Shown: positions 1 through 49,309 of the stretch, in pieces | How positions within the stretch are numbered: position 1 is the first letter of the stretch | Layout of the letters: each line of letters starts with the position of its first letter | From: an archaeon | GTDB taxonomy: Archaea > Nanobdellota > Nanobdellia > Pacearchaeales > UBA284 | Length of the DNA stretch: 49,309 nt | NCBI GenBank assembly: GCA_030641225.1 | Contig: DAOWHW010000019.1 | Location: 1 to 49,309 of the forward strand | Direction: 5' to 3' | The notes under the pieces: generated by a model | Databases searched by the model: none | Told to the model about the DNA's origin: nothing | What the model saw: only the letters and a program-made list of their open reading frames with translations | Made by a program: the position numbers and the translations under genes

Positions 1-1643
1 GTTGTAGAATAAGCATAAGCAATATCTTTATACTGGTCAATTGCTTCTTTATATATGGCTTCTATTTCTTTTGTATAATGGACCTGAACAGGTCCTTCTA
101 CAGAAACTAATTCTAAAAGAGAATAACCTATTTCTTTTTTACCAGTATATTTTTTAAGAACATAAATATCTAAATCTTTTAATTCCCTATATTTTAAAAA
201 TTCTGCTTTAATTTCTTTTTTCCATGTTCCCTCAGGCATTACACTAAGTGTTATTTCTCTCTTACTTTTTATATAATTATAGATTATTTCAATAGCTTTT
301 TGTTTTGTTTTTGATTTTTCAGCAAATGGTTCTCCTCCAGGTCTTCTAAATAAAACCACTATACCAAGAAGTCCTTCTTTACCCATGGCAAATTCTTTTC
401 CAACAAAACCAACATAAATATGATTTTTTTTATCACTGTCTTTTTTGAATAACTCTAAATCAGTTCCAATACTAACTTTTTTAGAATATTCTGGTTTTGC
501 GCCTTCTTTTATATTAAGATTTGCTTCAAGATCTTCTATTAATAAAGTTTTTGGCTCTTTAGAACCACATCTAATTTTAACATTTCCAGCATAAGAATAA
601 GGTGAAGGATTAATTGTAACAACATAACAATCTGAATCTTGTATTTCATCCCCTTCGCCAAGTAAGAGTTCATCACCATTAACAATTAACCTAACTCTAG
701 TTTTTGGAACAGAAATTTCATCTAACCTTAAAGTTACTCCAGCACCACAATAAAATCCTGGCAACATAATTTCATCTCTCTTGCCTGGCTCAACACCAAC
801 ACGCAATTCTCTTATAATTGGCGCTGAATTTGCATTTGTGTAAATAGCAATCTTAGCAGTATTTGGCCCTGTAATTTCTTTTAATCTTACATAACCTTTA
901 CTTCTCCAGAAACTATACTTCTTGTAATTATTAAGCCATTCTTCTTGAGTCAGTAATGGAAGAATAAACTGATTTTCATTAATTCCATAGGTTTTTGCAA
1001 CATCATATTTAAGTTTAACAGAAATTTCTGCTTCTACTTTGTCAGGCATCTTAGCCTCAACTGGCTGTCTTTTTAAGTTTATAAGAAGATAACCAAGATT
1101 AGACATACTTGGTGTTCCTTCAAAACTTCCTGGTTTTTGTTCTGGTGATGCATAATAACTTAAAGCATATTTTGCAGGAACAAAAGTTATATAAGCAATC
1201 TGATGAGATCTTTTTTCAACTCTTGGAGTAATACTCTTAATATAAGGAACCTGAATCAGCGGATTTATTTTAATTCCAGTCATTCTACAAAAAACAGGAA
1301 CATCTTGTTCTTCAAGCAAATCAGATCTAACAACAGCAGGACTACATGCATCAGGAGAAATCTCAATAATAAAATCCATTCCAGTCTTATTACAATAAGA
1401 ATCTTCCCATGGTACCTGCATCCATGGACTCACCTCAGCAGTTGGATAAATATATGGCTCTCTCAAAGTTTGCTCAAAAAATTCTGGAGGCAATTCTTGT
1501 TCAAAGGGTGGAGCAGGAGGCATAACTAAGTTTGATTGTTGAGCTTTAACTCCTGCTATTAAAAATATTCCTAATATCAGAGTTGTAATGAGAATTATAA
1601 AAATTAAAAATCCTTTTGCTTGTTTTTTATTTTTTATTTTCAT
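1..1643 (-). CDS. Large secreted or surface protein, C-terminus cut by the window edge (at least 547 aa); N-terminal basic stretch plus hydrophobic helix
   Basis: Absent from the ORF track because it runs off the edge. My reverse-complement translation from the ATG at 1643-1641 gives MKIKNKKQAKGFLIFIILITTLILGIFLIAGVKAQQSNLVMPPAPPFEQELPPEFFEQ... The frame is open where I checked carefully (1-60, 601-660, 1441-1643). It lies 13 nt downstream of the 620-aa gene on the same strand. Confidence 0.6.
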   Translation of the reverse strand, partial: MKIKNKKQAKGFLIFIILITTLILGIFLIAGVKAQQSNLVMPPAPPFEQELPPEFFEQTLREPYIYPTAEVSPWMQVPWEDSYCNKTGMDFIIEISPDACSPAVVRSDLLEEQDVPVFCRMTGIKINPLIQVPYIKSITPRVEKRSHQIAYITFVPAKYALSYYASPEQKPGSFEGTPSMSNLGYLLINLKRQPVEAKMPDKVEAEISVKLKYDVAKTYGINENQFILPLLTQEEWLNNYKKYSFWRSKGYVRLKEITGPNTAKIAIYTNANSAPIIRELRVGVEPGKRDEIMLPGFYCGAGVTLRLDEISVPKTRVRLIVNGDELLLGEGDEIQDSDCYVVTINPSPYSYAGNVKIRCGSKEPKTLLIEDLEANLNIKEGAKPEYSKKVSIGTDLELFKKDSDKKNHIYVGFVGKEFAMGKEGLLGIVVLFRRPGGEPFAEKSKTKQKAIEIIYNYIKSKREITLSVMPEGTWKKEIKAEFLKYRELKDLDIYVLKKYTGKKEIGYSLLELVSVEGPVQVHYTKEIEAIYKEAIDQYKDIAYAYST

Positions 1644-1656
1644 CTTATTTAATAAA

Positions 1657-3519
1657 TTAAGATAATAGCGTAATTTGTAATTCACTGATGTCAATAAGAC
1701 CATAGATATCACCCAACTCAAATATATTGGTTGGAATATCAAATGAGGATGTTTCAATTCTAATTCTTGATGCGCTGAGCAGTTCAGATTCTGTTACTGA
1801 AAATTCAGTTTTGCCACCACCAAATAATACGTTTGTTAGAGTTTGTTCTGGAACTTCAATATCAAAACATTGCTCTTGCATTGCTCCAAAAATTCCTGCA
1901 ATTCCACCAGCAGGAACTTTAATACATTTTTCAACTTGCTGACTTTCAAGACTAATAGATGATTCTTTGAATAAGCTAACAGAAACTTCGTAGGTTCCTT
2001 CACTTAACTCAATTTGTTTTTGTTCAGGATAATAAATACTTGTACTATAGTCTTCTGAAACAAAGTTAATTATAGCATATTCATCTGATCCCAAATTAAG
2101 ATCTAAATTAAGTGTATGAACGGGATTTAGGAAAATGTTTGCTACAAAAGCTCCTGTGCTTGAAACCTGTATTTTTGTGTTAACATATCCAGGAGCTTTA
2201 GCAATTAGAAAGCCATTATAACATTGTGGTAGAAATGTTTTCAGAGAAGCTTTTCCCTCGCTGATAGTAGTTCTTCCAACATCACAAATCTGGTTAAAGC
2301 ATTTATAACCAATATCAGCTTCTAAAGGATATGTTTGTTCACTATAAGTAAAAATGGTTGCTTGTTGTGTTCTATGCTGACAAATATCAAAGATAACTTC
2401 TTCGCTCTCAACATCAGGAGCTTCTTTTACAGTATTTTTATCAATAATAACAAGAACTGGGAACTGAAAGACATCTTCCTCTTTAATAATCTGGATTAGG
2501 ACTGGAAACTTCAAATCATAGATAAAATGATAAGGGACATAACAAAAGCCTACAGCACTGAGAATTCCAAAACCAGGCTGATTACCCATAGGATCAGCTC
2601 TCATAATACCATTTTCAGAAGGCCATACCTCAAAAACATGTGGCATCTTTCTAGAATAAAGAAAATAAACCTGCTCATCAATTCTTCTACCAACATCAAC
2701 TTCAAAATAACTATGCTCAGCATTACTAAAACTATAATAAGACCCTGAAACTTTTATTGCTCCAATATTGCCTTCAAGAGCTTCATTAATCTCTTTTCTA
2801 AGCTCAGATATAAGCCAGGTTTTAGGTGCACAGCTTAATTCAATACCTGTAACAGGAGCATATAATCTCAAAACATCGATTGCATAATTATCTAAAAACA
2901 AATCTTTCTTTTCAGATTCATATATTGTATTTGCAGTATCATAAAGTTGTCCAAAATTACTCCTAGTTATAACTTTATGATCTATTATTCTGGCTTTTGC
3001 ATCTTCAAATTCAATATTAAGAGGCCACTTAACATTAATATCAATAGAATTTTTCTTTATATCGACATCAATAACTGGACTACCTTCTAATTCTATATCA
3101 TAGTTATTATTAAGAAAATTACTAAGGTCACATTCTTGTATTTTCTCTTCCAGATAATCTGAAAATTGCTGTTCAATTTCTCTAAGTTCTGGTCTCTGCT
3201 CTCTAGCAAGATTATTCCCAGAAACATAAAACCAATAAGGAACTTCCATGCCAATGAAATTCAGACGAGAGGAAAATGGCATATATTCAGAACCTGATTC
3301 AAATTCTGGCAAATCTAAATAGCCAGCTTGCATGCCAGCAATCTTAGATGTATCTTTTACATGTCCAGAAATACATTCTACTAAATAGTCTTCAACAGGT
3401 TGAATTTTAGTAGGAATAGCTACTCTTGTTCTTCTAATATAAATGAAAGAGAAGAGAGCAGCAGCTAACACAACCACAGCTATTATTATAAAAAGAGTAA
3501 CTTGTGCTTTTTTCTGCAT
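1657..3519 (-). CDS. Large (620 aa) secreted or surface protein with a prepilin-like N-terminus
   Basis: The N-terminus MQKKAQVTLFIIIAVVVLAAALF has basic residues, then Ala-Gln, then about 20 hydrophobic residues. This matches the pilin-like genes at 15.7-21.8 kb. The remainder is hydrophilic with scattered Cys. The C-terminal part (GFLIAKAPGYVNTKIQV...) looks like a beta-sandwich. No catalytic motif recognised. GAGG lies upstream of the ATG. Confidence 0.7.
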   Translation of the reverse strand: MQKKAQVTLFIIIAVVVLAAALFSFIYIRRTRVAIPTKIQPVEDYLVECISGHVKDTSKIAGMQAGYLDLPEFESGSEYMPFSSRLNFIGMEVPYWFYVSGNNLAREQRPELREIEQQFSDYLEEKIQECDLSNFLNNNYDIELEGSPVIDVDIKKNSIDINVKWPLNIEFEDAKARIIDHKVITRSNFGQLYDTANTIYESEKKDLFLDNYAIDVLRLYAPVTGIELSCAPKTWLISELRKEINEALEGNIGAIKVSGSYYSFSNAEHSYFEVDVGRRIDEQVYFLYSRKMPHVFEVWPSENGIMRADPMGNQPGFGILSAVGFCYVPYHFIYDLKFPVLIQIIKEEDVFQFPVLVIIDKNTVKEAPDVESEEVIFDICQHRTQQATIFTYSEQTYPLEADIGYKCFNQICDVGRTTISEGKASLKTFLPQCYNGFLIAKAPGYVNTKIQVSSTGAFVANIFLNPVHTLNLDLNLGSDEYAIINFVSEDYSTSIYYPEQKQIELSEGTYEVSVSLFKESSISLESQQVEKCIKVPAGGIAGIFGAMQEQCFDIEVPEQTLTNVLFGGGKTEFSVTESELLSASRIRIETSSFDIPTNIFELGDIYGLIDISELQITLLS

Positions 3520-3615
3520 TTGGGGCGCCTCTTTTTTTCTCTCTTCTCTTTCGATGAAAAGAAAAATGTCTATATAAATCTTATCACAACTATTGGAATA
3601 AAACGCAAAATTTCT

Positions 3616-3969
3616 TTAAAATTTAAATGGTTTTGCAAATTGTCCAACAACTGGTAATGGGACTTTCTTTCCTGTTAGTGAGTTAACCATTCCAATAATC
3701 CAAATTACTAGCATAAATACTAACAATGCTCCAGCTACTACCCAACCAAAAAAAGGTATAATAGCCATTATAGAAGATATTATTGACACTATAATCCAAG
3801 CAATAATTAAGACAATTCCTTGTTTACAATGGTAAATACTAAAATCAGTTCTCTCATTCTTTGTTACTAAAACAATTATTATCCCAACTATTGGAATAAA
3901 ATAACACAGAAATGCGAAGATTTTTTCTGTATTCTCATCAGCTGTCTTTTTTTTCCTCTTTTTTATCAT
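3616..3969 (-). CDS. Small integral membrane protein (DUF4870-like)
   Basis: 117 aa with three hydrophobic segments. The pattern FAFLCYFIPIVGIIIVLV...ERTDFSIYHCKQGIVL resembles the DUF4870 / Tic20-like small membrane family. Confidence 0.5.
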   Translation of the reverse strand: MIKKRKKKTADENTEKIFAFLCYFIPIVGIIIVLVTKNERTDFSIYHCKQGIVLIIAWIIVSIISSIMAIIPFFGWVVAGALLVFMLVIWIIGMVNSLTGKKVPLPVVGQFAKPFKF

Positions 3970-4032
3970 TTTTGTTTTTTATTTATTTTTATTTATTTAA
4001 CTATCTGTTTTTTATTTATATAAGTTATGGAG

Positions 4033-4105
4033 TGGGCCCGACCAGAATTGAACTGGCGATCTTTGCCACGTCAAGGCAATGTCATAACCACTAGACCACG
4101 GGCCC
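4033..4105 (-). tRNA. tRNA-Val (anticodon GAC)
   Basis: The reverse complement GGGCCCGTGGTCTAGTGGTTATGACATTGCCTTGACGTGGCAAAGATCGCCAGTTCAATTCTGGTCGGGCCCA folds as a cloverleaf. The 7-bp acceptor is GGGCCCG/CGGGCCC. The anticodon stem is TTGCC/GGCAA with loop TTGACGT, and the T-loop is TTCAATT. No encoded CCA. Confidence 0.9.
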
Positions 4106-4143
4106 AATAAAAACATAAAGAAAAGAGAATTTAAAAATATTAA

Positions 4144-4539
4144 CTATCCTTTACCAAAAATAAATCCTACGCCGGCAGAAGCACCAGACTCAAGCTCTTC
4201 AATTTTTTTCTTTATTTTTTCATGCTCAGTATTTTCCAAAATCTTAGCTCCAGCATCTAAAAGCGTTTTTTCATTCCTCTCAAAAAAATCAGCGTCAGCA
4301 TCAATATAAAGATAATTGTATTTTTTATCCATGCCAAGTGCTTTGGCATCTCTTATAATATAGCCCTGTCTTTTAAATTCATTAATCTGCCATTCTTTAG
4401 CCTTCTCAACCTTAGTGCCTTTTTTACCAGCCTCTTTTTCTATTTCGACATCTAACTCACCAATTGCTTTTTCAGGGGCCTCAAGAATATTTTTCACACT
4501 AGATAATTTATCTGATGGAATCTCATAAATTTTTATCAT
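4144..4539 (-). CDS. Hypothetical soluble protein, 131 aa
   Basis: Clean ORF whose start overlaps the upstream gene's stop by 4 nt, suggesting operon-style coupling. Charged and helical-looking, with no motif recognised. Confidence 0.5.
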   Translation of the reverse strand: MIKIYEIPSDKLSSVKNILEAPEKAIGELDVEIEKEAGKKGTKVEKAKEWQINEFKRQGYIIRDAKALGMDKKYNYLYIDADADFFERNEKTLLDAGAKILENTEHEKIKKKIEELESGASAGVGFIFGKG

Positions 4540-4802
4540 TTTTTCTTAGATAAATTAACCCCATAAGAATTTTTAATCTTTTTAATTGTTCCACAATCCA
4601 TACAGATATCATAAACAATAAATTTAAGTGTATTTTTAGATACCATTATTTTTTCTTTAAGATTATAAGATCCACATCTAATACAAATATCATCTGAATT
4701 TTTTAGATCCTTAAAATATTTTCTAATAGAATTATAAATGTTCCCGAATATTCTTCTATTTCCTTTCTCATTCTCATTTTGTATCTTATTATCTAAATTC
4801 AT
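4536..4802 (-). CDS. Small zinc-ribbon protein
   Basis: 88 aa with two CxxC pairs (CIRCGSYNL ... CMDCGTIKK) spaced like a zinc ribbon. Confidence 0.5.
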   Translation of the reverse strand: MNLDNKIQNENEKGNRRIFGNIYNSIRKYFKDLKNSDDICIRCGSYNLKEKIMVSKNTLKFIVYDICMDCGTIKKIKNSYGVNLSKKK

Positions 4803-4901
4803 TTTAATCTCCTTTATTTTATTATATTTTAAAAAACATTTCTCTTATAAAGCTTTCTATTGTCACTACTACCTAATAACACAATAAGAAAGAATATTGT
4901 G

Positions 4902-5168
4902 TTATTTTTTCTTGAGCATATCTAAATAAAGATCACATTCCTCATAATTATGCATACAATGCTTTTTTAATGTTTTAATATCAATTCTGCTTAAAAATTT
5001 AGGACAAGGAAAAAATTTTTTACAATAATAAAAAAATTTGCCTTCTTTCTTTAAATTTACGCATATTTGTTTTCCTTCTAATTGGGATTCTAAATCTAAA
5101 ATCTCTTTCTTTTCTTTATCTGAGACAAACTTATCAAGATTATTTCCAGTTTCTGATTCAGATGACAT
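4902..5168 (-). CDS. Small Cys/His-rich hypothetical protein
   Basis: 88 aa with an acidic N-terminus and a Cys cluster (YYCKKFFPCPKF...KKHCMHNYEEC). It starts 12 nt from tRNA-Thr. Confidence 0.4.
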   Translation of the reverse strand: MSSESETGNNLDKFVSDKEKKEILDLESQLEGKQICVNLKKEGKFFYYCKKFFPCPKFLSRIDIKTLKKHCMHNYEECDLYLDMLKKK

Positions 5169-5179
5169 TTTCCCCTTAA

Positions 5180-5252
5180 AGCCTCAGGAGGGAGCCGAAC
5201 CCTCGACCTACGGTTTACAAGACCGTTGCTCTACCAACTGAGCTACTGAGGC
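5180..5252 (-). tRNA. tRNA-Thr (anticodon UGU)
   Basis: The reverse complement GCCTCAGTAGCTCAGTTGGTAGAGCAACGGTCTTGTAAACCGTAGGTCGAGGGTTCGGCTCCCTCCTGAGGCT folds as a cloverleaf. The acceptor is GCCTCAG/CTGAGGC. The anticodon stem is ACGGT/ACCGT with loop CTTGTAA, and the T stem is GAGGG/CCCTC. Confidence 0.9.
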
Positions 5253-5278
5253 ATGAAAATAGGTGTCTTAGAAAACTT

Positions 5279-5689
5279 TTAAACTTTATCTTTGTTATTG
5301 AAAAATACTTGGAGATCTTTAATAACCCCATTATCTTGTGGCATCATCTTAAGATTTTTTGCTTCTTCTAAACTGAATAAGGCCATTTCTTTCCCTTCTT
5401 TTTGCTCAAATTGCGAAGTATTTGCAAAATGTATTAGAAAAATATTGAGTTCGAAATGATGTTCTTCGGTTTCAAAAATATGCTTCTTAAAAAAAGAAAA
5501 TTCCTTAACTTTATAGGTCAATTCTTCCTCAATTTCTCTTATTAAAGCTTGTTCAGGAGTTTCATTTTCCTCAATCCCTCCTCCAAAAAAAGCCCATTCT
5601 TCACCCCATTTACTTATGCCTTCCCTGTTCTGAAGTAGAATCTTATTCTCTTTATTATAAAATATTGCGACAGAAACTTCTCTTCTCAT
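5279..5689 (-). CDS. NUDIX hydrolase
   Basis: The Nudix box is readable: GGGIEENETPEQALIREIEEEL (Gx5Ex7REUxEExGU pattern). Confidence 0.8.
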   Translation of the reverse strand: MRREVSVAIFYNKENKILLQNREGISKWGEEWAFFGGGIEENETPEQALIREIEEELTYKVKEFSFFKKHIFETEEHHFELNIFLIHFANTSQFEQKEGKEMALFSLEEAKNLKMMPQDNGVIKDLQVFFNNKDKV

Positions 5690-5690
5690 T

Positions 5691-6227
5691 TTATTTAACT
5701 TTTTCTATCTTAACAATCCTTAATTCACAGACTGCCAAAGGATAGATTTTTTTCAGCTTCTTGCTCAGCTGTTTTTGTATTATTGCACTTACAATTTCTT
5801 GAAAGAGTTTAGGTCTTATCTTATCCTCCACTGTTTTCATTAAGAATTCCTTTGCAGTTTCTCTTAAAGCTTTCCTAACAGATCTGTGAACTCTTTTTCT
5901 TGTAATAAGAAACGGCTTCAATCTAATTTCTATATTTTTATCTTTGATTTTACATTTAAAAGAATCTTCAACAATGCTCACGCCCCTATTAATTAAACGT
6001 CTTATATAAGAAGGATGAAGTCTAAATTCATATATTTCGCCAATAAGTTTATCATCTTTTTTTCTGACAATAAAACGACCTTCGCAATTTTTTCCTTTCA
6101 AAATCTTTGTAAGATCAAATTTAATTATCTTATTTTCAAGATCTTCTGGCTTAAAGGCTAGTAAACTAATAATAGTGCCAAAAATTTCAAGTTTTACATC
6201 AAAATATTTTTTCTTAGCTATAGCCAT
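5691..6227 (-). CDS. rps3ae: 30S ribosomal protein S3Ae (eS1)
   Basis: The length and pattern match archaeal S3Ae: MAIAKKKYFDVKLEIFG..., FRLHPSYIRRLINRG (compare HELTRDYLRSLVRR) and a C-terminal IYPL...ELRIVKIEKV. It is adjacent to L44e. Confidence 0.7.
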   Translation of the reverse strand: MAIAKKKYFDVKLEIFGTIISLLAFKPEDLENKIIKFDLTKILKGKNCEGRFIVRKKDDKLIGEIYEFRLHPSYIRRLINRGVSIVEDSFKCKIKDKNIEIRLKPFLITRKRVHRSVRKALRETAKEFLMKTVEDKIRPKLFQEIVSAIIQKQLSKKLKKIYPLAVCELRIVKIEKVK

Positions 6228-6268
6228 TTTATTTATTTGTTTTTTATTTTTGTTCTTATTTTTTTATC

Positions 6269-6601
6269 TTATTTTATTTTTTTCTTCTTTTCCTCAAAGA
6301 CTACTCTTCCTGCTCTCTTTCCTTTTTTTTGGATGGCACTTTTACCACATTCCTTACAAGTATAAATTAAACTTGTTTTTTTGGTGCTTTTTGATTTTCT
6401 TTTCCATTTTGTAATAGCTGGTTTACTTCCCCATCTTCCAAGATTGCCTTTGCCTCTTCCTAATCCTCTTTTTCTAACTCGTTCTAGAGAGCCTCTTTTC
6501 AGAGCTCCTCTTTGGTGTCCTGTCTTTGCTTGAGTAATTTTTTGTTCTGTATGTTTCTTACAATATGGACAATATCTTCTTGTCTTTCTTGGAATTTTCA
6601 T
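6269..6601 (-). CDS. rpl44e: 50S ribosomal protein L44e (eL42)
   Basis: MKIPRKTRRYCPYCKKHTEQK ... YTCKECGKS shows the characteristic N-terminal CPYCKKHT motif and second CxxC pair of L44e. Confidence 0.85.
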   Translation of the reverse strand: MKIPRKTRRYCPYCKKHTEQKITQAKTGHQRGALKRGSLERVRKRGLGRGKGNLGRWGSKPAITKWKRKSKSTKKTSLIYTCKECGKSAIQKKGKRAGRVVFEEKKKKIK

Positions 6602-6603
6602 TT

Positions 6604-7179
6604 TTATTTTGTTTCAATTAGAATAGCTTTTTCATCTCCCAAAAGGATCTGTGCTATTTCCTGAGGAAGATTAGCTATATCTCCTAATTTAAATGGACCA
6701 AGTTCAGTGCCTTCTTCATCAAGAAAGGCTGATACATCTTCTTTAAACCTAATTAAAATATTTTTTAAATCTTTCTTCTCTTCATTTGCCTGACCATTCA
6801 ATTTTTGTATTACTATTTTTTGATTTTCCTCAAGTTTCCCTACAGTTATTTCAAAAAGTTCTTTTTCATGTTTCAATAGATTATCAGTATCTCCCTTGTT
6901 AATTCCAGTAAGGGCAGCTGTAAATGCAAGGTTCAGAACTTTACGTTCACGAATTGCAATAATCTCTTTAATTATTGATAAAGTATTATCAAGTTGTTTT
7001 CTTGTCATTCTTACAGTATCTGAAAATAATTCAGTATTTTTCTGTTCCCTGTTAATAATTTCCTTCTTTTCATGAAGATAAGAGGCTATTTCCTCCAAAA
7101 AATTCTTTGGAAGCTGTTGTAAAGCTTCATTATACTTTTCGTTCCGTAATATATCATAAATTTTTTGATAAGTTATCAT
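6604..7179 (-). CDS. Possible GINS subunit (Gins51/Sld5-like)
   Basis: The N-terminus IYDILRNEKYNEALQQLPKNFLEEIASYLHEKK and the later helix IIKEIIAIRERKVLNLA resemble the A-domain pattern of archaeal Gins51. This is from recollection only. Confidence 0.4.
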   Translation of the reverse strand: MITYQKIYDILRNEKYNEALQQLPKNFLEEIASYLHEKKEIINREQKNTELFSDTVRMTRKQLDNTLSIIKEIIAIRERKVLNLAFTAALTGINKGDTDNLLKHEKELFEITVGKLEENQKIVIQKLNGQANEEKKDLKNILIRFKEDVSAFLDEEGTELGPFKLGDIANLPQEIAQILLGDEKAILIETK

Positions 7180-7233
7180 TTTCCCTTAGCTTAGCATTAT
7201 AAAGAGATAATAAGAATTTAAAAATCTTCTTGC

Positions 7234-7833
7234 TTAACATTTAATATTATACTCAAAGTAATTATCATATGGCATTTTAATTTTCATCATGTTCTTTATA
7301 GAAAATTTCTCAAAATATCTTCTAAAGGGTCTCATAGAATTTCCGTGAGCTGAAAGTGCAACATTAACATTATTCTTTTTAATAAAGACTAATAAATCTT
7401 TTATAAAACTCCTCACTCTTTTTTCGACCATTTTAATGCTCTCGCCGCCTGGTGGAGGAACATTATATGATCTATGAATTATATCAAATTTTTTCTTTCC
7501 ATATTTTTCTATGAATTTCTTGTGACTTTTGCCCTGGAGTCTCCCATAACTTCGCTCAATCATTTTATCATTTTGAATCAAAATCTTGCATTCTGGATGA
7601 TATTTCAAAACTTCTTTTAAGGTTTCTTTGGAGCGAGATAGTCTTGTAAAAAAAGCAGCATCTATCTTTTTATTTTTTAATTTTTTTGCGATAATTTTGG
7701 CTTGCTTAATACCAAGTGGAGTTAATTCTGAGTCTCTCCATCCAGTGAACCATCTTTTCTTATTATAATATGTCTGTCCATGTCTAAACAGATAAATTTT
7801 ACATACCTTTTTCCTCTTTTTTCTTTTTATCAT
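7234..7833 (-). CDS. Histidine phosphatase family protein (dPGM-like)
   Basis: Contains RHGQTYYNKKRWFTGWRDSELTPLG (RHG catalytic motif, FTGW) and SAHGNSMRPF (second catalytic His), as in cofactor-dependent phosphoglycerate mutase-type enzymes. Confidence 0.75.
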   Translation of the reverse strand: MIKRKKRKKVCKIYLFRHGQTYYNKKRWFTGWRDSELTPLGIKQAKIIAKKLKNKKIDAAFFTRLSRSKETLKEVLKYHPECKILIQNDKMIERSYGRLQGKSHKKFIEKYGKKKFDIIHRSYNVPPPGGESIKMVEKRVRSFIKDLLVFIKKNNVNVALSAHGNSMRPFRRYFEKFSIKNMMKIKMPYDNYFEYNIKC

Positions 7834-7906
7834 AAAAAATGATATTAAAACAAAGTATTAAAAACTATCGTGAATTAATTTTTTTATATCAGAAAAAAAT
7901 TAGAAA

Positions 7907-8914
7907 ATGTTCAATCTTCTTAAGAAAAAGTTCAAACAAATATTTAGCAAAACAAAAAAAGAATTAGAAAAACAAACAAAGGAAAAAGAAAAAGAGATTA
8001 GAGAAGAAATTAAGGAGAAGCCAGAAAAGAAACAAAGACTCTTAACCAAGTTAAAGAAACTAGCTACTACAACCAAGCTAAGAGAAGAAAATTTTGATAA
8101 ATTCTTTTCTGATCTCGAAATTATACTTATTGAAAATAATGTGGCCTTAGAAGCCATCGCATTTTTAAAACAAAAGCTAAAGAAGGATATAATTGGAAAG
8201 GAAATTAAGAGAAAAAATATAGAAGACGAAATTAAAAAAAGTCTTCAAGAAGCTATAAATGAGCTTTTGATTGAGCCTTTTGATCTTGTTAGTAAAATAA
8301 AGGAAAAAGTCAAAGAAGAGAAACCCTATACTATTGTTTTTTTTGGAATAAATGGGGGTGGTAAGACAACTACAATAGCCAAGTTGTGTTGGCTTCTAAA
8401 GAAACAAGGCCTGAGCTGTGTTCTTGCAGCAAGTGATACTTTTAGAGCAGCTGGTATAGAACAGTTAGAAAAACACGGCTCTAAACTTGGAGTGAAAATT
8501 ATTAAGCATAAATATGGGGCTGATCCTGCTGCTGTTGCTTATGATGCCATTGCACATGCTAAAGCCCAAGGAATAGATTGTGTTTTGATTGATACAGCAG
8601 GAAGAATTCATGTTAAAGCTGATTTAATGAGAGAGATGGAAAAAATTGTTAGAGTAGCAAAACCAGACCTTAAAATTTTTGTTGGTGAGGCAATAGTCGG
8701 AAATGATGTTATTGACCAAGCAAAAGCATTTCAGAAAGCTATAGGGATAGATGCAATAATTCTAAGCAAGGCTGATATTGATGAAAAAGGCGGAGCAATG
8801 ATTAGTGTTAGTTATATAACAAATAAGCCAATTATCTTTCTTGGAATTGGGCAGGAATATAACAAACTCAAAAAATTTGATAAGAAAGAGCTCATTAAGA
8901 GTATACTTAGTTAA
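7907..8914 (+). CDS. ftsY: Signal recognition particle receptor FtsY
   Basis: Lys/Glu-rich A-domain followed by an NG domain with GINGGGKTTTIAKL, DTAGR and SKADIDEKGG motifs. Confidence 0.9.
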   Translation: MFNLLKKKFKQIFSKTKKELEKQTKEKEKEIREEIKEKPEKKQRLLTKLKKLATTTKLREENFDKFFSDLEIILIENNVALEAIAFLKQKLKKDIIGKEIKRKNIEDEIKKSLQEAINELLIEPFDLVSKIKEKVKEEKPYTIVFFGINGGGKTTTIAKLCWLLKKQGLSCVLAASDTFRAAGIEQLEKHGSKLGVKIIKHKYGADPAAVAYDAIAHAKAQGIDCVLIDTAGRIHVKADLMREMEKIVRVAKPDLKIFVGEAIVGNDVIDQAKAFQKAIGIDAIILSKADIDEKGGAMISVSYITNKPIIFLGIGQEYNKLKKFDKKELIKSILS

Positions 8915-8946
8915 GTTTTATAAATAAGTTTATCTTCTTTAAAAAT

Positions 8947-10314
8947 ATGTTAGACAAATTAGGCAATGTATTAAAAAAAACAATGTCAAAGCTAGCTGGA
9001 GCTGTATTTATTGACAAAAAGATTACTGAGGAAATTATTAAAGATCTTAAATATGCACTTCTTGAAGCTGACGTTGATATAAAAACTACAACAAGTTTAT
9101 GCGATAAAATAAGAAAAAAAGCTGGAGAAAAAATTCCTGGACTTGAAAAGAAAGAAAAATTAATCAAGTTAATACATGACGAACTTATTAAAATTCTTGG
9201 AAAAGAAGAGCAAGAAATTAAAATAGACAAAAAGAAAAAGCCATTCAAAATCATGTTGCTTGGCCTTTATGGGGGCGGTAAAACAACTACTGCAGCAAAG
9301 TTAGGTTTTTATTATAGTAAAAGAGGCTTGAAGAGTTGTCTTATTGGTCTTGATGTTCATAGGCCAGCAGCACCAGAACAACTAGAACAGCTGGCAAAAA
9401 AAGCTAAATTGTCTTGTCTAATTGATAAAAAAGAAAAATTAGCTGGAAAAATCTGGAATAAATTTGAAAAAAAATTAAAAAAATATAATCTTGTAATTAT
9501 TGATACAGCTGGTAGAGATGTACTTAGCAATGCTTTAATTAATGAACTTAAAGCTCTACATAGAGAGATTAAACCAGATCTTACTATTCTTGTAATGCCA
9601 GGTGATATTGGAAAAACAGCTTCTACTCAAGCCAAAGGTTTTAACAAGGCTTGTAAAATTGATGGCATCATAGTAACAAGAATGGATGGAACAGCAAAAG
9701 GTGGCGGCGCTTTGGTAAGTTGTGCAGAAACAAACGCTAAGGTCATTTTTATTGGCACAGGTGAAAAACTTCAAGATATAGAAATTTTTGATCCAAGTGC
9801 TTTTGTTTCTCGCTTACTTGGAATGGGAGATTTAAAGGGCTTACTTGAAAAAGCAAAGCTTGCTCTTGAAGAGAAAGAACAAAAGAAAATTGAATCAAGG
9901 CTTAAAGAAGGTAAATTTACTCTTAGTGATTTTTATGATCAGATCAAAACAATGCAATCTATGGGGCCACTTGGCAAAATTGCAGAAATGATTCCAGGTT
10001 TTGGTGGTATAAAAACTAAAGTTCCGAAAATTTTTGATGTTCAGGAGGCTAAGCTAAAAAAATGGAGATTTACCATAGATAGTATGACACCAGAAGAAAG
10101 GGAAAATCCTGAAATCCTTAGTTCTGGAAGAATTGCAAGAATTGCCAAGGGAAGTAATGTTTCAACTGCTGATATTCGCACCCTAATAAAACAATATAAA
10201 GTCGTAAAGGAATTTGTTTCTGGAGCCAAAGGCATGAAAGATTTGAGTCCAGGACAGATTGATAAAAAAACTCTTCAGAAATTAGCAAAGAAATTTGGTA
10301 GAAAGATGTTTTAA
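8947..10314 (+). CDS. srp54: Signal recognition particle protein SRP54
   Basis: Contains GLYGGGKTTTAAKL, DTAGR and TRMDGTAKGGGAL, then a Met-rich M-domain (MQSMGPLGKIAEMIPGFG). It directly follows ftsY. Confidence 0.92.
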   Translation: MLDKLGNVLKKTMSKLAGAVFIDKKITEEIIKDLKYALLEADVDIKTTTSLCDKIRKKAGEKIPGLEKKEKLIKLIHDELIKILGKEEQEIKIDKKKKPFKIMLLGLYGGGKTTTAAKLGFYYSKRGLKSCLIGLDVHRPAAPEQLEQLAKKAKLSCLIDKKEKLAGKIWNKFEKKLKKYNLVIIDTAGRDVLSNALINELKALHREIKPDLTILVMPGDIGKTASTQAKGFNKACKIDGIIVTRMDGTAKGGGALVSCAETNAKVIFIGTGEKLQDIEIFDPSAFVSRLLGMGDLKGLLEKAKLALEEKEQKKIESRLKEGKFTLSDFYDQIKTMQSMGPLGKIAEMIPGFGGIKTKVPKIFDVQEAKLKKWRFTIDSMTPEERENPEILSSGRIARIAKGSNVSTADIRTLIKQYKVVKEFVSGAKGMKDLSPGQIDKKTLQKLAKKFGRKMF

Positions 10315-10337
10315 TTATTCTAATATTTTATAAATCT

Positions 10338-10817
10338 TTATTTTCTAGTTAAAAGCCATGAAGCAAATACTGTAAGCACGAGAAGAATTATTATGCCAAT
10401 AACGCTTGGCTGCATTAAGAAAGTTTTTGGTCCTGCAAGGGACTTAGTAATAAGGTCACCAAAAACATAAATTGCTGAAACAACAAAACCTATTACTAAT
10501 ACCACAACAATAATCCATGCAAACCATGGCTGAAAGAATTTATCAATATCTCCTTTTATCAGGCCAACCACAAGAGCTATGAATAATAAAGATACTATAA
10601 GAACAGCAAACCAAGGGGCTATTAACTTAACATATTGTACTGCGCTTGCAGAAACAAGAAAGATTATAGAGACTGCAAAAGAAACTAGAATATGTACAAA
10701 TTTGTTTTCTCCCAAAGCTTTTGTTTTTCCTAATAAAGCATAGGTAACTACAAAAACTAACAAAAATCCAAATACAGGAATAAAGGCTGATATTCCTGTT
10801 AAATCTATTTCCACCAT
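10338..10817 (-). CDS. Polytopic membrane protein, paralog family member A
   Basis: 159 aa with about 5 TM segments. It shares the N-terminal motif FLLVFVVTYALLGKTKALGE with the ORFs at 10843 and 11846. Confidence 0.65.
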   Translation of the reverse strand: MVEIDLTGISAFIPVFGFLLVFVVTYALLGKTKALGENKFVHILVSFAVSIIFLVSASAVQYVKLIAPWFAVLIVSLLFIALVVGLIKGDIDKFFQPWFAWIIVVVLVIGFVVSAIYVFGDLITKSLAGPKTFLMQPSVIGIIILLVLTVFASWLLTRK

Positions 10818-10842
10818 TTTTATTCTCTTTTTATCTTAATTT

Positions 10843-11391
10843 TTAATCTGTTGTTTCTCTAAATACTTTACCACCCTTTATTTTGTTTGTTAATGGCCCC
10901 AAAAATACAATTGCAACCATTAAGATAATGATTGCAAAAATAATTACTATAGCGCTATTTCTTTGAAGCCAGAACCAAAATCCCTCTCCAAAAATCATCT
11001 TAAATACTCCAGAACGTGCCATGACAACTAAGAATATTGCTCCTCCAGCTAAGCTGAAAATCCACATCCATGATTTGTCACCTGGTTTTAATGCAACTCC
11101 AAGCAAGATAATTAAAGCAAGCATTATTGCTATTCCAATTGCTAAATTTGAGAAAAAATACATAAAAAAGCCACCAACATATGGATTACTTACTGTAAAG
11201 AATCCTAAGATTAGGGCTATGATTAGATTTACTCCACGATTATCAAAAAGTTTTATTTTTTCAAGTATTGCAAAAACAATAGCAAAAATTAATATAAATG
11301 GAAAGAGAACAGTAAAAACACCAAATTGTTCCCATTGTTGTATTACGCCATACAAAGCTGTCCAACCAAAATCACTATATCCATTAACCAT
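10843..11391 (-). CDS. Polytopic membrane protein, paralog family member B
   Basis: 182 aa, multi-TM. Its motif FILIFAIVFAILEKIKLFDN aligns with the paralogs. Confidence 0.65.
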   Translation of the reverse strand: MVNGYSDFGWTALYGVIQQWEQFGVFTVLFPFILIFAIVFAILEKIKLFDNRGVNLIIALILGFFTVSNPYVGGFFMYFFSNLAIGIAIMLALIILLGVALKPGDKSWMWIFSLAGGAIFLVVMARSGVFKMIFGEGFWFWLQRNSAIVIIFAIIILMVAIVFLGPLTNKIKGGKVFRETTD

Positions 11392-11450
11392 TTTTTCCTC
11401 TTTTCTATATTATATCTAAAAAATTATATTTTATATACTTTTCTTTTTAT

Positions 11451-11843
11451 TTAATCTTGCCATGGCTTTTTATAACTTTCTTCTATAAGTAAATCTAAAC
11501 ATCTTTTTTTAAGTTCTTCTTTCTTTGAAGCTTCTAATATTTCTATGGGGGTTTTATCTGTAGTAAATTCGCCTCGAAGTTCAGTTTCTTTCAGTATTAG
11601 ATACTGGCCTGAAATTTTTTGGAAAATAAATCTTGCTGTAAGATATCTACGTTCTCTATCTAATCTAGCTCTTTTTCGATCTCCCATTATAAAAAGATCT
11701 ACATCTGTCATGGTAATTGAACAAGGAAGAGCCACTCTTGCTTCATAACCTTTTTTTAATTCTATTATATCTGCTGTATTAAAACCCCAATTAATTTCAC
11801 ATAGTATATTCTTTTCTTTTTTAATCACAGTTTTTAATGACAT
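11451..11843 (-). CDS. Hypothetical soluble protein, 130 aa
   Basis: Clean ORF tightly packed between two of the paralogous membrane genes, ending 2 nt from the next. No motif recognised. Confidence 0.5.
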   Translation of the reverse strand: MSLKTVIKKEKNILCEINWGFNTADIIELKKGYEARVALPCSITMTDVDLFIMGDRKRARLDRERRYLTARFIFQKISGQYLILKETELRGEFTTDKTPIEILEASKKEELKKRCLDLLIEESYKKPWQD

Positions 11844-11845
11844 TC

Positions 11846-12331
11846 TTATTTTTTTGAACCTTTGCTCTGAGTCAATACCAAGGCAATTGCTCCACCAAAA
11901 ATCATAATAAAGATTATTATAGCCAACATATCACTGTTTATGTTTGCTAATTGTATTTTTTCGAGTAAACCAGCTGCCCAGATTACTGAAACAATGATAG
12001 CTAAACCAAATAATATTCCTAACACAACCTGCGTTCCTTTATTTTCTTGTTTTATTCCAATAAATCCAAAAACAAGGAAATAACCCAACAAGATTATAAC
12101 CATTGTGGCTATTAATGGTATAAGTTTTATTGTAAAACCAACTAATGATTGCACACCAATAAACATAAAACCAATAATAATAGCTACAAGAAGATTGGCA
12201 TATTTTTTCTCTTCTCCTAATATAGATGTTTTTTCAAGTATAGCATAAACAACAACAAAAATCAGTAAAAAGGGTAGAATTATATTTGTAAATAAAGGAT
12301 GTGCAAATATACTAAAAGTTTCTGCGATCAT
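11846..12331 (-). CDS. Polytopic membrane protein, paralog family member C
   Basis: 161 aa, multi-TM. Its motif FLLIFVVVYAILEKTSILGE aligns with the paralogs. Confidence 0.65.
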   Translation of the reverse strand: MIAETFSIFAHPLFTNIILPFLLIFVVVYAILEKTSILGEEKKYANLLVAIIIGFMFIGVQSLVGFTIKLIPLIATMVIILLGYFLVFGFIGIKQENKGTQVVLGILFGLAIIVSVIWAAGLLEKIQLANINSDMLAIIIFIMIFGGAIALVLTQSKGSKK

Positions 12332-12355
12332 CTTAGATTAAGTTTTTTATTATTT

Positions 12356-12646
12356 CTATTGTTCTGACATTTCTAGATCTTCTTTCATTTCTTCCTGTGC
12401 TGGAATAGCATTTCTATTTATAATAACAACCTCACTTATAGCCTTAACATATTGGTGAGGAATTATTAAACCACGAGCGCCAGAAAGTAAAGAAAAAAGA
12501 GTGCTATCGCGAGCAATTTTAACACGCCAGCTGTCCACTTTATTCGCAATTACATTAGCCTCTTCTATAAGACCAACATAATCTCCAGAATCTGTAAAAA
12601 TTTTCATCCCAGCAGTCTCACTTATACGCAAAATTTTCAAAACCAT
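12356..12646 (-). CDS. PRC-barrel domain protein
   Basis: 96 aa. The pattern GMKIFTDSGDYVGLIEEANVIANKVDSWRVKI...LIIPHQYVKAI fits small archaeal PRC-barrel proteins. It is the first gene of the minus-strand operon. Confidence 0.55.
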   Translation of the reverse strand: MVLKILRISETAGMKIFTDSGDYVGLIEEANVIANKVDSWRVKIARDSTLFSLLSGARGLIIPHQYVKAISEVVIINRNAIPAQEEMKEDLEMSEQ

Positions 12647-12810
12647 CTTTTGTTATATATTATTTTACTATATTCTTTAGCATTTAATTAATTCTTATAA
12701 TTAAAGAAGCTTTAAATATTTTATGTTGTTTTTTTTCTATTTAGTATTATTGCAAATGTTTTTATAATCTTTTTCTTTTTTAAAAGATAGAAAAAAAGAG
12801 GGCACTGATA

Positions 12811-14973
12811 ATGGTAAGAGAAGATCTTCGCGATTTTCTAAAGCAATTTGAAGCTAAAATAGAAAAAGAGTTAAGAGAGGGTATTGAAGAGGAAGCAACA
12901 GATTACTCCCATGAGTATGATAAATTTAGGAAAGAAACTCTCGCTCCTTTAAGTAAGTATGAAAAAGCTTGTAAAAGTATAGGTAGAATTGTTAGGTTAA
13001 GACTCGCACAAAAAGATAGAGAAAGAACTAAAAGGGCTGTAGAAAGAGCTCATCTTGATATTGAACCAGAAGAGGCTGCTGGCCTGGCTATATTTACATT
13101 AGTTGGCACAATAATTTTTGCCGTTTTAATTTCATTTGCAATTTTTTTGTTGATAGGCACTTTTCCTATTCTGATTTTTGCCTTATTATTTCTTGTATCC
13201 TTTTTTCTTTTTTACTTTTTTAAAACTCTACCATCAAGATTAGAACAAAAATGGCGTTTGAAAGCTTCATCACAAATGGTGCCGTGTGTTCTTTACATAG
13301 TTGTATATATGAGACATACCTCTAATTTAGAAAGGGCCATTCATTTTGCTTCCCAACATCTTCAACCCCCACTTTCTCTTGATTTAAAAAAGATATTTTG
13401 GAATGTTGAAACAGCCAAGTATAGCACAATAAAAGATGCTTTAGATGCATATCTTGAAACCTGGCGTGAGAAGAATCTTGAATTTGTAGAATCTTTTCAT
13501 CTTATAGAATCTTCTTTGTATGAACCTGTAGAATCAAGAAGAATAAGGACTCTAGAGAAAGCTCTTGAGGTTATTCTTGATGGTGTTTATGAAAAAATGT
13601 TGCACTACGCTCACGACGTAAAGAGCCCTATTACGAATATCTATATGTTAGGCATAGTTTTACCAACTCTTGGTCTAGCACTATTACCACTTGCTTCAAC
13701 ACTTCTTCAAGGAGCAATAAAGTGGTATCATGTTGCTCTCCTTTTCAATATACTTATTCCATTTCTTGTTTTTTATATGACTAATAATATTCTAAGCAAA
13801 CGTCCTGGTGGCTCCGGTGAAACAGAACTTCTTGAAAGAAATCCTCTTTATAAGAATTATAAATCGAAAAAACCATACATGATTGCAGCCCTCATAGCAT
13901 TGCCTTTCTTGATACTTGGTTTATTACCCTTACTATTACATTATATTCCCTCGACACCAATTGATTATAATTTTGAGCAGCTTGGTATAGGCTTCTTTGG
14001 TAATCAAACAATTTTTGATTTTAAAATTGATCCAGATACTGGTTCAACAGTTGGTCCATTTGGACCTGGTGCTTTGCTACTGAGTGTATTTATTCCATTT
14101 TCTATTGCATTATTCTTCGCTCTAGCTTACAGACTAAAGACAAAGGCTCTTGTTGAAACAAGAAAAGAAACAAAAAGACTTGAAAAAGAATTTGCTTCAA
14201 GTATCTTCCAACTAGGAAATAGACTTGCAGATGGTATCCCTGCTGAAATGGCTTTTGGAAGGGTAGCTACTTCTCTTAGAGGCACTCCAACAGCTGGTTT
14301 TTTTAATATAGTAAATTCAAATATACAACAAGCAGGAATGAGTGTTAAGAGCGCTATTTTCAGCAAAGGTAGAGGAGCTATTAATTATTATCCCTCTGAG
14401 CTAATCAGAACAAGCATGAGAATTCTTATTGAAAGTGTAAAAAAAGGTCTCGGTGTTGCCTCCAGAGCTTTAATGGCTATAAGTGATTATGTTAAAAATA
14501 TTCAGAAAGTGAATGAAAGGCTCAAGGATTTACTGGCAGATATAACAGCTGGAATGAAAAGTAATATGACTTTTTTAGCTCCTCTACTTGCAGCAATTGT
14601 CGTTGGCTTAGCATCAATGATAACTATGATATTAGGAAGACTTGAATTAATGATTACTACAGGAGCATTAACAGGTTCAGAGGTGCTTCCAGGCTTGGGT
14701 CAACTTGGTGGTATTACAGAAATGTTTAGTATTGTAAAGATGATTCCTCCATACTGGCTTCAAATTATTGTTGGAATCTATATTATAGAAATAATTTTTA
14801 TCCTGACAGGAACTCTTGTAACAATTGAGTCTGGTGAAGACCGTCTCGGAGAAAAAGCAGAAATAAGTAAAACACTCTCAACAGGAATGCTTCTTTATAC
14901 TGTTGCTGCTTTTATTGCAATAATTGCCCTTGCAGTACTTGCAGCAGTAGCAGTGGCGGGAATAGCTGTATAA
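12811..14973 (+). CDS. Type IV pilus/archaellum-type platform protein (FlaJ/TadC/PilC-like, two T2SS-F-like domains)
   Basis: 720 aa with about 9 hydrophobic segments. These alternate with two soluble helical domains at about aa 150-275 and 450-580 (e.g. ASSIFQLGNRLADGIPAEMAFGRVA...NIQQAGMSVKSAI...LIRTSMRILIESVKKG). This is the duplicated GspF/PilC/FlaJ arrangement. Confidence 0.65.
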   Translation: MVREDLRDFLKQFEAKIEKELREGIEEEATDYSHEYDKFRKETLAPLSKYEKACKSIGRIVRLRLAQKDRERTKRAVERAHLDIEPEEAAGLAIFTLVGTIIFAVLISFAIFLLIGTFPILIFALLFLVSFFLFYFFKTLPSRLEQKWRLKASSQMVPCVLYIVVYMRHTSNLERAIHFASQHLQPPLSLDLKKIFWNVETAKYSTIKDALDAYLETWREKNLEFVESFHLIESSLYEPVESRRIRTLEKALEVILDGVYEKMLHYAHDVKSPITNIYMLGIVLPTLGLALLPLASTLLQGAIKWYHVALLFNILIPFLVFYMTNNILSKRPGGSGETELLERNPLYKNYKSKKPYMIAALIALPFLILGLLPLLLHYIPSTPIDYNFEQLGIGFFGNQTIFDFKIDPDTGSTVGPFGPGALLLSVFIPFSIALFFALAYRLKTKALVETRKETKRLEKEFASSIFQLGNRLADGIPAEMAFGRVATSLRGTPTAGFFNIVNSNIQQAGMSVKSAIFSKGRGAINYYPSELIRTSMRILIESVKKGLGVASRALMAISDYVKNIQKVNERLKDLLADITAGMKSNMTFLAPLLAAIVVGLASMITMILGRLELMITTGALTGSEVLPGLGQLGGITEMFSIVKMIPPYWLQIIVGIYIIEIIFILTGTLVTIESGEDRLGEKAEISKTLSTGMLLYTVAAFIAIIALAVLAAVAVAGIAV

Positions 14974-15010
14974 ATTTTATATAGAATTTAAATTTCTTAT
15001 TCAACAATAA

Positions 15011-15679
15011 TTACCAATCAAGATTATAAATTTGTGTAGAATCTTTTCCAAAATAAAGCCATATTGGGCCTTCAAGATAATGTTGGGCAGTCTCATAGTC
15101 ATAGTTAGTGTAGAGATATAATTCTCCTATAGGAAATGGAATTTTTCTTGATATTGCTAAATCACTAGCAGAACTAAGAGTAACTTCATCAACAAGATTT
15201 CCATCTCTTGCGCGCTCTAGTTTATTTGGATTAATTTTATCATACATTTTCAGACCCTCGTAATCTCCTACTTTCATTGACCTTTTTCCATGCTTTATTC
15301 TAAATTTATCCTTAATACCAAAATCACCAGAAGGATCAATTTCTTTTGTTCCAGTTAATGATCTAAATGAACCGTCAAAAACAAGAAATATTCTATAATT
15401 CTTTGTTCCATCTGGATAAGTTGCAAGAAGTAATTTATCAATATAGCTTTTATTTTTCTTAATACCAATATCATCCATTAAGCGCCATCTTTTATTAGAA
15501 AATTCCCATGGATTCCAATCATTCCAATCAATCTCATAACCTTTAAATTTTTTTTCAAATTGATAGGAATCATAATAATTACTTTCTGTTTCTTGAGAAT
15601 TTAGAGAATTTGGTGTTAATAATAAACCACCAGCCACTAGCAAACAACTTGCAAATATTTTTTTAACTAAATTTGACAT
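15011..15679 (-). CDS. Secreted hypothetical protein
   Basis: 222 aa with N-terminal signal-like MSNLVKKIFASCLLVAGGLLLTPNSLNSQ. The mature part is Trp/Tyr-rich. It is on the opposite strand to the surrounding pilus genes. Confidence 0.55.
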   Translation of the reverse strand: MSNLVKKIFASCLLVAGGLLLTPNSLNSQETESNYYDSYQFEKKFKGYEIDWNDWNPWEFSNKRWRLMDDIGIKKNKSYIDKLLLATYPDGTKNYRIFLVFDGSFRSLTGTKEIDPSGDFGIKDKFRIKHGKRSMKVGDYEGLKMYDKINPNKLERARDGNLVDEVTLSSASDLAISRKIPFPIGELYLYTNYDYETAQHYLEGPIWLYFGKDSTQIYNLDW

Positions 15680-15740
15680 TTTACCCTTATCCTTTGTTGG
15701 ATTGGAATAACTTTTTAAAGTTTAAAAACTTTTTTGTTGC

Positions 15741-15896
15741 ATGAAAGATAAAAGGGGTCTTGTCTGGAATGAGATTGCTTGGTGGATATTAGGATTAATC
15801 ATTCTTGCTCTCGTCATCATTTTAATCGTGATTTTACAAAAAAGAGGTATCACTTTACTAGTACAACTTAAAAACTTTTTAAGATTTGGAAGATAA
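15741..15896 (+). CDS. Mini pilin-like protein (51 aa, not in ORF track)
   Basis: My translation is MKDKRGLVWNEIAWWILGLIILALVIILIVILQKRGITLLVQLKNFLRFGR. It has a KRG|L prepilin-type motif plus a hydrophobic helix, and ends 6 nt before the next gene. Confidence 0.55.
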   Translation: MKDKRGLVWNEIAWWILGLIILALVIILIVILQKRGITLLVQLKNFLRFGR

Positions 15897-15902
15897 AATA
15901 AA

Positions 15903-16523
15903 ATGGCTAGAGAAATTATGAGCAATGTTATAAGAGCAATAATTATTGCGGCAGTAATTATAGTTATCGGCGCTTTGGCTGTTATTTTCTTTAATAAAGT
16001 TTTGCCAGTAATAATAGGAGAAGAAATAAGTCTTGAAGATCAACAACAAAATGAAAACAATTTTAATAAACTAATTGAAAATATAGAAAATTGTTATATA
16101 AATGAAGATGATGATTGTTTGTGTGAAGGACTTCCAGATTTTCCAGGAAGTTTTCTCAAAAATTCAAAAATTATTATCAAACAAAAAAATAATGAAGAAA
16201 TCGAAATTAATTGGACATTTAAGAAAAAAACATACAAAAATCAAATTTTGGCTGATATAAAAATTTCTGCCATATATTTTGATACAAAAGAAAAAGTAAC
16301 ATATGGAATCAAAAAAACAATTAATTTTGAAACTGAGCCTCCAACATTTGAACAAATAGGTTTAGAAAAGGGAGTATTTAAAAAATATTATCCAATACTT
16401 ATGACAGGTAAAATTTATAAAAAAGATAATGAAATCTATTTTATAATTAAATATATTGATTATAAAAATCCGACATTAAGAGATCCTGACATAAGAATAT
16501 GTGGTGAAAAGGAAGAAAAATAA
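15903..16523 (+). CDS. N-terminally anchored secreted protein in the pilin cluster (non-canonical signal)
   Basis: 206 aa. MAREIMSNVIRAIIIAAVIIVIGALAVIFF gives a hydrophobic helix without the KKG/KKA motif. The extracellular-looking domain has a Cys cluster (CYINEDDDCLCEG). Confidence 0.6.
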   Translation: MAREIMSNVIRAIIIAAVIIVIGALAVIFFNKVLPVIIGEEISLEDQQQNENNFNKLIENIENCYINEDDDCLCEGLPDFPGSFLKNSKIIIKQKNNEEIEINWTFKKKTYKNQILADIKISAIYFDTKEKVTYGIKKTINFETEPPTFEQIGLEKGVFKKYYPILMTGKIYKKDNEIYFIIKYIDYKNPTLRDPDIRICGEKEEK

Positions 16524-16592
16524 CAAAAGAAAATTTTAAAAACAACTCTTGCTTTTTAAATAAGGAAAATAAAACAAAAGAGGTAATAGATA

Positions 16593-16946
16593 ATGAAAAA
16601 TAAAAAAGCTATAGAGATGAATATTACAACAATTGTTGTAGTGATTCTAGCTCTCCTTGTTCTAGTAATTTTGGCACTATACTTCACAGGTGGGATGCAG
16701 CAATTATGGGAAAGAATTACAGGAGTAGCAGGCACATATGATGAATCAGAGGTGACAAGTGCTAGACAACTTTGTACAACATTTTGTGTTATTGAAGATG
16801 AGCAATCTTTTTGTTCAACACCTTTTAATCTGAGAAAGGGAGAAGAAACTGAAGTAAAGTATTGTGACCAAGACCCTATAAATGCACAAGATTCTCCTAG
16901 TTGTACTAATTTCAAAGATCTTGACTGTAGTCAATATAGAGAATAA
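16593..16946 (+). CDS. Pilin-like protein (class III signal), Cys-rich
   Basis: MKNKKA|IEMNITTIVVVILALLVLVILALYF. The 117-aa protein has six Cys in the mature domain. GAGGT lies upstream. Confidence 0.7.
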   Translation: MKNKKAIEMNITTIVVVILALLVLVILALYFTGGMQQLWERITGVAGTYDESEVTSARQLCTTFCVIEDEQSFCSTPFNLRKGEETEVKYCDQDPINAQDSPSCTNFKDLDCSQYRE

Positions 16947-16960
16947 ACATAAGATAAAAA

Positions 16961-17137
16961 ATGAATAAGAAGGGCGTAGAGCTTTCAATTAATACTATAA
17001 TTATCATAATTCTTGCTATTCTTGTTCTTATAGTTATTTTATTTATTTTTAGTGGTGCTATGAGAGATTTTGCAGCAAATTTATTTGCAAAACTTAAGAC
17101 TGCTCTTGGACTATGGAATTCGACACAAATTCAATAA
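16961..17137 (+). CDS. Short pilin-like protein (58 aa, not in ORF track)
   Basis: My translation is MNKKG|VELSINTIIIIILAILVLIVILFIFSGAMRDFAANLFAKLKTALGLWNSTQIQ. It has the canonical motif with Glu at +2. Confidence 0.65.
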   Translation: MNKKGVELSINTIIIIILAILVLIVILFIFSGAMRDFAANLFAKLKTALGLWNSTQIQ

Positions 17138-17186
17138 AAAAATAAGAAATAAGAAATTTTAAATATTATCTTAATCTTGTTCTTTT

Positions 17187-18218
17187 ATGAATAAAAGAGG
17201 AACACTGATGCTTTTAGAGCAGATAATTAAATTAATAGTTGCAGTTATTGTCATAACTCTTATTATTTATGCTGGTGTTGTTCTCTTTCGAAGTTATTTT
17301 GGTAGTCAAGAAGAACTACAAGCAAAAGGAACTCTTGATGACATTATAATAACATTATCTGAAACAGGAGAAGCAGAAACTTCTGAATTATTTATTATGG
17401 CTCCTTCTGGTTGGAGCATAGTTGCTTTTGATGCTTCACATAATAAGAATGCTGATTTTTATAAGCCAAGTATAAGGCAACCAAATATTGTTTGTCTATG
17501 TAAGAAAAAATGTAAAAGTGAATTTTGTCGTGTAATTGATATGCCTCTAAAACAAGAAGATAAATTAGCAAATATTAAAATTAGAATAATGAAGTTGTGG
17601 ATTAATAATCAAAATACATATTATAAAATAATCAAGGCTAGTGATGCAAAAATTCAAGACAGTCTTTCAGAAGAAAATAGATTAAAAGGTTCTTTATACA
17701 CAGCTTCATCAACAGAACTTGATAAATGGCTTCAAGAAAAAGAGTCTCTTTTAGCTGGGATTAATGAATGTATTATTGATGCTTCAGAACAGACAGGAAT
17801 TCCTTCACAAATAATTCTCGGGATAGCTATCCATGAAAGTAATTGGGGCAAGAGTGATCTTGCTATGGAATGTAATAATTTATATGGCATAAAACAGCAA
17901 GGTCCTGAAGGAATATGTAAAATGTCAACTCAAGAGCAGGAAGGTGATAAATTCATAACAATAAAGGCAGAATTTGCAAAATATAAAACTCAGTGTCAAT
18001 CTGTATATCATTTTGTAGAAACAATATCAAAATCCTTCTATTATGTTGAAGCAATGGAACATACTGATGATATAGAAAAAATGATTTATGCTATTCATGG
18101 CTGTTCAGGACCTTATGCCGGACAAAACTGTATTTATGCTACAGATTTGGAATGGGCTAATAAAGTTTTAGAAATTATAGATGAAATAGAAGAGTCAGAA
18201 GAATCAAAAAATGTTTAA
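17187..18218 (+). CDS. Pilin-like N-terminus fused to a GH73-type glucosaminidase (peptidoglycan hydrolase) domain
   Basis: The N-terminus is MNKRG|TLMLLEQIIKLIVAVIVITLIIYAGVVLF. The C-terminal segment GIPSQIILGIAIHESNWGKSDLAMECNNLYGIKQ...TQEQEGDKFITIKAEFAKYKT matches the FlgJ/LytD-type glucosaminidase signature (ESGWG..S.LA...NNLFGIK ... F..Y). Confidence 0.75.
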   Translation: MNKRGTLMLLEQIIKLIVAVIVITLIIYAGVVLFRSYFGSQEELQAKGTLDDIIITLSETGEAETSELFIMAPSGWSIVAFDASHNKNADFYKPSIRQPNIVCLCKKKCKSEFCRVIDMPLKQEDKLANIKIRIMKLWINNQNTYYKIIKASDAKIQDSLSEENRLKGSLYTASSTELDKWLQEKESLLAGINECIIDASEQTGIPSQIILGIAIHESNWGKSDLAMECNNLYGIKQQGPEGICKMSTQEQEGDKFITIKAEFAKYKTQCQSVYHFVETISKSFYYVEAMEHTDDIEKMIYAIHGCSGPYAGQNCIYATDLEWANKVLEIIDEIEESEESKNV

Positions 18219-18336
18219 AAAAAATAAAAAAGGGCTTACAACAGAAATTCTAATCAAAATTATTTTATATATAATTCTCTTTGCACTAATTGCCAGTGCG
18301 ATTACTTATCTTCTTAAAAGATATGGTGTAATATAA
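18211..18336 (+). CDS. Mini pilin-like protein (41 aa, not in ORF track)
   Basis: My translation is MFKKNKKG|LTTEILIKIILYIILFALIASAITYLLKRYGVI. The ATG overlaps the stop of the GH73 fusion gene, suggesting translational coupling. Confidence 0.5.
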   Translation: MFKKNKKGLTTEILIKIILYIILFALIASAITYLLKRYGVI

Positions 18337-18338
18337 TT

Positions 18339-18689
18339 TTATTTTTTCTTTCTTATCTTAATAACTTTTTTCTTGTTTATATCTACTATAACATTATACT
18401 TAAACTTCTCATAAGTTTCATCGTTCTCTATTCTAAGAGCTAGTTCAAATTCTTTATTAGGTATAAAATCTGTTATGCGTGTCTGCCAAATATATTTTTC
18501 TTGCCCGTCATAAGCTCTCCCCCAAGTATGATTCACAGACTTAAGACCATATTTACGCATGGCTTTGTTAAGGTCTTTTTCTATATTATTTATTACCTCA
18601 GTAGGTACGCCTCCAGAACTACAACCAAAAATTACTAGAGCCAATCCTGTCACAATTCCATTTCTTATCTTATTCTTTAAATTTTTCAT
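18339..18689 (-). CDS. Putative lipoprotein
   Basis: 116 aa. MKNLKNKIRNGIVTGLALVIFGCSSGG is a lipobox-like signal with Cys. It lies on the opposite strand inside the pilin run. Confidence 0.55.
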   Translation of the reverse strand: MKNLKNKIRNGIVTGLALVIFGCSSGGVPTEVINNIEKDLNKAMRKYGLKSVNHTWGRAYDGQEKYIWQTRITDFIPNKEFELALRIENDETYEKFKYNVIVDINKKKVIKIRKKK

Positions 18690-18735
18690 TTCTCTGGGGA
18701 GATAAGTTTATTAATAAATCTTTCTGATTAATAAT

Positions 18736-19623
18736 ATGAACAAAAAGGGGGCAACAGTTCAGGCAATAATTATCTCAATTATAATTATTCTATTAAGCGG
18801 AGCAATAATCTTTTTGTTTTTTAGATTTCTTCCATATAAAGAAATGATTGATAAGGAGGCATGTCATCAATCTGTTATATTGAGAAGTCAGTCAATTGCT
18901 GGTTTTGAACCAGGAAAACATTTAGTGCCATTAAATTGTAAAACTCAAGAAATAGAAATTAGCTCAACAAACGAACAATTTATAGCAAGAGAAATTTCTA
19001 ATGCCATGTATGATTGTTGGTGGATGTTAGGAGAAGGCAAATATGATTTTTTTTCTGATCCAAGCTGGCAAGAAATTGTTATTGAATTTGGAACAGCACA
19101 AGGAACAGCAAAAGCCAATTGTGTTGTCTGTAGCATAATAAAATTTACAGAAAATGTGCAAGATAAAAACCTTAGAATAGATGTTGCAGAATTTATGGAA
19201 TCAACAAAAATACCGACAAAAAATATTACTTACTTAGAATATTTGGCAGGACAGGAAGATGTAAGACTTCCTACAGGTCTAGAAATAGAAAAAATTGACA
19301 CGAGTCAAGAATATGCAATAGTTTTTATAGGTATAAGAGGAGGCAATTTTTGGTCAGGACTAATAAGTGGTGTTGGTGGTGGTGCTATAGTTGGTGCCAT
19401 AACTGGATTAGCTTTTGGTGGACCACATCCATATTTGATAGCTGCAACAACAGTTGCTGGAGATGTTCTTGGAAAACTCAATGCCATAAAAGAATTTCAA
19501 AATGCAAGAATAGCTTCTGTAAGATGTGATGGAGAAAAAAAAGGCTGCTTTATTCTTTATCTTATTCCTTTAACAGTAAAAGATTTAAGCATGACTTGCC
19601 AGAATATAGAAAGTATTTCTTAG
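18736..19623 (+). CDS. Pilin-like protein with a C-terminal glycine-zipper hydrophobic segment
   Basis: The N-terminus is MNKKG|ATVQAIIISIIIILLSGAIIFLFF. The mature part has eight Cys. Residues about 202-246 read GGNFWSGLISGVGGGAIVGAITGLAFGGPHPYLIAATTVAGDVLG. Confidence 0.7.
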   Translation: MNKKGATVQAIIISIIIILLSGAIIFLFFRFLPYKEMIDKEACHQSVILRSQSIAGFEPGKHLVPLNCKTQEIEISSTNEQFIAREISNAMYDCWWMLGEGKYDFFSDPSWQEIVIEFGTAQGTAKANCVVCSIIKFTENVQDKNLRIDVAEFMESTKIPTKNITYLEYLAGQEDVRLPTGLEIEKIDTSQEYAIVFIGIRGGNFWSGLISGVGGGAIVGAITGLAFGGPHPYLIAATTVAGDVLGKLNAIKEFQNARIASVRCDGEKKGCFILYLIPLTVKDLSMTCQNIESIS

Positions 19624-19661
19624 TAAAATCTAATAAGATTTATTAATGCTTTTTTCTTAAA

Positions 19662-20012
19662 ATGATTATGCTAAATAAAAGGGGTTTTGAGCTTAGCTGG
19701 GAGTTTATTTTTAGTCTTTTGTTTATTATAGCAATCATAGTCATGATGAGTATCTGGGTGGGTGGACAATCATCTGGATTTGGGCTTCAAAAACAAATTT
19801 TAGCTAAAGAAATCTGTATTTTAATAGGATCAGCAGATCCAAGCACAGAAATTATAATTGAACATGATAAAAAATTAACTATAGAAAAAAAAGATTCTGG
19901 AATTGTCGTAAAAAAAGGCGAATTTGATAGGGGATATTTTTATGATTGTTATCTTCGAGATAATATTGAATTTTCAAAAAAAGATGATTTCACAATTATC
20001 AAAATAAATTAA
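19662..20012 (+). CDS. Pilin-like protein (class III signal)
   Basis: MIMLNKRG|FELSWEFIFSLLFIIAIIVMM; 116 aa. Confidence 0.7.
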   Translation: MIMLNKRGFELSWEFIFSLLFIIAIIVMMSIWVGGQSSGFGLQKQILAKEICILIGSADPSTEIIIEHDKKLTIEKKDSGIVVKKGEFDRGYFYDCYLRDNIEFSKKDDFTIIKIN

Positions 20013-20055
20013 AAAAATAGATATAAAAGATAAAAAAAATAGGTGAAAAGATAAA

Positions 20056-20511
20056 ATGGGGATGAAAAATAAAAAAGCTCAGCTTGGACATGCAATGACT
20101 TGGCTTCATAAATTTTTTATTCTTGTTCTTGTTATTGGTGGTGTAGTTGCTATAGTCGCAGCGCATTATTCACAACAATTTGATATTCGTGATCAAGAAA
20201 TGAACATTATAGCACGAAAACTTATTGAATGTATTGCTCCAAATGGACACGTAACAAGATTCGACAAAGAGGTTATTGAAGATTGTTTTCCTTTTGATGA
20301 AAAAGAGTTTTTTATTAATATTAGTTTAGAAAATGACTATATTTCTATTGGAGATGGTTTTCTTGAAATACTATGTCAAGCAAAAGAAGAAGGTACGAAA
20401 GCCAAGTTTTACCCAGCTTGTCTAAAAGAAAATTATTATGTTTTCAAGGAAGATAAAGAAACTAACTTAAAGATTTTTATAGCAATCAAAAAATTTGAGA
20501 AAAATTTATAA
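20056..20511 (+). CDS. Pilin-like protein (class III signal)
   Basis: MGMKNKKA|QLGHAMTWLHKFFILVLVIGGVVAIVAA; 151 aa with four Cys. AGGTGA lies upstream. Confidence 0.7.
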   Translation: MGMKNKKAQLGHAMTWLHKFFILVLVIGGVVAIVAAHYSQQFDIRDQEMNIIARKLIECIAPNGHVTRFDKEVIEDCFPFDEKEFFINISLENDYISIGDGFLEILCQAKEEGTKAKFYPACLKENYYVFKEDKETNLKIFIAIKKFEKNL

Positions 20512-20512
20512 A

Positions 20513-21031
20513 ATGAAACTAAAAAATAAAAAAGGTCAGATAGGAGAGCTCATTTCAGATACAGCAGCATTAATTGTTATTGCTTTTCTTCTATTAATAT
20601 TTTTTATTATATCATCTAGTCTATGGGGATTTCCAAAACCAAATATTGAAAAACAAGCTATAGAAGACTCGCTTTATAATCAAGAACATGTTTCACTTAA
20701 TAACTGGCTAACAAGAAAAGTTGAAGTTAATGTTGGTAGTACAATTCAAGAAATGACTATAGCTGAATTAATAAGACTTTCAGAACTTGACCATAGTTAC
20801 AAGGGTCAGTTAGAAAAAATGGAAGATATGGCTTTTGATAAGATTTATGATACTTACAAAGTAAGGATTATGCTAAGTAAAGATGCTTTTGAACCAGGTT
20901 ATGAAATAATTCCTATTGGAGTTGTTGGTGGTATTTTCACAATTATGCCTACAGTAAGGATTATTAAAAGTCCTTTATTTTATGTTCCCTCAAATGAAAC
21001 AATTGCTGTAAATATGGAAATTCAAAAATAA
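20513..21031 (+). CDS. Pilin-like protein (class III signal)
   Basis: I trimmed the track ORF (20495) to the internal ATG just after the upstream stop. This gives MKLKNKKG|QIGELISDTAALIVIAFLLLIFFII. Confidence 0.7.
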   Translation: MKLKNKKGQIGELISDTAALIVIAFLLLIFFIISSSLWGFPKPNIEKQAIEDSLYNQEHVSLNNWLTRKVEVNVGSTIQEMTIAELIRLSELDHSYKGQLEKMEDMAFDKIYDTYKVRIMLSKDAFEPGYEIIPIGVVGGIFTIMPTVRIIKSPLFYVPSNETIAVNMEIQK

Positions 21032-21032
21032 A

Positions 21033-21845
21033 ATGATAAATAAACAAAATAAAAAAGCGAGTATATTTGCTCTAGGAATGGTTCTAGGAGTAATTATACT
21101 TATGGGTATCGCATGGTATGGTTTTGCAGCAACTAACAAAAATATTTATAAAGGGATTAAAATAATTGATCCGCTCAATTATAAAAATCTAAAAGATAAT
21201 TTTGCTCTTTATCTTAATGAGTCAGCAAAACTTTCGGCAAGCCAATCTTTTTATGAAATCGCAAAGGAAACTGCCATAGATAAAGAAAACCCAGGATGTA
21301 ATATATATTCAGGAAAAGATTATATTATCTGGTCTCAGGAGTGTAAACCAGAACAAAAAATTATAGAAGAGATGTTTATTAAATACTATAATAAAAGTTT
21401 CAATATACTGTTACAAGAATATCCTTTAATTGATACAGAAAAAATAGAATATAACCATATTTTAGAAGAAAATCAAATTAATTCATTTGCGTCTTTAGAA
21501 AAAATCAAAACAACAAAAAAGGCAGTATTTGCCACATATAATGTAAGTTATGAATTTGATCCTTCTACAAATCTCGATATTAAAAAACAAGAGATTCATT
21601 TAGAAGACTTTATCAGTATTTATCAAAAAACAACAAACCAAATAAAAATATGTAAAGAAGAAGAAAATCAGTTAGATTGTATTAAAAAAAATCTTGAGTT
21701 TGAAAGATGGATTTTTTACGTAGATAAAGAAGGTTCATTTTTTATTTTTGAGTTTAAAACCAAAAAATATTTCTTTTTTGAAAATGTTGATGGAAGAGAA
21801 AGATTTAACCCTCTAAAATTAAATTTTGCAATTATTGAAGAATAA
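21033..21845 (+). CDS. Pilin-like protein (class III signal), 270 aa
   Basis: MINKQNKKA|SIFALGMVLGVIILMGIAWYGF, with paired Cys (PGC...QEC; KIC...LDC). The start is 1 nt after the previous stop. Confidence 0.7.
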   Translation: MINKQNKKASIFALGMVLGVIILMGIAWYGFAATNKNIYKGIKIIDPLNYKNLKDNFALYLNESAKLSASQSFYEIAKETAIDKENPGCNIYSGKDYIIWSQECKPEQKIIEEMFIKYYNKSFNILLQEYPLIDTEKIEYNHILEENQINSFASLEKIKTTKKAVFATYNVSYEFDPSTNLDIKKQEIHLEDFISIYQKTTNQIKICKEEENQLDCIKKNLEFERWIFYVDKEGSFFIFEFKTKKYFFFENVDGRERFNPLKLNFAIIEE

Positions 21846-21900
21846 TCGTTTTAGTACAGGAATATTTAAAAAAAGACCTTCTTTTTATAATTATAATAAA

Positions 21901-22872
21901 ATGATTAAGGCAACATATCAACAACTTATTCAAAGAATAGTTCATCTTTCTGGCCTGACTATCGGAGAAATTGAAAGAAGAATTGAGGCTAAAAAAGCTA
22001 AGCTTTCTGGTTTGATTAGTAGTATTGGTGCAGCCCAAGTTGTAGCTGCAGAACTTGGTATTAGTTTTGAGAAACAAAGGTTCAAAATAATAGATATGCT
22101 TATAGGGATGAAAAAAATTAGTGTCATAGGTAAGGTAATAGAAACCTATCCTACCAGAAAATATAGAAGAGCAGAACATGAAGGAGAGATAGGTTCTTTC
22201 CTACTTGCTGATGATGGTTCAAGTATTAGAGTTGTTCTATGGGATACTAATCATATTGATATGATTAGAAATGGGATAATAAAAAAAGATATAGTTATAG
22301 AAATAAAAAATGCTGATGTTAGAGGCACTACAATAAGGGAAATTCATCTTAGTTCTAATGCAAAGATTGAATTAAGTGATAAAGAAATTAAAAATGTTAA
22401 GATAATAAAAGACAAATTACCTTCTAAAAAAATATCTGAGTTTAAATCAGGAGAAAAGATAAACGTTAGGGCACATATTGTGCAAATTTTTCAGCCAAAT
22501 TTCTTTTTAACATGTCCAGAATGCGGAATGAAAATTTCTTATGAGGGTGATAAAGCTGTATGTATGAAGCATGGAGCAATAGCTCCAAAAAAAAGAGCTT
22601 TGGTTAGTCTTGTAATTGATGACGGAACAGAGAATATAAGGGCTGTTGGTTTTAATGAAATTATACTTAAACTTTTCAAACTAGAAGATAAAGAGGTAGA
22701 AAAATTACAAGATTCTTCTTTCTTTCTTAATAAAAAACAAGATCTTCTTGGTAGTGAAATAATTTTTTCGGGTAGAGTTCGACAAAATGTCATGTTTAAT
22801 AGAAATGAGTTTATTTTAAATAATATAGAAGAAGCAAAACCAGGAGATATTATTGAGGATCTTAATAGATAA
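21901..22872 (+). CDS. Replication protein A-like ssDNA-binding protein (OB folds plus zinc ribbon)
   Basis: I trimmed the start to the ATG at 21901. The N-terminus MIKATYQQLIQRIVHLSGLTIGEIERRIEAKKAKLSGLIS..GAAQVVAAELGI is typical of archaeal RFA/RPA. OB-fold-like repeats follow (GKVIETYPTRKY...; INVRAHIVQIF) and then CPECG...CMKHG. Confidence 0.7.
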   Translation: MIKATYQQLIQRIVHLSGLTIGEIERRIEAKKAKLSGLISSIGAAQVVAAELGISFEKQRFKIIDMLIGMKKISVIGKVIETYPTRKYRRAEHEGEIGSFLLADDGSSIRVVLWDTNHIDMIRNGIIKKDIVIEIKNADVRGTTIREIHLSSNAKIELSDKEIKNVKIIKDKLPSKKISEFKSGEKINVRAHIVQIFQPNFFLTCPECGMKISYEGDKAVCMKHGAIAPKKRALVSLVIDDGTENIRAVGFNEIILKLFKLEDKEVEKLQDSSFFLNKKQDLLGSEIIFSGRVRQNVMFNRNEFILNNIEEAKPGDIIEDLNR

Positions 22873-23040
22873 AAAAAAGATAAATAGGGTTTTGAAACAT
22901 ATTTCACGTCAGAATAATCTTTATAAAACTTTTATGCTTCATTCTTATAGTTAAGGGGGCTGAGAATCGATAATTATGTTTTAAAAAAATGCCAGATTTG
23001 AAGACATTTCTTAAAACTTATCATAAAGAATAAAATAAAA

Positions 23041-24021
23041 ATGCCTAAAATTAAAAAAGATAAAATAGAAAATAAGAAAATTTCACTTACAGATCTGCCT
23101 GGAATTGGTCAGACAACAGCATCAAAACTTGATGGGGCAGGTTATAGTGACTTGATGAGTATTGCTGTAATGACTCCTCCTAATTTAAGTTCTGTGGCTG
23201 ATATTAGTGAAAGTGTTGCAAGAAAGGCTATAGCTGCAGCAAGAAAAATGTTAAGGCTTGAATTTGAAGATGCAACACAATACTTAAAAAAAAGAGAAGA
23301 AGTTTTTAAGATTACTACTGGTAGTAAAAATCTAAATAGGTTGCTTGGTGGGGGAGTTGAAACAAGAGCAATGACTGAAACTTTCGGTGCTTATGGTTCA
23401 GGAAAAAGCCAGATTGCTCATGTAATTGCTGTGACAACACAACTTCCTAGAGAAAAAGGTGGAGCAAATGCTAAAGTAGTATGGATTGATACAGAAGGAA
23501 CATTTAGACCAGAAAGAATTAAACAGATTGCCGAACATTTTGGTTTAGATTATATGACAGTATTAAAAAATATTTTTGTGGCTCGCGCTTTTAATAGTGA
23601 TCATCAAATACTTCTTGTAGATAAGGTTATCGATATAATTAAGAAAGGTGAACCAATAAAAGTTATAATTGTTGATTCAATCACAGCACATTTTAGAGCA
23701 GAATTTACAGGAAGAGGACAGCTTGCAGATAGACAACAAAGAATAAATAAACATTTACATAATCTTCTAAGACTTGCTGAAGCACATAATTTAGCAATTT
23801 ATATAACAAATCAAGTCATGGCCCGCCCAGATGTCATGTTTGGAGATCCAACACAAGCTATAGGAGGCCATATTGTTGGTCATGCATCAACATATAGAAT
23901 TTATTTAAGAAGAGGAAAAAAAGGAAGTAGGGTAGCTAAAATGATAGATTCACCAAATCTTCCAGAATCTGAATGTATCTTTTTTATAACAGCAAATGGC
24001 ATAGAAGATGAGGAAAAATAG
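23041..24021 (+). CDS. radA: DNA repair and recombination protein RadA
   Basis: N-terminal HhH (LTDLPGIGQTTASKL), Walker A GAYGSGKSQ, Walker B VIIVDSI, and ITNQV....GGH. Confidence 0.92.
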   Translation: MPKIKKDKIENKKISLTDLPGIGQTTASKLDGAGYSDLMSIAVMTPPNLSSVADISESVARKAIAAARKMLRLEFEDATQYLKKREEVFKITTGSKNLNRLLGGGVETRAMTETFGAYGSGKSQIAHVIAVTTQLPREKGGANAKVVWIDTEGTFRPERIKQIAEHFGLDYMTVLKNIFVARAFNSDHQILLVDKVIDIIKKGEPIKVIIVDSITAHFRAEFTGRGQLADRQQRINKHLHNLLRLAEAHNLAIYITNQVMARPDVMFGDPTQAIGGHIVGHASTYRIYLRRGKKGSRVAKMIDSPNLPESECIFFITANGIEDEEK

Positions 24022-24035
24022 CAATAAAAAATAAA

Positions 24036-24530
24036 ATGGAAAAGGAAAAAGGAGATATTTCAGACATTATAAAAAAAGGAGAATATGTTTTTATTAAAGA
24101 AACAAAATCTGAAGTTGTTCCTGATTTTAGTTTTTATATTGGAAGGGTTAATGGTTATTTTAGTAAAAAAATAAGAATTAAAGGCTATAAAGTTACTGCT
24201 ACTGGCTTACTTGCTAGTATATCAAAAATACAATTCCAGTTGCACGGTTTTTATGAAGGCGTATCAATATTTGATTTTCTTATGGATAATGTGGAGTATT
24301 CCAATATTGAAGAAATTATAGATATAAATAATAAAGAAATAAATATACTTTCAGAAAGAAATTATTTATTTTGTGAAGAATGGTTAAAATTGGGACTTCC
24401 AGATTTATTCTCACAATATAATAATACATCAAAACAAAAGAAAATAAAAAAACAATTAGAATCAAAAGTTAAAAAAACTAAATCAATTGTTTTGAAAAAG
24501 TTATTAGTAAAAGCAATAAAAGAATTATAA
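24036..24530 (+). CDS. Hypothetical protein, 164 aa
   Basis: Clean ORF 14 nt after radA with a Lys-rich C-terminus. No motif recognised. Confidence 0.45.
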   Translation: MEKEKGDISDIIKKGEYVFIKETKSEVVPDFSFYIGRVNGYFSKKIRIKGYKVTATGLLASISKIQFQLHGFYEGVSIFDFLMDNVEYSNIEEIIDINNKEINILSERNYLFCEEWLKLGLPDLFSQYNNTSKQKKIKKQLESKVKKTKSIVLKKLLVKAIKEL

Positions 24531-24538
24531 AAATAAAT

Positions 24539-25345
24539 TTATTTTTTCTTTCTGACTTTTTTCTTTCTTATTTTAGTTTTCTTTTTAATTTTTGTTGTTT
24601 TTGGCTTTGCTTTCTTTTTCTGTGTCTTAATTTTCTTTAGTTTGGCCTTAATTTTCTGCATATCTTCACTTAATTCCCGAAATTCTTTAACAGAACTTGT
24701 AACTGGCTGAATAATTTTTGAAAAAGCTCCTTCTAAAGCTTGAATCTCAGTTCCTAAAGACTTAACATCTCTACCATATTCCTGAACTCTTTCAAGAGTA
24801 GCTGATTGGAGTTTATCGAATGATTTTTCTAATCTCTTAAATCTTTCATCCATACTTTTTAATCTTGATTCCATATAACTTTTAAATTCTATGACATCTC
24901 CTGCTTTTTTTGTGAATTCATTCCATTTTTCAGCAATAATTTCTTCAGCAAGTTCTTCCATAGATTCTGTTGAAGTAGTTGCTCCATAAGCATAAGGATA
25001 AGAATAAGGATATGCTTCAGATCCTGCTTCTGGTGCCTGCGTTGTAGGCATGACAGGGGCTCTTTCTTCAGAAGGATAACTTTCTTCATCCGCATATTCT
25101 CCCCTTTCTTGACTCATTATTGAAGGAACCATTTCTTCTTCACCATATACTTCTTCTGTTTCACCAGTATCAGATTCCATGCCAGCTGTTTTTTCTAATT
25201 CAAGTCTAATTTTTGCCTGATTCATTGCATCATTTATCTGTGTAGGATTATATCCTTCCTCTCTCAAATACTGGATTATATCAGCATCTGTATAACCCTG
25301 TTTAGTTAAATCTAAAACCTCATTAATTGGAATTTTTCTCCTCAT
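24539..25345 (-). CDS. Coiled-coil protein with an acidic/aromatic linker and a polylysine tail
   Basis: 268 aa. It has a small N-terminal helical domain (INEVLDLTKQGYTDADIIQYLREEGYNPTQINDAM), an acidic low-complexity region with YPYSYPYAYG, a heptad-like region and the tail KKKAKPKTTKIKKKTKIRKKKVRKKK. Confidence 0.55.
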   Translation of the reverse strand: MRRKIPINEVLDLTKQGYTDADIIQYLREEGYNPTQINDAMNQAKIRLELEKTAGMESDTGETEEVYGEEEMVPSIMSQERGEYADEESYPSEERAPVMPTTQAPEAGSEAYPYSYPYAYGATTSTESMEELAEEIIAEKWNEFTKKAGDVIEFKSYMESRLKSMDERFKRLEKSFDKLQSATLERVQEYGRDVKSLGTEIQALEGAFSKIIQPVTSSVKEFRELSEDMQKIKAKLKKIKTQKKKAKPKTTKIKKKTKIRKKKVRKKK

Positions 25346-25383
25346 CTTATTAATTTAAAAATAGATTTTCAAGTTTTTATTTT

Positions 25384-25782
25384 TTACTCTTCTTCTTCAA
25401 TTGGAATAATTTCCCCTTTTTTGTATTTAAGTGCCTTTTTTATTAGTCTTTTAACATCATCTATTGTGGCAAACTTAAGGGGTTCAAAAATTTTGATATA
25501 TCTTTCAAAAACCTTAAGTTCATCTCTTCTTGCAAATTCAGCATTTTCAGCAACAATGTGATCAACTTTATCTTTTATCCTGTCAATTTCATTTTTTATA
25601 TTCCTTACGTCTTCTTTTAAAATAACAAGTTCTTTATTTAGCCTACTATTTTGTTTCAGAATTGTCTGGCCTAAAGTGAGAAGCCTTTCCTTAATTAACC
25701 TTGTTTTTTCTTCAACATCATTTACTCTAGTACTAAAATCTGAAAGTAAAGCAGAAATTGCTCCTAATTCTTTTTCATCCAT
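25384..25782 (-). CDS. Small coiled-coil protein
   Basis: 132 aa, with heptad-like sequence through most of its length. It is transcribed divergently from the pilus ATPase. Confidence 0.55.
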   Translation of the reverse strand: MDEKELGAISALLSDFSTRVNDVEEKTRLIKERLLTLGQTILKQNSRLNKELVILKEDVRNIKNEIDRIKDKVDHIVAENAEFARRDELKVFERYIKIFEPLKFATIDDVKRLIKKALKYKKGEIIPIEEEE

Positions 25783-25918
25783 TTTTCCTCTTTTCTATCT
25801 TTTAAAAAAGAAATTTTGATTTAAATATTTATCTTGTTCTAAATTGTTTTATAGTAATAATTAAAAATATACGTTTACTTGTAAATAAGAATAAAAGTAA
25901 AAGAGGAAAAAGAATAAT

Positions 25919-28219
25919 ATGATATTCAAGCCAAAAACAAAATTATATGGGTATGAAATTACAAGAGAAGCTGGCCAGGATGTTATGTATATTAATTATC
26001 TTGGTGCCCCGTATGTACCTAGTATTGCTGATTCTCCTATTGTTATGGCAAGAGTTATTGACTATTTGATTGAATCTCCAAATGTTTCGAGAGTTGTTTT
26101 TGTTCAGCAAAGAAATTATAGTTATGATTTTAGACAGGTTGCCTTACTTATTGAAGTAGGTCAACTCTATGTTCATCTAATTAAACAAGAAAGAATTCTT
26201 GAAATGTCAACATTAGAGCCAGGAAGATGTCACATGCATCTACCTCAAAGATATGATACAATGCGTTATCTTTTTCTTACACTACTAAAACAAGATCCAA
26301 TCGGTTGTTATGTTGAGACAAGAAGAATATTAAGAGAAGAAAGAATTATTACGAAAAAAATTCCAAAAAGTGCAAAAAGAGAGCTGTCTTGTCAAGAACA
26401 ATATATTAAACTTCTTTCAAAAATTGTCTTAATGCTAGAAAAATTGTCTATTATAAAACTACTAAAAGGAAAAACTCTTGGCTATAAACTTGGTTATAGA
26501 AATCTATATAGGGATATATTCAGGCCAGAAATAGTTCCTAACTTTACTTTTACGAGATTAATGGCTTCTTTCCCACCAGAATCTGAAATTATTGAACAAT
26601 ATGAAATAGGCCCTTCACATGATAAAAGTACTGTAACAATATTAAAAATTCCAGGAAGAACAAAATATGTTTATCATATTATGGCTCCTGAATTCACTCT
26701 TTCAGAGAGCCTTCAAACTCTTGTAAATCTTGCAAGAAATGTTTTACTTGAACATAAACCAAAAGCAGAGGAATTTGTGGATCCAGATAGAATAAGACAG
26801 GTTTTTTTTAATATAGCTAGAGATCTTCTAAGAGAATTGGCTACAACAAAAAAAATATCTTTGACTTATAGACAAACGAATAAGCTGGCTACAATCCTTA
26901 TTAGACATACAATTGGTTTTGGTATGATTGAGGTTCTTCTTCAAGATGAAAGGCTTCAAGATATTATGATTAATGCTCCTGTTGGGATTGTTCCTATTTT
27001 TATTAGACATCAGGATTTTGATGAATGCGATACAAATATTATCCCAAGTCAAGAAGATGCTGAATCATGGGCAGCTAAATTTAGAATGATCTCTGGCCGT
27101 CCATTAGATGAAGCTAACCCAGTTCTTGATACTGAGCTAATTATAGGAACATCAAGAGCAAGAGTTTCAATAATTCAAAAACCATTAAGTCCTTATGGTC
27201 TTGCTTATGCTCTAAGACGTCATAGAGAAAAACCTTGGACATTGCCTTTATTTATTCAAAATAAGATGATAAATCCAATTTCCGCAGGGCTTCTTTCATT
27301 CTTAATTGATGGCAGTAGAACTATGCTTATAGCAGGAACTCGGTCAAGTGGTAAAACGTCTATGTTAGGGGCTTGCATGCTAGAAATTATGTCCCGTTAT
27401 AGAATGATTGTTATTGAGGGAACAATGGAGTTGCCAGTAATATCTTTCAGAAACCTTGGTTATGATATTTTAAGAATGAAAGTCAGAGAGGCTCTTGCAA
27501 GAGAAACTACAGAGTTAAGCGCAGCAGAGGGAATCCGTACTTCCTTACGTTTGGGAGATTCAAGTCTAATTGTTGGTGAAGTTAGAAGTGAAGAAGCATT
27601 AGCATTATATGAAGCCATGCGTATTGGAGCATTAGCAAATGTAGTAGCAGGAACAATTCATGGAGCCTCCCCATATGGAGTTTTTGATCGTGTTGTTCAT
27701 GATTTAAAGGTGCCAGCAACAAGTTTTAAAGCCACTGATGTAATTGTTATTTGTAATCCTATAAAGAGTGCTGATGGCCTACATCGCTGGAGAAGAGTTT
27801 TACAAATTACTGAAGTAAAAAAGCACTGGAGAGAAGATCCAGATGCTGAAGCTGGTTTTCTTGATCTTCTTAAATATGATGTGAGAAAAGATCAACTTGT
27901 CCCAACAGATGATCTAATAAATGGTGAGAGTGAAATTTTAAAAGATATAGCAGGCCAGGTTAAAGGTTGGGCAGGTAGCTGGGATGATGTATGGGACAAT
28001 ATTCTACTTAGATCAAAGATAAAAGAAACTATAGTTAAGGTTGCTGAAAAACTAAAAAAACCAGATCTTCTAGAAGCAGCATGGGTTATTAAATATAACA
28101 ATATGTTTCATGAGATAAGTGACAAAGTAAGACAAGATATTGGTGTGCCAGAAGGTAAAAGGGTTTTTAAGGAATGGAAAAATTGGCTCAAAGCAGAGCT
28201 AAGAAAGAAAAGATTATAA
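25919..28219 (+). CDS. Type II/IV secretion-family ATPase (FlaI/VirB11/GspE-like)
   Basis: 766 aa with Walker A AGTRSSGKTS, Walker B-like SLIVGEVRSEEA and His-box-like VAGTIHGASP. The N-terminal region is long (about 450 aa) and there is a C-terminal extension of about 150 aa. Confidence 0.8.
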   Translation: MIFKPKTKLYGYEITREAGQDVMYINYLGAPYVPSIADSPIVMARVIDYLIESPNVSRVVFVQQRNYSYDFRQVALLIEVGQLYVHLIKQERILEMSTLEPGRCHMHLPQRYDTMRYLFLTLLKQDPIGCYVETRRILREERIITKKIPKSAKRELSCQEQYIKLLSKIVLMLEKLSIIKLLKGKTLGYKLGYRNLYRDIFRPEIVPNFTFTRLMASFPPESEIIEQYEIGPSHDKSTVTILKIPGRTKYVYHIMAPEFTLSESLQTLVNLARNVLLEHKPKAEEFVDPDRIRQVFFNIARDLLRELATTKKISLTYRQTNKLATILIRHTIGFGMIEVLLQDERLQDIMINAPVGIVPIFIRHQDFDECDTNIIPSQEDAESWAAKFRMISGRPLDEANPVLDTELIIGTSRARVSIIQKPLSPYGLAYALRRHREKPWTLPLFIQNKMINPISAGLLSFLIDGSRTMLIAGTRSSGKTSMLGACMLEIMSRYRMIVIEGTMELPVISFRNLGYDILRMKVREALARETTELSAAEGIRTSLRLGDSSLIVGEVRSEEALALYEAMRIGALANVVAGTIHGASPYGVFDRVVHDLKVPATSFKATDVIVICNPIKSADGLHRWRRVLQITEVKKHWREDPDAEAGFLDLLKYDVRKDQLVPTDDLINGESEILKDIAGQVKGWAGSWDDVWDNILLRSKIKETIVKVAEKLKKPDLLEAAWVIKYNNMFHEISDKVRQDIGVPEGKRVFKEWKNWLKAELRKKRL

Positions 28220-28287
28220 AATCATTTGATTTTCCTTATAATGTTTTATATTTTGAATTTTTTCCCAACCAAAAAAGGAGAAATAAA

Positions 28288-29580
28288 ATGACACAGCTTG
28301 AAAAAGTAAGAAAAAATAAAATAACAAAAGAAATAAAATATGTTGCTAAACAGGAAGGTATAGGTGTTAATGTACTTAAAGAAAAAATTATAAATGGTTC
28401 GGTAGTCATTCCAGCAAATATTAATCATAAAAATCTAAAACCCATTGGTATAGGTTCTGGATTAAAAATAAAAGTAAATGCCAACATAGGGGCTTCACCA
28501 ATAAAATCAAATTTAGAAGAAGAACTTCAAAAACTTGATACTGCTTTAAAGGCAGGAGCTGATACAATAATGGATCTAACAGTAACAAAAAATTCTAAAG
28601 ATATAGATAAAATAAGAAAGACTATAATTAAAAATTGTTATGTGCCCTTAGGAACAGTTCCAATCTATCAAGCAGCTATTGAGGCTAGTGGTCCAGAAAA
28701 TATGACTCTGGATAATTATCTAAAAGTTTTTGAAAAACATGCTAGAGATGGTGTTGATTTTGTAACAGTTCATAGTGGCATTACAAAAGATGTTTTTCCA
28801 TTTCTTAAGAACAGATTAATGGAATGTGTTTCTCGTGGTGGTTCTTTCATACTGAAATGGATGAAATATAATAACAAAGAAAATTTTCTTTACAAACATT
28901 TTGGCAAGATTCTTGATATAGCAAGAGAATATGATATCACATTAAGCTTGGGTGATGGGTTAAGACCTGGTTGTATTGATGATGCTACAGATGAAGCACA
29001 AATTCATGAATTGAAGAGATTGGGTGAACTTGCTCAAAGAGCAAGAGAAAAAAATGTTCAAGTTATAATAGAAGGTCCTGGACACATTCCTCTTAATGAG
29101 ATAGAAAAGAATGTTGAATTAGAAAAGAAAATTTGTGATGGTATTCCTTTCTATGTCCTCGGACCTTTACCAACAGATATTGCTATAGCATATGATCATA
29201 TTGCTTGTGCTATTGGTGGAGCTTTAGCTGCTTGGAAAGGTGCAGATTTTCTTTGTTATGTAACACCAAAAGAACATATTGGTTTACCTGATATTAATGA
29301 TATAAGAGAGGGAACTATAGTAACAAAAATTGCTGCTCATATTGCAGATATAGCAAAAGGAAATGAAAAAGCAATTTCAAGAAATTACAAAATGGCAAGA
29401 GCAAGAAAAGAGTTTAATTGGGATGAAATGTTGAAATATGCAATTGATCAAGAAAAGTTTGCTACGTTGAGAAAACAAGAATGTGAAAAGAATCCTCAAC
29501 TTGAAAATGTAAAATATTGTTCTATGTGTGGTGATTTTTGTGCTTTGCAGACAGAAGTGGTTAAAACGAAACATAAATAA
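28288..29580 (+). CDS. thiC: Phosphomethylpyrimidine synthase ThiC (short form)
   Basis: I trimmed the start to the ATG preceded by AAAGGAG. Typical ThiC blocks are present (GTVPIYQA, VTVHSG, SRGGS, LSLGDGLRPG, EGPGH, ITPKEH-like YVTPKEH). The C-terminal CSMCGDFCA is a Fe-S Cx2Cx4C motif. Confidence 0.88.
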   Translation: MTQLEKVRKNKITKEIKYVAKQEGIGVNVLKEKIINGSVVIPANINHKNLKPIGIGSGLKIKVNANIGASPIKSNLEEELQKLDTALKAGADTIMDLTVTKNSKDIDKIRKTIIKNCYVPLGTVPIYQAAIEASGPENMTLDNYLKVFEKHARDGVDFVTVHSGITKDVFPFLKNRLMECVSRGGSFILKWMKYNNKENFLYKHFGKILDIAREYDITLSLGDGLRPGCIDDATDEAQIHELKRLGELAQRAREKNVQVIIEGPGHIPLNEIEKNVELEKKICDGIPFYVLGPLPTDIAIAYDHIACAIGGALAAWKGADFLCYVTPKEHIGLPDINDIREGTIVTKIAAHIADIAKGNEKAISRNYKMARARKEFNWDEMLKYAIDQEKFATLRKQECEKNPQLENVKYCSMCGDFCALQTEVVKTKHK

Positions 29581-29602
29581 AATCAATTAGCCTGTTAAAA
29601 AA

Positions 29603-30325
29603 ATGGAGACTAATGATTTAATAAAAGAAATTTTTTTTATTATTATTGCAGCACTATTTCTCGGCCTTATCCTAGCTGCAAAAATTTCTTGGACTAAGAT
29701 AATTATAGAACCGCTCAACATTTTATGGATGTTTCTATTTTCATTATTAATGCTTAGCGTTTTTGTAATGGCACAAAAAACTATGGCATGGGCCTTAGAT
29801 TGCAAGATAAAAACAAAACTTCTCACTTTTAGGAGATATTGGTTTCAACCACTAACAAGAGAGAGTAAAGCTGAATTTCCATTTGATTTCCCATTATGGC
29901 TCATCTTACCATTAATTTTAGTATTTGCTACAAATGGTTTCCTTAAATGGTTGGCTATTCTTGATTTTGATATTGAGCCAAAGCCAACAAAAATAAGACG
30001 AAGATGGAAAGAGCTCACTGAAGATGATGTTGGAAAAATAGCCATAGTGGGCCCGATTTCAGTTCTTATTCTTAGTTTGTTTTTAAATATTTTTGGTTTT
30101 GCCAGCTTAGCAGTTACATGTTCATGGCTCGCTTTTCTTTCATTAATGCCAATAGGTGCAGGCTTTAAATTATTCAATAGCTCCAGAATGGTATGGCTTT
30201 TCACATTTATTTTTTCATTATTTATTCTTGTACTAACAAATCTAACAACTGCCTTTGCAACAATAATTATTGCCTTACTTATAGCAGCAATAATAACAAT
30301 AGCTTATTATATTTTGTATGAATAA
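29603..30325 (+). CDS. Polytopic membrane protein, possibly a degenerate M50-like protein
   Basis: 240 aa with at least 6 TM segments. VFVMAQKTMAWAL aligns with the HExxH helix of the M50 protease at 34042 (VAVTHEFAHGIFA). LSLMPIGAGFKLF aligns with its NMLPLGILDGGRF motif, but the metal ligands are replaced. Confidence 0.5.
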   Translation: METNDLIKEIFFIIIAALFLGLILAAKISWTKIIIEPLNILWMFLFSLLMLSVFVMAQKTMAWALDCKIKTKLLTFRRYWFQPLTRESKAEFPFDFPLWLILPLILVFATNGFLKWLAILDFDIEPKPTKIRRRWKELTEDDVGKIAIVGPISVLILSLFLNIFGFASLAVTCSWLAFLSLMPIGAGFKLFNSSRMVWLFTFIFSLFILVLTNLTTAFATIIIALLIAAIITIAYYILYE

Positions 30326-30343
30326 AATAAAAATAAGAAAAAA

Positions 30344-30808
30344 TTATTCCTTTTCTTCCTCAGCCTCTTCTTTTGTTCTTCTTATGACTTTAACATTATC
30401 GAGTCTTACAGTAACAGGAATTGGAACAGCTGCTTCAAGCAGCTCAACAACAACTTCTTCCTTCTGTTTATTAATTCTTTTTACTCTTGCCTTTTCTCTT
30501 TTAAATGGATCAGTTAACATCTCAACAATATCACCTTTCTCAATATTAATTTGTGCAGCTACTGGCCTTAACATTGGCTCTATCTCTTTGTAAGTTATTT
30601 GTCTCTTAATAAGGCCTTTAACATAAGGTAAATTGTAAACAGCTTGCTCTGCAGTTTCTGTATTTTCTGCTTCAATAATTATGTAGCCTCTTAAGCCATG
30701 TGGTCTTATAATTGAAAAAACATTAAGATTTTTTTTCTCAGCCCTAATTTCTATAATATCTGCTGCTTGATCTTCTTTATTTGTTGTAACCTTAACTACA
30801 AAAATCAT
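30344..30808 (-). CDS. spt5: Transcription elongation factor Spt5 (NusG)
   Basis: NGN domain (IFVVKVTTNKEDQAADII...GYIIIEAE) plus KOW (GDIVEMLTDPFKREKARVKRIN). It is downstream of secE in the conserved arrangement. Confidence 0.85.
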   Translation of the reverse strand: MIFVVKVTTNKEDQAADIIEIRAEKKNLNVFSIIRPHGLRGYIIIEAENTETAEQAVYNLPYVKGLIKRQITYKEIEPMLRPVAAQINIEKGDIVEMLTDPFKREKARVKRINKQKEEVVVELLEAAVPIPVTVRLDNVKVIRRTKEEAEEEKE

Positions 30809-30820
30809 TTTATTTCTAAT

Positions 30821-31015
30821 CTAAAGGAAAAATATTTTAAATATAATTCCTATAATAAAACCTATCATTCCTATCACAAAAATACCAAGAGCAGACACTT
30901 TTGAAACTTGTTTTATTTCATTAATAGTTGGTTTTCTAGCTACCCTTAATACTCTAGCACACTGACTTCCAAATTTACTTAGCCTTCTAAAAAGATTTTT
31001 CCTTTCCTCTTTCAT
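30821..31015 (-). CDS. secE: Preprotein translocase subunit SecE (Sec61 gamma)
   Basis: 64 aa. The pattern RVLRVARKPTINEIKQVSKVSALGIFVIGMIGFIIGIIF is the typical SecE pattern with a single C-terminal TM. Confidence 0.8.
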   Translation of the reverse strand: MKEERKNLFRRLSKFGSQCARVLRVARKPTINEIKQVSKVSALGIFVIGMIGFIIGIIFKIFFL

Positions 31016-31065
31016 TTAAATTCTAAAAAAAGAACACTTAAAAATCTTGCTCTTCGCTCTCTTTT

Positions 31066-32157
31066 TTATATCTCTTCTTTAACAAATTCTATTCCAAGCT
31101 CGTCTTCCATTTGTCGTCTTTCTTTGGTCACTCTTCCTTCGCCAGGACCAAGAATCTGTGAGGAGATTACTCCTGTTACAATTAATAAAACTCTTAGAGT
31201 TTTATCCATATCCTCGCTGAGCTGAGCCCCCCAAATTAGTTTTGCATTTGGGCTTATTTTTTGAGCTACTGTTTCAATTACTTTTTTTGCTTCATCTAAT
31301 GACATGTCAAGGCCACCTATTATATTAACTAAAGCGCCAGTTGCATCTGAAATATCAACATCAAGTAATGGATTATCTATAGCTTTTTCAACAGCTTCTG
31401 AAGCTCTTTCCTGACTATCACTTTCACCAACACCAATCATTGCAACACCACCATTAAGCATAACAGCCTTAATATCAGCAAAATCTAAATTAACAAGACC
31501 AGCTCTAGTAACTAATTCTGTTGTGCCTTTGACAGCATTAGTAAGTATTTCATCAGCAACTTTGAAAGCAGTATGTAAAGGTAAGTCAGGAGCCAACTCA
31601 AGAAGTTTATCATTTGGTATAACTATCAATGTATCAACAGAGTGTTCCATTTTTTCTAAACCAAGCATGGCGTTTTCATATCTTTTCTGACCTTCAATTG
31701 TAAATGGAAGGGTTACAACACCAATAGTTAAAGCCCCTAATTTTTTTGCTAATTTTGCTATAACAGGGGATGCTCCTGTTCCAGTCCCGCCTCCAAGACC
31801 ACAGGTAACAAAAACCATATCACCTCCCTGAAGCTTTTGTTTGATTTCATGTTCAGCTTCGTGAGCAGCTTCTTCTCCAATCTGTGGATTGCTACCTGCA
31901 CCAAGACCATGAGTTAATTCTTTCCCAATCAAAATTTTAGAATCACTATAAGTATAAAGTAAATCCTGAGCATCGGTATTAACAGCGACAAGCTCTGCTC
32001 CTTTAATACCTATCTCTTTCATTCTTGTAAGGGTATTACCACCGCCACCGCCACAACCAAAAACTTTAATAGCTGCTTTTTGCTTTGCGATGATTGCTTC
32101 TAATTCTCTATCAATATCCTTTTTATCCTCTTCATGAATTTCAAAAACTTCTGCCAT
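31066..32157 (-). CDS. ftsZ: Cell division GTPase FtsZ
   Basis: Contains GCGGGGGN, the tubulin signature [13 protein letters not shown], and NTDAQ. Confidence 0.93.
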
Positions 32158-32240
32158 CTTTTTCTATCTTAGTATAAAACAAGAACATTCAATTTATAAA
32201 TTTTAGTATTCTCTAATCAATATTTCATAGAAAGGAGAAT

Positions 32241-32879
32241 CTATTCAAATGTATATTCGATTTTTAAAAGCTCTTTCACCTTCTTTTCAAATTTCTCTAC
32301 CAGTTTTATTTTTTTATCTTTATCTTTTATCTTGATCTTAACTTTTTTATCTTCAATTTTGATATTTTCAATATCCAGACCAAAATTCTTTCCAAGAATC
32401 TTAATTTTTTCAGTATTATCTTCAATAATCTTGTTAATTTTGAAATTATAAACAACAATCTTTCCTGCTAAAGGATTATTTAAATCAATAAGAACACGAC
32501 CGCCAGTTATTGTAATAACTTTAGCAACTAAACCATTAACATTAACAAACATTCCTAGTTGGGGCTTCTCTTCAAAGGCACTAAGAGAAACTGTTTTGAT
32601 TAAATTTCCTTTCCTGATTCCAAAAGCCTCTTTTGGTTGTATCTCAATTTGATATTCCTTGCCTGTTTCTTTATCAATAAGAGAACTATCAAAACCCTTA
32701 ATAACCATGCCTTCACCAATACAAATAAATAAAGGTTCAAATTTATGATTTTGTTTTGCTTTTTCATCAATTAAACCAGCTTTTTGTGCATCATTCTTCC
32801 TAGTACTATCAAAAATCTTTCCATCCTTAATTCTGGCAGTAAAATCTATTTCAACAAAAGTTCCTTTCTTAATTTTCAT
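32241..32879 (-). CDS. FKBP-type peptidyl-prolyl cis-trans isomerase (SlyD/long archaeal FKBP-like)
   Basis: The N-terminus KKGTFVEIDFTARIKDGKIFDST, then GEGMVIKGFDSSL and an IF-insert-like region. Confidence 0.75.
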   Translation of the reverse strand: MKIKKGTFVEIDFTARIKDGKIFDSTRKNDAQKAGLIDEKAKQNHKFEPLFICIGEGMVIKGFDSSLIDKETGKEYQIEIQPKEAFGIRKGNLIKTVSLSAFEEKPQLGMFVNVNGLVAKVITITGGRVLIDLNNPLAGKIVVYNFKINKIIEDNTEKIKILGKNFGLDIENIKIEDKKVKIKIKDKDKKIKLVEKFEKKVKELLKIEYTFE

Positions 32880-32990
32880 ACTTATTGAAAAAAAAGAATA
32901 TTTAAATGCTTTTCTATAGCAAGAAAGTTTTGTTACTCTTGTGTTACAGCAAAACGAAATATTTATATATCTATTTTTATTATTTATTCT

Positions 32991-33380
32991 ATGAAATGGC
33001 GAGATAATATTGAAAAGGATCTAAAACCATATATTGAAAGACTTATAAAAGAAAGTTATAATTATAGAAAAAGTTATAATTCTGCTAGAGATAAGGGTAA
33101 AGCACAATTATGGGTTGTTATCGCAATATTATCTAGACAAATTTATAATCTAAATCTTAAGCTTGATTACCTTGAAAAGGCCCTGCAAGATATTGCTGGA
33201 CCAAAATTGAGAGAGGTGGCAGAGAAAAGAAGGAAGACGGAAGAAAAAGAAATAGAAAAATTTATCAAAGAGATATCAAAAGGCAAGATAAGTAAGGGCA
33301 AAAAAATTATAAAAAAGAAAAAAATTAAGAAAAAAGCTAAAAAGAAAAGTATTGGAATAAAGATAGCAAAATCTTTATAA
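32991..33380 (+). CDS. Hypothetical helical, Lys-rich protein
   Basis: 129 aa clean ORF with a C-terminal KKIIKKKKIKKKAKKK tail. No motif recognised. Confidence 0.4.
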   Translation: MKWRDNIEKDLKPYIERLIKESYNYRKSYNSARDKGKAQLWVVIAILSRQIYNLNLKLDYLEKALQDIAGPKLREVAEKRRKTEEKEIEKFIKEISKGKISKGKKIIKKKKIKKKAKKKSIGIKIAKSL

Positions 33381-33402
33381 GTTCTTTTTTTCTTCTTGTT
33401 TT

Positions 33403-33798
33403 ATGGCTTCAAAATTAGTTAATGCTACTGAACTAAGAAGTGGAAGATTTATAATTCTTAATAATACACCTTGTGTTGTAAAGAATATAGATATAAGTAA
33501 AACAGGAAAACATGGGCATGCAAAAGTAAGAATTGAAGCTATTGGAATTATAACTGGAAAAAAAAATATAACAGTCATGCCAGGTTCTGAGCGTGTACAA
33601 GTTCCAATAATTGAAAAGAGAAAAGCTCAGGTTTTAAGTATAAATAAACAAGAAACAAAAGCTAATATAATGGATCTCGAAAATTTTGAAACATTTGATG
33701 TAAGAATAGATAGTGAATTAGTAGAAAATGTCCAGGATGGAATGCAAGTTGAATACTGGGATGTTGAAGGAATAAAAATAATAAAAAGATTATTATAA
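33403..33798 (+). CDS. eif5a: Translation initiation factor 5A (aIF5A)
   Basis: The hypusine-site motif SKTGKHGHAKV is present within an otherwise typical 131-aa aIF5A. Confidence 0.9.
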   Translation: MASKLVNATELRSGRFIILNNTPCVVKNIDISKTGKHGHAKVRIEAIGIITGKKNITVMPGSERVQVPIIEKRKAQVLSINKQETKANIMDLENFETFDVRIDSELVENVQDGMQVEYWDVEGIKIIKRLL

Positions 33799-33845
33799 AT
33801 CAATAGATAGATTAAAAAATATAAAAGAAATAATAAAATATAAAA

Positions 33846-34016
33846 ATGGCAAAAATAGAAGCTGCACATAATAGAGTTTTCAGAGAAGTTTTTGTTTGTA
33901 AAAAATGTGGCGCTAAAATAAAAGCACAGGCAAGAAAGGTTGCAGAAGGCAAAGTAAAGTGTAGAAAATGCAAAAGCAATGCTCTAAGACCAAAAAGAAA
34001 AAAAATTAGCAAATAA
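33846..34016 (+). CDS. rpl40e: 50S ribosomal protein L40e (56 aa, not in ORF track)
   Basis: My translation is MAKIEAAHNRVFREVFVCKKCGAKIKAQARKVAEGKVKCRKCKSNALRPKRKKISK. The CxxC...CxxC plus LRPK tail matches archaeal L40e. The listed antisense ORF 33812-34012 is spurious. Confidence 0.75.
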   Translation: MAKIEAAHNRVFREVFVCKKCGAKIKAQARKVAEGKVKCRKCKSNALRPKRKKISK

Positions 34017-34041
34017 AAAGAGAAAAGGACTATGAATCAAA

Positions 34042-35481
34042 ATGCAATTAATTTATGTTTATGATATTATCTTTTTTTTGATATTTGGATTATTTGTTGC
34101 TATCTTTCTTTACAAAAGAAGAAAAAGAGTAAAGGTAGAGGCAAAAATTTTTTTGATGTATAAAACTAAACGTGGTTTAAAATTTATGGATTGGGCTAGT
34201 AAAAAATTTTCTGGCTTATGGAATGTGTTAAGTTATATTTCAATAACTTTTGGTTTTTTGATGATGATTGTTGCCCTGGCTTTCTTTTTTGTATTAATAA
34301 AAATAATGGTTAGTTTAGCAACTGTGCCAAAAATACCACCATTAATGCCACTCGTTCCATATCTTCCACAAATTTTTAATTTGCCATTACCACCATTCTA
34401 TTTCAGCTATTGGATTGTCATTATTTTAATTGTGGCTGTAACTCACGAATTTGCCCATGGAATCTTTGCTAGATATTTTAAATTGAAGATAAAATCTACT
34501 GGTTTTGGCTTTCTTGGACCTTTTCTTGCAGCTTTTGTAGAACCTGATGAAAAGGCTATGCAAAGAAAAAGTAAAAAAGCCCAACTAAGCATAATTAGTG
34601 CGGGAAGTTTTTCTAATTTTATTTTTGGTGTTCTATTTTTAGTTTTAATGCAACTATTTCTTGTAGCTAGCACGGCACCAGCAGGAATTATTTATGCTGC
34701 AACTATAATCAATACAAATGAAATTGAAACAATGGTACTAGATAATACTCCTTTAGAAAATTTAGAAAGTGAAGAAACATTAGAACTATTAAAAGAAAAA
34801 AAGAATGGAGATATTAATCAAATGATTACAATTCAAACAAAAGAAAATGAAACTTTTTATATGAATTATCTTTTATTAAAAGATCAGCATCAAAAATTAA
34901 ATGAAAAGGTAAATGAATCAAAAAATATAACTGTTTTTTATGATGGTCCATTAATAAAAGCAAATGTGAAAGGAGAAATCTTAAAAATAAATAATATAGT
35001 TGTGAAAAATTATGATAAAATATTTGAAAATTTATCACAATTAAAACCAAATGATACAATTGTGATAGAAACCACAGTAGATAAATATGAGATTATTGCT
35101 AATCAAAATCCAATAAATAATACAAAAGGATTTTTAGGCATAGGGATGGCTGTAACTCCAACAACTGGAGTACTTAAATTTTTTCAAAATCTTATATTAT
35201 TAAATAGAAATCCATTTATGTTTTATGAATCAAAATATAATTATGATATTTTTACATTTTTCTATAATCTTTTATGGTGGCTCGTTGTAATCTGTTTTTC
35301 TGTTGCATTAATAAATATGTTGCCTCTTGGAATCCTCGACGGAGGAAGATTTATTTATCTTGCGGCTCTTGGAATTACAAAATCAAAAAAGAAAGCTGAG
35401 TTAGTTTACAAAAGTGCTGCTTTCATGGTTCTAGCAATTTTTTTACTTTTGATGCTTATTTGGTTAATCAAAGCTTTTTAA
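34042..35481 (+). CDS. Site-2 protease family (M50) membrane metalloprotease with an inserted PDZ-like region
   Basis: HEFAHGIFA (HExxH) lies in a TM helix and the second ligand motif is NMLPLGILDGGRF. A long soluble insert separates them. Confidence 0.8.
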   Translation: MQLIYVYDIIFFLIFGLFVAIFLYKRRKRVKVEAKIFLMYKTKRGLKFMDWASKKFSGLWNVLSYISITFGFLMMIVALAFFFVLIKIMVSLATVPKIPPLMPLVPYLPQIFNLPLPPFYFSYWIVIILIVAVTHEFAHGIFARYFKLKIKSTGFGFLGPFLAAFVEPDEKAMQRKSKKAQLSIISAGSFSNFIFGVLFLVLMQLFLVASTAPAGIIYAATIINTNEIETMVLDNTPLENLESEETLELLKEKKNGDINQMITIQTKENETFYMNYLLLKDQHQKLNEKVNESKNITVFYDGPLIKANVKGEILKINNIVVKNYDKIFENLSQLKPNDTIVIETTVDKYEIIANQNPINNTKGFLGIGMAVTPTTGVLKFFQNLILLNRNPFMFYESKYNYDIFTFFYNLLWWLVVICFSVALINMLPLGILDGGRFIYLAALGITKSKKKAELVYKSAAFMVLAIFLLLMLIWLIKAF

Positions 35482-35756
35482 TTTAATTTTTCAGAAATTT
35501 TTCAAAAAAATTTTTATTTTTATTTTATGTATATTTTGTCGACGGGAAATTTTTTTTATAATTTTTTCTTTTTGATTTTTTTAAAAAAACAGAAAAGTAT
35601 TTAAAGTAAAAGTGATTTTTATTTTTAAGAATTTTAAAATTAAAAACAAAAAGAGGTTTCAAATGGCAAAGAAAAAAAAGAAAAAGAAGAAAAAAGCCAA
35701 AAAAAAGAAAAAGAGAAGATAAATTATTTTTATTTTTTTTATTTTTTTATTTTTAT

Positions 35757-36125
35757 TTATAATCTGATTAGTCCTTCTTTTGTTAGAACTATAAAATTTA
35801 TTCCAACTGGTAACTGTAAAAGAGCTGAGATAAGTGCCATATGTTCTCTTCCTGAACCACTAGCAATACTTAAGGCAACTTCTATTCCTTGAATTTTTGT
35901 TTTTAGTTTTTCTTTTAATTGCTCTATAGATAATTTAATATCTTTATTAAAATCAATATAAATAATCTCAGCTTTTTTCGCAAAATCAAGTTTATTTATT
36001 GTTGGCTTAAAAAATTCACTAGATATAATAATAACTTTATCCCATTCACCCCTCTTTACTAAACCAGCTATCTGCCCCCATGTTCCTTTACCTGTTGAAA
36101 GTAAAGCTATTAATTCCATAAACAT
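35757..36125 (-). CDS. Small Rossmann-like hypothetical protein
   Basis: 122 aa with LLSTGKGTWGQI near the N-terminus and SIASGSGREHMALISA near the C-terminus. The alternating beta/alpha pattern resembles small ligand-binding Rossmann (CARF-like) domains. This is speculative. Confidence 0.45.
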   Translation of the reverse strand: MFMELIALLSTGKGTWGQIAGLVKRGEWDKVIIISSEFFKPTINKLDFAKKAEIIYIDFNKDIKLSIEQLKEKLKTKIQGIEVALSIASGSGREHMALISALLQLPVGINFIVLTKEGLIRL

Positions 36126-36200
36126 AGTCTAAAAGAGGAATTTATAAATTTTGTTGCACTTTTTGGAAAGTTTTATAACTTTATATTGTTACGATATAAT

Positions 36201-36662
36201 ATGAAAGAGGAGTCTTTAGGAGAAATTACATTACGTAAATATGAAAAGCCTTACCAGCTAGATTCTCGCGAACTTGTTAAAAAAATTTGTTTAAGTTTTG
36301 GTTTGTTACAACCAGGAGATTCTCGAGATATAATTATTGATATTCTCTTAGTTCTACTTCATGCAAGAAAACAAAAAAAAGAACTTAATCTTGAAGAAAT
36401 AAAAGAACAAGCAATTGAACATAGAAAAGAATCTAATCTCGAGCTTAAGGGAATTGCTAATTCAAATATAAGAAGACAATTAAAAAAACTCCGTGATATA
36501 TTTATTGTAGAAAAAAAAGCAAATAATTATAGAATAACAGAATTTGAAGATCTGAAAAAAATATTTGAAGAAAAAATAGAAAGATTTTATGTTGTATCTA
36601 TAATGGATAGAATAAAAGAATATCTTGATGAACTGAATAATAGCGACGATTTGAATAAATAA
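36201..36662 (+). CDS. Putative winged-helix DNA-binding protein
   Basis: I trimmed the start to the ATG at 36201, because the track start is TTG. The pattern RDIIIDILLVLLHARK..ELNLEEI......GIANSNIRRQLKKLRDIFIVEKKANNYRI fits a wHTH layout. Confidence 0.45.
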   Translation: MKEESLGEITLRKYEKPYQLDSRELVKKICLSFGLLQPGDSRDIIIDILLVLLHARKQKKELNLEEIKEQAIEHRKESNLELKGIANSNIRRQLKKLRDIFIVEKKANNYRITEFEDLKKIFEEKIERFYVVSIMDRIKEYLDELNNSDDLNK

Positions 36663-36675
36663 TTGTGTGGAAAGC

Positions 36676-36683
36676 TTTATAAA
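36676..36683 (+). promoter_or_regulatory. Candidate TATA box for the L1-P0-P1 ribosomal operon
   Basis: TTTATAAA is preceded by the purine-rich GAAAGC (BRE-like), about 75 nt upstream of the L1 ATG. GGAGG lies 6 nt before the ATG. Confidence 0.4.
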
Positions 36684-36757
36684 TGATGTTTGTTTTTTTA
36701 TTATGTCCGTCATTACTACTGTCTAATCGGTCAGTTTAGGACAATGTAGGAGGAAAA

Positions 36758-37378
36758 ATGAATTTTTCTGAATCATTAGTAGAACTAAGAAAAAAGAATA
36801 AAGAAAGAAATTTTGATCAAACATTAGACTTAATTATAAATTTAAAAGATTTTGATCCTAGAAAAGATACAGTCAATACTTTTGTTATTTTACCTAATGT
36901 TGGTAAAAAAAAGAAGATTTGCGCTTTTCTTGAAAATCCATCAAGAGCTGTTGATTATGTAATTACAAAAAATGAAATAGATAAAATTAGTGCAAAAGAT
37001 ATTAAAGGACTAATAAAAGAATATAATTTTTTTATCGCAAATGCAAAACTCATGCCAAAGATAGCTTCTAAATTTGGAAAAGTTCTTGGTTTAGTTGGGA
37101 AAATGCCTGATCCGAAAATAGGTAGTGTTCTAACTCAAGAAAAAGATGAGATTATTTCTTCGGTAGTAGAAAAGCTATCAAATATAGTTAAGATTAGAAC
37201 AAAAGAAGCAAGCATAAAAATAGGGATAGGTAAAGAAACTATGTCTGACTCTGATCTAATTAAAAATGCTGAAACAGTTATTAATACAATAACCAAGATA
37301 TTGCCAAAAAAAGAGCTTAATATAAAATCTGTTTTACTTAAATTTACAATGAGTTTACCAATAAAAGTCAAAAAATAA
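36758..37378 (+). CDS. rpl1: 50S ribosomal protein L1 (uL1)
   Basis: ERNFDQTLDLIINLKDFD and GKVLGLVGKMPDPK are typical uL1 blocks. It is first in the conserved L1-L10-L12 order. Confidence 0.88.
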   Translation: MNFSESLVELRKKNKERNFDQTLDLIINLKDFDPRKDTVNTFVILPNVGKKKKICAFLENPSRAVDYVITKNEIDKISAKDIKGLIKEYNFFIANAKLMPKIASKFGKVLGLVGKMPDPKIGSVLTQEKDEIISSVVEKLSNIVKIRTKEASIKIGIGKETMSDSDLIKNAETVINTITKILPKKELNIKSVLLKFTMSLPIKVKK

Positions 37379-37379
37379 A

Positions 37380-38180
37380 ATGGAAAATAAAAAAGAAAAG
37401 GGAAGAACAAAGGAAATTCCAGAAAAAAAGAAAAAAGAATTAGCAAAAATAATCGAACTTATGAAAAAAAATAGTACTATTATGGTTGTTTCTATACAAA
37501 ATATTTCATCTCCACAATTTCAAAAGATTAAAAGATCATTAAAAGAGCAGGCAGCAATAAAAGTAGTTAAAAAAACATTTATGTTAAGAGCAATTGAAGA
37601 AGTTAAAAAAACTAAAAAGAATATTGAAGAATTAAATAAATGGTTTGAGAGAGGTTTTGCAATAATATTTTCAGATGCTGATCCTTTTAAACTAGCTTCT
37701 ATACTTGCAGAAAATAAATCTCCTGCTAAAGCAAGAGCTGGACAAATAGCTCCACAAAATATAGCTATTGAGGCTGGTTTAACAGACCTTCCAGCAGGCC
37801 CTATTATCTCTGAACTTAGTAAACTAAAGATTAAGGCAGGGATAGAAGCAGGAAAAATCAAAATAAAAGAATCCTCTGTTCTTATAAAAGAAGGGGAAAA
37901 AATAAATGAAGATGCAGCATTTATTCTTGCAAAATTAGATATCACCCCTTTTTCAATAGGACTTGAACCCCTAGCAGTTTATGATAGTAAACAAGATAAG
38001 ATATATGTCAAAATTAAAATAGATAAAGAAGGTATGATTAAAAACATAAAAATAATCTCACTTGAAGCATTTAATCTTGCCCTTAACATAAATTATCTAA
38101 CAAAAGAAACTATAAGCTTCCTGATTATAAAAGCCAATCAAGAAGCTAATATTATATTAAATTTAACCAATGCAAAATAA
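37380..38180 (+). CDS. rplP0: 50S ribosomal protein L10 / acidic protein P0 (uL10)
   Basis: Operon position, length and the pattern IPEKKKKELAKIIELMKKNSTIMVVSIQNISSPQFQKIKRSL fit P0. This version lacks the acidic tail. Confidence 0.8.
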   Translation: MENKKEKGRTKEIPEKKKKELAKIIELMKKNSTIMVVSIQNISSPQFQKIKRSLKEQAAIKVVKKTFMLRAIEEVKKTKKNIEELNKWFERGFAIIFSDADPFKLASILAENKSPAKARAGQIAPQNIAIEAGLTDLPAGPIISELSKLKIKAGIEAGKIKIKESSVLIKEGEKINEDAAFILAKLDITPFSIGLEPLAVYDSKQDKIYVKIKIDKEGMIKNIKIISLEAFNLALNINYLTKETISFLIIKANQEANIILNLTNAK

Positions 38181-38197
38181 TAAATTGGAGGAAAAAA

Positions 38198-38482
38198 ATG
38201 GAATATATATATGCAGCTTTATTATTGCATAAGCTCGGAAAAGAAATAACTGAAGAAAACCTGAAGAAAATAATTGAAGCAGCAGGTAGTAAGACCGATG
38301 AGTCAAAATTAAAAACAGTAATTACAACTTTAAAAGGGGTAGATATAGAAAAAACGCTAAAAGAAGCTGCAGCAATGCCAGTATCAGCCGCAGCATCAGC
38401 AGAAAAGACAGAGAAGAAGGAAGAAAAGAAAGAAGAGAAAAAAGAAGAAGCTGCAGAAGGCCTTGCCGCGCTATTCGGCTAA
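38198..38482 (+). CDS. rpl12: 50S ribosomal stalk protein P1 (L12)
   Basis: MEYIYAALLLHKLGKEITEENLKKIIEAAG, followed by an Ala/Glu/Lys-rich hinge and the conserved tail EGLAALFG. Confidence 0.9.
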   Translation: MEYIYAALLLHKLGKEITEENLKKIIEAAGSKTDESKLKTVITTLKGVDIEKTLKEAAAMPVSAAASAEKTEKKEEKKEEKKEEAAEGLAALFG

Positions 38483-38489
38483 ATATAGA

Positions 38490-38972
38490 ATGAACCCTTT
38501 ATTAGCACTAGTGTTAGGGATGCTATTAAGTATATCTCCTATTATAGAGCTTCGTGGTGGTATACCTTTCGCGGTTGCACATGGCGTTAATCCACTAACT
38601 GCTTTTATTTTTTGTTCTCTTGCTAATATAATTGTTATCCCAATAGCATTTTTATTTCTTAATTATCTCCATCATCATTTATTAAAATTCAATTTTTATA
38701 GCAGAAGCTTCAATGTTTTTTTAAAAAAATTAAGAAAACGTAAAGAAAAAGTAAAAAAGAATTATCAGATATATGGTATTATTGCTTTAACATTATTTGT
38801 TGCTATTCCATTACCTATAACAGGAGCCTGGACTGGATCTCTTATCGCCTGGCTTTTGAATTTTAAAAAAGGAAAAAGTTTTCTAGCAATATCTTTAGGA
38901 GTAATAATTGCAGGAATAATTGTAACTTTAATAGTCACTGGAATATTAACAGCGCTTGGATTCTTAATTTAA
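38490..38972 (+). CDS. Small membrane protein of the COG2426 / 'small multidrug export'-like family
   Basis: I trimmed the start to the ATG at 38490, because the track start is TTG inside rpl12. The pattern ISPIIELRGGIPFAVAHGVNP ... AIPLPITGAWTGSLIAWLL is characteristic of that family. Confidence 0.55.
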   Translation: MNPLLALVLGMLLSISPIIELRGGIPFAVAHGVNPLTAFIFCSLANIIVIPIAFLFLNYLHHHLLKFNFYSRSFNVFLKKLRKRKEKVKKNYQIYGIIALTLFVAIPLPITGAWTGSLIAWLLNFKKGKSFLAISLGVIIAGIIVTLIVTGILTALGFLI

Positions 38973-38989
38973 ATTTTAATTTAAAATTT

Positions 38990-39529
38990 TTATTTTTCTT
39001 TTCTTCGTTTTGTTCTGTCCAAAATAAATTTAACATCAGAAACAAAAGGAATTGATCTAATTTTAAAAATACTAATAGTTAGAACCCAGATAAAAATAAC
39101 ATAAATTGTATTTATACCATACCAAAAGATATTGTGAGTGATATCGAAAATTGTAGGCTTGCTAACAAGTAATACAATAAGAATAAGTAAACGCAAAATA
39201 TTCAAAATCAAGAGAAGAAAAGCATCAAAAATAAAAATAAAAACTCTTTTTTTCAAAGTTAGACCAAAAGTTAAAATATTTAGAATAAATAAAAGAGAAT
39301 AAGCACTACCAGCAATACAGGCATCTATAAATTTTATTGTAATATTTCCAATTGTTATGCTACTCAAATTAGTTGAGACTAAATCATAAAAAATATTCAG
39401 AATCCAGATTGTTGGCCAGATTGTAGGTGGTCTAAAGATAAAATAAAATAAAGGAATAAATAAAACTAAGATTGCAACAGCCATACCAACAAGATATCTA
39501 AAAAGAATTTCCCTAACCTCTCTTTCCAT
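38990..39529 (-). CDS. Miniature archaeosortase/exosortase-family protein (putative)
   Basis: 179 aa with about 6 TM segments. A candidate Cys-Arg-His triad appears in the family's usual order and context: FIDACIAGSAYSLL, LNILRLLILIV and DITHNIFWYG. Confidence 0.5.
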   Translation of the reverse strand: MEREVREILFRYLVGMAVAILVLFIPLFYFIFRPPTIWPTIWILNIFYDLVSTNLSSITIGNITIKFIDACIAGSAYSLLFILNILTFGLTLKKRVFIFIFDAFLLLILNILRLLILIVLLVSKPTIFDITHNIFWYGINTIYVIFIWVLTISIFKIRSIPFVSDVKFILDRTKRRKEK

Positions 39530-39578
39530 TATATCATGTAGAACAAAATTATTTAAATATCTTTAGCTAAAAGAAAAT

Positions 39579-40223
39579 ATGGGAAAAAGAGGCGGAAAAA
39601 GGATTGCTCTAATTTTAACTATATTGGTACTTATCCTTATAATTAGTTTCTTTATAGACAAACAAATAATTTCATTAATTCAAAATATAAGAAATCCTAT
39701 ACTAGATAGTTTTTTTTCTTGGATAAATAGTTTTGAAAAAATATATTTTTTCTATCCTTTTATATTTTTAATGCCAATATTACTACTGGCTTTTAAAAGA
39801 AGAAAATACATTAAGCCATTTACTCTTAGTTTTTTTGTTTCATTTATATTGGTATTTTTAGTTAAAATCTTTACTTCAAGGCAAAGACCTATTCCACAAG
39901 CAATAGATTTTGGCTTTGGTAAATCTTTATCTTCATTTCCTTCAGGGCATTCTTCAATTGTTTTTACAACTGTTCCTTTTATTGAATATAAACTTTTCAA
40001 GTGGTTTTCTATTTTATGGTTTATTTTAGCATGTATTTTTAGTCTGACTAGGGTTTGGTTTGGGTTGCACTATTTGAGTGATATAATTGGTGGGGCTATT
40101 ATTGGTTATAGTGTTTCGATTATCATAAAAACTGCCTGGAAAAAATTAAAAAGATCAAAAACCAAAAAGAAAAAGAAGAAAAAAGCAAAAAAAACAAAAT
40201 TAAAAAGAAAAAAGAAGAGGTAA
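39579..40223 (+). CDS. PAP2-family lipid phosphatase with a polylysine tail
   Basis: All three PAP2 motifs are present: KIFTSRQRP, PSGHS and SRVWFGLHYLSDIIGG. The C-terminus is KTKKKKKKKAKKTKLKRKKKR. Confidence 0.82.
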   Translation: MGKRGGKRIALILTILVLILIISFFIDKQIISLIQNIRNPILDSFFSWINSFEKIYFFYPFIFLMPILLLAFKRRKYIKPFTLSFFVSFILVFLVKIFTSRQRPIPQAIDFGFGKSLSSFPSGHSSIVFTTVPFIEYKLFKWFSILWFILACIFSLTRVWFGLHYLSDIIGGAIIGYSVSIIIKTAWKKLKRSKTKKKKKKKAKKTKLKRKKKR

Positions 40224-40228
40224 AATAA

Positions 40229-40816
40229 ATGGCTTTAGAACAATTTACAGTTGCTATGAAATTAATTTTAGAAAGAATAATTGAAATTTTCAATCAGCCA
40301 GCTATAAATAAAGAGATGTTATGGATACTTCTGCCCCTACTTACAGCTTTATTTTTACTAGAACTTTATTTTGGAAAATATAAAGAAGAGTTAGGGTGGA
40401 ATAGTGCTGTAAGTAATGCCCTAGTATTATTCTTCGTTGGTATGAATTTATGTGCCTTTCTCTATTCTAGAAATCAATTAGTTGGCTTTACTTTAGTCTC
40501 GCCGGAAATCTTAACTATAGCAATCAAAAAAAGTCTTATTGCCTTTATAATTGTTTTAGAAAGTGTCTTCTTGATAGTTCTTAATTTCTTTCATGCAGTA
40601 TCAAAAAAATTCGCTTTTGGTATTTCCTCTGCATTAATTATGAATTATCTCGGTGTAATTAGCGTTATTCTTATTTATTCTAATATTGGTATTGATATGA
40701 TCACTGTTCCTGCTATTCTATTACTTTTCATCCTTCTCGTAATATTCTTCTGGATCATACAGACACTAACTCCAAAAACTAAAGAACTGGAAAAAGAGGA
40801 GGAAGAGGAAGATTAA
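40229..40816 (+). CDS. Polytopic membrane protein, hypothetical
   Basis: 195 aa with about 5 TM segments and an acidic C-terminus (EKEEEEED). No motif recognised. Confidence 0.5.
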   Translation: MALEQFTVAMKLILERIIEIFNQPAINKEMLWILLPLLTALFLLELYFGKYKEELGWNSAVSNALVLFFVGMNLCAFLYSRNQLVGFTLVSPEILTIAIKKSLIAFIIVLESVFLIVLNFFHAVSKKFAFGISSALIMNYLGVISVILIYSNIGIDMITVPAILLLFILLVIFFWIIQTLTPKTKELEKEEEEED

Positions 40817-40842
40817 AAAAGAAAAAAAACTAAATAAACAGA

Positions 40843-42327
40843 ATGAGAAAAAAAGAAAAAACAGCGATAGAAAAACTTGATAAAATTACCGCCATAGCTT
40901 TAAAACGTGGATTTTTCTGGCCAACAGCAGAAATTTATGGTGGAAAAGCAGGATTATATAGTTATGGTCATCTTGGCAAAGCTGTTAAAAATAACTTTGA
41001 AAATTTATGGCGATCATATTTTCTAAGTTTTGAAAATAGTTATGAAATAGATTCTTCTATAATTCTACCAGAGCAAGTTTTTATTGCTTCAGGACATCTA
41101 GAGCATTTTAATGATCCATTAATTGAGTGTAAAACATGTCATTTTAGATTTAGAGCAGATCAGTTTATTGAAGATAATTTAAAAATTAGAGCAGAAGAAT
41201 TGACACCAGAAGAAATGTCAGACCTAATAAAAAAGAACAAACTAAAATGTCCTAAGTGTAAATCATGGCATCTTGGACAAGTAAAATGGTTTAACATGAT
41301 GTTCCCAGTATCCATGGGTGCTGTTGGAATAAAAGATTTGGCATATCTTACACCAGAAACAGCACAGTCTTCCTATCTCTCATTTAAGAGAGAATTCGAT
41401 GCTGCAAGAAAAAAACTGCCTTTAGGAATAGCTATAATTGGAAAAGCTTTCAGAAATGAAATTTCCCCAAGACAACTTTTCTTCCGACTCAGAGAATTTA
41501 CACAAGCTGAGCTTCAAATTTTCTTTGATCCTGATGAAATAAATAAGCTAAACAAGGAAGAATGGAAAGAAATTTCAAAATATGAATTAATTCTCTTAGC
41601 GCAAAAACAAAAAACACAAAAAGAAATTAGTTGTGAAGAAGCAAATAAAAAATTAAAAATTCCTAAATTTTATCTTAAGGCGATGGTTTTGGTTCAAAAA
41701 TTTTATCTTGAAAAATTAAAGATTCCAAAAAAAATGTTTCTGTTCCGTGAGCTAAGTAAAAAAGAAAGGGCTTTTTATAATAAAATTCATTGGGATATAG
41801 AACTTTATCTTGAAACTCTTGGTGGTTTCAAAGAGATTGGAGGAGTGCATTATAGAACAGATTATGATCTCTTAGGGCATGAAAAGCATAGTAAAGAAAA
41901 TCTCCATATTTTTTATAATAATAAAAAATTTATCCCACATGTTCTTGAGCTTAGCTTTGGGGTAGATAGAAACATTTGGGCATTAATGGATATCTTCTTT
42001 AAAGAAGAAAAAGAAAGAACTCTTTTCTCATTCCCTAGAACAATTTCACCTATAGATATAGCTGTTTTTTCTCTTGTAAGCAGAGAGGGTATGCCTGAAA
42101 AAGCTAAAGAAGTCTATAATATTATAAAACAAAATTTCTCATGCTTTTATGATGAATCTGGAGCTATAGGTAGAAGATATAGAAGACAAGATGAAATAGG
42201 AACACCTTACTGTATAACAATAGATAGTCAAACATTAAAAGATGATACAGTAACAATCAGGGAAAGAGATAGTATGAAACAAAAAAGAATAAAAATATCA
42301 AATCTTCTTACCGCATTAAAAACTTAA
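40843..42327 (+). CDS. glyS: Glycine--tRNA ligase (archaeal/eukaryal dimeric type)
   Basis: RGFFWPTAEIYGGKAGLYSYGHLG, class II motifs (FRNEISPR; ELSFGVDR) and an anticodon-binding C-terminus (GRRYRRQDEIGTPYCITID). Confidence 0.88.
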   Translation: MRKKEKTAIEKLDKITAIALKRGFFWPTAEIYGGKAGLYSYGHLGKAVKNNFENLWRSYFLSFENSYEIDSSIILPEQVFIASGHLEHFNDPLIECKTCHFRFRADQFIEDNLKIRAEELTPEEMSDLIKKNKLKCPKCKSWHLGQVKWFNMMFPVSMGAVGIKDLAYLTPETAQSSYLSFKREFDAARKKLPLGIAIIGKAFRNEISPRQLFFRLREFTQAELQIFFDPDEINKLNKEEWKEISKYELILLAQKQKTQKEISCEEANKKLKIPKFYLKAMVLVQKFYLEKLKIPKKMFLFRELSKKERAFYNKIHWDIELYLETLGGFKEIGGVHYRTDYDLLGHEKHSKENLHIFYNNKKFIPHVLELSFGVDRNIWALMDIFFKEEKERTLFSFPRTISPIDIAVFSLVSREGMPEKAKEVYNIIKQNFSCFYDESGAIGRRYRRQDEIGTPYCITIDSQTLKDDTVTIRERDSMKQKRIKISNLLTALKT

Positions 42328-42328
42328 G

Positions 42329-42853
42329 ATGATGTTTCGTACACATATTCTTTTTGCACTTTTCTTTTATCTTATAATCATAAAAATTTTCTCTATTAAC
42401 TTTTCATGGATATTTGCAGTTATTTTATGTTTTGGAGCTATTCTTCCTGATATAGACAGTCCTAGAAGTTATATCAATAGAAAATATCTCTTAGGTTTCG
42501 GCAAAGGAATCGCAGCATTTGCTAGACATAGAGGATTTTGGCACAGTATTTTTGGTTTATTAATCTTCGCTGCTCTATCATTTGTTGCTATTTATTTTCT
42601 AAATCAATCTATTATTTTTGCTTTTGCTCTGCCTTTTGGATATTTTCTTCATCTAACAGCAGATTCTCTTAATGTTTCTGGGATAAAATGGCTATGGAAA
42701 TCAAAAAAATTACACATAAGATGGAAAATAAGCACAGGAACTATTTCTGAACAGTTTTTCTTTATTATTTTGTTTGTTCTTACTACCTACATTATAATAG
42801 GAAATCAAGGCATTCAACAAATTACAGCTTTTGTATCTAAAATAAAACCTTAA
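42329..42853 (+). CDS. Membrane-bound metal-dependent hydrolase, DUF457/YdjM-like
   Basis: MFRTHILFAL..., LPDIDSPRS, HRGFWHS and HLTADSL are the typical His/Asp pattern of DUF457. Confidence 0.6.
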   Translation: MMFRTHILFALFFYLIIIKIFSINFSWIFAVILCFGAILPDIDSPRSYINRKYLLGFGKGIAAFARHRGFWHSIFGLLIFAALSFVAIYFLNQSIIFAFALPFGYFLHLTADSLNVSGIKWLWKSKKLHIRWKISTGTISEQFFFIILFVLTTYIIIGNQGIQQITAFVSKIKP

Positions 42854-42886
42854 AAATTAAAAACCTATTGCTGTTTCTAAAATTAA

Positions 42887-42958
42887 GGGCTCGTAGTTCA
42901 ATGGTCGAATGTTCCCTTGGCTGGGGAAAGGTTCCGGGTTCGAATCCCGGCGAGTCCA
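42887..42958 (+). tRNA. tRNA-Ala (anticodon GGC)
   Basis: GGGCTCGTAGTTCAATGGTCGAATGTTCCCTTGGCTGGGGAAAGGTTCCGGGTTCGAATCCCGGCGAGTCCA folds with acceptor GGGCTCG/CGAGTCC. That acceptor contains the G3:U70 wobble that defines alanine identity. The anticodon stem is TTCCC/GGGAA with loop TTGGCTG. Confidence 0.9.
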
Positions 42959-42999
42959 TACGAAACAATTATAAAGAAAACATTCATAAAGATAATAGA

Positions 43000-43143
43000 A
43001 TGAGAAAAAAAAGAAAAAAGGCTAAAGAAGAAAATAAGGAAAAAGTTCTTGAGATTGAACAAGAAATAAATGAGTTAGATTCTGATTCTATTAATCAATT
43101 TGAAAAGGAAGAAAAACAAATTATAAGTCGTTATATTGGGTAA
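43000..43143 (+). CDS. Possible small charged protein (47 aa)
   Basis: This is the internal ATG of track ORF 42868-43143, downstream of the tRNA: MRKKRKKAKEENKEKVLEIEQEINELDSDSINQFEKEEKQIISRYIG. It ends 2 nt before the HIT gene. It could be a real leader peptide or gene, or just an open frame. Confidence 0.25.
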   Translation: MRKKRKKAKEENKEKVLEIEQEINELDSDSINQFEKEEKQIISRYIG

Positions 43144-43145
43144 AA

Positions 43146-43559
43146 ATGGGTTCTGATTGCATATTCTGCAAAATTGCAAAAGGAGAAATTCCTTGCCACA
43201 AAATTTATGAAGATAAAGAGTTTTTTGCTTTTCTAGATGTAACTCCTATAAATAAAGGACATACACTATTAATTCCTAAAGAACATTTTAAAGATATATT
43301 TGATACTCCAGAAGAGCTAATAAGCAAAATAACACCTATTATCAAAAAAATAATGGTGGCTCTTGATAAAGCTGGTTTTGGAGAAGGTTATACTCTTGTA
43401 CAAAGAAATAGAGAAGCTGGAGGACAAGATGTTTTACATATCCATTACCATATTATTCCTAGAATAAAGGGAGATAAAAAAATAATTTTCAATTTGATTG
43501 AAAAACCTTCAGAAGAGGAAATGCAGAAGATAGCTAATAAAATAAAGAATTCTTTATAA
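43146..43559 (+). CDS. HIT family nucleotide hydrolase/transferase
   Basis: The histidine triad HIHYHIIP is present, with N-terminal CIFCKI and the NKGHTLLIPK block. Confidence 0.85.
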   Translation: MGSDCIFCKIAKGEIPCHKIYEDKEFFAFLDVTPINKGHTLLIPKEHFKDIFDTPEELISKITPIIKKIMVALDKAGFGEGYTLVQRNREAGGQDVLHIHYHIIPRIKGDKKIIFNLIEKPSEEEMQKIANKIKNSL

Positions 43560-43581
43560 AGTTCTAAGTCTTTTACAGAAT

Positions 43582-45117
43582 ATGGAAAGGCCAAGGGAAT
43601 ATCAACAATCTATTTTTGAAACAGCAAAAAGGCATAATACTTTAGTTGTACTCCCAACAGGGCTTGGTAAAACACTTATTGCTTTACTTCTTGCTTCTCA
43701 TAGAATTGAAAAATTTCCAGAATCAAAAATTCTTTTTCTTGCTCCAACTCGTCCTCTAGTAGAACAACACTATGATTACTTTAAAAAACATTTAGTCAAA
43801 GAATATAAAAGCCGCATTTTTACTGGTAAAATTAATGCAAAAAAGAGAGCAGAGTTGTGGGAAAGGACAAGAATTATCTTCTCAACACCCCAATGTATTG
43901 AAAATGATTTAAAAAATAGGAGAATTCATCTGAAAGAAGTTTCCTTACTTATTGAAGACGAAACCCATAGATGTCTAAAAAATTATTCATATGTTTATGT
44001 TGCTCAAATATATTTTAAAGAAGCAAAAAATCCTAGAATTTTAGGCTTAACAGCAAGTCCTGGAAATGAAGTAGCTATAATTAAAAAAATATGTAAAAAT
44101 TTGGGAATAGGGGCTGTAGAAATCAGAACAAGGGAAAGTTCTGATGTTAAGCCATATCTACAAAAACTTCAAAAAGAGATTATAAAGGTTGAGCTTACAA
44201 AAGAAATGCAAAAAATAAGGTCACTACTTCAAGAAATTTATCAAAAAAGGATTGAAGAATTAAAAAATAGAAAACTTTTATTTTCTAGAGTAACTAAAAC
44301 AAATCTTATAGAGCTACAAAAAAAACTTCATAGAATGATTTCTACGGGCAACAGGCATTTTAATGTTCTTAGGGGTGTAAGTGTCTGCGCGCAGACCATA
44401 AAAATTCAACATCTTCTAGAACTTCTTGAAACACAAGGAATTGAAACAACTAAAAATTATATGGATAATTTATTTGAGCAGGAAAAAGCAGGAAAAAGTA
44501 AGGCTGCTAAACAGCTTGTAAATGCTAAACAGTTTGGAGATGCTTATATTCTTTTAATGGAACTTTATAACAAAAACATAGAACACCCAAAATTTGAAAA
44601 GCTCAAGAGGATAATGGGAGAAGAGATAAAACAAAATAAGGAACTTAAAGTTATAATCTTTTCTCAATACAGAGACAGTGTAAATAAAATAGCTCAGATT
44701 CTTACAGCAAAAGGAATAAAATCAAAAGTTTTTGTAGGACAGGCAAAAAGAAAAACAGATGGTCTAACACAAATTGAGCAACAAGCGATTCTTAGAGAAT
44801 TTAAACAAGGGAAAATAAATGCTCTAGTATCTACAAGTGTTGGTGAGGAAGGTCTTGATATTCCAGAAGTTGATCTTGTAGTTTTTTATGAGCCTATTCC
44901 TAGTGCTATAAGAAAAATTCAGCGTGCAGGAAGAACAGCAAGACTAAAATCAGGAAAATTAATAATTTTATTGACAAAAGGAACAAGAGATGAAAGTTAT
45001 CACTGGGCTGCTCACCAGAAAGAAAAGAAAATGTATAGAATTCTTGAAGATATAAAACAAGATTTTAAAAATAAAATAAATAAAAAACAGCAAAAGAAAA
45101 TTAATGAATTTGATTAA
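43582..45117 (+). CDS. hef: Hef/FANCM-type SF2 helicase (helicase-only polypeptide)
   Basis: Motif I LPTGLGKT, motif II EDETHR, LTASPG, an inserted helical domain, then VSTSVGEEGLDIPEVDLVVFYEP and QRAGRTAR. There is no ERCC4 domain in this ORF. Confidence 0.8.
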   Translation: MERPREYQQSIFETAKRHNTLVVLPTGLGKTLIALLLASHRIEKFPESKILFLAPTRPLVEQHYDYFKKHLVKEYKSRIFTGKINAKKRAELWERTRIIFSTPQCIENDLKNRRIHLKEVSLLIEDETHRCLKNYSYVYVAQIYFKEAKNPRILGLTASPGNEVAIIKKICKNLGIGAVEIRTRESSDVKPYLQKLQKEIIKVELTKEMQKIRSLLQEIYQKRIEELKNRKLLFSRVTKTNLIELQKKLHRMISTGNRHFNVLRGVSVCAQTIKIQHLLELLETQGIETTKNYMDNLFEQEKAGKSKAAKQLVNAKQFGDAYILLMELYNKNIEHPKFEKLKRIMGEEIKQNKELKVIIFSQYRDSVNKIAQILTAKGIKSKVFVGQAKRKTDGLTQIEQQAILREFKQGKINALVSTSVGEEGLDIPEVDLVVFYEPIPSAIRKIQRAGRTARLKSGKLIILLTKGTRDESYHWAAHQKEKKMYRILEDIKQDFKNKINKKQQKKINEFD

Positions 45118-45614
45118 TAATAGCCCTTTATATCTTTGTCTTCATTATGATCAGCTTCTTTCACCCATTTTTTAACAACTAGTTTTTCTATTCCTTTATC
45201 TGTTCTAATAATCACTAATTCAATACCGGAATTTATGATCACTTTTTGACAACTTTTGCAAGGATATGCAAATGTATGTGAGCCATCTGCTCTTTCTCCA
45301 TCTATATACATTACAGCTTCAAGAACTTTTGCTCCATTTCTGGCTGCATTAATTATTGCATTCACTTCGGCATGTAAGGGTCCTGTTCTACAAACATCAT
45401 AATCTTTTCCTTCTGGTCTATCATATTTGTCTTTTAAACAATAACCTATATCTTGGCAGTTTGGAGCACCCCTTACAGAACCATTATATCCCATGCTTAC
45501 AGAAGCATCATTTAAAACTATTACCGCACCAAAATGTCTTCTTAGACAAGTGCTTCGTTTTGATATATCTCTAGCTATATTCAGATAATATTCATCTTTA
45601 CTCGGTCTGTCCAT
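45114..45614 (-). CDS. dCMP deaminase (ComEB-like)
   Basis: Zinc ligand motifs HAEVNAI and PCKSCQKVI. The 3' end overlaps the hef stop by 4 nt, in convergent orientation. Confidence 0.85.
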   Translation of the reverse strand: MDRPSKDEYYLNIARDISKRSTCLRRHFGAVIVLNDASVSMGYNGSVRGAPNCQDIGYCLKDKYDRPEGKDYDVCRTGPLHAEVNAIINAARNGAKVLEAVMYIDGERADGSHTFAYPCKSCQKVIINSGIELVIIRTDKGIEKLVVKKWVKEADHNEDKDIKGYY

Positions 45615-45750
45615 ATTTTTAGAATATTAATCCAGTTTATAAAAATCATTATAATAAAAAGGTATATTTATATTTATAACATTAATTTTTACTAACATAA
45701 ACATTAAAAAATCCTGTTATGTTAAAATCTTATGATGTGGGTAGAATAAA

Positions 45751-46386
45751 ATGATAATTATAGACAAAATGGAAAAAAACTCAATGGTAATTTCTGAATT
45801 AGTAGCAGCAAATCAGGACATCAAAATTGAAAAATTGAAGGTTGCTGATTATATTATTGGAAATATAGGTATAGAAAGAAAAACCACAAGCGATTTTATT
45901 AATTCAATGCTAAATAAAAGACTATTAAGACAATTGGGAGAGTTAAAACAATTCAAACAAGCCTTGTTAATTATTGAAGGAATAGATGATCATCCTCTTT
46001 ATGAATTTGGAAAAGTTCATCCAAATGCTATCCGTGGAATGATGTTGGCAGTTACATTAAATTTTAATATCCCAATAATTTTAACACAAAATTCCGAGGA
46101 TACGGCTAAATTTCTTATTCTTTTAGAAAAAAAACAAAAACAAGTAAAGAAAGAAATAAGTTTGAAAGCAAATAGGAAAGCATATAATTTGGCAGAGCAG
46201 CAGCAATTTATTCTTGAATCTTTTCCTGGAATAGGTCCAGTAACAGCAAAAAATCTTCTTAAACATTTTAAAACTCTAAGTAAAGTAATTAGTGCAAAAC
46301 CAAAAGAGCTAGAAAAGGCAAAATTACAGAAAAAGAAAGTAGAGGCAATGAAAAAAATTATTGAAACAAAATATCAAGAAAAATAA
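45751..46386 (+). CDS. ERCC4/XPF-type nuclease domain protein with a C-terminal HhH2 (Hef nuclease half)
   Basis: VADYIIGNIGIERKTTSDFINS carries the ERK...D nuclease signature. FPGIGPVTAKNLLKHF is a helix-hairpin-helix. Confidence 0.75.
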   Translation: MIIIDKMEKNSMVISELVAANQDIKIEKLKVADYIIGNIGIERKTTSDFINSMLNKRLLRQLGELKQFKQALLIIEGIDDHPLYEFGKVHPNAIRGMMLAVTLNFNIPIILTQNSEDTAKFLILLEKKQKQVKKEISLKANRKAYNLAEQQQFILESFPGIGPVTAKNLLKHFKTLSKVISAKPKELEKAKLQKKKVEAMKKIIETKYQEK

Positions 46387-46392
46387 TAAAAT

Positions 46393-46677
46393 TTAAGATC
46401 TTATACAAGAATTAACAAGTTTTGCAAGATTATCAAAATAAGGTTTGTATGTTATCTTGTGATATAAAGCATTAATTATTATGTTTTTGTCTGATTTATT
46501 TAATTTATAAATATCTAATTTCAAATATTCTACTTTTTTAGTAATTATTCCATAAACCTGCATAGCAAAATATCCATTAAGGCCTCTTTTTTCAAGATCT
46601 AATTTAAATTTTGCTTTATTTTTATTAATAGAATCAATACAAGAAGTTAATAAGACCTTACCATCTAAAAATACCAT
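46393..46677 (-). CDS. Hypothetical protein, 94 aa
   Basis: Clean ORF with no motif recognised. Confidence 0.35.
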   Translation of the reverse strand: MVFLDGKVLLTSCIDSINKNKAKFKLDLEKRGLNGYFAMQVYGIITKKVEYLKLDIYKLNKSDKNIIINALYHKITYKPYFDNLAKLVNSCIRS

Positions 46678-46743
46678 TAAAATAAGAAAAAGAGATTTTT
46701 GTTAATAAATATTATTGCTCTCAAATGTAGATATTAACAGATA

Positions 46744-47295
46744 TTAAAACTCAAATTTAAGAATATCTTCATAAATTGGACCATCGGCCATTAGTGTTGA
46801 TTTTTTAAATGAAAAATTTTTAATTTCAAATTTAATGGATTTAACAGTTAATTTTCTAAGATGCTCGACAAATTTTTCTTTGTGCTTAATATATTTTATT
46901 CTGGAAAAAGTAATATGCGTTTCAAAGGTTTTATTTTTTCTGAAACCCACTCTGATAAGTGTTTCATCTATTTTCTTCTGTAAATCAATAAGTTTTTCTT
47001 TAGGCAAAACATCGACCCAGATAACACGAATATAATTTGATGATGGAAAAACACCAACAGAATTAAGTTTAACTTTAAAGGGTTCAAATTTTATTTCACT
47101 CAATACGTTTTTTATTTTATCGACCTGGCTTTCTGTTAATTCTCCAAGAAACTTTATTGTGAAATGTAAATTCTCTGGTTTAACTAATTTTATTTTAGCT
47201 ATTGTTTCATCTGCTATTTTCTGTAATTCTTTTTCAATTTTTTTAATCTCTTCCTTGACTTCAGCTGGCAAGTCAATTGAAATAAAACATCTCAT
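46744..47295 (-). CDS. thpR: RNA 2',3'-cyclic phosphodiesterase / 2'-5' RNA ligase family (ThpR/LigT)
   Basis: Two HxT/S motifs with the right spacing: LHFTIKFLG and THITFSR. Confidence 0.8.
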   Translation of the reverse strand: MRCFISIDLPAEVKEEIKKIEKELQKIADETIAKIKLVKPENLHFTIKFLGELTESQVDKIKNVLSEIKFEPFKVKLNSVGVFPSSNYIRVIWVDVLPKEKLIDLQKKIDETLIRVGFRKNKTFETHITFSRIKYIKHKEKFVEHLRKLTVKSIKFEIKNFSFKKSTLMADGPIYEDILKFEF

Positions 47296-47297
47296 TT

Positions 47298-48044
47298 TTA
47301 CATAAATTCAGAAATAATCTTAGCTCCCAATTTAACAGTTAAATTATTTATATCTTTATCCGGATTTATTTCTACGATATCACAAGCTTTTAGATTTTTT
47401 GGTAAAGCTAATCTTTGAATTAGATATAGGAATTCCTTACTTGATAATCCTCCTGGTTCAACATAGCCTGTTCCTGGAGCAAATGCTGGGTCAATAACAT
47501 CTATATCTATGCTTATATATAAAGCATCGAATTTCCTTGCTTGTTCTGTAATTAGATCAGCTGTTTCTTTGAAATCAGAAACTAATTCTTTCATCCAAAA
47601 ACAATTTATCTTATTCTCTCTCAAAAATTTTAGTTCTTGAGGATCTACATTTCTAAGACCAACTAGAATAATTTGTTTAGAATCAAAACCTTGTTCAATT
47701 AAAGCTCTAACCCACTCTTCATGTGTTGGTTCTTTCATAGGTTTCATGCAATCAGCATGAGCATCAAAAATAATAATACCAGCATTTTTATTTAAAGAAT
47801 TAAAACTTTTGACTAAAGGAAAGGAAATAGAGTGATCGCCACCAAGAAAAACAACAAAATTCTTATTAAAAAAATTTGGGGCTTCATTCAAAATATTATT
47901 AATTGTTTCCTCTGCATTATTGTTGTTAATTTTAATTTCTTCTGTATTTATGTTTGTTAATTGCCTTACTATCTTTTCTGGAGCTTTTTCGCATCCTTTT
48001 GTTTTACCAAGTCCATTTATGGCTGGAACTTTAACAATTAACAT
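47298..48044 (-). CDS. Arginase-family ureohydrolase (agmatinase-like)
   Basis: Mn-ligand motifs GGDHSISFP, FDAHADC and SIDIDVIDPAFAPGTG. At 248 aa it is shorter than typical. Confidence 0.75.
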   Translation of the reverse strand: MLIVKVPAINGLGKTKGCEKAPEKIVRQLTNINTEEIKINNNNAEETINNILNEAPNFFNKNFVVFLGGDHSISFPLVKSFNSLNKNAGIIIFDAHADCMKPMKEPTHEEWVRALIEQGFDSKQIILVGLRNVDPQELKFLRENKINCFWMKELVSDFKETADLITEQARKFDALYISIDIDVIDPAFAPGTGYVEPGGLSSKEFLYLIQRLALPKNLKACDIVEINPDKDINNLTVKLGAKIISEFM

Positions 48045-48047
48045 TTT

Positions 48048-49241
48048 TTAATTTGGAGCAAGAATAGCTGTACTATAACTTTTTATTTTTGCTAATTTTT
48101 TTAAATCTGTAATTTTAACTTCATAAATTTTTTCAGGATAATCATAAACATCTTCTGCTTTAGTCGCTATTTCTTGTAGAATAAGATTGGTGGCAACATT
48201 ATCACAAGATTCAGAGCCAAGCTCCCAGTTACCAATTTTTTGCTCCTTTGCTTCTTCAAGGTCCTTTATTTTTATTTTTGACATATTTTTAATTTCTCTC
48301 AGAACTATGTCTCTAACCTTCTTTATATTCTCTTTTTTTATTCCAGCATAAATTATACTATAACCATAATCTTTCTCTTGTTCAAGATAACTATGAATAG
48401 TATATGCCCAGCCTCTTTTTTCTCTAACCTCTCTAAAAAGAATAGAGGACATACCCTCTCCAAGAATTGCATTAAATAATTCACTTGTATATCTTTGTTT
48501 ATCAGACAGTGAAGGAGAATGAAAACCTAATGTGAAATGGGTTTGATCAAGTCCATGTCTCTTTTCAATTAAGTGATTGCTTTTTTTTATAAGTTTTATC
48601 TTGGGAAGAATTTTTTTTGCTGGTATTTTAAAGTAATTTTTAGCCAAATCATTTATATCTTTCAGATTTGCATTTCCCACAACTGAAATTATTAGATCTT
48701 GTGGATTATAATATTTATGCCAATCTATAAAATTTTTTCTTTTAAATCGTAAAATATTCTCTTTGAGTCCAAGAATTGGCATTCCGAATGGTGTCTTATA
48801 TAAAAATTCTTTAATTTTGAAAAGTAAATATTGATTTGGTAAATCATGAGCACGATCTATTTCAGATAAAATAACTCCTTTTTCTCTATCAATATCTCTT
48901 ATAGCTAATTTTGGGTTAGATACAAGATCAAATATAACATTAGCACCAATATTAAAATATTTAGATGGTATCTTTGCCCAAAAAGCAGTTATTTGTTCTG
49001 ATGTAAAAGCATTAATTATCCCACCTACTTTTTCAATTGAAGAACTTATCTCATCCACTGTTCTAGTTTTTGTTCCTTTGAAAACTATATGCTCAAAAAA
49101 ATGTGCGATACCTTTATTCCTAAGATTTTCATAAGCTGCTCCAGCCCTTGTGGCAACCATTATTGTTACTATTGGCAAATCTCTTTTTTCAAATAAAATG
49201 GTTAATCCGTTCTTTTGTTTAACTTTATAAAATTCAACCAT
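48048..49241 (-). CDS. M16 (pitrilysin) family zinc peptidase
   Basis: The inverted zinc motif HFFEHIVFKGT (HxxEH) lies near the N-terminus, and the 397-aa length is typical. Confidence 0.8.
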   Translation of the reverse strand: MVEFYKVKQKNGLTILFEKRDLPIVTIMVATRAGAAYENLRNKGIAHFFEHIVFKGTKTRTVDEISSSIEKVGGIINAFTSEQITAFWAKIPSKYFNIGANVIFDLVSNPKLAIRDIDREKGVILSEIDRAHDLPNQYLLFKIKEFLYKTPFGMPILGLKENILRFKRKNFIDWHKYYNPQDLIISVVGNANLKDINDLAKNYFKIPAKKILPKIKLIKKSNHLIEKRHGLDQTHFTLGFHSPSLSDKQRYTSELFNAILGEGMSSILFREVREKRGWAYTIHSYLEQEKDYGYSIIYAGIKKENIKKVRDIVLREIKNMSKIKIKDLEEAKEQKIGNWELGSESCDNVATNLILQEIATKAEDVYDYPEKIYEVKITDLKKLAKIKSYSTAILAPN

Positions 49242-49309
49242 AATTACACTAAAAAAGGTTATTTTAAATTATTTTCTACTGATAAAATATCTTATAAAAA
49301 GGTTATAAA

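What the first reader, a model, noticed from the sequence alone, without database searches (positions are those of the whole stretch)
12811..28219. Type IV pilus-like locus: FlaJ/TadC-like platform, ten tandem prepilin-type genes, distant secretion ATPase, no prepilin peptidase in view
Seen directly: a + strand run of 11 ORFs (15741-21845), 10 of which begin with M-x(0-6)-[NK]-[KR]-[KR]-[GA] followed at once by about 20 hydrophobic residues. Glu commonly sits 2-6 residues after the Gly/Ala (KRG|FELSWE, KKG|VELSIN, KKA|IEMNIT, KKG|QIGELI, KKG|LTTEIL, KRG|LVWNEI, KRG|TLMLLEQ). This is the class III (prepilin) signal layout that A24 peptidases (PibD/FlaK/PilD) cleave. The mature parts range from about 35 to 310 aa, look unrelated to one another and mostly carry paired cysteines, which fits extracellular proteins. 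Upstream lies a 720-aa polytopic protein with two T2SS-F-like domains. About 4 kb downstream lies a 766-aa Walker A/B ATPase of the GspE/VirB11/FlaI type. I see no archaellin-like FlaB, FlaF/G/H or KaiC-like gene, so this is not an archaellum operon. Ten to eleven different pilin-type genes in 6 kb, in what appears to be a reduced DPANN-type genome, suggests an elaborate surface filament. It may be a host-contact organelle, but that is inference.
Basis: partly seen in the sequence, partly recalled or inferred. Interest (0 to 1): 0.75.

Follow-up and report, generated by a model that had tools for sequence, protein, structure and literature searches.

The report
Pacearchaeal pilus locus with wall-cutting pilin
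This is a conserved type IV pilus-like gene cluster of a tiny Pacearchaeota archaeon; one pilin-like protein carries an enzyme that cuts bacterial cell wall, which suggests the filament is used to grip or breach bacteria.

Summary
All 11 + strand ORFs at 15741-21845 start with a short basic leader, [KR][GA], then a hydrophobic helix. The 766-aa protein is a FlaI/TadA/GspE-type ATPase. No A24 peptidase lies in the window.

- The commonest gene order is ATPase, then platform, then 8-11 prepilin-like genes, then an A24 prepilin peptidase. In this window's lineage a rearrangement moved the ATPase away, and the peptidase is not nearby.
- The 720-aa platform has no Pfam hit of its own. Seven of 10 divergent full-length homologues hit T2SSF, and its AlphaFold model matches EpsF/OutF/PilC cytoplasmic domains.

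The 343-aa pilin-like protein (17187-18218) ends in an intact GH73 peptidoglycan hydrolase. In orthologues the same scaffold carries SLT, 3D or Amidase_2 modules instead, or none. Peptidoglycan hydrolases are known in this group, and modular pilins are known in bacteria. I found no report of the two combined in an archaeal pilus locus.

Cleavage, filament formation and a bacterial target are all inferred. Verdict: a new variant of a known kind; interest 0.66.

The parts
12811..14973 (+). 720-aa polytopic platform protein, a very divergent T2SSF/TadC/FlaJ-type protein
   Evidence: It has no Pfam, NCBIfam or PDB-profile hit of its own. More than 4900 close homologues exist at 56-82% identity, and JGI names some of them TadB. 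A profile search finds 1243 clusters at 50% identity. Seven of 10 divergent full-length homologues hit PF00482 (best 7.6e-8, 32.8 bits against a cut-off of 25.2). The AF2 model has pLDDT 78.5. Its only specific Foldseek matches are the OutF/EpsF/PilC cytoplasmic domains (prob 0.99-1.0, TM 0.63-0.73 normalised by target, E 0.4-1.8) and the PilC chain of 3jc8 (E 0.066, prob 0.93).
15741..15896 (+). p51: tiny prepilin-like protein (MKDKRG|LVWNEI...), mature part about 45 aa, conserved C-terminal FLRFGR
   Evidence: The motif is shown. BLAST finds orthologues in 24 loci, and a tiny prepilin-like ORF sits first after the platform in most loci. It has no globular domain, so it is a candidate Flp/EpdE-like subunit (inference).
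15903..16523 (+). p206: signal-anchor or atypical prepilin-like protein (MAREIMSNVIRA|III...), 4 Cys
   Evidence: Orthologues in the closest relatives lack the NKKG leader in the same way. L011 has a canonical leader (KNKKG|VSAIV).
16593..16946 (+). p117: prepilin-like protein (MKNKKA|IEMNIT...), 6 Cys
   Evidence: It is found in 38 loci, where it often lies at the distal end of the array next to the A24 gene and is sometimes duplicated.
16961..17137 (+). p58: tiny prepilin-like protein (MNKKG|VELSINT...), mature part 53 aa, no Cys
   Evidence: Its only Pfam signal is a sub-threshold Flp1_like hit (E 0.023). It is a candidate major subunit (inference).
17187..18218 (+). p343: modular pilin-like protein. 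It has a class III-type leader (MNKRG|TLMLLEQ), a conserved N-domain of about 150 aa with 4 conserved Cys, and a C-terminal GH73 peptidoglycan hydrolase (residues 196-335).
   Evidence: PF01832 hits at 6.3e-22, 79 bits, against a cut-off of 30.2. NCBIfam hits are GsmA and FlgJ. The domain aligns to Salmonella FlgJ 5dn4 with the ESxWG Glu, the hairpin acidic residues and the YATD motif all kept. The N-domain family is in at least 58 loci (alignment A3). Orthologues at the same array position carry SLT (L001, L002, L004, L005), 3D (L011, L013) or GH73 (L012). The L081 orthologue carries Amidase_2 in a rearranged array. Other orthologues have no module.
18211..18336 (+). p41: tiny prepilin-like protein (MFKKNKKG|LTTEIL...), mature part 33 aa
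   Evidence: A prepilin-like ORF of 39-47 aa sits just before the p295 family in many loci.
18736..19623 (+). p295: the pilin-like family most readily recovered by BLAST (MNKKG|ATVQAII...), 8 Cys, with a Gly/Ala-rich uncharged segment near the C-terminus
   Evidence: BLAST finds it in 62 of 81 loci. Conserved motifs are CHxSV, PLKCKT, MYDCWxMxGEGK and CVxCS. A Gly/Ala-rich segment is present in 42 of 62 orthologues by my criteria.
19662..20012 (+). p116: prepilin-like protein (MIMLNKRG|FELSWE...), 2 Cys
   Evidence: BLAST finds it in 18 loci, and prepilin-like ORFs of similar size occupy the same position elsewhere.
20056..20511 (+). p151: prepilin-like protein (MGMKNKKA|QLGHAM...), 4 Cys
   Evidence: (38 loci).
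20513..21031 (+). p178: prepilin-like protein (MKLKNKKG|QIGELI...). The listed ORF starts at TTG 20495; the likely start is ATG 20513.
   Evidence: 13 loci.
21033..21845 (+). p270: prepilin-like protein (MINKQNKKA|SIFALG...), 4 Cys; last gene of the array
   Evidence: (13 loci). In this lineage RPA follows it directly. In most other loci an A24 peptidase gene lies at this end of the array.
25919..28219 (+). 766-aa secretion ATPase of the FlaI/TadA(CpaF)/GspE type, with an N-terminal region of about 300 aa
   Evidence: PF00437 hits at 2.7e-10. NCBIfam gives FlaI 5.3e-36, TadA family 4.6e-32 and BasE 1.2e-15, all far below the equivalog cut-offs. PDB matches are afGspE 2oap 5.7e-27, CpaF 3.8e-20 and FlaI 1.1e-13. 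Walker A (GTRSSGKTS), Walker B (LIVGEVR) and the His box (GTIHG) are conserved. The Asp box reads IEGT here but IEDT in 96% of 51 aligned sequences. The orthologue lies within 10 kb of the platform in 55 of 78 loci and is adjacent in 27.
25384..25782 (-). cc132: cytoplasmic coiled-coil protein, transcribed divergently from the ATPase
   Evidence: It has only coiled-coil-type weak hits. It is present in 47 loci and lies next to the ATPase in 33. It stays with the ATPase in this window even though the ATPase is separated from the platform.
24539..25345 (-). cc268: small N-terminal helical domain, acidic linker, coiled coil and Lys-rich tail; partner of cc132
   Evidence: 43 loci. The order cc268< cc132< ATPase> recurs. 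Its role is unknown.
10338..12646 (-). Conserved neighbour block: three small polytopic membrane proteins (159, 182 and 161 aa; the 182- and 161-aa pair look like paralogues by eye) and a 96-aa PRC-barrel protein. A 130-aa ORF (11451-11843) is inserted in this window only.
   Evidence: The block is present in 42-45 loci in the recurrent order PRC96, m161, m182, m159, cc268, cc132, ATPase, platform. There is no family assignment apart from a sub-threshold PRC hit (E 0.0039, below the cut-off). Whether the block belongs to the machine is not shown.
29603..30325 (+). m240: polytopic membrane protein; a conserved neighbour at the outer edge of the block
   Evidence: It is in 24 loci. All four orthologues tested give sub-threshold Peptidase_M50 hits (1.1e-5 to 0.04). 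At the place where I expected the HExxH motif, judged by eye, the sequences read A-[KQ]-K-x-x-A. Its role is unknown.

Best explanation
This locus is the Pacearchaeota version of a type IV filament (type IV pilus / Tad-Epd-like) machine.

Proposed mechanism:
1. Eleven proteins are made with a short basic leader (consensus M-N-K-[KR]-[GA]) followed by a hydrophobic helix. This is the layout that A24 prepilin peptidases cleave.
2. After cleavage, the hexameric FlaI/TadA-type ATPase (766 aa) drives the divergent TadC/FlaJ-type platform (720 aa). The platform extracts the subunits from the membrane and stacks them by their N-terminal helices into a surface filament.
3. The three tiny proteins without a globular domain (mature parts 33-53 aa) are the best candidates for the bulk subunit, like Flp or EpdE. 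The larger, Cys-paired proteins keep a fixed order across genomes and are candidate minor or tip pilins.
4. One of the larger proteins (17187-18218) is a modular pilin. Its C-terminal GH73 domain would put a peptidoglycan-cutting enzyme on the filament. Archaea of this group are not known to make peptidoglycan, so the likely substrate is a bacterial cell wall. The filament would then attach to, or locally breach, a bacterial partner or prey.

What is shown: the family membership of the ATPase, the platform (by transitive homology and fold), the GH73 domain and the A24 peptidase in relatives; the conserved leader motif; and the conserved gene neighbourhood.

What is inferred: cleavage, filament assembly, which protein is the major subunit, display of the hydrolase on the filament, and the bacterial target. 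My confidence is about 0.8 for the machine and about 0.45 for the bacterial-wall function.
For: ATPase. PF00437 scores above its cut-off. FlaI, TadA, afGspE and CpaF are the best matches, and the Walker A, Walker B and His boxes are conserved.

Platform. Seven of 10 divergent full-length homologues hit PF00482, and these were reached by a profile search at E about 1e-82 or better. The Foldseek hits with probability 0.9 or higher are all T2SS-F-family chains: the OutF/EpsF/PilC cytoplasmic domains and the PilC chain of 3jc8. JGI names some members TadB.

Gene neighbourhood in 81 related loci. The commonest order is ATPase, platform, 8-11 prepilin-like genes, A24 peptidase. The ATPase is within 10 kb in 55 of 78 loci and adjacent in 27. 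The A24 gene is in 36 loci, and in 28 of them it lies within two genes of a prepilin-like ORF. The A24 family has the invariant D and GGD, and all 120 best database relatives carry PF01478.

Leaders. The consensus is N(57%)-K(76%)-[KR]-[G58/A34/S9], the commonest leader length is 5 residues, and the motif is kept in this window. Keeping it implies that a peptidase still acts on these proteins.

Cysteines. The strong even-number bias fits extracellular disulfides.

Pilin-like anatomy. The families share only their N-terminal segment. An AF2 model of the p343 N-domain gives a helix at residues 4-59 followed by a beta-sheet, the pilin 'lollipop' layout, although confidence is low.

Hydrolase. GH73 hits at 6.3e-22 with catalytic motifs kept. 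The same pilin scaffold carries intact SLT, 3D, Amidase_2 or GH73 modules in 9 of the roughly 60 family members found. Within the loci these modules occur on no other protein.

Literature. Others have noted peptidoglycan hydrolases in Pacearchaeota and Woesearchaeota and taken them as a hint of bacterial partners (PMC8204110, PMC9723730, PMC11537232).
Against: - No A24 peptidase lies in the window or within 10 kb of the platform in the 14 closest loci (L001-L014). I could not search the rest of this genome.
- The window's platform has no direct T2SSF hit and no detectable internal repeat.
- None of the 11 proteins hits a curated pilin or class III signal model.
- The pilin fold is not confirmed. 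The model has pLDDT 58.5 and Foldseek found nothing.
- The window's ATPase has Gly where 96% of the aligned sequences have the Asp-box Asp, which might impair it.
- Only a minority of orthologues carry a hydrolase module, all from one sub-clade, so wall cutting cannot be the general function of the machine.
- I know of no report of pili or a host for Pacearchaeota, and the papers I read mention none.
Confidence: 0.8

Rival explanations
1. The machine is a bindosome-like or pseudopilus-type surface-display or secretion system, not a long pilus. The same ATPase, platform and peptidase would anchor or export class III-signal exoproteins, including the hydrolase, in a short structure bound to the cell envelope, as the Sulfolobus Bas system does for sugar-binding proteins.
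For: Many of the prepilin-like proteins are large (up to 343 aa here and up to about 600 aa in relatives), and one is an enzyme. The ATPase also matches the bindosome ATPase BasE (1.2e-15). Sequence alone cannot separate a pilus from a pseudopilus.
Against: FlaI, TadA and afGspE match the ATPase much better than BasE does. Three tiny subunits without a globular domain, of the Flp/EpdE type, are conserved in the array. No substrate-binding-protein domains were found.
Confidence: 0.2
2. The hydrolase module does not act on a living bacterial partner. It would instead scavenge amino sugars or peptides from dead bacterial wall material, or it is a recently acquired passenger domain. The filament's main role would be plain adhesion.
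For: Only 9 of the roughly 60 family members found carry a module, all in one sub-clade. The literature proposes that peptidoglycan from dead cells is a nutrient source for Pacearchaeota (PMC11537232).
Against: Four different wall-cutting chemistries have been grafted onto the same pilin scaffold, each with its catalytic motifs intact. This argues for selection on wall cleavage at that position in the machine. A free secreted enzyme would not need a pilin module.
Confidence: 0.25
3. The machine is a competence-type DNA-uptake device. A short type IV filament would capture external DNA for recombination or nucleotide salvage.
For: The array is followed directly by an RPA-like ssDNA-binding protein and RadA in this lineage, and RPA lies near the array in 25 loci. 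The literature suggests nucleotide-scavenging metabolism for Pacearchaeota (PMC8204110).
Against: No ComEC/ComEA-like channel or DNA-binding pilin module was seen in the window or loci. RPA and RadA adjacency may simply be inherited gene order. It does not explain the wall-hydrolase modules.
Confidence: 0.07
4. The 11 proteins are ordinary uncleaved signal-anchor (type II membrane) proteins that happen to be clustered, with no functional link to the ATPase or the 720-aa protein.
For: No curated pilin or class III signal model hits them. No peptidase is in view.
Against: The N-K-[KR]-[GA] leader is conserved in 556 ORFs. It co-occurs with an ATPase, a T2SSF-type platform and an A24 peptidase in a recurring gene order across dozens of species.
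Confidence: 0.03

Closest known systems
Epd pilus of Methanococcus maripaludis (archaeal type IV filament 'system 1'; Makarova et al. 2016, PMC4858521; bioRxiv 10.64898/2026.04.22.720090)
   Same: It is one cluster of about 11 genes with one ATPase, a platform, many pilin genes and a dedicated A24 peptidase. The major pilin lacks a globular domain. System 1 is reported in some DPANN archaea. The C-terminus of the Pacearchaeota A24 weakly matches EppA, and its N-terminus matches FlaK.
   Different: Here the platform is a single 720-aa protein that Pfam T2SSF does not recognise, whereas system 1 has two platform genes. The ATPase is about 770 aa. The leader consensus is N-K-K-G. There are conserved coiled-coil partners of the ATPase. 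One pilin carries wall-hydrolase modules. I could not test arCOG membership.
Bacterial Tad/Flp pilus (CpaF/TadA ATPase, TadB/TadC platform, Flp pilin, TadV/CpaA peptidase)
   Same: The ATPase matches CpaF structures (3.8e-20) and the TadA family model (4.6e-32). JGI names members of the platform and peptidase families TadB and CpaA. The candidate subunits are tiny, about 35-55 aa when mature.
   Different: The organism is an archaeon with a single membrane, and no secretin or outer-membrane parts are present. The platform is one fused protein. The Flp G|xxxxEY motif is absent.
Modular type IV pilins of bacteria (e.g. Streptococcus sanguinis PilB with a vWA module and PilC with a lectin module; Raynaud et al. 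2021, PMC8179133)
   Same: [quoted passage not shown] In bacteria such pilins are proposed to sit at the filament tip.
   Different: The host is an archaeon. The modules are peptidoglycan-cleaving enzymes of four classes, not adhesion domains. That paper's main text mentions neither peptidoglycan hydrolases nor archaea.
[quoted passage not shown] 2021, PMC8204110; Vigneron et al. 2022, PMC9723730)
   Same: These are peptidoglycan-degrading domains in the same archaeal group. They are read as a sign of interaction with bacteria.
   Different: Those proteins are up to 3000 aa long, carry GH23 only, and are not described as pilins or as part of a pilus locus. Here the proteins are 320-415 aa, have a prepilin-type leader, sit within the pilin array (at the same slot in all but the rearranged L081), and carry GH73, GH23, 3D or Amidase_2.
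Wall hydrolases dedicated to bacterial envelope-spanning machines and phage virions (FlgJ, VirB1, phage tail-associated lysins)
   Same: A peptidoglycan hydrolase is physically tied to a filament or injection machine to open a local gap. The GH73 domain aligns best to FlgJ and is 30-36% identical to phage GH73 lysins.
   Different: Apart from the phage lysins, those enzymes cut the producer's own wall. Here the producer is an archaeon that presumably has no peptidoglycan, so the target would be another cell's wall.
Type IV pili of episymbiotic Patescibacteria/Saccharibacteria (PMC11623550)
   Same: These are ultrasmall, host-dependent cells with conserved type IV pili that are proposed, and partly shown, to mediate host binding (abstract).
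   Different: They are bacterial machines with canonical PilB/PilC/PilD. No pilin-hydrolase fusion is reported in that abstract.
Sulfolobus bindosome assembly system (BasEF and BasABC)
   Same: Class III signal peptides are used for non-filament surface proteins that are assembled by an ATPase and platform pair.
   Different: The ATPase match is weaker (BasE 1.2e-15 against FlaI 5.3e-36). No substrate-binding proteins are in the locus.

Membership tests
T2SSE / FlaI-TadA-GspE secretion ATPases (PF00437) | Hit to the family model above the curated cut-off | tested here: met
   PF00437 hits at E 2.7e-10, 39.9 bits, against a cut-off of 24.9. PDB matches are afGspE 5.7e-27, CpaF 3.8e-20 and FlaI 1.1e-13.
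T2SSE / FlaI-TadA-GspE secretion ATPases (PF00437) | Walker A, Asp box, Walker B and His box motifs | tested here: inconclusive
   Walker A (GTRSSGKTS), Walker B (LIVGEVR) and the His box (GTIHG) are present and conserved. The Asp box reads IEGT here but IEDT in 96% of 51 aligned sequences.
Archaellum ATPase FlaI (NCBIfam NF058587, equivalog) | Score above the equivalog cut-off, with FlaH, FlaJ, FlaF/G and archaellin genes alongside | tested here: not met
   The score is 124 bits against a cut-off of 550. None of the ORFs I scanned (12-30 kb and some others) gave an archaellin, FlaF/G/H or KaiC-type hit other than RadA's own. The rest I judged by eye.
T2SSF platform proteins (PF00482; TadB/TadC, FlaJ, PilC, GspF) | Direct hit of the window's protein to the family model | tested here: not met
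   There is no PF00482 hit at E up to 1, no NCBIfam hit and no PDB profile hit. The precomputed Pfam field is empty for all 120 close homologues.
T2SSF platform proteins (PF00482; TadB/TadC, FlaJ, PilC, GspF) | Homology to proteins that do hit the model (transitive), and a matching fold | tested here: met
   Seven of 10 divergent full-length homologues, reached at E about 1e-82 or better, hit PF00482. P0393 scores 7.6e-8 and 32.8 bits against a cut-off of 25.2. Six hits lie in the N-half and one in the C-half. Foldseek matches the OutF, EpsF and PilC cytoplasmic domains at prob 0.99-1.0 and TM 0.63-0.73, although the E-values of 0.4-1.8 are not significant on their own.
T2SSF platform proteins (PF00482; TadB/TadC, FlaJ, PilC, GspF) | Two homologous T2SSF repeats in one chain | tested here: inconclusive
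   hhalign of the N-half against the C-half finds nothing. Many profile hits split into an N-half and a C-half stretch, and one homologue has its T2SSF hit in the C-half.
T2SSF platform proteins (PF00482; TadB/TadC, FlaJ, PilC, GspF) | Encoded next to its secretion ATPase | tested here: met
   This is not so in the window, where the gap is 11 kb. In related loci the ATPase is within 10 kb in 55 of 78 and directly adjacent in 27, and the median gap is 427 bp.
Type IV pilins / class III signal peptide proteins | Short positively charged leader, G/A at -1, then about 20 hydrophobic residues | tested here: met
   Ten of the 11 ORFs are canonical and the eleventh is atypical. The consensus from 556 ORFs in 81 loci is.
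Type IV pilins / class III signal peptide proteins | Hit to a curated pilin or class III signal model (e.g. PF04021) | tested here: not met
   All 11 were scanned against Pfam and none hit. The best signal is Flp1_like at E 0.023 for the 58-aa protein. The four scanned against NCBIfam gave nothing relevant.
Type IV pilins / class III signal peptide proteins | Pilin fold: a long N-terminal helix packed on a beta-sheet | tested here: inconclusive
   The AF2 model of the p343 N-domain has a helix at residues 4-59 followed by seven strands, but pLDDT is 58.5. Foldseek gives no meaningful match.
Type IV pilins / class III signal peptide proteins | Cleavage by an A24 peptidase and assembly into a filament | not testable with these tools
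   This needs N-terminal proteomics and imaging.
A24 prepilin peptidase (PF01478; FlaK/PibD/EppA/TadV) | A gene present with the locus, carrying the two catalytic Asp residues (D ... GxGD) | tested here: not met
   It is absent from the window and from L001-L014. It is present in 36 of 81 related loci with invariant D20 and G80-G81-D82. All 120 best relatives carry PF01478, and FlaK_Arch hits at 1.5e-12. The rest of this genome could not be searched.
GH73 peptidoglycan hydrolase (PF01832) | Hit above the cut-off, with the catalytic Glu and the YATD motif | tested here: met
   PF01832 hits at 6.3e-22, 79 bits, against a cut-off of 30.2. The alignment to FlgJ 5dn4 keeps HESNWG, the acidic hairpin (QEQEGD) and YATD.
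Modular type IV pilin | An N-terminal pilin module plus a separable functional module that varies between orthologues | tested here: met
   The N-domain family is in at least 58 loci. The C-terminal module is GH73, SLT, 3D, Amidase_2, unknown or absent. The pilin nature of the N-module rests on the leader motif and the locus, not on a confirmed fold.

The most novel reading that the evidence does not exclude
Pacearchaeota use a type IV pilus-like filament whose tip pilin carries an exchangeable peptidoglycan-cutting 'warhead' (GH73, GH23/SLT, 3D or amidase) to attach to bacterial cells and open their walls. This would be an archaeal organelle for cross-domain episymbiosis or predation on bacteria. 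It would work like a phage tail lysin, but mounted on a pilus.
Probability: 0.35. Interest if true: 0.85.

Novelty: new variant of a known kind. Interest (0 to 1): 0.66.

Why it matters
Pacearchaeota and their relatives are among the most abundant uncultured archaea. Their genomes are tiny, and nobody knows who their partners are.

The locus is close to a lineage signature. At least 517 species representatives carry the platform. It pairs a strongly conserved motor (52-82% identity) with fast-evolving surface subunits, the pattern expected of a host-contact device.

The pilin-hydrolase fusions give the first concrete mechanistic link I could find between two separate observations: pilus-type genes in DPANN archaea, and peptidoglycan hydrolases in Pacearchaeota and Woesearchaeota. 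They also turn the question 'do these archaea live on bacteria?' into experiments. The hydrolase modules can be expressed and tested on purified bacterial sacculi. The pilin-hydrolase can be localised in enrichments. The module type can be correlated with co-occurring bacteria.

There is also a practical point. The platform family escapes the Pfam T2SSF and NCBIfam models I tested, so searches that rely on them will under-count type IV filament systems in this group.

Tried and rejected
- Direct family searches for the platform (Pfam, NCBIfam, PDB profile) found nothing.
- hhalign of the platform's N-half against its C-half found no repeat. The alignment is too shallow, with Neff 1.8.
- A database census of the p343 N-domain family with a 50-sequence profile returned only 10 proteins, because the word index misses such divergent sequences. 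The module census therefore rests on the 81 loci only.
The 10-sequence replacement gave a low-confidence model, and its Foldseek search was meaningless.
- I tried to find the A24 peptidase of this genome or its closest relatives. There is none in the window and none within 10 kb in L001-L014. No A24 hit shares a contig length with the close platform relatives. The window could not be extended, because its end protein is not on record.
- Tracing the genes that neighbour the A24 gene in other loci into the window led only to a partial HIT-family match at 43146-43559.
- The sigma-70 promoter and terminator scan gave counts equal to shuffled sequence and does not apply to an archaeon.
- I considered whether the 240-aa membrane protein (29603-30325) could be the missing peptidase. 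It is M50-like, not A24, and appears to lack HExxH.
- I considered an archaellum and rejected it, because no archaellin or FlaF/G/H genes turned up.

Full report
**What the window is.** The window has about 30% G+C. It encodes RadA, GINS51, FtsY, SRP54, FtsZ and ThiC and a pacearchaeosortase (NF033505, 5.8e-47, above its cut-off). The closest relatives of its proteins come from MAGs labelled Candidatus Pacearchaeota, Woesearchaeota or Nanoarchaeota.

**Checking the observation.** The ORFs are at the stated coordinates. A pattern scan of all window ORFs shows that every one of the 11 + strand ORFs between 15741 and 21845 has a short leader ending in [KR][GA] followed by a strongly hydrophobic stretch. 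Ten have the N/K-K/R-K/R-G/A form. The eleventh (15903) reads MAREIMSNVIRA|III.... Outside the run, only one substantial ORF has the same leader layout: the 620-aa protein at 1657-3519 (-). The remaining matches are a PAP2-like membrane protein and short ORFs. All 11 proteins have an even number of cysteines. Two - strand ORFs sit inside the run: 15011-15679 with a Sec-type signal, and 18339-18689 with a lipobox. These two have almost no counterparts in relatives.

**The ATPase.** The 766-aa protein hits PF00437 above the gathering score. Its best NCBIfam matches are FlaI (5.3e-36) and the TadA family (4.6e-32), both far below the equivalog cut-offs. Its best solved relatives are Archaeoglobus GspE, CpaF and FlaI. 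Walker A, Walker B and the His box are conserved. The Asp box reads IEGT, where 96% of the 51 aligned sequences (the window plus 50 orthologues) have IEDT.

**The platform.** The 720-aa protein gave no T2SSF hit in Pfam, nothing in NCBIfam, and nothing in a PDB profile search.
- The protein belongs to a large and unusually conserved family. More than 4900 database proteins match, and the best 120 are 56-82% identical with no Pfam annotation. JGI calls a few of them TadB.
- An AlphaFold2 model from 26 sequences has pLDDT 78.5 and pTM 0.74. In a Foldseek search of the PDB, the hits with probability 0.9 or higher are all T2SS-F-family chains. These are the cytoplasmic domains of OutF, EpsF and PilC (probability 0.99-1.0, TM 0.63-0.73 normalised by target, rmsd about 3 Å) and the PilC chain of the type IVa pilus machine model (probability 0.93). 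Their E-values (0.07-1.8) are not significant on their own.
- A profile search of 1.84 billion representatives found 1243 clusters. Of ten of the lower-scoring full-length homologues among the 150 listed (E about 1e-82 to 1e-103), seven hit PF00482. One is above the gathering score (P0393: 7.6e-8, 32.8 bits). Six hits lie in the N-half and one in the C-half.

By transitive homology and fold, the protein is a very divergent TadC/FlaJ-type platform. I could not show an internal repeat directly.

**Related loci.** A scan of one genome per GTDB species found at least 517 species with a relative of the platform, and I kept 80 loci with 10-kb flanks. One more locus came from a look-up. Mapping the window's proteins onto them gave a clear picture.
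- The commonest order is: m240 (M50-like membrane protein), PRC-barrel protein, three small membrane proteins, two coiled-coil proteins, then ATPase > platform > 8-11 prepilin-like genes.
- The orthologous ATPase is within 10 kb of the platform in 55 of 78 loci and directly adjacent in 27. In 18 of those it lies immediately upstream on the same strand, and several gaps are only a few bases or overlap slightly.
- In this window and its closest relatives (L001-L014) the block has been rearranged. The membrane-protein block is inverted upstream of the platform. RPA and RadA follow the last pilin gene. The ATPase, still with its two coiled-coil neighbours, lies 4 kb further on.

So the 'distant' ATPase does belong to the platform.

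**The peptidase.** The window has no G-x-G-D motif in a hydrophobic context. In the related loci the same scan picked out polytopic proteins of about 280 aa with ...D-x-K-x-R-E... and G-G-G-D-A-K-L motifs. An HMM built from them found one in 36 of 81 loci, and in 28 of these it lies within two genes of a prepilin-like ORF, typically at the far end of the array. The alignment has an invariant Asp and an invariant G-G-D. All 120 best database relatives carry PF01478, and several are named prepilin peptidase or CpaA. One example hits the FlaK model (1.5e-12) and, weakly, EppA. The same HMM at maximum sensitivity finds nothing in the window, and nothing in L001-L014. The family as a whole therefore has a dedicated A24 peptidase. 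In this lineage its gene is somewhere I cannot see. The NKK[GA] leaders are fully kept here, which argues that the enzyme still exists (inference).

**The prepilin-like proteins.** Across the 81 loci I counted 556 such ORFs, a median of 8 and a maximum of 12 per locus.
- The consensus is N at -4 (57%), K at -3 (76%), K/R at -2, and G/A/S at -1 (58/34/9%). The last two positions were imposed by my search pattern. The commonest leader length is 5 residues.
- There is a striking excess of even cysteine counts: 358 even, 17 odd and 83 none.
- The families share only the N-terminal segment and keep a largely fixed order.
- Three window proteins (51, 58 and 41 aa) have no globular domain. Their families are conserved by sequence or by position. 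They resemble Flp and EpdE in size and are my candidates for the bulk subunit (inference).
- No curated pilin model hits any of the 11.
- An AlphaFold model of the N-domain of the 343-aa protein shows a helix at residues 4-59 followed by a beta-sheet. This is the pilin layout, but confidence is low (pLDDT 58.5), and Foldseek found nothing.

**The pilin with a wall hydrolase.** The 343-aa protein (17187-18218) has a prepilin-type leader and an N-domain of about 150 aa with four conserved cysteines. This N-domain is found in at least 58 loci. The protein ends in a GH73 glucosaminidase domain (PF01832, 6.3e-22).
- The domain aligns to Salmonella FlgJ with the catalytic Glu of ESxWG, the acidic hairpin and the YATD motif all kept.
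- It is 30-36% identical to GH73 lysins of phages that infect Firmicutes.
- Orthologues at the same position in the array carry other modules. SLT (GH23) is in L001, L002, L004 and L005. The 3D domain is in L011 and L013. GH73 is in L012. The L081 orthologue, in a rearranged array, carries Amidase_2. Several have extensions with no Pfam hit, and about 40 have no module.
- The SLT modules keep ES, GLMQ and AYNxG. The amidase keeps its His motifs. The 3D modules keep their Asp residues.
- Within the 81 loci these modules occur on no other protein.

Four different wall-cutting chemistries grafted onto one pilin scaffold, among close relatives, point to selection for peptidoglycan cleavage at that place in the machine. 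All nine cases lie in the sub-clade that includes this window.

**Comparison with the literature.**
- Archaeal type IV filament systems have been surveyed (PMC4858521; bioRxiv 10.64898/2026.04.22.720090). DPANN archaea are said to have system 1 (Epd-like), Aap-like and 4A systems. The main text of neither paper mentions Pacearchaeota or hydrolase-bearing pilins.
- Peptidoglycan hydrolases, mainly very large GH23 proteins, have been noted in Pacearchaeota and Woesearchaeota and read as a hint of bacterial partners or prey. Pili are not mentioned in those papers (PMC8204110, PMC9723730, PMC11537232).
- Modular pilins are well described in bacteria, with adhesion modules. The main text of that paper mentions neither peptidoglycan hydrolases nor archaea (PMC8179133).

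The machine itself is thus a new, very divergent member of a known superfamily. The exchangeable wall-hydrolase pilin is a new variant that joins two known themes.

**Most likely mechanism and its limits.**
- Shown: the family identities and the conserved neighbourhood.
- Inferred: an A24 peptidase cleaves the leaders; the ATPase and platform assemble the subunits into a filament; the small proteins form the shaft and the larger ones a tip or priming complex; and the GH73 module is displayed and acts on a bacterial wall.

The main rival is a bindosome-like or pseudopilus display system, which sequence cannot exclude. A scavenging role for the hydrolase, a DNA-uptake role (suggested only by the neighbouring RPA and RadA) and a chance cluster of signal-anchor proteins are less likely, in that order.

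The weakest points are four. The peptidase of this genome is unseen. The pilin fold is unconfirmed. The Asp box of this window's ATPase is altered. There is no experimental observation of pili or hosts for this group.

**Verdict.** Novelty: a new variant of a known kind. Interest: 0.66.

Noticed in passing
window 38990-39529 (-): A 179-aa polytopic protein is a pacearchaeosortase (NF033505, 5.8e-47, 159.9 bits against a cut-off of 80). This is a second, independent system for processing surface proteins in the same window. I did not look for its substrates.
   Followed up: partly
window 1657-3519 (-): A 620-aa protein has a prepilin-type start (MQKKA|QVTLFIIIAVVV...) and 10 Cys. It lies 10 kb from the array. 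It has no Pfam or NCBIfam hit and no homologue in the 81 related loci. It may be an orphan large pilin-like adhesin.
   Followed up: partly
window 27416-27421 (ATPase residues 500-501): The Asp box of the ATPase reads I-E-G-T (codon GGA), where 96% of the 51 aligned sequences have I-E-D-T. Going from GGA to GAY needs two base changes, so a single sequencing error is unlikely. The effect on activity is unknown.
   Followed up: partly
window 15011-15679 (-) and 18339-18689 (-): Two opposite-strand ORFs sit inside the pilin array: a 222-aa protein with a Sec-type signal and a 116-aa protein with a lipobox (LVIFGC). Each has a homologue in only 1 of 81 loci. Relatives have unrelated - strand ORFs of about 220-320 aa at or near the same slots, so these look like variable insertion slots for secreted proteins.
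   Followed up: partly
window 29603-30325 (+); orthologues e.g. L015:3445-4068: This 240-aa membrane protein is a conserved outer neighbour of the locus. Its orthologues give sub-threshold Peptidase_M50 hits (1.1e-5 to 0.04). At the place where I expected HExxH, judged by eye, the sequences read A-[KQ]-K-x-x-A. It may be an inactive site-2-protease-like protein.
   Followed up: partly
window 18736-19623 (+), residues about 200-250: The best-conserved pilin-like family (p295) has, near its C-terminus, an uncharged Gly/Ala-rich, mildly hydrophobic segment of about 40 residues. The segment varies in sequence but keeps its composition in 42 of 62 orthologues, and it resembles a glycine zipper. A membrane-inserting role is speculation.
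   Followed up: partly
window 10338-12331 (-): Three small polytopic membrane proteins (159, 182 and 161 aa) travel with the ATPase/platform block in 42-45 loci. The 182- and 161-aa pair share an N-terminal ...ILPFLLIFxVVYAILEK... type motif and look like paralogues by eye. In this window only, a 130-aa soluble ORF (11451-11843) with no homologue in the 81 loci is inserted between two of them.
   Followed up: partly
window 24539-25782 (-): Two coiled-coil proteins (268 and 132 aa) are transcribed divergently from the ATPase and stay next to it even where the ATPase has moved away from the platform. The 268-aa protein has a small N-terminal helical domain, an acidic linker and a Lys-rich tail. 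They may be cytoplasmic accessory parts of the motor.
   Followed up: partly
window 21826-24021 (+): An RPA-like ssDNA-binding protein and RadA follow the last pilin gene directly. RPA lies near the array in 25 related loci. This is probably inherited gene order, but it is the only hint of a DNA-related role.
   Followed up: no
window 15741-15896 (+) and orthologues: The 51-aa protein family ends in a strongly conserved ...(F/L)LRFGR C-terminus across distant loci. That is unusual for a subunit this small, and its meaning is unknown.
   Followed up: no

Follow-up and report, generated by a model that had tools for sequence, protein, structure and literature searches.

Why would a pilus locus in an archaeon encode a protein that begins like a prepilin and ends like an enzyme that cuts bacterial cell walls? 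The gene that raises this question lies in a 49,309-nt contig of the Pacearchaeales, the whole of which is called the window here. A sequence-only reading had described a 343-aa open reading frame of this kind in an archaeon. The frame is present at 17187..18218 (+) with exactly the translation that had been quoted, and the window contains the archaeal markers RadA (TIGR02236, E=3e-140), RPA, Gins51, ribosomal protein L10P and a FlaI-type ATPase. Relatives with a named source are all Pacearchaeota, save one locus labelled Woesearchaeota, and RPA and RadA are adjacent in every locus with enough sequence. We call the N-terminal part of the protein the carrier, or scaffold. The gene is built as follows:

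17187..18218 (+), stop codon included: carrier-GH73 fusion gene, 343 aa; one protein (P0001) is 99% identical and full-length homologues are 44-50% identical
17187..17201 (+): basic leader MNKRG with a putative prepilin-peptidase site after G5; [KR][KR]G in 14/14 family members
17202..17363 (+): long N-terminal alpha-helix, aa 6-59 (AlphaFold helices 4-38 and 41-59)
17364..17645 (+): cysteine-rich carrier beta domain of ~100 aa, aa 60-153 (pLDDT 86; family alignment)
17646..17711 (+): acidic linker (…DSLSEENRLK…), pLDDT <50 at aa 154-157, at the junction where the C-terminal domains of relatives diverge
17772..18191 (+): GH73 / PF01832 glucosaminidase domain, aa 196-335 (profile, phmmer, AlphaFold/Foldseek; structural domain ~aa 162-341)
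17835..17837 (+): codon of E217, predicted general acid, equivalent to StFlgJ E184 (FlgJ alignment; invariant in the family)
17934..17936 (+): codon of E250, predicted beta-hairpin catalytic Glu, equivalent to StFlgJ E223 (FlgJ alignment)
17982..17984 (+): codon of Y266, the invariant Tyr of the GH73 motif (FlgJ and family alignments)

The enzyme part had been called a GH73 glucosaminidase from the letters alone, and this call is confirmed. The PF01832 Glucosaminidase profile matches aa 196-335 (nt 17772-18191) over its positions 4-122 of 123. The match scores 79 bits (E=6.3e-22), where the gathering score is 30.2, and is far beyond chance. The catalytic Glu had been placed in the HESNWG motif (nt 17832-17849). 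In a phmmer alignment to Salmonella FlgJ (5dn4, E=4.6e-8), E217 of this motif pairs with E184 of LESGWG, and E250 pairs with E223, which supplies the second acidic residue. In StFlgJ, E184 is the general acid and E223 the beta-hairpin Glu (PMC4752226). AlphaFold predicts strands around E250, at aa 242-252 and 255-264; a counterpart of this residue is missing from homologues P0008 and P0009. The second GH73 carboxylate (StFlgJ E223, Auto E156) is not universal across GH73. Y266, the Tyr of the F-x-x-Y motif that had also been pointed out, is invariant across 11 family members. These 11 full-length GH73 versions, with mutual identities of 42-56%, retain E217, Y266 and ~50 other invariant positions.

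The AlphaFold model (pLDDT 81) has a lysozyme-like alpha/beta fold and agrees with GH73 crystal structures in Foldseek (Auto 3fi7, E=7.5e-10; AtlA 7qfu, TM 0.78), with FlgJ, TM0633 and the T6SS effector Tge2 (4kt3) also among the matches. Judged by sequence and structural model together, the domain is an intact GH73 enzyme. We also considered orthology with FlgJ (TIGR02541) and rejected it. The match reaches 47.7 bits against a cutoff of 193 (E=1.8e-12), covers the C-terminal hydrolase part only, and the rod-binding N-domain is absent. The JGI label ‘FlgJ’ on relatives is a misnomer.

The carrier reads MNKRG|TLMLLEQIIKLIVAVIVITLIIYAG at its N-terminus, with ~20 hydrophobic residues directly behind a short basic leader that closes with G/A. 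Leader lengths vary across the family, yet [KR][KR]G is retained in all 14 members, which suggests a processing site; [KRN][KR][GA] is found in 145 of 164 scaffold relatives. The segment at aa ~6-38 is the sole hydrophobic one in the protein (Kyte-Doolittle maximum 3.1 at aa 16-34). AlphaFold orders the chain as a ~55-residue N-terminal helix (aa 3-59), beta domain, low-confidence linker and enzyme. Invariant residues of the beta domain are P73, W76, D82, N88, C103, C105, C109, C114, P120 and L121. Ten cysteines hold conserved positions, which is compatible with an extracellular protein. An LSEEE-type linker is common to the GH73 version and to versions with an SLT domain, and a scaffold-only relative (P0018) terminates at the linker.

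Database comparisons did not confirm the carrier as a pilin. Curated class-III, pilin and archaellin N-terminal models (Pfam Class_IIIsignal PF04021, NCBIfam) gave no match to the carrier. Foldseek of a carrier-only model against the PDB found nothing significant (best E=0.8), and we do not claim a pilin fold. When a carrier profile was compared with PDB sequences, alpha-1 helices of Geobacter and other PilA proteins ranked top at the non-significant E=0.1-0.5, a hint only. The bacterial N-methylation signature, G|(F/M)TL(I/L)E with Glu at +5, was tried and rejected: the window protein has G|TLMLLE with Glu at +6, and the family consensus is KKGxxLLxE. An N-methylation domain of the IPR012902 type had no Pfam or NCBIfam match in the carrier. 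The protein would work in the manner of a modular pilin, yet it lies outside the IPR012902 signature family.

The sequence-only reading had likened the N-terminus to those of pilin-like neighbors, and the likeness can be put in numbers. A basic leader ending in G/A and a strongly hydrophobic stretch occur in 10/10 co-directional genes at 15741-21845 against 2/57 other ORFs of the window (Fisher p=2.7e-10). The cluster and the candidate assembly genes near it are:

12811..14973 (+): conserved polytopic membrane protein, 720 aa, candidate assembly platform, 56-81% identity between loci
15741..17137 (+): four upstream pilin-like genes of 51, 206, 117 and 58 aa, with leader and hydrophobic N-termini
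18736..21845 (+): five downstream pilin-like genes of 295, 116, 151, 172/178 and 270 aa, with orthologues in every related locus
25919..28219 (+): FlaI/TadA-family type IV filament assembly ATPase, 766 aa (PF00437 E=2.7e-10; FlaI NF058587 E=5e-36; TadA E=5e-32)

Over seven loci, nine of the ten ortholog groups of the cluster keep the leader motif, and Q is frequent at +1. For the 117-aa gene, the orthologues read KKG|QLSIE and have sub-threshold matches to PF04021 Class_IIIsignal (E=0.0012, 19.1 bits against 23.7). The 58-aa protein is a candidate major pilin with a weak Flp1_like match (E=0.023). The ATPase lies 7.7 kb from the cluster in the window, past RPA and RadA; in locus L007 the T2SSE ATPase is directly beside the membrane protein and the pilin genes. 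A platform role for the 720-aa protein is suggested by its conservation and by this adjacency. No similarity to PilC, FlaJ or T2SSF was found when the single sequence and a six-sequence profile were searched against Pfam, NCBIfam and the PDB. Among ~40 window ORFs scanned there was no prepilin peptidase of the A24 type. We also considered a convergent lipoprotein-like gene at 18339-18689 as an immunity-like partner of the GH73 enzyme. It was set aside: a weak homologue is present in one GH73 locus (L008), and none in two others (L012, L013).

What the carrier bears differs from locus to locus. The N-terminal 160 aa belong to a large family of 1333 representatives, whose members occupy one fixed slot in the conserved cluster of ten pilin-like genes, in an order conserved in every locus examined. 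In this slot the carrier stands alone or is fused to a GH73, SLT, Amidase_2, VanY/M15 or 3D domain. The syntenic slot is identical in 12 loci (the window, L001, L002, L004-L010, L012 and L013), and a short contig adds a further domain:

Window, L008, L012 and L013: GH73
L001, L002, L004 and L005: SLT
L007: Amidase_2
L006: VanY
L009 and L010: scaffold alone
L011, a 1.9-kb contig: 3D domain, with just the local order 132 aa, 60 aa, enzyme visible

Pfam recognized C-terminal domains in part of 91 long scaffold relatives (SLT 18, GH73 5, Amidase_2 4, VanY/M15 4, 3D 4, phage lysozyme 1), and every recognized domain is of a murein-active kind. SLT-bearing relatives are 344-402 aa long. The type of domain follows neither genome relatedness nor the scaffold tree (neighbor-joining, without support values); the nearest relative of the window bears SLT. 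From such sequence comparisons, the enzyme domain is exchangeable, and the conserved trait is predicted murein-cutting activity on a carrier, not GH73 specifically. The two largest groups of long carriers without a Pfam C-terminal domain (14 and 7 members) were compared as profiles with the PDB, which gave nothing credible. Interchangeability of the C-terminal domain, the main point here, was not part of the sequence-only reading.

That reading had also offered a horizontally acquired lytic module. The idea is compatible with our results in that the domain is bacterial-type. It is not a separate alternative, because the bacterial-type domain is already fixed as a fusion, and no donor was found. 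A homologue search with the C-terminal 184 aa alone returned zero proteins, and so no donor or phylogenetic origin for GH73; an indexed search that used an alignment of 40 carrier sequences yielded just two. In tblastn against phages, GH73 domains were at most 36% identical, with no close phage relative and no donor.

We lean, on balance, toward a modular minor pilin as the gene product, which, as part of a Pacearchaeota-type type IV filament, would present interchangeable murein hydrolases to bacteria. The pre-protein would insert into the membrane through its N-terminal hydrophobic helix, and a prepilin peptidase would remove the MNKRG leader. The carrier module (helix and cysteine-rich beta domain) would then be built into the filament made by the neighboring pilin-like genes, the 720-aa protein and the FlaI-type ATPase. 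By analogy with bulky modular pilins in bacteria, its place would most probably be the filament tip, where the flexible acidic linker would hold the GH73 domain outwards. At the contact site, the enzyme is predicted to hydrolyze the GlcNAc-beta-1,4-MurNAc bond of bacterial peptidoglycan. A bacterial host or prey would thereby have its wall thinned or opened, which may let the small archaeon attach, reach the membrane or release nutrients. An enzyme on a pilin-type stalk aimed at a bacterial partner or prey was one of the options of the sequence-only reading. Its bacterial target is favored by SLT, Amidase_2, VanY/M15 and 3D domains in the same slot; for its pilin half, the class-III profile and Foldseek gave no significant match, and the window ORFs scanned included no A24 peptidase.

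A real, if rather unlikely, alternative is a surface-anchored ectoenzyme instead of a filament subunit, with the helix as a plain signal anchor or as a class-III signal for display only, as in the sugar-binding proteins of the Sulfolobus bindosome. The enzyme would stay on the cell surface and break down murein from dead or attached bacteria, which would serve either attachment or the scavenging of amino sugars and amino acids; peptidoglycan scavenging by Pacearchaeota has already been proposed (PMC11537232). A hydrophobic N-terminus by itself cannot tell a signal anchor from a class-III signal, and the carrier matches neither a curated pilin profile nor a pilin fold. The ATPase also matches the bindosome ATPase BasE (E=1e-15), and archaeal non-pilin surface proteins with class-III signals are known (PMC3047682). 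A subunit is favored by the fixed position among nine other genes with a like N-terminus, in conserved order, and by the leader motif, which stays constant at varying leader length as a processing site would. The scaffold-only carrier in the same slot is likewise easier to reconcile with a structural subunit than with an enzyme anchor. Quite improbable, to our mind, is a self-directed ‘space-making’ autolysin that opens the producer's own wall for filament passage, in the manner of FlgJ, VirB1 and specialized lytic transglycosylases. In bacteria, filament and secretion loci as a rule encode murein hydrolases (FlgJ, PMC4752226), and FlgJ is among the best NCBIfam matches of the window protein. 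That match falls far below its cutoff and lacks the rod-binding domain, however, and related genomes with an enzyme-free carrier in the slot show that the activity is dispensable for assembly. Moreover, murein production is not known in archaea (PMC12352652; PMC8204110), and the window ORFs scanned include no murein synthesis gene, 49 kb being too little to settle the matter for the genome.

The sequence-only reading had allowed for a pseudomurein-bearing partner, and a methanogen host of the Methanobacteriales or Methanopyrales could supply such a wall in place of bacterial murein. Links between Woesearchaeota and methanogens have been proposed. According to PMC11291902, none of the cultivated DPANN archaea has a known bacterial host; all have archaeal hosts. 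We nevertheless judge this target very improbable, because bacterial murein is the sole substrate common to GH73, SLT, Amidase_2, VanY/M15 and 3D, and SLT, Amidase_2 and VanY/M15 share both the slot and the carrier. The argument is one of chemistry. MurNAc and D-amino acids are absent from pseudomurein, which contains N-acetyl-talosaminuronic acid in beta-1,3 linkage, while SLT enzymes yield a 1,6-anhydro-MurNAc product, Amidase_2 cuts MurNAc-L-Ala and VanY/M15 act on D-Ala-containing peptides. The pseudomurein lysins known so far, PeiW and PeiP, act as endoisopeptidases rather than glycosidases. Least probable of all is a functionless fusion, that is, a recently transferred bacterial or phage lysin fragment that is decaying or neutral. 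The domain is bacterial-type, and DPANN genomes contain many bacterial-type genes (PMC8204110). Yet the 11 full-length GH73 versions keep their catalytic and other invariant residues, the GC content of the carrier-GH73 region is the same as in the rest of the window, phage relatives are distant, and the slot is repeatedly filled by other intact murein hydrolases.

The carrier-GH73 fusion joins two known kinds of protein, bacterial modular pilins and archaeal peptidoglycan hydrolases. Like the modular type IV pilins of Streptococcus sanguinis, e.g. PilB and PilC (Raynaud et al., 2021; PMC8179133), it has a small N-terminal pilin-like module joined by a short linker to a bulky functional one, and its gene lies among minor pilin genes. 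Bacterial modular pilins also carry many different grafted modules, and the subunits are thought to be tip-located (PMC8179133). They differ in having the IPR012902 motif and in their modules, most of which are adhesins or lectins, besides one type of peptidase; the main text of PMC8179133 mentions neither archaea nor peptidoglycan hydrolases. Here, in contrast, an archaeal carrier family without a database signature has murein hydrolases as its Pfam-recognized modules, swapped in one syntenic slot.

The closest archaeal enzymes are Woldo and Danwoldo of Halogranum salarium (Strock et al., 2025; PMC12352652), which are exported murein hydrolases of bacterial type; Danwoldo also has PF01832. 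Archaeal peptidoglycan hydrolases are reported to be prominent in Nanoarchaeota (PMC12352652). Woldo and Danwoldo are soluble, bacteria-killing proteins secreted via Sec or Tat, with peptidoglycan-binding domains, and the survey in that study required a binding domain and scored Sec/Tat signals alone. The window protein, in contrast, starts with a pilin-like N-terminus, lacks a binding domain and is encoded inside a pilus locus. Large SLT/GH23 proteins (fam00969) come from the same lineages, Pacearchaeota and Woesearchaeota, and also have a murein-lytic domain (Castelle et al., 2021; PMC8204110; Vigneron et al., 2022; PMC9723730). They led to the same suggestion, that hosts or prey may be bacteria. 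These proteins reach 3000 aa, have SLT only and are unconnected to pili, whereas the proteins described here are 300-400 aa long, with a defined carrier and at least five kinds of enzyme domain. Membership of the window protein in fam00969 was rejected, as it is a 343-aa protein with GH73 and not a very large SLT protein.

Coupling of a hydrolase to a filament or injection machine is also seen in FlgJ, in the lytic transglycosylases of T3SS, T4SS and type IV pili, in Tge2 and in phage virion lysins. Phage tail lysins swap lytic modules at a fixed position, which is comparable to the slot exchange here. FlgJ and VirB1-type enzymes differ in that their target is the producer's own wall, and T6SS effectors in that they are cargo and not filament subunits. 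None of these machine-associated hydrolases (FlgJ, VirB1-type enzymes, Tge2, phage lysins) is pilin-fused and none is archaeal. The bindosome of Sulfolobus resembles the present system in using a class-III-type N-terminus to display a non-pilin functional domain on the cell surface, together with a FlaI/PilB-like ATPase that assembles it (PMC3047682). It differs in consisting of substrate-binding uptake proteins, not enzymes, without interchangeable C-terminal domains and in another lineage.

These results suggest that a surface filament serves archaea with these genes in attacking bacteria or docking onto them. The murein hydrolase type is the sole variable part of a conserved pilus-locus protein, and this is evidence for contact action on bacterial walls. 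Pacearchaeota and Woesearchaeota are among the most abundant uncultivated archaea, for which the locus provides testable genomic evidence of such action. It extends the ‘modular pilin’ principle to archaea and to wall-degrading enzymatic modules, with module exchange at a fixed locus. It also defines a class that would be missed by screens for archaeal antibacterial enzymes demanding Sec/Tat signals and peptidoglycan-binding domains. Wall specificity of the expressed domains could narrow down the target bacteria, and the carrier could serve as a filament marker in cryo-ET or metaproteomic data.

A bolder reading, which we put forward tentatively as a possibility, is that Pacearchaeota and close relatives have a filament with a cassette-like tip ‘drill head’, whose swappable hydrolases recombine between lineages as in an arms race and breach bacterial walls. 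Predicted targets of the cassette set are either bond of the glycan strand, the amide of the stem peptide, and peptides that contain D-Ala. If this is true, the hosts or prey of these archaea would be bacteria, and the pilus would carry an enzymatic weapon or docking device that works by contact and across domains, of a kind undescribed for any type IV filament.

The 343-aa ORF at 17187–18218 on the forward strand is real, and it translates exactly as quoted in the sequence-only reading, which described a pilin-like N-terminus fused to a GH73 domain. Pfam bears out the domain call: PF01832 (Glucosaminidase, CAZy GH73) matches aa 196–335 over nearly the whole profile (E = 6.3e-22; 79 bits, gathering score 30.2). 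Among solved structures, the closest in sequence is the Salmonella FlgJ hydrolase domain (5dn4, E = 4.6e-8). Because HESNWG aligns on LESGWG of 5dn4, E217 corresponds to FlgJ E184, the general acid/base; E250, within STQEQEGD, aligns with E223, the beta-hairpin glutamate required for activity in FlgJ and missing from some GH73 enzymes (PMC4752226). Both the catalytic Glu and the second acidic residue that the reading proposed to confirm by alignment are in place. An AlphaFold model built from 11 family sequences (mean pLDDT 81) gives the C-terminal 180 residues a lysozyme-like fold, which Foldseek matches to Auto, AtlA, FlgJ, LytB and TM0633 (best E 7.5e-10, target-normalised TM up to 0.78). 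Orthology to FlgJ itself was rejected (47.7 bits where the model cutoff is 193, no rod-binding domain). Searches with the C-terminal part alone and tblastn against phages did not trace the origin of the domain. Two GH73-bearing homologues, P0008 and P0009, keep E217 and lack a glutamate equivalent to E250, and may use either a hairpin-independent mechanism or have lowered activity.

Parts of the 343-aa protein (amino acid positions)
1–5: basic leader MNKRG
6–38: sole strongly hydrophobic segment
3–59: a single long helix, kinked at 39–40 (model)
60–153: beta domain
154–157: model confidence at its lowest; the acidic stretch SLSEENRLK comes next
about 162–341: GH73 domain

We refer to the N-terminal ~160 residues and their homologues as the carrier. 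Every family member has the beta-domain cysteines C103, C105, C109 and C114, and likewise P73, W76, D82 and N88. Six further cysteines lie within the GH73 part, a set that would fit an extracellular, disulfide-bonded protein. The carrier does not match the curated class-III profile in Pfam, and a Foldseek search of the PDB with its model gave no significant match to a solved pilin; ‘pilin-like’ here refers only to motif, predicted architecture and genomic context.

An initial homologue search returned ten full-length GH73 relatives (44–50% identity) and four proteins similar over the N-terminal ~165 residues alone (41–54% identity), with an SLT lytic transglycosylase domain at the C-terminus. 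When a profile of the first 160 residues was run exhaustively with HMMER, 1333 cluster representatives reached E ≤ 1e-3 and 228 reached E ≤ 1e-10, and every hit matched at its N-terminus. Carrier proteins form two size classes, ~150–180 and ~280–460 aa. Pfam recognised six C-terminal families, and no others, in the 91 long proteins from the best 150 carrier matches; all six act on or bind murein.

C-terminal families in the 91 long carrier proteins (Pfam)
SLT: 18 members
Glucosaminidase (GH73): 5
Amidase_2: 4
VanY / Peptidase_M15: 4
3D: 4
Phage_lysozyme2: 1

More than half of the 91 (~55) have extra domains without Pfam annotation. In the P0076 group (14 proteins) and the P0073 group (7) the C-terminal domain is conserved, with additional conserved cysteines, and has no match in Pfam or among PDB sequences; these domains may be further wall-active or adhesive modules.

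Across the window and the related loci listed below, the carrier gene occupies one slot in one gene order: membrane protein, ~51, ~200, ~120 and ~58 aa, carrier, ~300, ~116, ~153, ~165 and ~265 aa, RPA, RadA. The carrier proteins are therefore not scattered paralogues.

C-terminal domain found in the slot
GH73: window, L008, L012, L013
SLT: L001, L002, L004, L005
Amidase_2: L007
VanY: L006
3D: L011 (short contig, only two upstream genes visible)
None, 157-aa carrier alone: L009, L010

The modules are sharply delimited: ‘…YYEI(S/T)K…’ closes the carrier, an LSEEE-type linker is common to the GH73 and SLT versions, and the scaffold-only protein stops exactly there.

Identity to the window of L001 (SLT) and L008 (GH73)
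RadA: L001 85%, L008 74%
Membrane protein: L001 81%, L008 75%
58-aa pilin: L001 81%, L008 59%
Carrier: L001 55%, L008 45%
GH73 domain: L001 no match (SLT), L008 53%

By these figures, the nearest relative among the loci examined carries SLT and the more distant L008 carries GH73. The type of C-terminal domain does not follow genome relatedness. In a neighbour-joining tree of the carrier beta domain, GH73, SLT and scaffold-only members are interleaved, and the window protein groups with P0012, P0013 and P0016, which bear SLT, and with P0018, a scaffold-only protein; having no support values, the tree is only indicative. The pattern points to a C-terminal module repeatedly replaced or recombined at the linker. 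L001, the closest relative of the window, also has an IS240-type transposase, an N6/N4 methyltransferase and a MwoI-like gene inserted between SRP54 and the pilus locus (1659–4423), an insertion absent from the window.

Features of the locus and its surroundings
1657–3519, −: 620-aa ORF
15011–15679, −: 222-aa protein
15741–21845, co-directional: ten genes of 51, 206, 117, 58, 343, 295, 116, 151, 172/178 and 270 aa
15903–16523, +: 206-aa cluster protein
17158–17165: TTTAAATA
18339–18689, −: 116-aa lipoprotein-like ORF
23041–24021: RadA, 326 aa

The sequence-only reading had likened the N-terminus to those of its pilin-like neighbours, and the counts agree: all ten cluster proteins start with a short basic stretch ending in G/A and then a hydrophobic helix, versus 2 of 57 other window ORFs (Fisher p = 2.7e-10). 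The leader motif is retained in 9 of 10 ortholog groups over seven related loci, with Gln frequent at +1. Orthologues of the 117-aa gene in two loci read KKG/QLSIETIII and KRG/AISIEMIII (slash after the leader) and hit Pfam Class_IIIsignal below threshold (E = 0.0012 and 0.028). Upstream lies a 720-aa polytopic membrane protein (56–81% identity between loci), in which PilC/FlaJ similarity was not detected. A 766-aa ATPase is encoded downstream, past RPA and RadA; the models that it fits best are FlaI (E = 5e-36), TadA (5e-32) and BasE, the bindosome ATPase. In L007 the ATPase, membrane protein and pilin-like genes are immediately adjacent. No prepilin peptidase was found among the window ORFs scanned. 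We read the cluster, membrane protein and ATPase as a type IV filament locus.

Among the cluster members, only the 206-aa protein has orthologues with a hydrophobic N-terminus but no basic-G/A leader; it may be another type of component. The 620-aa ORF, 12 kb from the cluster and without a Pfam match, starts MQKKA followed by QVTLFIIIAVVVLAAALFSF, a class-III-like leader with Gln at +1; it may encode another large protein that is filament-associated or on the surface. The 222-aa protein, encoded between the membrane protein and pilin-like genes, has an N-terminus resembling a signal peptide and contains the Trp-rich motif DWNDWNPWEF, with homologues at the equivalent place in L004, L005 and L008 (26–38% identity). 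The lipoprotein-like ORF contains LALVIFGCSSGG and is convergent with the GH73 gene. We considered it as a GH73-linked partner or immunity gene, but its only homologue, a weak one, is in L008, with none in the GH73 loci L012 and L013 or in SLT loci, so it is not a conserved partner. TTTAAATA precedes the ATG at 17187 by ~25 nt and resembles an archaeal TATA box; if it is one, the gene would have its own promoter and a leaderless mRNA. The resemblance may be chance, because the genome is 70% A+T.

The window encodes RadA (TIGR02236, E = 3e-140), RPA, Gins51, ribosomal proteins L1 and L10P, SRP54, FtsY, FtsZ, ThiC and the FlaI-type ATPase. Wherever a public source names a relative of the protein, the name is ‘Candidatus Pacearchaeota archaeon’; one related locus carries a Woesearchaeota label, and all related sequences are metagenomic. 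Gene content and named relatives therefore indicate a DPANN archaeon of Pacearchaeota type, in line with the archaeal setting given in the sequence-only reading. GC is ~30% throughout, and the GH73 gene matches its surroundings. RadA in L008 (15208–17673, 821 aa) contains an intein (Intein_splicing and LAGLIDADG_3), unlike that of the window. The ThiC ORF as listed (start 28174) overlaps the ATPase ORF end (28219) by 46 nt; its true start may be further downstream.

GH73 enzymes cut GlcNAc-beta-1,4-MurNAc, SLT cuts MurNAc-beta-1,4-GlcNAc to give 1,6-anhydro-MurNAc, Amidase_2 cuts the MurNAc-L-Ala amide bond, and VanY/M15 enzymes act on D-Ala-containing stem peptides. To our knowledge, bacterial murein is the only structure with all of these bonds, and archaea are not known to make it. 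Scaffold-only versions exist, so the enzyme is dispensable for filament assembly. Since archaea are not known to make murein and assembly does not need the enzyme, established chemistry makes the wall of another organism, a bacterium, the most likely target. A self-directed, FlgJ-like space-making autolysin is very unlikely for the same two reasons. Pseudomurein has beta-1,3-linked talosaminuronic acid and neither the MurNAc nor the D-amino acids that the slot’s enzyme set needs, which leaves it hardly credible as the target. It is chemically distinct from murein (PMC12352652). The ‘bacterial or pseudomurein-bearing’ partner of the sequence-only reading therefore keeps its first half, and domain chemistry argues against the second.

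We favour, with moderate confidence, a modular minor pilin that presents GH73 to bacterial peptidoglycan on filament contact. The pre-protein would insert into the membrane, a prepilin peptidase would remove the MNKRG leader, and the helix and beta domain would be built into the filament made by this locus, probably at the tip, the position proposed for bulky modular pilins of bacteria (PMC8179133). The flexible linker would hold the GH73 domain outwards, to hydrolyse peptidoglycan where the filament meets a bacterial cell. Of this picture, the domain identity with its intact catalytic residues, the architecture, the conservation of the leader motif, the genomic setting and the swapping of C-terminal domains are shown; cleavage of the leader, incorporation into a filament, enzymatic activity and the target organism are inferred. 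A surface-anchored ectoenzyme for attachment or murein scavenging, possibly displayed as in the Sulfolobus bindosome, is a lesser but real possibility. It is poorly separable from a modular pilin on present data; two observations count mildly against it, namely that the gene keeps its place beside nine pilin-like genes and that a scaffold-only version can occupy this slot. That the gene is a neutral relic of transfer is the least plausible account, the evidence presented here counting against it.

Murein-lytic genes already known from Pacearchaeota and Woesearchaeota encode instead very large SLT proteins, for which bacterial hosts or predation have been speculated (PMC8204110, PMC9723730). 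In a haloarchaeon, peptidoglycan hydrolases have been shown to kill bacteria, and such enzymes have been surveyed in archaea at large. The survey admitted only proteins with a peptidoglycan-binding domain and took no export signals other than Sec/Tat into account (PMC12352652), so it would have missed the carrier family. Modular pilins are established in bacteria, in a paper whose main text is silent on archaea and on peptidoglycan hydrolases (PMC8179133). No paper tying DPANN pili or pilins to murein hydrolases was found in the literature searched, although absence there is not proof. The finding is a family of archaeal carrier proteins that resemble modular pilins and whose murein hydrolase modules are interchangeable.
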